A stretch of DNA of 64,000 nt from Scyliorhinus canicula (Eukaryota): the NCBI RefSeq assembly GCF_902713615.1, contig NC_052147.1, positions 248,530,886-248,594,885 on the forward strand. The letters are read 5' to 3'. Positions 1 through 64,000 of the stretch are shown one piece after another. A model generated the notes under the pieces. That model had not been told where the DNA came from. It saw only the letters and a program-made list of their open reading frames with translations, and ran no database searches. Position 1 is the first letter of the stretch. Every line of letters begins with the position of its first letter. The translations under genes were made by a program, and so were the position numbers.

Positions 1-164
1 AATTGGACCTACCCTCTGTCAAGGACCTGGGGTGGCGTCAATCCCGCCCCTGCCGTGTCCCAAATTCTCCGCCCCCCCCGAGATTCGGCGGGGGCGGGTA
101 TCGTGCCGAGCCGGTCGGCGGGCCCCCCATGCCGATTCTCCGGCCCGCGACTCTTGGGGCTCCC

Positions 165-2720
165 TGCCAGCATCAATGAACATCTCACGACCCTCCATCT
201 ACAACTTGCCAAAAACCAACAGGTAATGGTTATGAGTACCCACGCCCCAACCCTTGATGCCAATGATAAGTACAAAGAAGTCTTCTCCTCCACTCTGGAT
301 ACCATACTCTCCAAACATTCCTGAGGAAGATAAGATCAGCCTGCTTGGGGACTTTAACGATAGGATTGGAAAGGACTGTCAATTCTGGACAGGAACTATC
401 AGAAAAGGAGTAGTTCAGAATTGCAACACTAATGGGGTTTTCCTGCTCAGCAAATACGTGGAACACCAGCTTGTCATTGCTGACACACTGTTCCACCAAA
501 AAGACAAAACTAAGACATCCTGGAGACATCCATGATCAAATCACTTGCACATAATCACCTATGCTATCATCCGATCTCGAGACCAAAAGAATGCCCTCAT
601 CACCAAAATGATGACCAGGATAGATGACTGCTGAGTAGACTCATCCACTGCTCTTTGTCCATCAACCTTCCCCAGAAGCAGCAGAAGATGAAGAAACAGT
701 GCAGAAAAAGATCAATGATTAGCAGCTTCAAGAGCCAAGCATGCTTGTCAACTTTATGTAACGTCTTAGCCAAAATTTCCAAAATGTTAACTCTAATGGA
801 GTGGAAGAAAACTGGAAAGAGCTGAAGACAGCCATCGTCCTAAGCTGCGACGAAACCATTGGCTACAAGACCAGGGAACACCAAGACTGTTTTGAGGAGG
901 ATGACGACACCATCCAAGATCTCATCAATAAAAAATGAAAAGCTCTCCATGCCTGGCAAAACAACATCACCAGCAAGGCAAAGAGGAGAACTCTTCAAAC
1001 AGAGAAGATGGAGATACAAAGAAGAAGTGGGGAAATCAAGAACTCCTCGCTGACAAGTGTGGCAGCTGGGGTACTTTCAATACCACCAAGGCAATATATG
1101 GACCCAATACCCTAGGCCTCAAACCAGTGTGGAGAAAGGATGGAATCTTTTTGAGAGACAGAGAAAACATCAGCCTTCGATGGAAAGAACACTTCAAGGG
1201 TCTCATCAACCATGATACAATCATAGATGAGGATGTATTAGAAACCCCGAATTCCCCATCAAAGATGATCATGGACTCCCACCAAGCACCGATGAAGTCG
1301 AGGCCGCCATTAAATACATGAAGAATGGGAAATGGCAGGAGTGGATGGGAGTCTGGCTGAGATTTTTGAGAAGAGATCATCCAGCAACTCTATCAGCTGT
1401 TCCTGAAAATCTGGGACAGAGAGGAAATTCCTGCCAAGGTCAAGGATACTGTCATTGCCGCCATCTCAAGAAAGGAGACAAAGCGGACTGTGGGAACTAC
1501 CAAGGAATCTCCCTGCTCTCCCTTTCTGGGAAGAACAACATCTGAATCTTCGCTTGCCACTTTCTCCCAGTCTCTGAAGAAATCCTTCCAGAAACAAAAT
1601 GCGGTTTCCAACCAAACTGTGGAACAAAGGGCATGATTTTCTCTGCTCAACAACTTCAAGAAAAATGCCAGGAGCAAGGTCAACCTCTCTACATGGCCTT
1701 CATCGATCTGATCAAGATTTTGGATTCGGGCAATTAGGAAGTGCAATGGAAGACCTTGTCAAAGCCTGGCTATCCTGAGAATTTCACCAACATTCCCAAA
1801 CTCCTCCACAATAAGGAGTCCACGACAGTCCTCAGCAACATCAATAAGTCAGAAACCTTTGCAGTCAAGACTGGAGTCAAGCAGGGATGGGTTATCACCC
1901 CACCCTTTTCTCTATCTTCAACGTCACCATCCTTCAGCTCGTCAAGAGCAAGTTTCCTAGTTAAGTGGACATCGTGTATAGGATGTACGGAAAACTTTCC
2001 AACATTAACTGGTTGAAATCCAAGAAGTAAACGGCATTTAGATAGCATTTCCATCTCCACTCTCTCAGAAGACAATCTTGAGGCCACGCATTTATGGAAG
2101 CGTCCCGAAGAATTGGTCTCAGCTTCAATCTCAAGGAGACTCAGATTCTTTACCAACCCACCCCAGGGCAAGATCTGGTCTCTCCCTCCAAAAAGATCAA
2201 TGGAGAAACCCTCCAAAATGTGGGACAGTTCTCCTACCTGGGGAGCCACCTCTCATTAAGACTGACACGACGCAGAGATCCAACATCGTATCCAATCTGT
2301 GAGCGCCGTCTTCAGACACCGGAGGACGAGAGTCTTCAACGATCGCGACATTTACGCTGATACCAAGATCCTCATGTACAAGGCAGTTTTCCTCCCAACC
2401 CTTCCATATGGCTTAGGGGCCTGGAGTACACCCCTCTCCATTGATGGAAAGTACCATCAATGATCAGAGGGATGAAATTTCCAGCATCGGCTGACAACAT
2501 TCTTAGGATGACAGCGCCCCAACTGTCATTGAAAATATTCTTCACCCAGCTCAACGGAGGATCCCGAACAAGAGGAGAATAAGGAAGCACTTCAAAGACA
2601 CCCTGAAGACACCTGAAGAAATCCAACACAGATGCCAATGCCTGGGAGACACTTGCTCAAAAGAGACCTACTTGGACAAACCTTCTGATTGAAGGGACAC
2701 AATTCTTTGAGATTGGGCAC
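165..2720 (+). mobile_element. Degraded RTE-clade (BovB-like) LINE
   Basis: Frameshifted ORF pieces in the expected order: AP endonuclease (HAPTL, LLGDFNDRIG, DTLFHQK..TSWRHP), then RT (KKGDKADCGNYQGISLLS, GVKQG, FSYLGSHLS). Confidence 0.85.
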
Positions 2721-3470
2721 GCCCCTTTTTATTACACTTGCTGCCCTAAAGTAAGTTTAAATGTCCAGTGTGAATGAGTAGAGTGACAGGGTGGCTAGGA
2801 CGGAATGTAGGCCAGGTTGTAGGTGGATGCGATGGCAGGGTGGTAAGATGTTTGGTGGGTAGGGTGGTATTTGGATAGGGGGGGTAGGTTGGAAGGTGGG
2901 TCCATGATAATTGGATCAATCCAGAGGGGTAGTCAGATGTTAGAATGGTTGGGAGGGGTAGTTGGATTGGGTGGGGTTGAGGGTCAATTGAGGGAGGCAA
3001 GGGGTAGAAGCAGGTCATGAGCGTTCGTCAGAGGGTCGATGGGGGACTCTAATGCAGAGTCAAAGACTCTTGCAGTGGGTCCTGGAGAGCAGGTGAATTG
3101 CTTATTGGAAGTTCAAACTTCCTGGATAATTTCCACGGAAGTCAGCGCATTGGGACTTCTGCAGGAATGCACCTCTTGGGTTGTGTACATCCGGTTTCCA
3201 ACAATCTGGAGGTCGGAAGAACTGGGCCATTGACAATTATTTTTCATTCAGATGCTGCCTCAGCTGTTGCACATTTCCACCAATTTCTGTTTTATTTCAG
3301 ATTTCCAGCTCTTGTTAATTATTTAGCATTTCAGAATGGCTAAAGCTAGTTATATTCACAGATAATTCTGAATTTGCCACGTTGGTGGCCACATGAGTGG
3401 CCATGCCTGATAAGTGTGCATGTTAGTTTTCTGAACACAGTTGAGTAACTCAAACAATATAGCGCCATAC

Positions 3471-3649
3471 CCTCTGCTGGGATCAACAGCAATCGCACAG
3501 GGCTTGTCCATCATCCCAGAGACAAGCCTTTTGTACTTCTGTCCATTAATCTTAGCCACATAAATGACATTTCTGAAAGAATCAGTCCAATAGATATTTT
3601 CAGCAATCCAGTCAACTGCGATGCCCTGTGGTGCTTGGAAACCAGGAAT
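3471..3649 (-). CDS. LRP1B: LRP1/1B-family exon, YWTD propeller ([60 protein letters not shown])
   Basis: 179 nt, phase 0-2; acceptor ctattttag|ATTCC, donor AGAGG|gtatgg; GIAVDW...IYWTD motif. Confidence 0.95.
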
Positions 3650-4049
3650 CTAAAATAGAAATGAAAATTACATTAGATTTGCTTTTAGAAATTGCAGTTT
3701 TCCATTTTTTCCCACAAGAATATTGTTTGGGGAAATTTAAGTGTCAAATGTTTAAATGAGTTACAATGACATTGTTTTCCAGGGATCTTAGATAAGATGT
3801 TAGTTTATCTCAAATCTTGCTGATTCTAAGTGATCTGGTCCAAAGCCCAAGTGTTTATGTCATATCAATTGCAAATAACTTGCACTTAAACCTCAGGAGG
3901 TCCCAAAGTACTTTATACTCAATTACACATAGTAAGTTCCCACAAACAGCAGTAAGATCATCTACTTATATAATGATGTTTGTTAAAAAATAAATGTTAG
4001 CATGGAGACCAGGATGAATACTATACTTTTCTTTGAATAATAATTATAA

Positions 4050-4345
4050 TATTATTATTGTCACAATAGGCTTACATTAACACTGCAATGAAGTTACTGT
4101 GAAAAGTCCCTAGTCGCCACACTCCAACGCCTGTTCGGGTATACTGAGAGAGAATTCAGAATGGCCAATTCCCCTAACAAGCACGTCTTTCGGGACTTGT
4201 AGGAGGAAACCGGAGAGCATGAAGGAAACCTATGCAGACAAGGGAGAATGTGCAGACTCTGTATAGACAGTGACCCAAGTGGGAATCGAACCCGGGACCC
4301 TGGCACTCTGAGCAACAGTGCTAATCACTGTGCTTCCGTGTCGTG
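4050..4345 (-). mobile_element. HE1/V-SINE-like tRNA-derived SINE with GTGACAATAA-type tail
   Basis: Minus-strand head with A/B boxes (GGTTCGATTCCC), the shared CACATTCTCCC..TGCATAGGTTTCC core and an (AAT)n tail; homologous copies recur in the window. Confidence 0.8.
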
Positions 4346-5002
4346 TCATGGTATCTGTGGTACTTGGATTAAACCTCTGTCAATACTGCACTGAAGTGTC
4401 TGCTTTTGGGCTTAAGTCTGGCATTTACTGTGAACTCTGACCCTTTGGAGCAAAGTTCAATGCCCGTTGTTATCAATCCTAATCTATTTGGAGACTCAGA
4501 ATTGTTCAGTTAAATCAATGAATCCACATGAGCAGGTCAAGCAGAGCTACTCTATTTATACTAATGGTTCTCAGCAAGGTTTGTTATATTTTATACCAGT
4601 CAATGGCTGCTATACCTTTCGATTATGTTATGTTTTTTGCATGACAGCTGCTGCACATAATGGTTACAAAGAGGACTGTATTGAGTAAATCAAACATTTA
4701 TTGCTTTACAATCTCTGCAAAATTGATACCTGTACAAATTAGTCTCCAGAGGAATGGGATTAATATGAAATAAGGATCTGTCCATAGTGCTAAATACATC
4801 ACATCTATGTTACCAATTGGATATCTAGATATTTGGCTTCAATTGACTGACCGATCCAAATTTCAAATTGATCACAGTCACTCTGGTTTTTCTATTTTGT
4901 TGTAAGGTATGAAGAAGGTTGCATCACTGGAGGATTAATTTATAGTATTTAGCCCTGGATACTGCATATGCCAGGTATTTGGCAGAATTTGAAAGTAAAT
5001 TG

Positions 5003-5092
5003 ATTCACCTGAGAAAGGAGCAGTGCTCCGAAAGCTAGTGTTTGAAACAAACCTGTTGGACTTTAACCTGGTGTTGTAAGACTTCTTACTGT
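5003..5092 (+). mobile_element. Penelope-like terminal fragment with degenerate hammerhead core
   Basis: CCTGAGAAA-GGAGC-AGT-GCTCC-GAAAG followed by the same sequence as the arms at 5461-5636 and 19438-19648. Confidence 0.65.
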
Positions 5093-5349
5093 TCACAAGT
5101 TAAAGATCAGGAAACAAGTCAAGTTCAGCTCATTTTGATCATACTAACCACTCATCACATCAAATCAAAATCACATATTTTGAAAACATTTATTGTAATA
5201 AATAAAGCATGAAAAATGCTATATTCATTACTTGCATAAAGGATTTAGACAAAATTTATAGGCAACAGCAGCAGCGCTAACTGTTTTGCTCAACATCGGG
5301 TAAATATAGGATATCCCCTTCATTTAGATATGACTTGTCTCACACACTT

Positions 5350-6195
5350 TGATTTTGATTTGGTTTGATTTATTGTCACATGTACCGAAGTACAGTGAAA
5401 AGTATTTTTCTGCGGCCAAGGAACGTACACAGTACTTACACAGTAGACACAAGAATTATCCAACAGGTTAATTTCAAATCACAAGCTTTTGGAGCGCAGC
5501 TCCTTCCTCAGGTGAAGGAGGAAGGAGCTGCGCTCTGAAAGCTAGTGATTCAAAACAAACCTGTTGGACTTTAACGTGGTGTTGTGAGACATCTTACTGT
5601 GCTCATCTCAGTCCACCACCGGCATCTCCACATCATAACAAGAATAATCAACAGAGAACATTGACAAATGGTACATCGACAAAACAGTGATTAGTTACAG
5701 TGCGGGACAAGGGGCCAAACAAAGCAAATACATGAGCAAGAGCAGCATAGGGCATCGTGAATAGTGTTCTTACAGGGAACAGATCAGTCCGAGGGAGAGT
5801 CGTTGAGGAGTCTTGTAGTTGTGGGGAAGAAGCTGTTCCTATGTCTGGATGTGTGAGTCTTCAGGCTTCTGTACCTTCTGCCTGATGGAAGGGCCTGGAA
5901 GAAGGCAATGCCTGGGTGGGAGGGGTCTCTTATAATGCTGTCTGCCTTCCTGAGGCAGCAAGAGGTGTATACAGAATTAATGTGGGGGTGGCAAGTTTGT
6001 GTGATACGTTGGGCTGAGTTCCTTGCGATCTTGGACCGAGCAGTTGCCGTACCAGGCTATGATGCAGCCGGATAGGATGCTCTCTATGGCACATCTGTAG
6101 ATGTTTGTGAAAGTCGATGCAGACATGCCAAATTTCTTTAGCTTCCGCAGGAAGTAGGGACGTTGTAGGGCTTTCTTTACTGTTGCAGCTTGAAC
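5350..6195 (-). mobile_element. Rex-Babar-like LINE 3' fragment, interrupted by a Penelope-like insertion
   Basis: C-terminal RT-element peptide KKALQRPYFLRKLKKFGMS...IESILSGCIIAWYGNC; 3' end GTACATGTGACAATAAA plus (ATCAA)-like tail; homologous to 63140-63845. Confidence 0.75.
5461..5637. mobile_element. Penelope-like inverted-repeat insertion
   Basis: Two inverted arms; flanked by a 12-bp TSD-like duplication acaagaattatc (5449-5460) / acaagaataatc (5638-5649). Confidence 0.7.
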
Positions 6196-7167
6196 AATTT
6201 TGTTTTCTTTTACTTCTCTGAAAGCCATTGGGCAAGCCATAAAAAGATGTTTTTTTCATTGGCTTTCAGGGTTAAGTCTTTTATTAAAGTGAGAAGTTTA
6301 AGATCCCAGGAAAGCTGTGAGGTACTTCTCCCCAGGCAGGAGAAGAATAGCTGACAATGGCAAAGGGTAGATGCTGCAACAATAGCAGAGACCTCTTAGA
6401 TCAGGAGAACATACCTCGTGGGAAAGAACGGGGAGTGGGGCTGGTTTGGGGGGGGGGGGGGGGGGGGGGTCACACCCTAGCTGCTCTTAAATGAGGAAAA
6501 AAAAGTTGTGTGAGTCTTTGAAATTTAGTTTCATCTGAAGCACCATGCAAAATGAGTGAACCCAGGATACATTCCCCTTCCATCTCATCCAGTAGGAAAA
6601 AATGATACAAGTTTTTTTTTTGCCATTACATGCTCAATAACCTGCTGCTGCATTTTAAGAATAATTTGGTGGTGGAATACAATGATTGTGTAACCAAAAG
6701 CATTGTCAAAGGAAAGCTCCTAGGTTTTAACCGCAGACTAAGAATGTTCGCAAACACCCTTTGAAGAAACTTCTGCAGTTTTCTGCTGAGCAGAGATTTG
6801 TTCTGGCTGATCAAAACTACCTGATGTATAATGTGCATTGAACCCTGGTTCTGTAGGTGATACCCTGTAATGGCATATAGCACCCATACTAACAGGAGAA
6901 TTGTCATAAAATTCATCCAGTGCTCTCTCATGAGTTAACTTCAAGGATTACATCACAACAGCACTCAGCTTTAAAACATGATCATTAGTACTGTAGCGAG
7001 CATAAAAAGCCAAAAACTGCAACAAAGAGAAATTCTAAACTGAATGTGAAGTAAAACTGGTTGACAAAAAAAAGTACAGCAATCAATTCTAAATTGTATT
7101 ATTAATGTACTTGCTATTAAAAGTTCATTCTTATTGATTTAATGGATTAGTGCTTTCCTGAAATTAC

Positions 7168-7409
7168 ATTCAGATCTGTGGCATCACTTGTCTGTCTCTT
7201 CCGTTTGTCTGAGATGTCTAAACAGGAGATTTTGCCTGTGTGCTCGTTGGTCCAGAAGATCTTCTTGCCTTTGATATACACATCCATCATACTAATTTTG
7301 ACAGTATCGTCTCCTTGAAACACTTGTTCATAGGCTGAGTTGGGGTCAAATGGATATATACTACGAATTTCATTCCTGGTCGCAATGTAGAGCACTTGAT
7401 GTTCTGAAC
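7168..7409 (-). CDS. LRP1B: LRP1/1B-family exon, start of YWTD beta-propeller with basic cleavage site ([17 protein letters not shown]...[31 protein letters not shown])
   Basis: 242 nt, phase 1-0; acceptor catacag|GTTCA, donor GAAT|gtaatt; FWTN repeat and KRKR|Q. Confidence 0.94.
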
Positions 7410-7838
7410 CTGTATGAAGATTACAAGGAGAAAAGATTACATTAACTGGCAGCTGCACATTTAATGTTTACTCATTTCATGGATGACTAATATAGAGCGG
7501 TTTTCAGGCAAGTGAGGTCCATTTAATCTATTATCAAACTTCCCATAAGACTACCTTAACATCTAAAATTATTATGAATCCAATAAATCTCAATGTTATT
7601 TGCTGAAGGAAACATTCCTGTTGAAGTCTGTCATAGTAAGTTGCTCCATCACTCTTTCTGTGTGCTGCACACATTTCGTATGCTTATTGCTGTACCAGTG
7701 AAAAATAATTGGATGGTCACTTTATTTTCTTTTTTTTTCCTTATTGACAGATATACTTCTAGAATATAGTTTTCTTCATTAAATTATACACTTAGTTATA
7801 CATCCCAAAATTCTGTTAATTTTCTAACTGCTTAGGAA

Positions 7839-7945
7839 GACAGCATGGTAGCACACGTGACTAGCACTGTGACTTCACAGCGCCAGGGTCCCAGTTTTGA
7901 TTCCTCGCTGGGTCAATGTCTGTGCGGAGTTTGCACATTCGCCCC
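7839..7945 (+). mobile_element. HE1-like SINE, 5' fragment
   Basis: tRNA-like head homologous to 22141-22348. Confidence 0.7.
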
Positions 7946-8479
7946 TTGATCCTCCCAATCATGAATAAAAATGACAAAGTGATTAGTAGCCCCAAGCCCC
8001 GTGTATCATGCACCACAGTTTACTGCGTTTACTGGCCAAATCCTAGTCAATTAAATACATTGTAATTAATTCTATTGGCCTGTACATTATAAAATAGCTT
8101 ATTATATCAGACAGTGTGAAGTCCACACATATAACACTCACAATCTCACCCTGATCTGCTAGATCTGTCTTAACATGCTCAAAGAAATTTAACATATTGA
8201 TTGGCCATTCCTAAACTGACTCCAGCTATTTAGACAAACTCTGCTGCTCACCCTTATACTATCCATCATCACAGTTTTTCTTTTAACAATTTCCTTCCAA
8301 TTGCTTGAAATCTCTCATATCTGTAATTTGACGTTTAAAATAGATGTCACATTTACTAATTTGCAATCATCAAGATGTGACCCCCAACCCCAATGAACAC
8401 TGCAGAAGTCTGGTTTGACAAATCCCTTGCTGCTGAGGCAATTCCTCATAATTACGAAACAGAATATTGAGGAAACCTT

Positions 8480-9080
8480 GGGCAAAATTCTCCCATCGGG
8501 AGACTAAGTCCCGATGCCGGAGTGAAAACGGGAGTGTTTCACTCCGGCATCGGATGCCGCTCCTCGCCCCCTATTCTCCCACCCCCTTGGCGCCGTGTAA
8601 AAGCGGCGCCGCGTAGATTACACGGCGGCCAGCGCCGCGTAAATGGCGCAGTTGCCGTCCTCCCCGCAAGAAATGTCGGATGGATCTTGCAGGGTGGCGG
8701 AGGAAAGGAGTTCCTCCTTCAGAGAGGCCGGCCCGCCGATTGGTGGGCACCGATCGTGGGCCAGACCCCTTTTGAGGCCCGCCCCCGGTGCTGGATCCCC
8801 CCCCCCCCCCCCCCCCCCCCCGCCGGCAGCGACCATGTGTGCACGGCGCCGGCGGGAACCCGTCGAATTGGGCAGGCCGCTCGGCCCATCCAGGCCAGAG
8901 AATCGCCGCTCGCCCATTACAAACGGCTAGAGGCGATTCTCTGAGCGGCCAGCCATAAATCTCGCCGCGCCGGTTTGGGAGAATCGCGTGCGGGTGCCGG
9001 GGCGGCGTGGCGGAACTTGCCCGGCGCCCCAGCGATTCTCCCACCTGTCGTGGGTTGGGGGGGGGGGGAGAATTCCGCCC
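8480..9080. mobile_element. GC-rich MITE, Harbinger/PIF-type
   Basis: Terminal inverted repeats (TIRs) GGGCAAAATTCTCCC / GGGAGAATTCCGCCC; CpG-rich and non-coding; same terminal motif as 32571-33238. Confidence 0.75.
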
Positions 9081-10299
9081 CCTAAGTACCGTCTGCCTCC
9101 AGCTTCTACAACCTCCACAGCATAATCTCCATTGATCACAAACATTTTTGGCTTACGTTCACTGTTAAACTGTACCTTTTTTTTTAGAATGCATGGACTG
9201 TAGAAAAATAATGATTTAATATTTCAGCAATGTTTCTGTGTTCAGTCTTCATTACTAATATTGTTAACCCTCAGTCTGCCTTTGCCTGCATGTGGAGGAG
9301 ATGGGGTGGGGTCTTGGATGCCAGCTGGAGAGGTGGTAAGAGACTCACAGTAACACCTTTGGGAAGACCTGCAGAACCAGAAGCCAATCTGGCAATTGCA
9401 AGGCCACTGACGGGCCTACCCAGAATCAGGACCCAGGGGCTGGGAAGGCCGACACACCAAGATTTGCAAGGCCTTTCGGAGGCCTGCAGCTCGTTTGTTC
9501 CATAGTGGCCACCGGGGAGGTGAGGACAGCTGCCACAACAGCCACCAGAGGTCCAGGATCACCAAGCAACTCAGATCAGAGGAGGGAATTTGTGGATTTG
9601 GTGTCACGAGGTAGAGGGCTGGAGGGGATCAGCAGCAAGAGCAGGGATGTGGCTCTCAGCAGACTCCTTCCTCCATCTCAACTGCCAAATCCCTTGATCA
9701 GGCACCAAGTGCCTTTGAATGAGGGCACCCTTCCATCTACTGCCACCCCCCTCCCTCACTCCACTCCCTGGGAGATAAAAAACAGCTTGCTCAGATTTTC
9801 TTGCTGTACTCCCCATGTGGCAATAGGGGCGATGGGGCGAGGCTTTTAAGTGATCATTACTTGTCCACTTAAGGGACTCAAATGGCGGCAAGTGGGAAGG
9901 CCAATTATGGGCCTTAGATGCCAGACTTAATTTTGGCAGAGGCAGGAAGGTAGCCAGATGCTCATATACCCCCCTCCTACCAGAGTAAATGTCCTCTTCA
10001 CCTTCAAATATGCCACTAGAGAGGACTGAAGATGCAGTCCTAAGTTAGTGGGGATGAAATTGGTACTCATTGCACACAATTTCTGGTTATAAAACAGGCA
10101 CAAATCAAATTAATTACTAGTCTGTATTTTCACAGACACTAGTTACACTGGCAAATTCATAGAATAGAAGCTTACAGTTTGTAAGCACAGCACTTATGTT
10201 CTATGAATTAGAAGCTTAACACATGTTAGAGGAACTCTTTGAGAAATGAGTCTGCAATGAGCAGAGCAGACATTATGCCTGCATTACTAATGATTCTTC

Positions 10300-10620
10300 A
10301 TATAACTCCTACAGTGCAGAAAGGCCTGTTGGCCCATCGAGTCTGCACCGATCCTCTGAAAGAGCATCTTACCGGAGCCCACTTACCCTATCCCGGTAAC
10401 CTGCACATCTTTGAACACTAAGGGGCAATTTATCATGGCCAATCCACCTAAACTGCACATCGTTGGACTGTGGGAGGAAACGGAAGCACCCAGAAGAAAC
10501 CCATGCTGACATAGGGAGAAAGTGCAAACTCCACACCGACAGTCACCCAAGGCTAGAAGTCAACCTGTGTCGCTAGCACTGCGAGGCATCAGTGCTAACT
10601 ATTTTGCCACCATACCGCTC
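10300..10620 (-). mobile_element. HE1-like SINE with CR1-type tail
   Basis: SINE head and core plus tail GATGGGCCAACAGGCCTTTCTGCACTGTAG. Confidence 0.75.
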
Positions 10621-11712
10621 CTTCAGCAGCCCCACAACTGGCAGCAAAAGATAAACTACATTTACTGTGAATAAAGAAAGATCCGGAATGTTCTCTCAAC
10701 CTCCACAGTCCTGAAAATTGGTTTCTGTTGCCCAAACTAACAATCCCCTGACAGAACTTACCTAAGTATTGCTGCTGCCAACACTCATTTATCTCATGTC
10801 TCCCCGCTTTGTGCCCCGGCTAATTTCTACGCCAAGTATCTCTATCAATAGTTTTTCCTTTCTCAGTTCATCTTTGTAGATCTGTTCCTTTCCTGAACAT
10901 TTAAAAATGATTTCTGATACCTCCTCTATTAATTCAATAACTTTAGTTATCTACTCAAGGTTTTATTCAAAGCCTATTTCAAGGATAAAGTGTTTATCAT
11001 GCTCACAAACCTCTTTAAAATGCTGTGCTTTTTCCACATAGGATCTGCTGAATATAAATAAATGTTTTTGTGTAATCTCTTGCCCACTTGACGTTAACTC
11101 ATTTAGAATTTTGTTCTTTTTATGTTCTGTCTTTATTGTGACTCTGGATCCCAGGTGTTTCTTACTATTCTGTGGCTTATCCCCCCCCCCCCCCTCTTTA
11201 ATAACAAATCCAATACTGCAGTCTCCTTCACAAATCATTTTCAAATGAGTTTCTCAGAACTTCAATAAATTGTGGTTCATAAACTGTCCCTGTTGTACTG
11301 TTGGAAAGAATGAAATCCTTGTGATCACAGATTCAAACTTATGCACTTATTTATTTTATGGCCTTCACAGCAGTATACCTATCTCCTCTGGTAGCCTGTA
11401 GCATATTCCACTCACTAACATTTCCCCTTTGTCATTTTTTAAATCCAGCCACACACATTCACAGGAGCATGTTCATAGTCGTTCTGTGTCGTTACTGACA
11501 AATAGCACCAATTCATCATTCCTTCTCAATGGTTGCAAAGCTCACACAATCCTGTAGCTTTCTTCTCTGAAGTGCCCTGGGACATTTTTCTATTTTAAAG
11601 CTGCTATTTAAATGCAACTTGTTTAGCTATGACTATATTTCAGTTATTCCGATAATATGGAATGGCTGCCTACAGGCCAGGATTGTTCCTTATATTTCTT
11701 GTATTAAACATA

Positions 11713-12185
11713 GGGCGCAATTCAGGGGGCTTAACACTAAACCTGGTTTTGGGCAAAACTGGCAGCGTGCAGCTCGGCGGCCGCAATGCCGAGAATCACA
11801 TCGCTATTTGCCAGTACTTTGCCGTTTATTTTGGCCTCGGGGAGTTTGGAGAGATTTCCTGCTGGAGAGCTGTTCTCGCAGATTGTGACACCATTTTGAA
11901 TATAAGCCCCGATCTCCCCCACCCTCCCCCCTCCCTTTCGGAGGTCCCTGCTTCCTGACCTCCTCCCACCCCCCAACCTGGTCGAGGCCCTGGGAGCCTT
12001 CCCACGTATTGTCAAGGCTCCCGTGGGCCCGATCCCTTGCAATGTCAGCCTGGCAACGGGGCACTGTCAGACTGGTATCCCGGCAGTGCTACTCTGGCTA
12101 CGACATCCAGGCACCCTGGCAGTGCCAGTGTGGCCCTGCCAGGGTCCCGGATGACACTGCCAGTATATCAGATTGTCATTTAAAA
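11713..12185. mobile_element. GC-rich non-autonomous DNA transposon fragment (Harbinger-like)
   Basis: Starts GGGCGCAATTC; contains the GGCACTGCCA-type repeat cluster shared with 17080-17170, 43190-43330 and 58270-58390. Confidence 0.5.
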
Positions 12186-12209
12186 TTGACAGCGGGGTGG
12201 GTTGACTAA

Positions 12210-12611
12210 TAATAACAGTCTTTATTCATGTCACAATTGGGCCTACATTTCCACTGCAATGTAGTTATTGTGACAATCCCCTAGTCGCCACACTGCCTTG
12301 GGCACACAGAAGGAGGACTCAGAGTATCCAATTCATCTAACAAACACATCTTTCAGGACGAAACCAGAGCACCTGGAGGAAACCCACGCAGACACGGGGA
12401 GAAACATGCAGACTCTACACAGACAATGACCCAAGCCGGGAATTGAACCCGACTCCCCAGTGCAACCTTTCCCACCCTTCTCTCCCCTTTCAGAGGCCCA
12501 TATGAAAATGAAATGAAAATCACTTATTGTCACAAGTAGGCTTCAAATGAAGTTACTGTGAAAAGCCCCTAGTCGCCACATTCCGCCGCCTGTTCGGGGA
12601 GACGGGTGCGG
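12210..12611 (-). mobile_element. Two adjacent partial SINEs (HE1-like 12210-12460; ATTTC-tailed family 12501-12611)
   Basis: Homologous to 4050-4345 and 60613-60800 respectively. Confidence 0.7.
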
Positions 12612-12689
12612 GCCTAGTTTTAGAAGCAGCAGTGTGTGCAAAAGAGAGAAGATGTGGAACAGGGAAAAGGAAGTGAGGGAAAGTTTTAG

Positions 12690-14220
12690 TGTTGACAGTG
12701 AATAAAAGTATGGTCACCTCCCAAAGGGCAAGAAAGAGGTAAGGCCAGTGTTAAACTGTATGCATGCACAGAGTATAGTGAACAAAATTGGGGAACTAGA
12801 AACATAAATTGCTTTTGAGGCATATGACATAGTAGCATTGACAGAAACATGGCTCAAGCCAGAACAAGCCTGGATAGGGTTGTGATAGTTAGCGATTTCA
12901 ATTACCCTAAGGCAGTCTGGGAAAAGGAAGGGGAGAAATTCTTGCAGTATGTACAGGAGGATTTTCTGGAACAGTACATTTGCAGAGCCATCAGGGTGCA
13001 AACTGTTCTGGATCTGGTCCGAGGAAATAAGGCAGGGCAAATGGACAGCGTCAGAGTGGGGGAGCAATTGGAACCTAGCGATCATAATATAAGATTCAAA
13101 GTTATGTTGGAAAAGGATAAAAATCAGTCACGGATTAAGATCCCAAACTGGAAAAGGGCAAATTTCAGTGTTCTAAAAGTTGAACTTGGGCAGGTTGATT
13201 GGAAACACATTATGATGGATAAAACAGTGGATGAAAAATGGGAGACTTTCAAAGGAGAGATGAATAGGTTGCAAGCTAGTTACGTACCCATGAGAAATAC
13301 ATATGGAGTATTCAAATCTAGAGTACCCTGGATGACTAAGGATATTGATGATAAAATATGGAAGAAAAAAGAGGCATATGGTACATGCCGGAATAATAAT
13401 AGCAATAGAAAGCAGGAAGAGCATCTCAAATGCAGGAGCGAGGCTAAGGCTGGAATAAGAAAGGCTAAGAGGAAGCATGAGGAAAGGATGGCAGGCTGTA
13501 AAAGATTAGTGAAGGGTAGAGCTGGGCCCATAAGGGACAAAGAGAATAAGCTGCTCATTGAAGTGGAGACTGTGGCACTGGCACAAAGTGAGTATTTTGC
13601 TTCTGTCTTTACCAAATTAGAAGATGGTAACAGTGTCCAGTTGAAAATGTGGGTGTTGAGCAACTGAACAGTATAGTGATAGATAAAGAAAAGGTGCTAA
13701 AAAGGCTGGTAGCACTCTAGATAGAGAAGTCGCCAGGTCCGGATGGAATGCATCCTAGATTGCTGAGAGAGGTAAGAGAGCATATTGCCGAGCCATTAAC
13801 AGAAATTTTCCAGGCCTCTCTGAACATAGGATTAGTCCCAGGGGACTGGAGGATTACAAATGCGACGCCTTTGGTAAAGAAAGAGGCAAAAGATAACCCA
13901 GGAAACAACAGACCTGTCAGCTTGACATCAATTGTGGGAAAACTGATGGAGGCATTAATACAGGATGAGATTAAATAAAAGCTTAGGGAAAATAAGGTAA
14001 TACTAGACAGTCAACATGGCTTTGTCAAAGAAAGGTCATGTCTGACGAATTTGATTGAGTAGCTCAGGATGAGGCATAAGCAGTCAACGAGCTAAGGACC
14101 TGCCTCCAGGCAGAGCACATATGAGTGAATAAAGAGCAGGGAGTAGGACGAATTAGATAGATTTGGCACAGGCAAAGTGGGCCAAATGGCCTGCCTTCAC
14201 TGCTGTATCATTCTTTGGAT
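12690..14220 (+). mobile_element. Degraded CR1 LINE with internal deletions
   Basis: ORF2 pieces DFNYP, LDLVRGN, SDHN, PWMT, EYFASVFT, HPRLLRE, DWRITNATPL, RPVSLTS; CR1-like 3' UTR near 14180-14220. Confidence 0.85.
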
Positions 14221-14772
14221 CTGTAATAAGTCTTCCTCATTGTTCATGAAATTCCCTTACAGAACTTACCCATAACTTCCGACTGAACTTTGACCCCTGA
14301 TTGCTTACCCTCCTGAACCTCAAGTTCTTTCCAATCATCAAATGTCTTCTATGAGTAAAATTCTGATAAAGCATCTGTGTTAATTATTCACATCAAGTCT
14401 CATTCTACTTCCCTAAGGTTACCACACTAGCATTTTAAAAGTGGTGTGAGTCTCTTTCTTATTGCTCAAAGTATCTTGGAGAAAATTAAAAGAAATATAT
14501 TTTCATTGGTATCTTCATATAGCAGTTCATATTGGGCTTTGGCATCATGCCTAAATCTTTATCAATAGATTTTTCTTTTCAGAAAAGATGTGAAACCATT
14601 ACAAAATAGATTTTTGTATCTCAAGGCAAAATACTTTAGGCAAAAGATAAAAGGAAGGTGGGGGCATGCAGAAAAATGACAGCACAAAAATGTAATGGTT
14701 TTGGTAAACATAGAGACAGGAAATGAATCCTGGAGCTATGCAACAGCCAGAAATATCAGATATCCACAAAAT

Positions 14773-15085
14773 TTATAGAATCCCTGCAGTACAGAGGGAG
14801 ACTATTCAGCCCACTGAGTCTGCACTGACCCTTTGAAAGTGCACCCTACCTAGGCCCTATCCCTGTAACCCCACCTAACCCACACATCCTCGGACACCAA
14901 GGGGCAATTTAGCATGGCTAATCCTGTACATCTTTAAAGTGTGGGAGGAAACCGGAGCGCCCGGAGGAACCCCACGTGGACATGGGGAGAACGTGCAAAC
15001 TCCACACAGTCACCCCAAGACTGGAATTGAACCTGGGTCCCTGGTGCTGTGAGGCAGCAGCACTAACTACTGTGCCACTGTGTTG
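14773..15085 (-). mobile_element. HE1-like SINE with CR1-type tail
   Basis: Full head, core and tail homologous to 62580-62856. Confidence 0.8.
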
Positions 15086-15859
15086 CTCATATATGCACAA
15101 GTACCAGAATTTATAACAATAAATTATTGGCTTCCTAACCATCTTAGGCACTGCCCTGAACTAAGACACAAAAACAAAAAATGCTGGAAAAAGAAGCAGG
15201 TCAAACAGGATCTGTGGTGAGAGGAACAAAGTTAACATTTCAGGTCAATGACAGTTCCAGTCAGAACTGGAAAATGTTATCAATGTGCCATATTTTAAGT
15301 AATATAGAAACGGGAAACGGTGGGACTGCCTGAGAGCAGAATAAAAGGAAAGGTCTGTTATGGGGTGGAATGTAGGAGAGAAGAAATGACTGCGCAGTGC
15401 AGGGTGAAAGGCGATGGCAATAGAACAAGTAAACGAAGCAAGTAAATAAACCCTGAAATGAAACTGAAAAGAAAACCAGGCTATCAATAAAGCTGGGTAA
15501 ATAACATCTGCTGTGCTACTTCCTCTGCTTGGTTTCCATATTTAATGAGCTGTTAATGGAAAGGGTAGGAATGTGGAAACAGTTCATTTCTCATTTAATT
15601 GCTGTCTGATTTTCACTCTGATGTGCTATTCTGTATCACGAGCAAAGGATCGCATGAGCTGTGTGAACAGGTGTTATCGCTCAATCAATTCATCCATTTT
15701 TAACAAAACACACAGCGAAGAGTAGTTCATGTAAATTAATGAAGTGATACTCGAATTATACCATGAGTATTGCACACAAGATGAACATTTACTTTTTTCC
15801 TTCGAGCTTAAAATTTACAATTGAGAATCAGGCACAGAGAGGGAGGCTATTTGGGGAAT

Positions 15860-16584
15860 ATAATGTATTCCCCCGTGGGGAGTTTGTTGGCATGTGGCCT
15901 TTAACCAGTTGGAGGGTGGCAGGTGGTGACCCTGCTGACTTTCTACTACACCACCATTCCTTGGTGGGAAGGCTGATGGATGTCCTTTCCGCCCTGCAGT
16001 CAGGTGATACCCGGAAGTGGCCAATTACTGCCCATTTAGGCCTCATCCTGCTGCCGCTAATATTTATCCAGCAATAGGGGGAAGCTTGCCATGCGGGAAG
16101 TCCAGAAAGCAAACACTGTTGGAGTTGCTTGCAAGCTCTCAGGGTGGTCTCTCAGTCAAAGGCCCGATCAAGGGACCCAGGATCGCTAACGGGGATGTGG
16201 CCTATCTTCCTGACCTTGCTACTGAAACCCTCCTTCAGCCAGAGGCTCCAACCTCACCATCGCTCAACTGTGCCTGGTGCCATTGTGATCTCAGTCTGTA
16301 GTGGGGGCGGGGGGGGGGGGAGGAGGTGGCCTTGGTGTGGGGGAACTGTGGGTTGTACATTAGCAACAGCAGCCTCTGCCACCTCAGTGGCATTGTTGAT
16401 TGGTGAGGAGATGAGTGCTTCTGAGTGGCTGGCAGTTGTTGGTGGGCAGGACCTGTGCCCCCAGGGGTATTTGATCCTGGGAAGGCCCACCACTGCCCAA
16501 TTTACTGCCTTCTCAGCATTTATTGCAGCAGACCATTGCAAAAGAAGGTGAGGCGGGGTGCCCCCACTGGCTCTCCAGCCAGGG

Positions 16585-16620
<36 letters not shown>

Positions 16621-17930
16621 GAAACCTTCATTGCTTCCATTTAAAATTGCCCAAAAAGGCTCATTGAAAAATCATCATCCAATTAATCCCACTAACTTGT
16701 TATTTTCACAAAGCCTTGCAATTATTTTCATGTACACATCCAATTTCCTTTTAAAAGTTGCTGGACATGGGGGCGATTTTGAACCCGCGTTTAATGGTGT
16801 GGAGGATCGCTGACAGAAGATCTGGAGAGAATTGGGAAACGCGATCTCCACTGGTTGAATCTCATTTTTACTGTTTTGCATGTATTTTCATCTAATTAGC
16901 CAGGCCCTCCAGCCCCCACCATTTGACCCCCCCTCAGTAAATATTCAAACTTCACCGAAATGATAAGACAAGGTTTACAGCAGGTTTTAAAGAACCAGAT
17001 TCCGCTGAGAGGATGCCCCCGAGGAGTGCTAAGATAAGTATAACCTCCGACGGAGTGACACGTGCCTGTGCAGTTACTTGGCACTGCATCCTGGCACAGA
17101 GTGGCACTGCCAGATTGATGCTGCCAGGTTAACACTGTGCTAACATGGCAATGCTGACCTGTGCCAGGTTGGACCCTCTGGGAATCCTCATGAGAGGGAT
17201 TCCCTTTATGGATGTTGGAAGGACTGATGCCTGTGAGGGGGGGGGGGGAGTGCTCCAAAGATTGCGGTGTTGGGAGGGGGCGTGTAACCCCCGTGGCTCA
17301 AGGAGGGTGGGGGTGGAGGGTGTCACCAAATGCCTGCAAAGGGAAGGGGGGGGGGGGATGGGATGATCCAATGTTGGCATTGAGGGGGGAGTGCCCTGTT
17401 GATTCTGATTTATTGGGGGTTGCGGCAACACAGGCGAAATGTCAATTCCTTTTAAAAAATAGATTTAGAGTACCCAGTTCATTTCTTTCAAATTCAGGGG
17501 CAACTTAGCGTGGCCAATCCACCTATCCTGCACATCTTTGGGTTGTGGAGGTGAGACACACGCAGACACAGGAGAATGTGATGTGCAAACTCCACACAGG
17601 CAGTGACCCAGGGCCGGGATTAAACCTGGGTCGTCAGCACTGTGAGGCAGCAGTGCTAACCACTGCGCACTGGGGAGCAACTAATTCCTTTGGGAGGGTC
17701 CAAATGCTTATGTGGGGCAGGACTAGGGCCTGTTCAATTTCTGCACTGAACAGGGCGTCCTTTTCAGGTGTCGTCCCGACCTTGTGGAGCCGGCCCTGTC
17801 ATGCCGCACCCCCCCCCCCCCCCCCCCAGCCAGAGTGAGGCGCAAACCACCCAATCCTTTCTCTGGAGTTAAAATTCATCTGTGCAGCTTTGAAAAAAAT
17901 GCTCAGTTTTCGCCCCATATCTGCTTCCAC
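15860..17930. mobile_element. Cluster of GC-rich Harbinger-like non-autonomous elements with a nested HE1-like SINE (17453-17670, minus)
   Basis: GGGCGATTTT...AAAATTGCCC / TTTTCGCCCC type termini and long G/C runs; SINE homologous to 22141-22348. Confidence 0.5.
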
Positions 17931-18029
17931 TCTTACAGGCATTTTACTGATTTACCTGTTCACTGAGATATCCATTGGATTGAAAATTTAATTCAGTTTT
18001 GCCAGGTGTTGTTAGACAACCCTCAAATA

Positions 18030-20130
18030 TCAAAAGACTGAGAAGCAAAAGTCGGCCATTTGCCCATTGTATCTGCTCTGCCATTCAATGAGATCATGAC
18101 TGATCTGATGTGATAATCCTCAACTCCACTTTTCTGTCTTACCTTCTTAATCCTCGATTACTTTACTGATAGGAACGCTGTTAAGATCAGTCTTGAACGT
18201 CTTTAATGATCTAGTCTCAGCTCTCTGTGGTAAAGAATCCCACATATTCACTGTACTCAGAGAGAAGAAATTCCTCTTCATTGCTATCTTAAATGAATGA
18301 CTCCTTACTCTGAGGCTATTGTAAACTAAAAAGGGATTTCTTATAAAAGATAAAAGGCAAGTATGATACAGGATGAGAAGAACTATATGCAGGTTTTAAC
18401 TCCCCAACTCTGGGATTCACTCTGCCCGGACTGCTAGCTCCCCACGCTGCTGGGCTATTGGCCGGGGTTAGCGCGCTTCTCCACGATTGGCCCCAGGCCA
18501 GTCACAAGAGTGGTCAAGCCATCTCCTTAAAGGGGCTACCCCACCACAGAGATTATACCCTCTGGTCCTCGGTTCTCCCTTCAAGGGGAAACAATGTCTC
18601 AGATTGTACCATATCAAGCCCCCTGGGAATATGATATTTCTCAATAACGTCATTTCTCATTTTTCCAAACTACAATGAATACAGAGACAACCTACTCAAA
18701 CATCCCTCATAAGAAAATCCCTCCATACTCGGGATTGACCCAGTGAGCCTTCTCTGGACTGCCTCCAGTGCCAGTATGATTTCCTTCGATAACAAGACCA
18801 AATCTGTTCACAGTATTCCAGGTGTGGCCTAACTAGTGCCTTGTACAGTTTTAGCAACACTTTCCTATTTTTATGCTCAATGCCCTTTGAAATAAAGGCC
18901 AACATTCCATTTGCCTTCCCTATTATCTGCTTAACTTGCATGAGGACACCTACATCCTTTTTTGCTGCAGTTTCCTGTAGTCTTTCTCCATTTAAATAAT
19001 ATTCAGCTCATTTATTCTTCCTACCAAAGTGCAGAGCATCATAGAAAATAGAAGCAAGAGCAAGATTCAGCGCTTCAAGCCTTCTCCGCCATTCCTTATG
19101 ATCAAAGTTGATCACTTGGCTCAGTAACCTGTTCTCGCTCTTTCCCATGTTCTTTGATCCCTTTAACCCCAAGAGCTATATCTAACTCCTTCTTAGCATG
19201 ATACATTGTTTTGGTCTCAGCTGCTTTATGTGGTAGAGGACTCCACAGGATCATCCTTCTTTTGGTGAAGAAGCTTCTCCTTCTCTCAGTCCTAAATTGT
19301 TTCCACTGTAGCCTTAGACTGTGGCCCCTGGGTCTGGGCTCCCCTGCCATCGGGAACATCCTTCCTCCAACTATCCTGCCTAGTCCGGTTAGAATTTTAT
19401 AGTTTTCTATGATAACCCCTCTCATCTTTCTAAACTCCAGTAAGAAGTCTTACAACACCAGATTAAAGGCCAACAGGTTTGTTTCGAATCAGTAGCTTTC
19501 GGAGCACTGCTCATACCTCAGGTGAATGAGGAGCAGTGCTCCAAAAGGTAGTGATTCAAAACAAAACCTGTTGGACTTTAACCTGGTGCTGTAAGACTTC
19601 TTACTGTGCTCATCCAGTCCAACGCCAGCATCTCCATATCATGGCTACCTTCTAACCTCCAACGAATACAATTATAAGAGACTCAATCTCTCATCATACG
19701 TCAGTCACGTCATCCCAGGAATTCGTGTGGTAAACGTTCGGTTCACTCCCTCCATAGTAAGAACATCCTCCCTCAGATAAGGACACCAAAGTGCGTGCAA
19801 TATTGCAGGTGCAATCTCACCAAGGCCCAGTATAATTGCAGGGAGACATGCCTGTTCCTGTACTCAAATCCTCTCGCTATGAAGGCTAACATACCATTGG
19901 CCTTCTTCACCACCAGCTGCACGTGCACGCTTACTTTCAGCTACTGATGTACAGGAGCACCCACCTCACATTGCACATTCCCCTCTCACAATCTATAGCT
20001 CTATAGCTATTCGGATAATAATCTGCCTTCCTGTCTTTGCTACCAATATCCACATTATACTGTTTCTGCCACGCATATGCCCACTCATTCAACTTTGTTT
20101 GTCCAAATCACACTGAAACAACTCTGAATC
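18030..20130 (-). mobile_element. Two tandem old CR1 3' fragments with nested insertions
   Basis: Peptides KANGMLAFISKGIE...LYKALVRPHLEYC and RGHSLRL...FFTKR; two CR1 3' UTRs (~18040, ~19050). Confidence 0.8.
19438..19649. mobile_element. Penelope-like inverted-repeat insertion
   Basis: ~75-bp inverted arms (19438-19606); TSD-like ttctaaactcca (19428-19439) / ttctaacctcca (19650-19661). Confidence 0.72.
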
Positions 20131-20140
20131 CTTTTCACAG

Positions 20141-20143
<3 letters not shown>

Positions 20144-20184
<41 letters not shown>

Positions 20185-20256
20185 CCCCCCCCCCCCCCCC
20201 CCCACCACCCCTCTATCATTCCCCCCCCCCCCCCCCCCCATCCCTCTCTCTCCCCC
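20144..20256. repeat. (CT)n microsatellite and poly-C tracts
   Basis: Directly visible. Confidence 0.95.
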
Positions 20257-21070
20257 CGGGCAACTGTATAATATTGGCAAATTTGCAATTCATTACATTT
20301 CATCTCAGTTTTCAGCCACTTGTTAATTTTTAATTAAGATATAATGTTTAATTTTACGGCAGACTAGGATTCTAAAAAGAATCCTGTGGACTGAAAGAAT
20401 GTATATTGGTTTTTGTGCGCAATCATTAAGGTAGGAATATATTGTCAGGTCCATTATTTATAATTGGTGTCACAGCAAACAAAAGTTGAATTATGATGGG
20501 ATGTGACATGTGTGAGTTAAATGTATTAGTTACAGACATTTGTTGCTGGTGTCATTTGTGCTGTCAACCATCTGAGAGCCTCTCGGAATTGAAGATTAGT
20601 CTCCTGGACACTGTTGAAGCAACCCAGGGGAAAACAAAATCTGAGGAAAATGTTTTTGCACACTTTCACTGCTTAGTTATAAAACACCTTGGGGAGATGG
20701 GGGAGGGGGGGGGGGGGGTGGGGGGGGACGCTGTTTCACTAACGGTGTAGATTAATCTGACTGAATACGAAAAAATTCTTGACTGGCAGGAGGTGACCCA
20801 AACTGCGTTGGAAACCTGAAGTATCATGTGGTATAAGGTGAGAATAAAACAGACTGACTGCAGTGAAGTTTTAGTATGCGAGGAGACTCAGGCAGAATCA
20901 ATGAAAATTAGTTGGAAACCCACGCCTGGCCACAATTCCTCATTTCCACGCTGTCACTTGACAACTATCATTAGTAAACGTAAGAATCAGGAGAAGTAGG
21001 TAAATTTAGACCCTCGAGTCTTCCCCATCAATCAATAACATTGATCTGACTGTGGCATCAACTTCTCACT

Positions 21071-21292
21071 TACACGGATGTCAGGTTGCACATGTACACT
21101 GACATTAGGTCACACATGCACACGGAGGTCAGCTTATACATGTACACTAATGTCAGGTTACACATGCACATTGATGTCCGGTTACACCGGTACCCTGATA
21201 TCAGGTTGCTCGTGTGTACTGATGTAAGGTTACGCGTGTACACTGTTGTCAGGGTGCCCGTGAACACGGATGTCAGGTTACAAGTGTACACT
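21071..21292. repeat. 24-bp minisatellite, ~9.3 copies (consensus TACACTGATGTCAGGTTACACATG)
   Basis: Units can be read in 24-nt register without indels. Confidence 0.92.
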
Positions 21293-22140
21293 TATGACAC
21301 CCAACTACCTCTCCACCATTTCTCTTGATCCATCCACTTGCCTAAATACTGTCAGCCTGCTGGTTCAGCACCCTTTTCTGAATGAGTCATTGAGTCCTTC
21401 AAATAAATATAGTGAAGACTGAAGTCATTTTTCTCTTGCCCTCATCACGTATTTGCTATCAATTTCATCCACCTATCTAGCTACTTTCTCAGTTTGCAGC
21501 CTGCATTCACATCTTTGGTGTCCTATTTCAGCGTTCCTCAACCGGGATGTTTAGTCAAATAAAGGTCCAGAAGAAGTTTTTAAGGAGAATGTTGTGACCA
21601 CTTTGCAGTTTCTCCAAATCTAGCCCTTGGACTGACTCAACTCTTACCGAATGATGACTGACACAGTCAGAACTATACCAGTGATATGATCCACCTGAGC
21701 CTGGCAATGGGCTCTGCACCCTTTCTCAGGTTGGTCAGTTTAACATCAGTATTCGACAAGGTTTTAGAAACTGAAGAAAAAGATGAATAGTCACTTGGTG
21801 AAGTTTGAGTTGATTAAGGGGAGCCAGCAAGAATTTATAAAAAGCAGATTCATCCAAATAATCTTTTTGATGATATAGCAAAGAACGTTGAAGAAGAGAA
21901 TAAAATGAATATTGTATATGTCATTGTTTAAAAAAATTGATAAATACATAAACAAGGTTGGTTAAGGAAATTGTGGCTCAGGGAATAGGTAGTCAGTGTC
22001 AGGTTGGATAAAAAAATTGGCTTGTGGACATCGCACCAGGACACCCAGTGAAACTGAATTCACCAAATCTGGTCATTTGTAAAAAGGCGCCTGATAAAAT
22101 GACCACGAAAGCTGATAGACTGTTATAAAAATCCAACTAG

Positions 22141-22348
22141 GGCAGCACGGTGGCGCAGTGGTTAGCATTTCTGCCTCACGGCGCTGAGGTCCCAGGTTCG
22201 ATCCTGGCTCTGGGTCATTATCCGTGTGGAGTTTGAACATTCTTTCCGTGTTTGCGTGGGTTTCGCCCCCACAACACAAAAGATGTGCAGGTTAGATGGA
22301 TTGGCCACGCTAAATTGCCCCTTAACTGGAAAAATTTAATTGGGTATA
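22141..22348 (+). mobile_element. HE1-like SINE (short-tail variant)
   Basis: A box TGGCGCAGTGG, B box GGTTCGATCC, conserved core. Confidence 0.85.
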
Positions 22349-22353
22349 CTAAA

Positions 22354-22549
22354 TGATGCACTATCAATTACGAGAAGACGAGAGTAGAATGTAATCGAGG
22401 CTTTATTACACTGAGATGTGTGGCCTCCTACAGCAGCTGACAAAATGGCTGCTGTACGGGGAGCACACATATTTATACTCTGCCCACTGGGCGGAGCCAG
22501 CAGGCAGGGATCTACCCCCGTACCTGTAGTACAGGGGCCTTACCGTAAA

Positions 22550-22584
<35 letters not shown>

Positions 22585-22615
22585 CACAGTATATACATCA
22601 GTGGTGACTACCACA
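22354..22615 (-). mobile_element. Solo LTR (Gypsy-like), 262 bp, inserted in a SINE tail
   Basis: TG...CA ends; perfect 5-bp TSD CTAAA (22349-22353 / 22616-22620); TATAAAT and AATAAA on the minus strand; internal (CA)n(TA)n. Confidence 0.85.
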
Positions 22616-23227
22616 CTAAATTGATAAGGAAAAAAAAGAAGATAAAAATCAAACTGGTTATTTGATGCACTTCAAAGAATAGACCTGCCTGCAGCCCTAT
22701 CCAATCTGGTATCGATTTGGTCTTACGCTCTTCATGTCCTCATGTCAACTTGCAATGGTTATGATTATCATTGGGTCAGTATCTCCCACATCCCAAGAGC
22801 AAAAAGAAAACTTCAGAATATACATTTATTGTGTATTAATTTATAAAATTCAAACTTGCAGAACACCAATTACATGGTTCAAAACCTACCATAAGAAAAA
22901 GTAGTGAAGTAGGCCCTTTGGCCACGTTGACCTGCTCCACCATTCAAAAACATGCCTGCTGATCTGACTGTGGCCTTAACTTAACCTTCCTGCCTATCTT
23001 CAATAACCCACCACTCCCTTGAAAATCAAAAATCTCTGACATAAAGCATGCAAATGTTCATTAAACGTAATGTTTCAATGCATTATGAATGATTATACAA
23101 CCTCACAATAATGCATACATAATTGTCCAGTCAATAATAAAACAGTCAACATGAGATTCACATTTAAAACAAAAACAATGACTATCTGTAAGTTTTAATT
23201 TAGCGTGCAATCTTTGTGCATCATTAC

Positions 23228-23350
23228 CTTCTGTTTTACAGCTGTGGTTATAAGTCTTTTTATAGTTTTTTCCACATGCACACATGTACGAACCCTTCGT
23301 GTTATTGCAGTAATGTGAACAAGTTCCAAATTGAAGGCACTCATTAATAT
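23228..23350 (-). CDS. LRP1B: LRP1/1B-family exon, calcium-binding EGF repeat ([41 protein letters not shown])
   Basis: 123 nt, phase 1-1; acceptor ttcacag|ATATT, donor GAAG|gtaatg; DINEC and CxNTxGSY motifs. Confidence 0.95.
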
Positions 23351-23716
23351 CTGTGAAGAATCGAAGCAGATGCTGGTAAATGTGAAAAATCATTTTGTAT
23401 TAAAGAATGCACAAAAAATACATCAATAGCTTTGGAATTATGTCTTCGGTCATTTTTATTTTATTCATTTTTGGTATGTGGACATCGCTGTCTATGCAAG
23501 CATTTATTGCCCATCCCTAATTTCTTTTCAGGAGGTGGTGGTGAGCTGCCTTCTTATACTTGCATACATGCAGACCATGTGGTGGAGGTATGTTCACTGT
23601 GCTCTGAGGGAGGGGTTCCAGGACTCCGACCCAACGACAGTGAAGGAATTTCAATATATTGCCAAATCAGGAAGGTGGGTGGCTTGGAGTGTAATTTCCA
23701 GGTGGAGTTGTCCCAC

Positions 23717-36515: not shown

Positions 36516-37352
36516 CTATTAGTTAAGTAGACAGAGTGAATTATGATGCATGGAGTAAAAATGCCAAAAGTTATAATAGACACACACACTAAAGGTCATT
36601 CAGAGAAGCTGGCATTGTATAGTTCACAGTAGCTAATTGTAAAATATCCATTCGTAACCAAAACTTGTGATAATGATCACAGTGGAATTTGTGACCTATA
36701 AATTAGCATGCAGATGTTTATGATGCTGCAGAGCAGATATCTGAAAAGAAAATTGTAGATAAATGGAAATTGATACTCCGTGCTTATCTGGATAACTGGC
36801 GTACCGGCTGAGGTTCTTCATGAAGCCCCGCCTTCTCAACTTTGCCCCTCACCTGAGGTGTGGTGATCCTCAGGTGAAATCACCACCAGTCAGCTCTCCC
36901 CATCAAAGGGGAAAGCAGCCTATGGTCATCTGGGATAATTGGGAGGAGGTGCCGCTGGTTATTTGCAACTCATCAAGCAGTTTTTGCTGGTGGCAGACAT
37001 TAATTTAAGCCCCCTATCTCACCAGCAGCAACTTTCAGCCAGTCACAGCGAAAGGGGCTTGTAGCAGGCTATGTTGAGAGGGTTGGGTGGGGGGGGGGAG
37101 GGGGGGGGGGGGGGGGGGGGGGGGGTGCAAGAGAAGAGGATCACATCCACAAAAAAGGTGGTTCGCGGGATCACTCCTGCTTGCTCGAGAGGCATGTGTT
37201 TCTTAAAAATGAAAAATAAACAATACTTTTTTTATTCATGGGATGTGGGTGCCGTTAGCAAAGCCAGCATTTATTGCTCATCCCTTATTGGCCTTGAACT
37301 GAGTGGCTTGCCCAGCCATTTCAGGGGCGATTTTAGAGTCAACCAAATTACT

Positions 37353-39882
37353 AGGGGCTGGTTTAGCTCATAGAACATAGAACATAGAACATAGAACGAT
37401 ACAGCGCAGTACAGGCCCTTCGGCCCTCAATGTTGCACCGACATGGAAAAAAAAAACTAAAGGCCATCTAACCTACACTATGCCCTTATCATCCATATGC
37501 TTATCCAATAAACTTTTAAATGCCCTCAATGTTGGCGAGTTCACGACTGTTGCAGGTAGTGCATTCCACGGCCTCACCACTCTTTGCGTAAAAAACCCAC
37601 CTCTGACCTCTGTCCTATATCTATTGCCCCTCAATTTAAGGCTATGTCCCCTCGTGATAGCCAACTCCATCCGCGGGAGAAGGCTCTCGCTGTCCACCCT
37701 ATCTAACCCTCTGATCATTTTGTATGTCTCTATTAGGTCACCTCTTAACCTTCTTCTCTCTAACGAAAACAACCTCAAGTCCATCAGCCTTTCCTCATAC
37801 GATTTTCCCTCCATACCAGGCAACATCCTGGTAAATCTCCTCTGCACCCGTTCCAAAGCTTCCACGTCCTTCCTATAATGAGGCGACCAGAACTGTACAC
37901 AATACTCCAAATGTGGCCGTACTAGAGTTTTGTACAACTGCAACATGACCTCATGGCTCCGGAACTCAATCCCTCTACCAATAAAGGCCAGCACACCATA
38001 GGCCTTCTTCACAACCCTATCAACCTGGGAGGCAACTTTCAGGGATCTATGTACCTGGACACCGAGATCCCTCTGCTCATCCACACTACCAAGAATTTTA
38101 CCATTAGCCAAATATTCCGCATTCCTGTTATTCTTTCCAAAGTGAATCACCTCACACTTCTCCACATTAAACTCCATTTGCCACCTCTCAGCCCAGCTCT
38201 GCAGCTTATCTATGTCCCTCTGTAACCTGCAACATCCTTCCGCACTGTCTACAACTCCACCGACTTTAGTGTCGTCTGCAAATTTACTTACCCATCCTTC
38301 TGCTCCCTCCTCTAGGTCATTTATAAAAATGACAAACAGCAACGGCCCCAGAACAGATCCTTGTGGTACGCCACTCGTAACTGAACTCCATTCTGAACAT
38401 TTCCCATCAACCACCACTCTCTGTCTTCTTTCAACTAGCCAATTTCTGATCCACATCTCTAAATCACCCTCAATCCCCAGCCTCTGTATTTTCTGCAATA
38501 GCCGACCGTGGGGAACCTTATCAAGCGCTTTACTGAAATCCATATACACCACATCAACTGCTCTACCCTCATCCACCTGTTCCGTCACCTTCTCAAAGAA
38601 CTCGATAAGATTTGTGAGGCATGACCTACCCTTCACAAAACCATGCTGACTATCCCTAATCATATTATTCCTATCTAGATGATTATAAATCGTATCTTTT
38701 ATAATCCTCTCCAAGACTTTACCCACCACAGACGTGAGGCTCACTGGCCTATAGTTACCGGGGTTATCTCTACTCCCCTTCTTGAACAAAGGGACCACAT
38801 TTGCTATCCTCCAGTCCTCTGGCACTATTCCTGTAGCCAATGATGACCTAAAAATCAAAGCCAAAGGCTCAGCAATCTCTTCCCTGGCTTCCCAGAGAAT
38901 CCTAGGATAAATCCCATCAGGCCCCGGGGACTTATCTATTTTCACCTTGTCCAGAATTGCCAATACTTCTTCCCTACGCACCTCAATGCCATCTATTCTA
39001 ATAGCCTGGGTCTCAGCATTCTCCTCCACAATATTATCTTTTTCCTGAGTGAATACTGACAAAAAGTATTCATTTAGTATCTCGCTTATCTCCTCAGCCT
39101 CCACACACAACTTCCCACCACTGTCCTTGACTGGCCCTACTCTTACCCTAGTCATTCTTTTATTCCTGACATACCTATAGAAAGCTTTTGGGTTTTCCTT
39201 GATCCTACCTGCCAAAGGCTTCTCATGTCCCCTCCTTGCTCGTCTTAGCTCTCTCTTTAGATCCTTCCTCGCTTCCCTGTAACTATCAAGCGCCCCAACT
39301 GAAACTTCACGCCTCATCTTCACATAGGCCTCCTTTTTCCTCTTAACAAGAGATTCCACTTCTTTGGTAAACCATGGTTCCCTCGCTCTACCCTTTCCTC
39401 CCTGTCTGACTGGTACGTACTGATCAAGAACACGCAATAGCTTTTCCTTGAACAAGCTCCACATATCCAGTGTGCCCAACCCTTGCAGCCTACTTCTCCA
39501 ACTTATACATCCTAAGTCATGTCTAATGGCATCATAATTGCCCTTCCCCCAGCTATAACTCTTGCCCTGCGGGGTATACTTATCCCTTTCCATCACTAAT
39601 GTAAAGGTCACCGAATTGTGGTCACTGTCTCCAAAGTGTTCACCTACCTCCAGATCTAACACCTGGCCTGGTTCATTACCCAAAACCAAATCCGATTTAG
39701 CCCAGCTCACTGGGCTAAATCGCTGGATTTTAAAGCAGACCAAGCAGGCCAGCAGCACGGTTCGATTCCCGTACCAGCCTCCCCGGACAGGCGCCGGAAT
39801 GTGGCGACTAGGGGCTTTTTACAGTAACTTCATTGAAGCCCACTCGTGACAATAAGCGATTTTCATTTCATTTCATTTTTTC
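37353..39882 (+). mobile_element. ATTTC-tailed tRNA-derived SINE split by the CR1 (37353-37370 plus 39704-39882)
   Basis: The two halves reconstitute the 60613-60800 sequence; TSD ATTACT (37347-37352 / 39883-39888). Confidence 0.9.
37371..39693 (-). mobile_element. Young 5'-truncated CR1 LINE with uninterrupted ORF2 remnant (~740 codons, complete RT domain)
   Basis: Stop-free frame from DLVLGNEPGQV to the stop at 37473; QHGF, GVPQGSVLGP, KFADDTK motifs; (GTTCTAT)n tail; TSD AGCTCA (37365-37370 / 39704-39709). Confidence 0.96.
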
Positions 39883-40894
39883 ATTACTGTGGGTGTGGTG
39901 AAAAGAGAATGCTGTGGGTCTGGAGTCACAGGTAGACCCGATTTCCTCCCCTCAAGGACATAAGTGAACCAAATTGATTTTTTATCAACTTTTAATTCCA
40001 GATTTTTATTGAATTAATTCCATCTGCAGGGTGGTATTCAAACACAAGTCTCGAGAGCATTAGCCTGGGTCTCTGGATTACCAGTCCAGTGACGATACCA
40101 CTATGACACCACCTCCCTTATATAGCTCTGGGAGATGTTTGGCCCGTAATTTATAAGTCAAGAATCCAAATGTTTGGCCAGGACACCTAAATATCAGGCC
40201 CCATGAATTTGATAATTTGACCATCATCTGTACTGACTGGGCATAGTCCATCCTACTGCAAAACTACTAGACTTTGTGTCCATTTTACACCCATGAAATT
40301 GGCATACCAGCTTCTACCAGGTCTTCAAAATGGTCAGCCATATTTTACTGCTTATAATTTCTTACGAGCTTGAAAATATAGTAATACTAATATATTCCAA
40401 TTCCGCGAATATGAAATTAGATAGGGCACTAAGTCAACAGTACAACATTAATTTGTTTACACCAGGCTACCAGCAGATGTCACATGCTTCAGCTCACATA
40501 CCCTTTGCATATTTGTAACAATTGTATCAGCTGGCACTACACATGATCAGGAACTGCTGTCTAAATGATATAATTGTTAGTAGAAATGAATTTAGCACAG
40601 TTATAATCTCTAACTAGGGTGAATAAAGAATAATGGAACATACAGAATTTGGCATAGCAAATTCACACAAGCTGAATGCATTTGTTATAGGCAAGTCTCA
40701 TAAAGGTAATGTCAAGAAATCTGGTCCTGTGTTCAAAAAAGCTGCACTTTCACAATTGATTATATAGTTTAGCAACTATTCATCATCAGATTATTGAGGT
40801 ATTTTAAATGTGACTACGGACTTACTTATTTATAGTGACTGGATTCAATGGTTTTTGCATTTAACATTCTTTGGGAGATTTAGTATTGTTACAA

Positions 40895-41094
40895 CTGGAT
40901 AAAAGCAAATTACTGCGGACGCTGGAACCTGAAACCAAAAAGTAAATGCTGGAAAATCTCAGTAGGTCTGGCAGCATCTGTGGGGAGAGAAAAGAGCTTT
41001 GACAAAGGGTCACCTGGACTCGAAATGTTAGCTCTTTTCTCTCCCTACAGATGCTGCCAGACCTGCTGAGATTTTCCAGCATTTTCTTTTTGCT
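40895..41094. mobile_element. Penelope-like hairpin insertion with a degenerate hammerhead core in the loop
   Basis: ~54-bp inverted arms with 2 mismatches; TSD-like tttagtattgttac (40879-40892) / tttagtattattac (41095-41108). Confidence 0.75.
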
Positions 41095-41229
41095 TTTAGT
41101 ATTATTACTAGGTTTCTAAAGTAAACACATCCAAGTCATACACTGTCCTTTTAAACAGGAAAGGAGTATTTCAGCTATTGACTTAATAGTCAACTCAAGT
41201 CTTAATAGTTTATTGAAACTTCCAATAAT

Positions 41230-41900
41230 CCCTAGCCAAGCTGTACCAGTACAGCTACAACACTGGCATCTACCCGGCAATATGGAAAATTGCCCAGGTG
41301 TGTCCTGTACACAAGAAACAGGACAAATCCAACCCAGCTAATTATGGCCCTATCAGTCTACTCTCCGTCATCAGCCAAGTGATGGAAGGAGTAATTAACA
41401 GTGCTGTCAAGCGGAACTTATTCAGCAATATCCTGCTCACAGATGATCATTTGTTTAGGTTCAGCCAGTGTCACTCAGCTCCAGACCTAATTTCAGCCTT
41501 GGTTCAAACCCTCCACCACCGATGAACAGTGGCAGCCGTGTGTACCGTCTACCAGATGCACTGTAGTAACTCACCAAGGTTCCGTCGGGAGCATCTTTCT
41601 AACCCACAACCACTACCATCTGTAAGGACAAGAGTAGCAGACACATGGGAATCCCATCACCTGGAGGTTCCCCTCCAAGTCACTCACCACCCTGACTTGG
41701 AAATATATTGCTGTTCCTTCACCGTCGCTGGGCAAAATCCTGGAACACCCTCCCTAACAGCACAGTGAGTGTACCTACACATCAAGGACTGCAGTTTCAA
41801 GAAGGTAATCCACCACCACCTTCTGAAGGGCAACCAGAGATGGGCAATAATTGCTGGCCTCGCCACGACACCCACATCCCATAAATGAATTTTTAAAATT
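41230..41900 (+). mobile_element. Old CR1-group LINE fragment (second family), internally deleted
   Basis: CPVHKKQDKSNPANYGPISLLS peptide; 3' end shared with 23455-23716, 45890-46555 and 60840-62100. Confidence 0.75.
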
Positions 41901-42661
41901 GTAACATTTCTAATCAAAATGTTCAACATTTCAGAAGAATACATCTTGAAAATTTGCAGACAGTTGAAGAATTTTTTATGCCTGTTTCCATTATTTCACC
42001 CAATTCTGATTCTTAAATTAAAATTAAAACAGAAGAAGCAAGACTTTGTAAATAAGCTGTCTTTTAATTTTGCTGCAAATGTTGTTCTGCTAAATGTCAG
42101 CTTGGTTCAGTGCTGGTACTCATACCTCTAAATCTGAAAGGCATGGGATTGAGCCCTATGCCAGGGCTTCTGAAAATCTAACTCCTCCATGCAATACTGA
42201 GGGAATGCCACACTGTCAGAGGTGATGTTGGTTTTCATAGAAAATGCTAAGCTATGGCTCGGTCTGTCTGTTTAGGTGATTGTTAAAATAAGCACTGTGA
42301 GAATTCCGCTGCTGTTTGAATGATGGCCCAGCCACATTTATCTCTTGATCAATTTCAAAAGCAGCTGATCTTATTATCATTTGAAGCAACGGAGTTTGAA
42401 TAACCTGTCATGCTCGTCCACATAAAGAAAACCAATAAATAACTTTGGATGTGACCAACACGATATAAGTCCAAGTTCTTTCATTTTCCTTAATGTTGTT
42501 GCAGCCTTATGCCAAACTATAAATGTTTATTCACCCTTAGAGTTTAACTGATACATAATTCATTTTGCCTATTGAAAATATATGACCTGTTATCTTTGAA
42601 ACCTAACACATTCGTATTTAGGATATTAATAAATCTATCTAAATAAAATGGATGCACATAC

Positions 42662-42784
42662 CACAGTCCACTTCATCAGAGTTGTCACCACAGTTATTCA
42701 CTTTATCACAAACTCGCTCAGGCCGCAGGCACACTCTCCCATTTTTGCATCTGAATGATCGTGGGGGCGGACATTGAAATTTGA
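42662..42784 (-). CDS. LRP1B: LRP1/1B-family exon, LDLa repeat ([41 protein letters not shown])
   Basis: 123 nt, phase 1-1; acceptor ttttaaaaag|TCAAA, donor TGTG|gtatgt; translated by hand, not in the ORF track. Confidence 0.93.
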
Positions 42785-42877
42785 CTTTTTAAAACAAAAT
42801 AGGAAAAAAGAACTTAACAAACTTGCAATAGATCAATCTGTAATATATTGAGCGTCTTCCACATATAAATACTTTGG

Positions 42878-44440
42878 CCGCTATTTAACGGAATGAAACC
42901 AGAGTCCAGTATCGAGCATTTTTAGCGGGGTGTATTAAACGGGACTCTTCTTTTTTAGGGCATCAGCGACCAAGGCCCTACCGAAGCCACACATGCCTTA
43001 ATTTCCTGCACTGAGGAACAGTTCAGGACACGATTTTAAATGGCGCCCTGGTCTCTTGAACTCCCAACGCAACCCCCGCACCTCACCAACATCCCAACTT
43101 ACCAATTAGGGGATCCTCCACCCCCTCACCCTACCTCATAAGGGGGGGCACCCCCGGGCCCGATCTCTGGCATGGGCAAGATGCCACCCTAGCAGCTTGG
43201 CGGTGCCCTGTCAGCCTGGCAGTGCCACCTGGTCATCCTGGCTGTGCAAGGGTGGCACCTGGGTGGCACTGCCAGAGTGCCAGACCGGCCATACCAAGGT
43301 GCCCAGGTGACATCAGCAGTGCCAGGGTACCACCCACCCAGGGGCCTCCGATCACCTGGAAGACCTCCCCCCCCGCCCCCCAAATACCATTCTGCCTGGT
43401 CCACGTTGTGGGGACCAGTGCTAAACAGTGCCGGCTCGGGGTCTCAGAGGTGAAGGGATTCGATCCCGGACGCTGAGTATATCCAGCGTAGTCATATTCA
43501 AGTGAGGCTAACTCACTTGAATATGCAAATCTGGGTCCATTGAGGTAGATGATTTCCTTTATAACTTATCTCTGAAACTTTTCGGTGGCATCTCCAAGAA
43601 ACATTGGCAACATTTTTCAGGCCCTTTTGCTGGGGGCAGAGAAGACCTCAAACTGAGATCTTGCTGGCACAAATCCCAGGATGCACCTCTGGTGAGATGT
43701 AGTGGAAACCAGTCGTGATGACCAAGCTGGGATTGCAGAGGTGAGCATAGCCCCCGAGTTGTGAGGGACATGGAAGGGCATTGTTCTGGAAGTGCCAGGG
43801 TGTTGGGTAAAGTGCCAGGTTGGCATTGCCATGGGTAGACCATATGGGAGCTCCTTTGGGGTTTCTCCTTATGTGTGTGTGGAGGATCATTGTTGGCGGG
43901 GAGGGGTGGGTGAGTTGTTCATGCATTGGAGTCGGAGAGGTGGAGTCTGTGGAGCGGGGTGAGGGTTGGAGGGTTCTGCCAGTGAGGGAGGGGAGTGCCC
44001 TGATGCTGGCGGATGGGGGTAACTGGTTACTCCGATGCTAGTGTGGCACTGGGATGGGGAGGTTTCCTCGATCATTGCAAGGGTTGCCTTTATGAGTGTG
44101 GGGAATATTCCGCTTGTCCGCCAGGGAGTTCTGGTATCCGTCGGTGAGGGGGGAATCCTGATCTCCTTGACGGGGGATTGGGGTTGGAGGGGGTTAGTGG
44201 GGGGCAGGGGTGCACAGAATGCTGCTTAATCAGGCAAAGCTGGTGAGTTTCAGGCAGCTTTTCTCACTTGATCCAACACTATGCAATTTTGGGAAAACTC
44301 CCCCCCCCCCCCCCCCCCCCCCCCGTGCGGTGGAATTTTTCTGTTGCTCGCGCTGTCAGGATTAAATGCTGCTCCTGAAGTTAATGGACGTTCAACTGGC
44401 TCACCGAAAGTAAAAGGGGTTATTAGGAACTCCTCCCTCC
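42878..44440. mobile_element. GC-rich Harbinger-like non-autonomous element cluster
   Basis: GGCACTGCCA repeat clusters and subterminal motifs shared with the other GC-rich elements. Confidence 0.45.
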
Positions 44441-44795
44441 CAATTGGATGTCCGCAATGCTGCTATATCCCTATCTCCAATGTGTAACATGACACCAACC
44501 ATGCTTTCAGGTTACAATGGAGGAAATCTTTCAAGAAACTTCTGCTACACACCCACCTGGGACCAACGGCTGCAATAATAAATGCAGCAATAACTGGTCC
44601 ACACCTTCTCTAAACATTATAGCTTACCCAATTATCTCCTGCAGACACAGAAACAAGAAAAGCCCATTAGGTTTTCCCAATTTTCTTCGATCAATCCCAC
44701 TTACCAGACTACCCAATACATTGTTCTATTTTTCTATTTTGGTAAATGTACAAGACATAGCATTTACTGAATTTAAAAGAATGTGATTGATGTAC

Positions 44796-44918
44796 CACAT
44801 GTTTCTGGGTTTTCGTCTGAATTGTCTCCACAGTCATCCTCTCCATCACACAGCCATGATAGAAGTTTACAAAGTGTATTGTTGCATTGGAATTCATCTA
44901 TGTTACAGGTTGTTTTCA
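44796..44918 (-). CDS. LRP1B: LRP1/1B-family exon, LDLa repeat ([41 protein letters not shown])
   Basis: 123 nt, phase 1-1; acceptor tttgcag|TGAAA, donor TGTG|gtaca; DDCGDNSDE motif. Confidence 0.95.
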
Positions 44919-45495
44919 CTGCAAAGAAGAAGCATTGAACAATCTGATTTTCCAATTCATGTAACCAATATAGTAAATATAGGATCATCAATTTTAATAC
45001 AGACAAGTCAATTGAAGGATGAGTAATTCAATAGACTCATTCATTTATAGATCAATTTAAGTCTCTTCCAGTTTCATATTGTAATTTATTTGACGGCCAA
45101 AATGTTTGCTCTTAGTGGAGAGCTCCGAGCTATTTTTATAGCAACAAGAAACAAATATGCCATGTTCACTATATTTCTATAACCCTCTGTAATTTTGTTT
45201 GAGTGGGAATGAAAAATTAAACCTGGTGCCACATTCTCCTTTTTTAGCATTTACTTACTTGTATACACAGACCTGTTCAAACTTGGGTTGGGAGAGAGGT
45301 GAGGGCTGAAGTGGGTTCAATATCCCGTCTGATGGCTGGAATATGAAGCCCAGGTGATTTTGACTCCTGGGACACATTTGTATATACGCTATCACTCCTT
45401 CACTCATAACCGAATGGAAGCATAAGATGGCCGACAGATTGAACCATAACGTTGGAAGACTTGAGCGCATGCTTGCCAGCATCATTTTATAACTG

Positions 45496-45805
45496 GCAGG
45501 GTGGTTAGCACTGCTGCCTCACAACATAAGGGACCCGGGTTCAATTCTGGCCTTGTTGAATATGTGTGTGGAGTTTCTACCCTTGTCTGCGTGGGTTTCC
45601 TCCGGGGGCTCCAATTTCCTCCCACAGTCCATAGATAGGCAGGTTAGGTAGCCTGGCTAAATTGCCCCATTCGTGTCTATGGATGCACATGTTAGATGGG
45701 TTTAAGGGGATAGGGTGGGTAGTGGGCCTATGTAGGGTGCTCTTCAGAGGGTCGGTGTAGACTCGATGAGCCGAACGGCCTCCTACACTGTAGGACTTCT
45801 ATGGT
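45496..45805 (+). mobile_element. HE1-like SINE with CR1-type tail
   Basis: Head, core and tail ...GAGCCGAACGGCCTCCTACACTGTAGGACTTCTATG. Confidence 0.8.
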
Positions 45806-45889
45806 TATAGGGAAAACCACAATGCTCCCTGCTCATTGACTAAAATAGTGGTTGAACCCCCAATTACATTACTGGAGCCTTAGATTAAA

Positions 45890-46555
45890 GTGCAACGGTG
45901 GGGCACACCACACAAATGCCAGGCAATGACCTTCTCCAACAAGAGAGAACCTAAGCATCACAGTCAATGTTCAATCACATTCCCATTGCTGACGCACCCC
46001 CCCCCCCCCCCAACTATCAACATCCTTGGGGTTACCATTCACCAGAAACTGAACTGGACTAGTCATATAAATACCGTGGCTACAAGGGCAGGTCAGAAGG
46101 CTGGAAATTCCATGGCAAGTAACTTACCTCCTGACTCCCCACAGCCTGTCTGCCATCTACAAGGCACAATCAAGAATATGATGGAATACACTACACTTAC
46201 CTGAATAAATGCAGCTCTAACAACAAGCTCAAGAAGCTTTATACCATTCAGGATAAAGTTGCCTGCTTCCATCCAGCAGATTAATCATTCGCTCAGCCCA
46301 CCAACAGTACACCATGTCTGAAATATATACTATCGACAAGATGCACTGCAGCAGCTCACCAAGGGTCCTTTGACACAATCTTCCAAAACCACAACTTCTA
46401 TCACCCAGAAGAAGAAAGGCAGTAGATACATGGGAGTACCTGCAAGTATCCCTTCAAGTCATACTCAATCCTGGCTTGGAAATATATCGCCATTCCTTCA
46501 GTCACTGGGTCAAAAAACCTGGAACCCAATCACGAACAACATTGCAGGTCCACCT
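45890..46555 (+). mobile_element. Old CR1-group LINE 3' fragment
   Basis: TINILGVTIHQKLNWTSHINTVATRAGQ peptide, homologous to 61317-61550. Confidence 0.75.
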
Positions 46556-48585
46556 GCTGTGATGACCATGTGCTTTGGGAAAAGCATGTATTTTGTTTTG
46601 TGCAATGCTCCCTTTAAGACCAGGGTGAACTGGGGTGTATTCTGACGTCATTAGGTTCTTCAAAAATGGCCATTTGACCTGGGATTTCCCTAGAGATAAA
46701 CAGCTGAGAAGCAAATAGTAAATAGCAAGCTAACTGAAGTGGAGCTCATTCAGCCTGCATTTTTTATTTAGCAGTTCAGAAAACATAGACATTTGTGTCA
46801 AGACGAAACAAATGTTCTCTCCAAATGGAACAGTTTTATGTTTGGCATAAAACAAATCCTGTCTTTGAAGCAGGTCTCAGATAATAGAACAGAGACTGTT
46901 CTACTGTGTGTGTTACACAGCTGGCAAGAGTAGGAAACTGAAAACAGGCAGGACAAGAGATGGTGGATCAAAAAAGGTAAATTGTTGCTGTTTCAGGGTT
47001 GCCAGAGGCTATGAGATCATTGAAGGGGTTGGAGAAGGGAGTCTCTGATGATTCTATGCCACCGCGACTGTCATCACCAAGATCAAGTTGAAGGCAAGCT
47101 TTGACAGTAAAAGGAACATGTGGCAACTGGGGAACCCCACCCACACAGGCACCCGCTCCTTCAATCACCACCTGCTTCACCTGTGACAGAGATTGTAGGT
47201 CGCACATTGGATGCCTCCATCACCTGAGAACTTATTTTTAGTGTGGAAGCAAGTTACATTCGATCCCTAAGGACTGCTTAAGAAGAAGAACGTGGACTGC
47301 AGCAGATTAAGAAGGTATCTTTTCACCACATTCTCAAGGCCAAGGAGGGATGACCAACAAATATTGGCCTTGCCAGTGACTTTTGCATTTCAAGTCAAAC
47401 AGAAAAATGTAGGCCCACATTTTCTAGCTCCCTGCGATCGGTTTTGCCCCATTGGACACAGCTCACCATTGGCCCTTGTCGGGATCTTCCAGTCTGCCGC
47501 CACAGCATTTTGCATGGCTCACCTGTCCTGTCACCAGGGAACCTATGGCAGGCACATATTCACTGTGAAGGGCCAGAAAATGCCTCCCACCAATAACTGA
47601 AGACATATGAGAATAAAACTCCATGATTTCCCCATTAGTAGTATATTATACTGACGCATTACTGATTTGATTTCTGAAAACAAAGTGTGTAAACTGTTTA
47701 AAACGTATGAAATCAAATCCATTCTTTTCAACATTGTGAATAGTTCTGTTCTTCTTTCTCGCTTTTCTTTTACTTGCACTCTGTCATTGTTACTTGAATC
47801 TCCAGCCAGGATAATAAAGATTATGGAACTACAGACTCGTCTTCAATTTTCTCAGCGAGACAGAAGTGGGAATCTGTAAAATTGTTTGGTTAAGAAATAG
47901 CACCAACTAACCAGTCATTGTTAGCTAATTTTATGATTATATTTCATTGTTCACCCCAAATCAAATGTAACAAAATGCCTGCCAAAATTCCTCTGTGGAT
48001 TCTTTTCAGCACAATGGTTAACAGATGTGTATCAAATTCTTGTGCATACTATTCGACAAAGTCATTAATCCTCCACATCGTTACCTTGTTGACATTGATT
48101 TGTAATGGTAGCAATGCATGCATTAATGCATTTGTATGGAAAATTTCTGTCAGTCATTTTAACACTCATTTCAGGCTGTTCAAAGAGATGAGGTAATGCC
48201 TTCAGTAAAATAAAAGACAGAGGTTTTATGTTATATTTGTTTGTTTGCAACTCATGTAGCTGTTAACATATTCCCTTAAGATGTTCGCAATAAGTTAAAT
48301 ATGACCACTTTAAACAATGCTAAGCTCACTGAAGGATTTAAACTCCCTCATGTAGGTAGCAGACAATGAGAAACAGCTGGCATTGAAGGCATTCAAAGCT
48401 TTGACGTAAAGCCATCAACCAAGGGCCCAACCATATGGAAATAGAATTTACTGAACATATGTCAAAGTGCATTCATAAAATACAGGTAATAAACAAGTTT
48501 CACTAATGTGGAGGCATATCCCAACCCAATGCAACCTGAAAATTAAATGGATAGGAGTGAAACAATGTTAAGCTACTTTAGTTAC

Positions 48586-48715
48586 CTTGTTCACAGCTTT
48601 CTTCATCACTGCCATCGAGACAATCAGTCTCTCCATCGCAATGCCATCTGACAGGAATACAGTGGCCATGCTTACACTGGAACTGATCTTCTTTACATTT
48701 AATTACACAGTCTTT
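48586..48715 (-). CDS. LRP1B: LRP1/1B-family exon, LDLa repeat ([43 protein letters not shown])
   Basis: 130 nt; acceptor aacag|AAAGAC, donor CAAG|gtaac; six-Cys LDLa pattern with DCxDGSDE. Confidence 0.93.
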
Positions 48716-49319
48716 CTGTTGATATAAATCACATGCAAGATTTAATTTAATAATGCTTGTTACCAATGGCATATGGCTAATTACAATGGAGTCAAAGATT
48801 ACAAAATCATGCTGTTAAGCATCTGTTATAAGCTTAGAAGTATTAATGACGGGTAAAATGTGGTTCTTTTTTTCTGATCAAGTAAAGGTGGCAAGAACAG
48901 TTAGTCATGTCACCCCAGGAACAGACAATACTCTGTACACGGTGAACTAGAACAAGCAATTCACAAAACATGTATGAAAGTTCTGCACAGAATTATTTAT
49001 GCATGGCAATTCTTTTCTAATTTTCAACAGGCAACAAGTTTGCACAGCAAAGTAGAGACTACCAAGCATCACATATTTAATTCTAACATTTTATTACATT
49101 TAATCATCATTCATAATACATGAGGTGATGGGAAATGCAAATTATTGTTTTAATATATCTGTCTAATTGCATCAGAATTCAGAGTTCTTGATCTTCAAAG
49201 GGGCTCACTAAAATCCCCGGTGATTTTTAACAGTTCCTACTAAATTTTGCACTGAAAAGTTCAAATTCTTCACTATGATGTTGTTTGTGTCAAATTGTCA
49301 TAGTTTATCAACTTGGGGG

Positions 49320-49359
<40 letters not shown>

Positions 49360-49492
49360 AAAAAAAAATTATACCCATAGCACCGATCAGGGCTTTTGCC
49401 TCCATTTCCCTGTCCAGGAGTCTATTGCATGGGGTCGTTTTCTGCTTAGGACAATCAACCACCTGTGAGCATATCGTACTCGAAGGAACTGT

Positions 49493-50200
49493 GGGGCAGA
49501 ACCTTACCATTATTTTTCGAAGTGTCAGTTCGGGTGAGAAAACTCACTGAATAGCCAGCCTCTTTAGCAAGTTTTTTTCCCACATAATTAAACGCAATGC
49601 TTGCGGCAGCTTACCTCTGGTTTGCTCGCGCCAGAAAAAGTAATTTCTATAACCAGTGGGGCGCTCCTTTTAAATGTCCCTCTAGCACTCTGTAGCACTT
49701 GTTCCAACTCCAGGCAGGGGGCAATGACTGCCAGGAAGACAGCACCATGTCTTACAGACGGAGACCTCAGCAAACCTCTTGATGACATCGAGCTGACGCG
49801 GGAAACTTTGTCCCCACGATCGGGCCGATGTCCAGCTCATGAAGTGACCAACCCCGCCAGGGCCTGTGGCTGCAATTGTGAAAGCCTGCACACTCCAAAA
49901 AAGGGCGGGACGGCAGAGTCATGCAGCCAGGGTAAGTCTCCCTCAGACATTCCTTAACAGAGCCCTCATACTTCCTCTACCCACCTCGCGGGATCACAGC
50001 GCCTGCCATGCACAACCTCTCCCCCCACCCAGTACCTCCAGTGCACCTCAAATGCCTGCTGCCACTCACTTCCCATGCCTTCCAGACACCATCCCCATCT
50101 GATGTGGCATGACTCCCACCTACACACTTCCAGCATTAGCATGGCATCTTTAAGGGATGATCTTTCGCGGACCACAGTACCCACTTAAGGCCTACCGTGT
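49493..50200 (+). mobile_element. Harbinger-type relic with decayed Myb/SANT-like ORF start
   Basis: GGGGCAGAA terminus; MTARKTAPCLTDGDLSKPLDDIELTRETLSPRSG aligns by eye with MAPRRLAPRFGVAGLARLLGAVEARNAVLFPRGS at 54921. Confidence 0.6.
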
Positions 50201-50329
50201 GGGAGCGCGCAAACCCTGACTGATGGGGAAAAGCACGGTACCCTGGGGGCAGGAGTATTGACCAGGAAGTCAAGAATTAAATACCTTGTTTGCTTCAGAT
50301 GCAGCAGAAAAGGCCACATTCAAGTACGT

Positions 50330-51108
50330 TTCTGTGACAGACAGGGCGCACCCAGTTTTTAAAAAACATACCAGGTCTCCAGTGCATGAAGTAAAGAATC
50401 ACAAATAGAAATCGGAGGTTTACAGTTTAAATATGGTGTAAGTAAGCAAGACGGTTCCCATAGAAATTGTCGTCATGACAAGTAAGCATGAAGGTCGACG
50501 CGGAGGTGTCTGCCATGCTGGTGGGTGAACAAACCTATAAGTACCTTAGATGAGGAGCCTAGCCCCTGAGCCTAAGCTGCACAGTTGGTAACATACATAG
50601 GGGAAACCTTAAATATTTTAGGTACAATGATAATTCCGATGTTGTTTCAATAACAATCTGCTCAGTTCCCCATGATCGTTGTGGCAAGGCAAGAGCCAAG
50701 CCTCATGGGGCGAGATTGGCAATGTCAGATGAAACTAAACTGGCCAGAATTTTTCAGGACATCAGGTAACGCTTTAGTCGTGCAAGTATAAAGATATGTT
50801 TCAAGCTTGCCCAAATATAAGTGGTAAGGGCCAGAATTTACGCAAACCCTGGATCGACACAGAAACTCTTCAGAGCTAGGCCCACCCCAGATATGCTATA
50901 CCAGAAAGTTGAGACAGAGTTGACACGCTTGGAAGAATTGGGGATCATAAAATCAGGGCAATTCTCTGAGTCGGCAATCCTTATTGTCCCTACCTTAAAA
51001 CCTGACCACTGTCAGGATCTGCAGTGATTACAAGCTCACCATAAACCAAGTAGCCCGACTTGACAAGTATCCGATCTCTCAGAGAGAAGACCTCTATGTA
51101 AAGTTGGT

Positions 51109-51144
<36 letters not shown>

Positions 51145-52760
51145 ACTCACATATACAAAGCTTATGCTTATTTACAAGTTCAACTGGACGATGAGTCCAG
51201 GAGATATGAAAATGAAAATCACTTATTGTCACGAGTAGGCTTCAATGAAGTTACTGTGAAAAGCCCCTAGTCGCCACATTCCGTCGCCTGTCTGGGGAGG
51301 CGGGTACGGGAATCGAACCGTGCTGCTGGCCTGCTTGGTCTGCTTTAAAAGCCAGTGATTTAGCTCAGTGAGCTAAACCAACCCCTAGATATGCAACCAT
51401 CAGCATACACAAGGGACTTTTCCAATATACCAGGCTGTTCTTTGGTATATCATCTGCTTGTTCAATATTTCACCAGATGATGGAGAACTTGCTGCAAGGA
51501 ATTCCAAAAGTTGAGGTGCACTAAGATGACCTCTTGGTGTAAGAGTCTTCAGACGAGTAGTATCTGGCCAGCTTGGAAGAAGTCCTTAAAAGGTTCAGAG
51601 GTACTTGAATCAGACTAAACAGAGAAAAGTGTACTTTTCAGGCCAGTGCAGTCATGTATTTTGGATTTTAGATGGACTCGAATGGCACATACCCTTTAGA
51701 ACATTAGAATATGAGGTAACAGCCATCAAAGAAGAGGTGCCTGCCCCAAAGAATGTCGCAGAATTGAAAGCATCTTTGGGCATGGTAAATTACTACAGCC
51801 GGTACATCCCCAATTTGGCAACTGCGTTAGCGCCGCTGCACCAACTTTAAAAAAAGCACCTACCCTGGTGTTGGAAAGGCCCACAAAACAAGCTTTACAT
51901 CAAGTCAAACAGGCCCTACAGTTGTCCACCTTTTTGGTCCATTTCAACTCAGGCAAATAGTTCATTTTAACCCGCTACCCTTCGCCTTATGGGATAAGGT
52001 GTCCCACAAGATGGAGGATGGCACAGACAGGCCCATCGCCTTGGCGTCCCCAACACTCACTGATGCAGACAAAAGTATGCACAAATTGAAAAAGAAGGCC
52101 CGCTGCGAGATATGGTGTTAAAAATTCCATCACATGTGTACGGCTGCTGTTTCACCATTATGACCGACCACAAGCCATTATTGGGGTTACTCCACGAGGA
52201 TGAAACAATTCCACCTATCACTTCGGCCAGGGTGCAGCAGTGAGCTTTGCTATTGGCAGCTTGTCTCTACATTTGCCTCCATCGACCGGAGGTGTGGATC
52301 TCCAATGCAGATGCCCTGAGTCTGCTCCTGCTCCCCCAAAGTCTGGCACCACCACCTGAGCCACATGAGATTATCCTGGTCATAAGTATTCTGGAAAGCC
52401 TGCCAGTCTCACTGACCTACATCAGGAACTGAACTCAATATGATATGGTCCTCTTGAAGGTTAAACGAATGATTCTAAGTGGATGACACGATAACATGTC
52501 AATGACACCAGAACCCAGGACACACCAACTGAGGACAGATGAACTTGGTTGTGAAGACAAAGTATTGCTCTGGGCAGAACCATCCCCAGCAAGAGAGCCA
52601 CTGCTGCAACGTGTGCACCTTGGCTAGACTACAATGCAACCATTGGCCAGGAACTACATATGGTGGCTGGGCATTGACAAAGATATTGAGAATCTGGTTC
52701 ATCAATGTGACTTGCCAATCTCAGCAATTCTTACCACTTGCGGCTCATCTGGATCCTGGC
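50330..52760 (+). mobile_element. Decayed Gypsy (Ty3/Mag-like) LTR-retrotransposon internal region
   Basis: Frameshifted protease, RT (ELTRLEELGIIK..IVPTLKPD), RT-RNase H linker (PAPKNVAELKASLGMVNYYSRYIPNLA), RNase H (YAQIEKE, TDHKPLL) and integrase-start (LARNYIWWLGIDKDIENLV) pieces in Gypsy order. Confidence 0.85.
51209..51386 (-). mobile_element. ATTTC-tailed SINE inserted in the Gypsy RT
   Basis: Perfect TSD AGATATG (51202-51208 / 51387-51393). Confidence 0.9.
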
Positions 52761-53240
52761 TATCTGTGGACAAGGTTACATCCTCCGCGGGTTGCCCTTT
52801 GCCGGCCTGCTCAAAATCCCCGTTGTACTGAGATGTGCAACTCCTCCATCTGCTCCTGGTCTAGTTGCTCTCCTCTCTGCAGTGCCAGATTGCGCAGAGT
52901 ACAGCAGACCACTATGAGGCAGGACACCCTCTGGGAGCTGTACTGGAGCACTCCCACTGATTGAGTACAGTTGAGTGCATTCAATGGACCTGCGTTCTAA
53001 CCTCATGGGGGAACGGGACCCTGCCACCTCTCTTGAATAAGGTGGCTGATGAGAAAATTCACCATAATGTCTTGCATTGGGGGCCACATCTATGTCATCT
53101 CTGTTATGTAGATGTGCGCATGAGCCTTGGAATTCAATGTTTGGGGGCTAGGCTTCCAACTATTTGATTAATATAACCCCCAGCTCTCAAGGTTAAGTGA
53201 GTCTTCCAACTTGCACAGCCAGCCATCGATACATGATTCC

Positions 53241-53468
53241 TGTGCAGAGTCTGCACATTCTCCCCGTGTCTGTGTGGGTTTCCTCCGGCTGCTCCAGTTT
53301 CCTCCCACAAGTCCCGAAAGACGTACTTGTTCGGTGAATTGAACATTCTGAATTCCTCCTCAGTGTACTCGAACAGACACCGGAGTGTGGCGACTGGGGG
53401 ATTTTCACAGAAACTTTGTTGCAGTGTAATGTAAGCCTACTTGTGACACTAATACAGATTATTACTAT
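53241..53468 (+). mobile_element. 5'-truncated HE1-core SINE with GTGACA-type tail
   Basis: Homologous to 4050-4345. Confidence 0.75.
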
Positions 53469-54665
53469 TAGAATCGAGTGTTGGGCAAAAAAATGGGATT
53501 GGTGCCATCATTGAAAGGTCCTCGCCATTTCAAAAGCAGTTAAGTACTTTCTACTGAGAAAAAGAGGAAGTTAAAACACTTATGTGCTAGATGTTTATAA
53601 ACATTCTGGATAGCTTCACAGCATGGTATTTGACATGCAGTCAAGCGTGAAGGGAAAGTAAAATAAACAGTCCAGGCAGCTGGCTGTCCAGAAGCTATTA
53701 CCATGTCAGTTACAGCTAACCAAAAGCTATTTCCCTTTGAAAGTGAATAGAAGCCTCACTGATCAAAGGATCTGAGGGGATTTAAATCATTGTGATGTGG
53801 TTTGGCTTTCTATGAAGTAACAGCTGCTGCTTTCATCACTTCAGTCTGAGGTATCAGATGTAAGGGGCTGGGAAGTGAAAAAGCAGTAATTTTTCACTAT
53901 ATCTGCCTGGACTGCTTTTTAAACTTCCAGGCATAGGTGACAGATGGGTTGGTCTCTAATATGGGGTGCCTCTGATAAGGGGGGAGTCAGATGGGTGGTG
54001 GTCTTGTCAGGGTGGTCTCTAATATGGGGATCTCCACTGTGGGGAGTCTGATTGGGGGGTTTGATTGGGGAGGTCTCTGATCTGAGGGGATTTGATGCTG
54101 GGATATGAAGGAGGGAGGTCTGATGGGGTCTCAATTGGGGGTCTGATGGGTGTCTCTGTTGGGGTCTAATAGATCTCTGTTAGGTGTCTGATGGGGGATC
54201 TTTGTTGGGGATCTGAAGGAGATTTAAGTCAATCTCACGTGTGCGGGCTGTTGGGATATGGAGGGTGACCCGTAATTCCCGTGGTGGTGGGCGGGAAATG
54301 GAAGGATGATCCTCCCTGTCAGCTGGGGAGGGGCAGGATTTGCATTGTATGGGGGTGGGGGAAGCTAGAGAGGGGACAGCCACCAGATCTTGGTATCGGG
54401 CTGCCCATTAAAATTGGTATCCCAATAACAGGAGTCCTGTGAGCTCCCTGCCATGCATAACTTTACATGGCAAGGGACAGGGAATCGCCCCTGGGTCCTG
54501 CTATTGGCCTCAGCGCAGACCAGGAGTGATTCTACTCTGGCAGGAGAACTTTGTCTCCCAAACGGAGAATCCTGTCCTAAGTTTCATTTTGTACGTGAAA
54601 ACTAGTGCAAATCATGCCAGCTGTCCAGCGCCATTTCCATGGCAAATCGCTCACACTTAGCAATT

Positions 54666-57600
54666 GGGTGCGATTCTCCAGAAAGATTTCTAAGTGTGGT
54701 AGCAAGCGGGACCTGCCGCGAGCTTCCAGGCACTTGGCCCAGCGAGGCCGGCATTGCTATTTAATGTTAATTGGTTCACTTAACGAGGCACCAAGAGTTC
54801 TCGCCGCAAATGAAGGCTCGCCAGCCGATTTGCCAGAACCGTGCTCACCAGGCCCCCGCTAAAAAGGTCGAGCAACACTTAAGCAGCTCCATCACAGCCA
54901 ACCGCAGCCAGCTCACAACAATGGCGCCCAGGAGACTGGCCCCAAGATTCGGGGTTGCAGGTCTGGCCAGGCTCCTCGGCGCAGTGGAAGCCAGGAATGC
55001 TGTCCTGTTCCCCCGAGGGTCCTGGAGGGTCAGTCACAGGGATGCCAGTCCTGCCTGGGATGAGGTTGCGGCGACTGTGAACAGCGGGAGTGTGACCAGG
55101 AGGACTGACCTCCAGTGCCAAAAAAAGGTCAATGACCTAGACCGGGCAGCATGAGTGAGTAGACATTAATTCCCCCCCCCCCCCCCTTCGCAACACTCCA
55201 TCCACCCCCTACTCTTCATTCGACCCCAACTCTCCATCCACCACCCCTCCCCCTTCAAGCCCCCCCCTCCCCAACCCTTTCTTCCAACCCTCCCTCCCAC
55301 CACTGTGAACCCCGCGTGTGGCTCACAATGCCCTCTCTGTGTCACCTCAGGAAAAGCTCTCCCACAAACAGCGGGAGAGGGCTCAGACTGGCGGTGGGGT
55401 GCCAGAAATAAGAATCATCACCTCCATCGAGGATCGGGCCCTGGAGGTTATTGGGGTGGCCAAGGACAGAGCGGTCTCCAACAGAGAGGAGGGTGGATTC
55501 TGCAGAGGTGAGGAACCACCTGGCTCCACCTGGAGCACCGGTCAAACGTGAGTTGTTATTGCCTGACTGACTGACCCATCCCTCCCACTGACCACATGTC
55601 CATTCTCCAGCAGGTCCTCCAGCCGGCAACGCTAGCCCAGCCCATCCCTCTCCAGCTACCCAGAGAACAGCTGGGAGGGCAGCTATGAGGAAGACACGAT
55701 CAAGGCGACACAACTGTCATCCCCACTTCCACCAGCATAGATATCTGCATCTTGGTGGGAAATGTTCGTGGTCAGGCTTCTGGGGCACAGTCTGGTGAGC
55801 ACCACATTGCTGCTGATACACATCAGGTGGAGGCAGCAACCCCCAGGCGAGTCAGCAGTTGGAAGTTTGCTGGGTCCCAACCTGATGCTGAGCCTGTGGA
55901 AAAGTATTCACGAAGCTGATGGAGACGATAAGGAGCAGTCAGGACATTCAGAGGGAGATGTCAGCAACACTCCAGCAGATCCATGGCTGATTGGAGGAAT
56001 CACAGAGGCTACAGGTGCAGGAGATGCCGCTGGTAGTGCGTGGCACCTAGGCCAGCAGTGGAAAGCCTGGAGCACGATGTCAGCACCATTAGTGAATGTC
56101 TAAGGCGTTGCACAGTCAGTGACGGCCATGGCCGAAGGTCTCGACAAAATGCCTGCCTCGCTGTACCAGGCTGACCTTTATGAGGTTCTGTGGGACATGT
56201 CCCGCTCTCAGATGAGAATGGGGAGGTGCTACGGAGTTTGTCCCAATCACAGGATGACATTGCTGAGGTGCTACAGAGCATGTCCCAGTCACTAAAGAGC
56301 ACCGCCGAGGGTGTTGACATGATGGTGACCCACCAGGGCTGGCAGAGCCAGATGATGCAGAGGCATCCGAAGCTCGGACAAGCTGCCTCTCTGTCCCATG
56401 ATGAACCCCAGGGCCCTATGGGCACCAAGCGAGACAGGGGGTAATGAGTGCCAAACCGGAACCATCCCACGGAGTGGTGATGATGGCCACCAGCTCCACA
56501 GAGTTCCGCCCCTCCGATGAGGCCGCATCTCACATCCAGCACTTGGGAAGGGGCAGCACGACTGTGCAGTGCCGTCGACATAATAAGCCGGACCCTCAGG
56601 CCCCAGAGGGTGTCCGCCAGGAGCAACGAAGGCCATGGGACGTCGTAAAGAGCCGGCTGCCTCCACCTCTGATATACATCCTGGGAATACATCTAGATGT
56701 AGCGGTAGAGCTAGGAAGGCAAAACCCATCGAGGGCACCTGGTGGAGGGGGGTGAGGAGAGGGCTGCGGAACCATTGGGAGAATGGGGAATTGTTGCACA
56801 CAATAAACAACCTTGTGCACAACCAGTATGATGCCTCTGTCACTTTCCTCCGCAATGCGGGCCGACCTCCGAACCTGTAGCCCACCTCTCCAGGCATCTC
56901 CCCCTCCCCATGGCACTCACCCACCCTCAGACATGTCCCCGGAACTGTGTCCCCCATCCCCTAGGTGTTCTAATGTTGGCTGCTGCGTGTGTGGTGTTGC
57001 CTCCCACAGTGTTCAGGCACAGTGTCCAGGCATCGTGGTCTGATAGGATGCTAGGCAATGATTCCCATAAGCTACATGGCCCGCCTGCCCACGGGAATCC
57101 ACTTGGGTTGTGTGAAGTGCTCACATCACCACGATTGCCAATTTTCTATTATCAATAGCCTTCAGCCACACGGCCAGAGGCCTCGGCATTCGGTGGGTGC
57201 TGTGGGTGGTCAGTGAGGAAAATGGGTCGGGATAAGGGTTGCTTCCGGAATGGGTACACACGATCCAAGGTTGTCCTCGGGTTGCCCCCCAGTGCCTCCC
57301 CTCGACTCTCCTATGGCGGTCCCCCCCCTGCGGAGCATCCCCCACCGCAAGCCCAGGGTCCCCCACTCCCCGCTGAGCACTGAGGTGGCTTGCGCAGCGC
57401 CCCAGGCTCTTTGCTTGTGAGCAAAATGGCTACTCACCTCCTCAGCTCCCCACAGATGCCTTTCCGCCAGGTTCATGCATTTAAAACGGCATACTAATAC
57501 ACACCAGGGTGAGCACTTGCTGGGGAGGCCGATGAAAAAAGGGAGGCCATTGGCTATGGGGTTGCTCCCGTTAATTGTATCGAAATAGGGCTTAAATGGT

Positions 57601-57775
57601 GATAATTGGTTTCTCGCCACGCTACGGCGAGATCACGATTTCGCCCACAGGAGCGGGCCGGTTGCATCATGAACTGTTTAGCATCTGCCTTGGTCCTCAT
57701 TTTCGACCTCTCCCGCTATTCGCCGACCTTGTTTCGCTCGAACGAGAGGGCAACGAGGTCAGAGAATTGCGGCAA
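54666..57775 (+). mobile_element. Harbinger/PIF transposon deletion derivative retaining the Myb/SANT gene
   Basis: Imperfect TIRs (GGGTGCGATTCTCC ... AGAGAATTGCGGC); spliced Myb-like gene on +; no DDE transposase motifs found. Confidence 0.75.
54921..56720 (+). pseudogene. Harbinger Myb/SANT-like (NAIF1-like trihelix) DNA-binding protein pseudogene, 3 exons
   Basis: Exon 1 54921-55154 (APRF..LL..V.....LFP...AWDEVAATVNS....RTDLQCQKKVNDL); donor GTGAGT 55155; acceptor cctcag 55350; exon 2 55351-55507 (EKLSHKQRERAQTGGG); acceptor at 55613; frameshifted exon 3 with heptad repeats; in-frame TGA at 55152; AATAAA ~56802. Confidence 0.8.
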
Positions 57776-57898
57776 TTATTTTTGTTGTTTTTGGAGCCGT
57801 AAAAGTGAAGTGTGGGACCTGAAGACGCTGCCCTTTTTAAAATGCGTCCCGACCCCTCCCCCACCAAAAGGATTGTTGGCATCAGAACCCTCACAAAG

Positions 57899-58510
57899 GG
57901 GGCGGGATTTTCTGCCGGCGGGATTTCCTGACGGCATGGGGCCAAAATGGGAAATTCCATTGACCGGCCGGCGTAACGGAGAATCCCGTCGGCGGTCGAA
58001 GCAGAAATGTGGCGCAGCGGGGCGGAGAATCCAGCCCAGGGTCTCCCTCCAGGCCCTGGCTCCTCCGAACCGGCACAAGGCCACCTTCAATCGGCAGCAC
58101 CAGCGCACCCCCCACCCCCAGATCAGGGATGCCCCACTGTGGGGTAACCAAATGCCCTTCCTATACGCCATTCATAGTCATGCCCCCTTTCAAGCCACGC
58201 CTTCATGTTCTCCCCTCAGTCTCCCATCAGCTCTCCCGTTTCCCCTTTCAGGCCACGATCCTTGGCAGTCCCAACTTGGCAGTGCCCCGACACTGCCAAT
58301 CTTACATTGCCAGATTGGCACTGCAAAGGATCCAAGGGGAATTTGCCAGGGTGCCAGGGGGCACTGCTAGGGCACTGCCTTGCCATGTCCTCAACCACCC
58401 GAGGAATCCAATGGCCTCCGAGTGACCACAGGCCGGGGGCATCGGGGCGCTCACGCTATTCTCGTGGGAGAGTGGGATGTGCACATCACCGGCTGAAAAT
58501 GGCCCCCTGT
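57899..58510. mobile_element. Short MITE (57899-58037) nested in a GC-rich Harbinger-like fragment
   Basis: TIR GGGCGGGATTTTCTGCC / GGCGGAGAATCCAGCCC. Confidence 0.6.
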
Positions 58511-59094
58511 GGTTCAGCTTTCGGTGTTATTCATGACCTTCAGAGTTTGAATGTTTCTCCTTTGTCTTGGTGGCTTGGCCGAATATTTAAGTTGAGGTTT
58601 GACCAGAGTATTATAAAGTTTTAACGTGACATCTCGGAATTCGACTCCACTGATTTAACAATGTAGTTCAGCATTCCATTTATTTTGTCAATTGCTGTGC
58701 CACCGTGACTGGGAATGTCAAGTGTCAAGTCTGCTGCTAACTCTAAATCACTTTCAATTTCTTTCTTCGCTATTTCAACACCATAAATAGAATAAATGTA
58801 CTGCCAATTTTTTCTTCCAATGTGAAATAAATTACGTTTAACTGCACTGAATTTCATCTGTCACAGTCCCGCCCACTTTATCTAACTGATTTTCTCATTC
58901 CCTGTCAGCTGCAGACTCAACAACCACCTTCTGCTTCTTCAGGTTAATATTGCTTGTGAATTTGACCAATTTATTTGGATCCAATCCAGTAGTCACTGTT
59001 TAGTTCACAAACAGCAAAGTTCCAGTCTTGATCTTGGGAACATTTCACTCAGCGCTACTCCTGTGCCCTAACATCACACTGCTGACATATTTTG

Positions 59095-59577
59095 GGAGGG
59101 TTTCTCCGTTTCTGAGGCTAAGTGCCGAGGATCTGTGGCTTTTTATGTGAAAAAAAATCACAGTGCCCCCTCACTGATCCTTCGACTAGTGAGGGGAGCA
59201 GTCGTGCCGCGTAAAAACCTGGCTTCCACGATATAAATGGACAGAGAATGGCCGGGTCCGTGGCTGCACATTCGCTTGGCGATAACCTGCAATGGTCGCG
59301 CCATAAAATCCTAACCTGCCAGATAGTGCCCCCCGGCCAACCTCAGGCCATCCCTTAGCCACCCCGACGAGTCTCCCGACCCTCGCGGAAGCCACCACTC
59401 CGGCAACGTGGCTCCTGCCCGACTGTGGCGCCACTGGACACAATCCGCACCCGCCACACTGGGTTCCCGATCACTGAGACTACACGTCAACTGCGCAGTT
59501 GTGAACTCGGCATCAAAAGGGATTCTCCGCCCGATTGTCGATTATGAAATCGCCATCGGGGAATGGAGAATCCCGCT
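59095..59577. mobile_element. GC-rich MITE, Harbinger-type
   Basis: Imperfect TIR GGGAGGGTTTCTCCGTT / AATGGAGAATCCCGCTC. Confidence 0.55.
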
Positions 59578-59639
59578 CTTTATCTTTCCTTTTCAGTTTT
59601 ATACCTCTTCACCTCCCTGTTCTCATTTATGGCACGCTT

Positions 59640-60430
59640 TAATATTGCCTATTTGACCAAATTTCCATGGCGAGTTTTCTGCTCGCCATCTGCAACAGAA
59701 ATACCAAGAACAAAATCCTGACGCTGTTCGCCATCTTTTGTTGACCTGCCTTTGACACTGTTAGCCCTGAAGAGCTCTGAAGGTTTATGAGCATGTTTGG
59801 GTGCCCAGGCAAATTAATTAAGATGGTTCGACAGTTCCACAATGGCATGTGGGCCTGCATCCTTGATGACAATGAGTCTTCAGTCCCCTTATTTGTCACC
59901 AATGGAGTGAACCAGGTCTGCGTCTGACACCGAACCACTTCAGCATCATGTTCTCAGCCATGTTTACTAATGCCTTCCAGGATGAAGACCCAGCATAGGC
60001 ATTAACTACTGAGTAGACGGCAAGCTTTTCAAACTGCGACACCTCCAAGCTAAGACCTAGGTATTCATTGATAGACTGTGTGATTTTCTATTTGATGAAA
60101 TGCTTCAAGAATAATCTTAAAGCCTCCCTTCAAGGACATCAAAACTAACACTACATCATGGGGGATCCTTGCCAGGGGCCGGCTCAGACTGGAGAAATAC
60201 AATTGCCAACGGCACATCGATATGTGAGGAACAACAGTGTCAGCTGAAAACAAGCGCACGGCACGTAAAAAACATTAGCACAGAAACGCAACTACCCGCC
60301 AGCCTCATTGTCCTGCCCCACTGCACTAGAGCTGTTTGTGTCAAAATCGGACTTATCAGTCACATTATCACCCATGCAGCTGAACGGCTGGATGACAACT
60401 GAAGGTGGTCTGCTTCAATACTGATGGGCG
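59640..60430 (+). mobile_element. Old RTE LINE fragment
   Basis: Decayed RT segment (FGCP..LIKMVRQFHNGM, VTNGVNQ). Confidence 0.6.
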
Positions 60431-60612
60431 AACAACGACAATGAATGTATGAACTGGTTCTGCAGTAACTAGCTAATATGTAACGAGTGTTAATCCACAA
60501 ATGACCATAGGTTTAGAGACAATTAACTATATATAGCTTGAGGAGCACTATTCCACAAACATGGGGCAGGATGAAGAGATCGGTCTCAATTAATACCACG
60601 GCTAGGGCAGAT

Positions 60613-60800
60613 AGGGGCTGGTTTAGCTCACTCAGCTAAATCGCTGGCTTTTAAAGCAGACCAAGCAGGCCAGCAGCACGGTTCGATTCCCGTACCAGCC
60701 TCCCCGGACAGGCGCCGGAATGTGGCGACTAGGGGCTTTTCACAGTAACTTCATTGAAGCCTACTCGTGACAATAAGCAATTTTCATTTCATTTCATTTC
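60613..60800 (+). mobile_element. Full-length young tRNA-derived SINE with (ATTTC)n tail
   Basis: A-box-like TGGTTTAGCTCA, B box GGTTCGATTCCC; near-identical copies elsewhere in the window. Confidence 0.9.
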
Positions 60801-60839
60801 ATATTGAACCCTTGCTGTTGGCTTAATACTGCATCATAC

Positions 60840-62100
60840 TTTTTAAAATTAATTTACGGAATGCGTTGCTGGTTAGGGCAGCACCTATTGCCCATCTGTA
60901 GTTGCCCTTCAGAAGGTGGTGGTGATTTGCCTTCTTGAACCTCTGTAGCCCTTAAGGTGTAGGTATGCCCACATTGCTGCTGGGTGGGAGTTCCAGGATT
61001 TGGAATCAGCGACAGTGAAGGAATAGTCACATATTTCCAAGTCAGGGCGGTGATAGATTTGGAGGGGAACCTCCAGGTGGTTGTGTTCCCATGTATTTGC
61101 TGCTCTTGTCCTTCTAGATTACTGTGGTCATGGGTTTGGAAGATGCTGTCTCAGGAATCCTGGTGAGTTCCTGAATTGCATCTTTTAGATGGTACACACG
61201 GCTGCTACTATGTGTTGGTGGTTGAGGGATTGCGTGTGTATGGAAGGTGTAGCAATCAAAGCAGGTTGCTTTGTCCTAGATTGTGTTCAGCTCCTTGAGT
61301 ATTGTTGAAGCTGCATTTATGGAGGCAAGTAAGAGGATTCCATTACACTCCTGACTTGTGCCTTGTAGACGGCGGACAGGCTTTGGGGGGGGGTCAGAAG
61401 GTGAGTTACTCGCCATAAGATTCCTAGCCTTCGACCTGCTCTGGTAGCCACAGTATTAATGTGGCTAATCCAGTTCAGTTTCTCATCAATGGTAACACTC
61501 AGAATGTTGATTGTGGGGGATTGAATGATCGTAATGCCATTGAATGACAATGGGTGATGGTTGTTTTCTTTTGTCAGTGATGTTCATTGCCTGGAGCTGG
61601 TGTTGTGTAAATGTAACTTCCACTTGTCAGTCCAAGCCTGGGTATTGTCCAGTTCTTGTTGCGTTTGGACATGGACTGCTTCATTATCTCAGGAATTGCG
61701 AATGGTGCTGAACATTATGCAGTCACCTGCGAACATCCCTACTTCTGACCTTATGATGGAAGGGATTGATGAAGTAGCTGAAGATGTTTGGGCCTAGGAC
61801 ACTACCCTGCGGCACTGTTTCAGTGGTGTTGTGGAGCTGAGATGATTGACCTCCAAGCATCTTCCTTTGTGCCAAGTAACCACTGGAGAGTTTCCCCCCT
61901 GATTCCCATTGGTTACAGTTTTGTTAGCGCTCCCTAACGCCATATTCAGTCAAATGCTGCCTAGATGTCAAAGGCAGTCACTCTCAATTCACCTCTGATA
62001 TTCAGCTCTTTCGTCCATGTTTGAACCAAGGCTGCAATGAGGTCAGGAACTGAGCGAGCCTGGCGGAGCCCAAGCTGAGCGTCCATGAGCAGGTTATTAC
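60840..62100 (-). mobile_element. Old CR1-group LINE 3' portion
   Basis: TINILSVTIDEKLNWISHINTVATRAGRRLGIL...YKAQVRSVME peptide. Confidence 0.8.
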
Positions 62101-62579
62101 TCTCGCTACCTAGCCAACTGAGCTAACCAACCTCCCCATTCGTTAACTGTTACGGATGAAAACAATATATAGGATCACTGATTGTCGTCTGAGTTTGCAT
62201 TGAATAACTAGCTTGATTTTAACCTTTCAAAAGATAAAGTCTGATCAGAATAATAATGCTTAGTGAACTATTAATGGAATTTCTATTGCATTCCCAGTTT
62301 GCTGCTTTGTGCAAGGATTGTTTATCTTTTGCAAGAGGGAATGGGAATAAATACTGCATTTCATTCGACAATGAATACAGTCACCTGAGATTTTAACATG
62401 CATGATTGCTAGCTTGAAAAATTGGTCAGAATTTATAGTATGAAAAGATCAACAGATATTGAAGTGTGAATAACTTAATGAGTCCACTAAGATGGAAAGT
62501 ATTTTCCGATGTTTCAATAGTACATTCCTCAAAGTCAGATAAGGCAAGACTAATTAATTGGTCTTTCTTTTTTCCACAT

Positions 62580-62856
62580 AAAATCATAGAATTCCTACAG
62601 TGTAGAAGGAGGCCATTCGGTCCATCGAGTCTGCACCTACCCTCTTAAAGAACACTGGACCCAGGTCCACATGCCTACCCTATCCCCATAACCTAACCTG
62701 CACAGCTCTGGACTGTGGGAGGAAACCGGAGGACCCGGAGGAAACCCACGCCGACACGGGGAGACTGCGCAAACTCGACACAGACAGTTACCCAAGGCCA
62801 GAATTGAAACCGGGTCCCTGGCGCTGTGAGACGCTAATCACTGTGCTACCGTGCCA
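62580..62856 (-). mobile_element. HE1-like SINE with CR1-type tail
   Basis: Head, core and tail ...GAATGGCCTCCTTCTACACTGTAGGAATTCTATGATT. Confidence 0.8.
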
Positions 62857-63139
62857 CATGTCCCAGTGGAGTTGAATATGCCATTCCACAAAGTGAAAAA
62901 ATACAATGTGCTTATAAAACATCCAAACATCTTAAACTATGCCAAAAGTTAAATTCCATAACATGTAGATGGGACAGCATCCGAGTCAGCAAATGTGAAG
63001 TGGAGATTGGTGAGCTTCAGTTACCACCTACAGCTCAACCCACTATTAGCCCCATCCTGAGAAAGTATATCTAAAAAGGAAAAAACAAAGCACAAATATA
63101 GCTGCAGCACTCTTCCACACATTTTAAACCCCTACTATA

Positions 63140-63845
63140 TGGATTGGATTGGATTGGATTTTATCAATTGGCACGTGAAAAGTATTTTTCGGCAAGCAGC
63201 ACAACAGATTATCAAGTACATGAAAAGAAAAGGAAATAAAAGAAAATACATAATACGGCAACAAAAGGTACACAATGTAACTACATAAGCACCGGCATAA
63301 AGCAGACAGGGGTGTAGTGTTAATGAGGTCAATCCGTAAGAGGGCCATTTAGGAGTCTGGTAACAACGGGGAAGAAGTTGTTTTTGAGTCTGTTCGTGCG
63401 TGTTCTCAGACTTCTGTGTCTCCTGCCCAATGGGAGAAGTTGGAAGAGTGAGTAAGCTAGGTGGGAGGGATCTTTGATTATGCTGCCCGCTTTCCCCAGG
63501 CAGCAGGGGGTGTAGATGGAGTCAATGGATGGGAGGCAGGTTCGTGTGATGGACTGGGCTACGTTCACGACTCTCTGAAGTTGTGAGCAGATTCAAAAAC
63601 AGCTTCTTCCCCATTGTTACCAGACTCCTGAATGACTCTCTTCGGGATTGACCCGATTAATACTACACTCCTGTATGCTTCACCCGATGCCGGTGTCTAT
63701 GTATTTACGTTGTATCTTGTGTTGCCCTATTATGTATTTTCTTTTTCTTTTCTTTTCATTTACTTAATGATCTGATTGAGCTGCTCGCAGGAAAATACTT
63801 TTCACTGCACCTCGGTACACGTGACAATAAACAAACAAATCCAAA
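63140..63845. mobile_element. Two Rex-Babar-like LINE 3' ends in inverted, tails-outward arrangement (minus 63140-63585, plus 63590-63845)
   Basis: KAGSIIKDPSHLAYSLFQLLPLGRR...RLKNNFFP peptide; matching 3' UTRs on opposite strands; (ATCCA)n tail. Confidence 0.75.
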
Positions 63846-64000
63846 AAATACAAATCACCCTGGTCCATGATTAGTTACCCTGGCCACGTGGCCCTCTCGG
63901 CCGATTTCCCCTTAAATGGGGCACACACCACAGTGCCCTCAAGGGGTGACAGGTTAGAAGGTGGGGGTGGGTAATTGCTGGGGATCTGTGTCGGGAGAGT

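What the first reader, a model, noticed from the sequence alone, without database searches (positions are those of the whole stretch)
3471..48715. LRP1-family receptor with a mosaic of LRP1B-like and LRP1-like segments: ancestral-type LRP1B or a third paralogue
Seen: an intact spliced ~396-aa segment. From recalled human sequences, the LDLa and first EGF parts carry LRP1B-type residues (DCV.(E/K)CKEDQF, CVKF.CP, C.KDEF.CSN.KCIP..LQCD, NPCG.DAYCN....FC.C..GFQRN). The Ca-EGF and propeller are LRP1-type (DINECL.FGTCS..CNNTKG, NEIRS..P..P.SAYEQ.FQGD, WTN.HTG.IS, L.SGM.D.P.AI.VDP.RG) and lack the aromatic insertion I recall after YWTD in mammalian LRP1B. It also appears more diverged than an orthologue of the highly conserved LRP1 should be. 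Inference: it is either a chondrichthyan LRP1B that kept the ancestral propeller or an extra paralogue lost in mammals.
Basis: partly seen in the sequence, partly recalled or inferred. Interest (0 to 1): 0.7.

Follow-up and report, generated by a model that had tools for sequence, protein, structure and literature searches.

The report
Catshark LRP1B keeps ancestral propeller
This is an ordinary, expressed piece of the catshark's LRP1B receptor gene; its only notable point is that its last propeller domain still looks like LRP1, which suggests the odd propeller of LRP1B in bony vertebrates arose after sharks branched off.

Summary
Eight minus-strand exons (48715-3471) have canonical splice sites and compatible phases. 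They splice into an open 396-codon segment: four LDLa repeats, an EGF, a Ca-binding EGF and the start of a YWTD propeller. This is the end of ligand cluster IV plus the last propeller of an LRP1-type receptor. Spliced contigs from public runs join exon 7 to exon 8 exactly as predicted.

The similarity pattern is also real. Exons 1-5 carry LRP1B-only residues. Exons 6-8 look like LRP1 and lack the 15-residue insertion after YWTD that bird, gar and teleost LRP1B all have.

It is not a mosaic of origins. ML trees place every partition as sister to bony-vertebrate LRP1B: whole region 99/99, exons 1-5 100/100, exons 6-8 97/89, exons 7-8 96/83. AU tests reject an LRP1 placement for the whole region and for exons 1-5. 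The propeller looks LRP1-like because bony-vertebrate LRP1B changed rapidly there (stem 0.78 against 0.23 changes per site) while the shark gene kept ancestral states. The shark exon 7 still shares a loop deletion with LRP1B.

Best reading: the catshark LRP1B orthologue. A third paralogue, or old gene conversion from LRP1, is not excluded, because I could not count loci in this genome. The scan holds no earlier LRP note for this genome.

The parts
48586..48715 (-). Exon E1: last Cys of the preceding LDLa repeat plus one full LDLa repeat ([12 protein letters not shown]...). The 5' boundary is uncertain by 4 nt (alternative AG at 48713-48712).
   Evidence: Splice sites; Pfam Ldl_recept_a E=1.3e-15; upstream context in homologues.
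44796..44918 (-). Exon E2: LDLa repeat with the LRP1B-type [13 protein letters not shown] motif. Phase 1-1.
   Evidence: (E=4.7e-12).
42662..42784 (-). Exon E3: LDLa repeat (VKFQCPP...). Phase 1-1.
   Evidence: E=2.5e-9.
36381..36515 (-). Exon E4: the last LDLa repeat of cluster IV, with LRP1B-type RACGK.EF.CSNG.CIP.ELQCD. Phase 1-1.
   Evidence: (E=1.7e-11).
29488..29622 (-). Exon E5: non-calcium EGF module (NPCGIDAYCN...). It is 56% identical to bird LRP1B and 31-42% to LRP1.
23228..23350 (-). Exon E6: calcium-binding EGF module (DINECLQFG...).
   Evidence: (EGF_CA E=1.9e-6).
7168..7409 (-). Exon E7: start of the last YWTD beta-propeller. It includes the surface loop with a multibasic KRKR|Q at the position of the LRP1 RNRR/RHRR|Q processing site. 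The loop is 19 residues, against 17 in LRP1B and 24-32 in LRP1 and lamprey.
   Evidence: Spliced contigs join 7168 to 3649.
3471..3649 (-). Exon E8: first full YWTD (LDL-receptor class B) repeat. It is continuous through the site where bony-vertebrate LRP1B has a 15-residue insertion. It ends in an open phase-2 donor, and the next exon lies beyond the window.
   Evidence: (Ldl_recept_b E=6.8e-12).

Best explanation
The window holds eight consecutive exons of the catshark orthologue of LRP1B, the giant endocytic receptor that is the sister paralogue of LRP1. They encode the last four ligand-binding LDLa repeats of cluster IV, the two EGF modules that follow, and the first blade and a half of the last YWTD beta-propeller, including the loop where LRP1 is cut by furin-type convertases. 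Shown: the exon model, transcription and splicing of exons 7 and 8, the domain content, and the placement of every partition as sister to bony-vertebrate LRP1B. Inferred: most LRP1B-specific change in the LDLa/EGF part happened before cartilaginous and bony fishes split. Bony-vertebrate LRP1B then remodelled its last propeller, with a rate burst and a 15-residue aromatic insertion. The shark gene kept the ancestral, LRP1-like state, and that produces the mosaic look. Also inferred from conserved cysteines, acidic calcium-binding clusters and the KRKR site: the protein binds ligands through these repeats, and it may be processed into two chains as LRP1 is.
For: Exon model and open frame. Domains. 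No other exons in the window. Spliced contigs. Whole-region ML tree puts the window sister to bird+gar+teleost LRP1B at 99/99, in the species-tree order (shark,(bird,(gar,teleosts))). E1-E5 give 100/100, and AU rejects a placement with LRP1 (delta lnL 35.6, p=2e-5). E6-E8 give 97/89 and E7-E8 give 96/83. Whole-region AU rejects window+LRP1 (p=0.0016) and window+Mobula LRP1 (p=0.0003). The bony-vertebrate LRP1B stem is 0.78 in E6-E8 and 0.23 in E1-E5, while the shared LRP1B stem is 0.14 and 0.51. Polarised sites in E6-E8: 24 where window=LRP1=lamprey and only LRP1B differs, 0 where the window shares a derived state with LRP1, and 2 where it shares one with LRP1B. The window and LRP1B lack the same ~12-residue N-terminal part of the E7 loop, which LRP1, lampreys and the two invertebrate rows that group together (Rhopilema LRP1-like and an unnamed JGI protein) have. 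Exclusive residue sharing: 8 sites with bird LRP1B against 3 with shark LRP1. A genuine chondrichthyan LRP1 exists (Mobula P0188, and the Chiloscyllium exon fragment P0001), and the window is only 60-71% identical to it.
Against: On E6-E8 alone the AU test does not reject grouping with shark LRP1 (p=0.20; p=0.14 for E7-E8) or with LRP1 generally (p=0.11). With bony-vertebrate LRP1B removed, E6-E8 pairs weakly with Mobula LRP1 (77/86). The join with LRP1B in E6-E8 is between two longish branches. Only four LRP1B sequences and one full-length chondrichthyan LRP1 could be fetched. No other chondrichthyan LRP1B-type protein was obtained. Locus count, synteny, the 12th LDLa repeat and the cytoplasmic tail were not testable.
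Confidence: 0.8

Rival explanations
1. It is a third LRP1-family paralogue, sister to LRP1B, kept in cartilaginous fishes and lost in bony vertebrates. Sharks would then also have a separate LRP1B with the derived propeller.
For: The tree position (sister to all sampled bony-vertebrate LRP1B) is equally what such a paralogue would show. The number of LRP1-type loci in this genome could not be counted. No shark LRP1B-type protein appeared in the listed hits.
Against: It needs an extra duplication and an extra loss. In the whole-region tree the two lamprey paralogues sit outside gnathostome LRP1+LRP1B (90/77). That fits a single gnathostome duplication giving LRP1 and LRP1B and leaves no obvious source for a third copy. 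The gene-tree order within the LRP1B clade matches the species tree. Nothing observed needs a third gene.
Confidence: 0.08
2. It is the LRP1B orthologue, but its cbEGF and propeller exons (E6-E8) were overwritten by gene conversion from LRP1 in the cartilaginous-fish lineage. That would remove an insertion that was already present.
For: AU does not reject window+Mobula LRP1 on E6-E8 (p=0.20) or E7-E8 (p=0.14). Without bony-vertebrate LRP1B the window pairs with Mobula LRP1 (77/86). E6 is 76% identical to Mobula LRP1 against 62-68% to other LRP1s. The 24 ancestral-looking sites would arise under conversion too.
Against: The ML trees prefer LRP1B for E6-E8 and E7-E8 (97/89 and 96/83). E7 shares a loop deletion and E7-E8 share several residues with LRP1B. 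In E7 and E8 the window is no closer to shark LRP1 (60-61% and 64%) than to bichir LRP1 (65-66% and 64%), whereas LRP1s including lamprey are 78-97% alike in E8. There is no exclusive window-Mobula sharing in E6, and only 3 such sites overall.
Confidence: 0.08
3. It is a fast-evolving LRP1 orthologue, a pseudogene or an assembly chimera.
For: Highest raw identity over the whole peptide is to LRP1 (bichir 61-63%, Mobula 60-63%).
Against: AU rejects LRP1 placement for the whole region and for E1-E5. A separate genuine chondrichthyan LRP1 exists. The frame is open with intact splice sites. The exons are collinear on one strand. Spliced contigs of about 1 kb span E7-E8 and continue on both sides.
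Confidence: 0.02

Closest known systems
LRP1B (low-density lipoprotein receptor-related protein 1B) of bony vertebrates, e.g. Lagopus muta P0302, Lepisosteus oculatus P0311, Astyanax mexicanus P0191
   Same: Same module order at the end of cluster IV (LDLa x4, EGF, cbEGF, YWTD propeller). Shared LRP1B-only residues in E1-E5. Shared short E7 loop. Sister position in all trees. E1-E5 are 64% identical to bird LRP1B.
   Different: It lacks the 15-residue aromatic insertion after the first YWTD of the last propeller. E6-E8 are only 36-47% identical to bony-vertebrate LRP1B, against 57-65% to LRP1. It keeps a multibasic KRKR at the processing-site position, where gar and teleost LRP1B have none.
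LRP1 (CD91) of jawed vertebrates, e.g. Mobula birostris P0188, Polypterus senegalus P0173
   Same: Identical module order. E6-E8 are LRP1-like at most sites, with no insertion. There is a basic site where LRP1 has RNRR/RHRR. Highest raw identity overall (60-63%).
   Different: It falls outside the LRP1 clade (AU p=0.0016). In E8, LRP1s including lamprey are 78-97% alike but the window is 58-64%. Its E7 loop is 19 residues, 5 to 13 shorter than the 24-32 of LRP1. It lacks LRP1-type CKPLAWKC and W.GRQC in the LDLa repeats.
Lamprey LRP1-like proteins (Lampetra fluviatilis P0163, Petromyzon marinus P0187)
   Same: Same architecture. They share ancestral states with the window, such as the one-residue-longer cbEGF loop.
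   Different: They branch outside gnathostome LRP1+LRP1B and are 53-58% identical to the window.

Membership tests
LRP1B | Groups with named LRP1B proteins, not LRP1, in a rooted phylogeny | tested here: met
   Sister to bird+gar+teleost LRP1B: whole region 99/99, E1-E5 100/100, E6-E8 97/89, E7-E8 96/83. AU rejects LRP1 placement for the whole region (p=0.0016) and for E1-E5 (p=2e-5), but not for E6-E8 alone (p=0.11).
LRP1B | LRP1-type module order at the end of ligand cluster IV: LDLa repeats, EGF, cbEGF, YWTD propeller | tested here: met
   Pfam per exon. Collinear alignment to residues ~3630-4040 of LRP1B proteins. This feature is shared with LRP1, so it does not discriminate between the two.
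LRP1B | Twelve LDLa repeats in cluster IV (review PMC8469001; that this is one more than LRP1's 11 is my own knowledge) | not testable with these tools
   Only the last four repeats lie in the window. No LDLa exon lies in 48.8-64 kb.
LRP1B | Extra insert of about 33 residues in the cytoplasmic tail (my knowledge of the original LRP1B descriptions, not checked here) | not testable with these tools
   The tail exons are outside the window.
LRP1B | Furin-type site between cluster IV and the membrane (REKR in human, PMC8469001) | tested here: inconclusive
   KRKR|Q lies at the homologous loop position. Bird LRP1B has EEKR|Q, while gar and teleost LRP1B have no basic site. Cleavage itself was not tested.
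LRP1B | 15-residue aromatic insertion after the first YWTD of the last propeller. It is present in every bony-vertebrate LRP1B sampled here, but it is not a published criterion. | tested here: not met
   Absent from exon 8 in the genome and in the spliced contigs. I read it as a later gain in bony vertebrates, so it does not argue against orthology.
LRP1 | Groups with LRP1 of jawed vertebrates and shows their high conservation of the last propeller | tested here: not met
   AU p=0.0016 (whole region) and p=0.0003 for pairing with shark LRP1. E8 is 58-64% identical to LRP1s, which are 78-97% alike among themselves.

The most novel reading that the evidence does not exclude
The gene is not the LRP1B orthologue but a third LRP1-type receptor, sister to LRP1B, that cartilaginous fishes kept and bony vertebrates lost. 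Sharks would then carry LRP1, a derived LRP1B and this ancestral-type copy.
Probability: 0.08. Interest if true: 0.6.

Novelty: new member of a known kind. Interest (0 to 1): 0.3.

Why it matters
In itself this is an ordinary orthologue of a well-known receptor gene. Its modest value is evolutionary. It shows an LRP1B whose last beta-propeller has not undergone the remodelling shared by bird, gar and teleost LRP1B (a rate burst plus a 15-residue aromatic insertion). This would date the remodelling to the bony-vertebrate stem, after the split from cartilaginous fishes. The shark protein is then a natural pre-remodelling comparator for anyone asking what the insertion does, or why LRP1B and LRP1 differ in trafficking and processing. 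It also illustrates how unequal rates between domains can make an orthologue look like a mosaic.

Tried and rejected
1. The exhaustive representative search with exon 7 returned almost only short LRP1 exon fragments and one full-length carp LRP1. LRP1B is probably merged with LRP1 at 50% clustering (my inference).

2. Profiles built from separate window exons plus LRP1 scaffolds (alignments A1 and A2) were abandoned because MAFFT stacked the LDLa exons on each other.

3. The search with carp LRP1 over the region listed only LRP1.

4. The sub-region trick with lamprey gave only 24 candidates, but these supplied teleost LRP1B, Mobula LRP1 and a second lamprey paralogue.

5. The same trick with Mobula was swamped by LRP2 because scores sum over repeats. 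It still gave bird and gar LRP1B. No shark LRP1B-type full-length protein was obtained, so the catshark's annotated protein and its name remain unseen.

6. P0023 (Goodea) was considered as a possible LRP1B fragment. I dropped it after reading it as a divergent teleost LRP1 with missing exons; that judgement rests on my recollection of the LRP1 C-terminus (sequence shown).

7. The PDB sequence search with exon 7 found nothing.

8. The raw-read RNA run X21 had no reads on the exons, so nothing can be said about strand or expression level.

9. Earlier scan notes hold nothing on LRP genes in this genome.

10. The papers searched contain nothing on LRP1B in cartilaginous fishes or on the propeller insertion.

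Full report
WHAT IS THERE

The window has no N runs. On the minus strand, stop-to-stop reading frames carry four LDLa-type six-cysteine modules, two EGF-type modules and two YWTD-propeller pieces. Reading the junctions gives eight exons, each flanked by AG and GT, with compatible phases:
- E1 48715-48586
- E2 44918-44796
- E3 42784-42662
- E4 36515-36381
- E5 29622-29488
- E6 23350-23228
- E7 7409-7168
- E8 3649-3471

The junctions E1/E2 through E6/E7 are phase 1, E7/E8 is phase 0, and E8 ends in an open phase 2. Joined, the exons give 1190 nt, or 396 codons plus 2 nt, with no stop.

Pfam assigns Ldl_recept_a to E1-E4, EGF_3 to E5, EGF_CA to E6 and Ldl_recept_b to E8. tblastn with full-length bird LRP1B, gar LRP1B and Mobula LRP1 finds these eight exons in collinear order and nothing else. 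So there are no hidden alternative propeller exons, and no coding sequence lies in 1-3470 or 48.8-64 kb.

In the homologues, the residues before KDC are the end of the preceding LDLa repeat. E1 therefore carries that repeat's last cysteine plus one complete repeat. Its acceptor is at 48715 or possibly 4 nt further in.

TRANSCRIPT EVIDENCE

Several public runs hold about a tenth of the words of the 4.1-kb stretch around E7 and E8, which is the share the two exons make up. Laid on that stretch, a 1049-nt contig (run X1) and a 1017-nt contig (run X2) align to 7168-7411 and then directly to 3470-3649, with no mismatch and no gap. Both continue for hundreds of bases on either side, and a third run covers both exons on separate contigs (table 8).

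The intron is absent from these contigs, so E7 and E8 are spliced as predicted, and E8 carries no insertion in the transcript. One raw-read RNA run had no reads on the exons.

WHERE IT SITS IN THE PROTEIN

The peptide aligns end to end with about residues 3590-4040 of full-length LRP1-type receptors: carp LRP1Ab 3592-3997, bichir 3605-4010, Mobula 3641-4041 and bird LRP1B 3629-4039. This is the end of ligand cluster IV, the two EGF modules and the start of the last beta-propeller.

THE SIMILARITY PATTERN IS REAL

Over the whole peptide, the window is 55-63% identical to every LRP1. That is less than gnathostome LRP1s are to each other (64-89%) and less than lamprey is to them (63-68%). It is 60-63% identical to the chondrichthyan LRP1 of Mobula and 71% to the bamboo-shark LRP1 exon fragment. 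So it is not the shark LRP1.

Against named LRP1B from a bird, a gar and two characiforms, E1-E5 share residues that no LRP1 has:
- DCV..CK
- [13 protein letters not shown], where LRP1 has CKPLAWKC
- R.E.VC, where LRP1 has W.GRQC
- RACGK.EF.CSNG.CIP.ELQCD
- NPCG.DAYCN in E5

E1-E5 are 64% identical to bird LRP1B and 55-60% to LRP1. E5 alone is 56% against 31-42%.

E6-E8 go the other way: 57-65% identical to LRP1 and 36-47% to LRP1B. All four bony-vertebrate LRP1Bs carry a 15-residue aromatic insertion after the first YWTD that the window lacks.

IT IS NOT A MOSAIC OF ORIGINS

I built ML trees (IQ-TREE, LG+C20 by PMSF) on 38 sequences: the window, 19 gnathostome LRP1s, two lamprey paralogues, four LRP1Bs, five LRP2s and seven invertebrate relatives.

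| Partition | Support for window + bony-vertebrate LRP1B |
|---|---|
| Whole region | 99/99 |
| E1-E5 | 100/100 |
| E6-E8 | 97/89 |
| E7-E8 | 96/83 |

In the whole-region tree the order is (shark,(bird,(gar,teleosts))), as in the species tree. For E1-E5, AU rejects a placement with LRP1 (delta lnL 35.6, p=2e-5). AU on the whole region rejects grouping with LRP1 (p=0.0016) and with shark LRP1 (p=0.0003).

The branch lengths explain the look. In E1-E5 the shared LRP1B stem is 0.51 and the bony-vertebrate stem is 0.23. In E6-E8 the shared stem is only 0.14 and the bony-vertebrate stem is 0.78. Most LRP1B-specific change in the ligand-binding part predates the shark/bony-fish split. Most change in the propeller came later and only on the bony-vertebrate line.

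Polarising with lamprey, E6-E8 have 24 sites where window = LRP1 = lamprey and only LRP1B differs. There are none where the window shares a derived state with LRP1, and two where it shares one with LRP1B.

An independent rare change points the same way. The E7 surface loop is 19 residues in the window and 17 in LRP1B. It is 24-32 in LRP1s and lampreys, and 29-31 in the two invertebrate rows that group together (Rhopilema LRP1-like and the unnamed JGI248). The window and LRP1B lack the same N-terminal ~12 residues of it.

CAVEATS AND RIVALS

On E6-E8 alone the AU test does not reject a grouping with shark LRP1 (p=0.20; p=0.14 for E7-E8) or with LRP1 in general (p=0.11). When bony-vertebrate LRP1B is left out, E6-E8 pairs weakly with Mobula LRP1 (77/86). 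This could be two slowly evolving shark genes sharing ancestral states, or an old gene conversion from LRP1.

Several results argue against conversion:
- The window shares states exclusively with Mobula LRP1 at only 3 sites, none in E6. It shares 2 with sturgeon LRP1 and 8 with bird LRP1B.
- In E7 and E8 it is no closer to shark LRP1 than to bichir LRP1.
- The loop deletion inside E7 is LRP1B-type.

A third paralogue sister to LRP1B would give the same tree. I could not count LRP1-type loci in the catshark genome, see the flanking genes, or obtain any other chondrichthyan LRP1B-type protein. The two lamprey paralogues branch outside gnathostome LRP1+LRP1B (90/77). That fits one gnathostome duplication and makes a third copy less likely, but this is inference.

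HOW IT MOST LIKELY WORKS

From the sequence, each of the four LDLa modules keeps six cysteines and the acidic D.SDE cluster that binds calcium in this fold. E6 has the DINEC start of calcium-binding EGF modules. E8 has a YWTD repeat.

By homology with LRP1 and LRP1B (review PMC8469001), these repeats belong to one of the two main ligand-binding clusters, and the propeller serves pH-dependent ligand release.

The loop in E7 carries KRKR followed by Q at the position where LRP1s have RNRR or RHRR followed by Q. Bird LRP1B has EEKR there. Gar and teleost LRP1B have no basic site. Processing into two chains is therefore plausible for the shark protein, but it was not tested.

COMPARISON WITH WHAT IS KNOWN, AND VERDICT

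The gene is best filed as the catshark LRP1B orthologue.
- Met here: phylogenetic placement and module order.
- Not testable in this window: the 12-repeat cluster IV and the cytoplasmic insert.
- Absent: the propeller insertion seen in bony-vertebrate LRP1B. I read this as a later gain, not a defining feature.

I found no paper on LRP1B in cartilaginous fishes or on this insertion, and no earlier scan note on LRP genes in this genome. Those notes did identify the genome as a catshark.

The finding is real and correctly observed. Its more exciting readings (true mosaic, extra paralogue) are not supported. What remains is an ordinary orthologue with a modest evolutionary point.

Noticed in passing
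P0163 (Lampetra fluviatilis) and P0187 (Petromyzon marinus), region ~3683-4088: Two lamprey LRP1-like paralogues, 64% identical over this region, group together (81/83) outside gnathostome LRP1+LRP1B (90/77). This suggests that the LRP1/LRP1B duplication postdates the cyclostome split and that lampreys duplicated the gene independently.
   Followed up: partly
window 23228-23350 (E6), alignment columns ~245-292 of /scratch/tree_in.aln: The cbEGF loop before the last cysteine is one residue longer in the window, Mobula LRP1 and both lampreys than in bony-vertebrate LRP1 and LRP1B. This implies parallel one-residue deletions in both bony-vertebrate paralogues, or an exchange between them.
   Followed up: partly
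Homologues of window 7168-7230 (E7 loop) in P0311, P0191, P0194: Gar and teleost LRP1B have no basic convertase-type site at the position where LRP1 (RNRR/RHRR), bird LRP1B (EEKR) and the catshark gene (KRKR) have one. Furin processing of LRP1B may therefore not be universal among vertebrates.
   Followed up: no
window 37473-39758 (-), 24802-27195 (-), 12849-13667 (+): LINE-type retrotransposon ORFs lie inside the introns. One is an uninterrupted 761-aa ORF with a reverse-transcriptase domain, on the gene's strand in intron 3. The others are shorter reverse-transcriptase and endonuclease pieces.
   Followed up: partly
window 3948-4358 and 4907-6276 (intron between E7 and E8): Two repeat blocks collect very high summed depth in contig sets (up to about 3.7e5) and hundreds of raw RNA reads on both strands, with many variant copies. 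They are probably abundant, transcribed SINE/TE families. ARAGORN finds no tRNA-like head there.
   Followed up: partly
P0189 (Varanus komodoensis LRP1), homologue of the E7 loop: This database protein has only 7 residues where other LRP1s have 24-32 and lacks the furin-site segment. It is most likely a gene-model artefact. I left it out of the E7-E8 tree.
   Followed up: no
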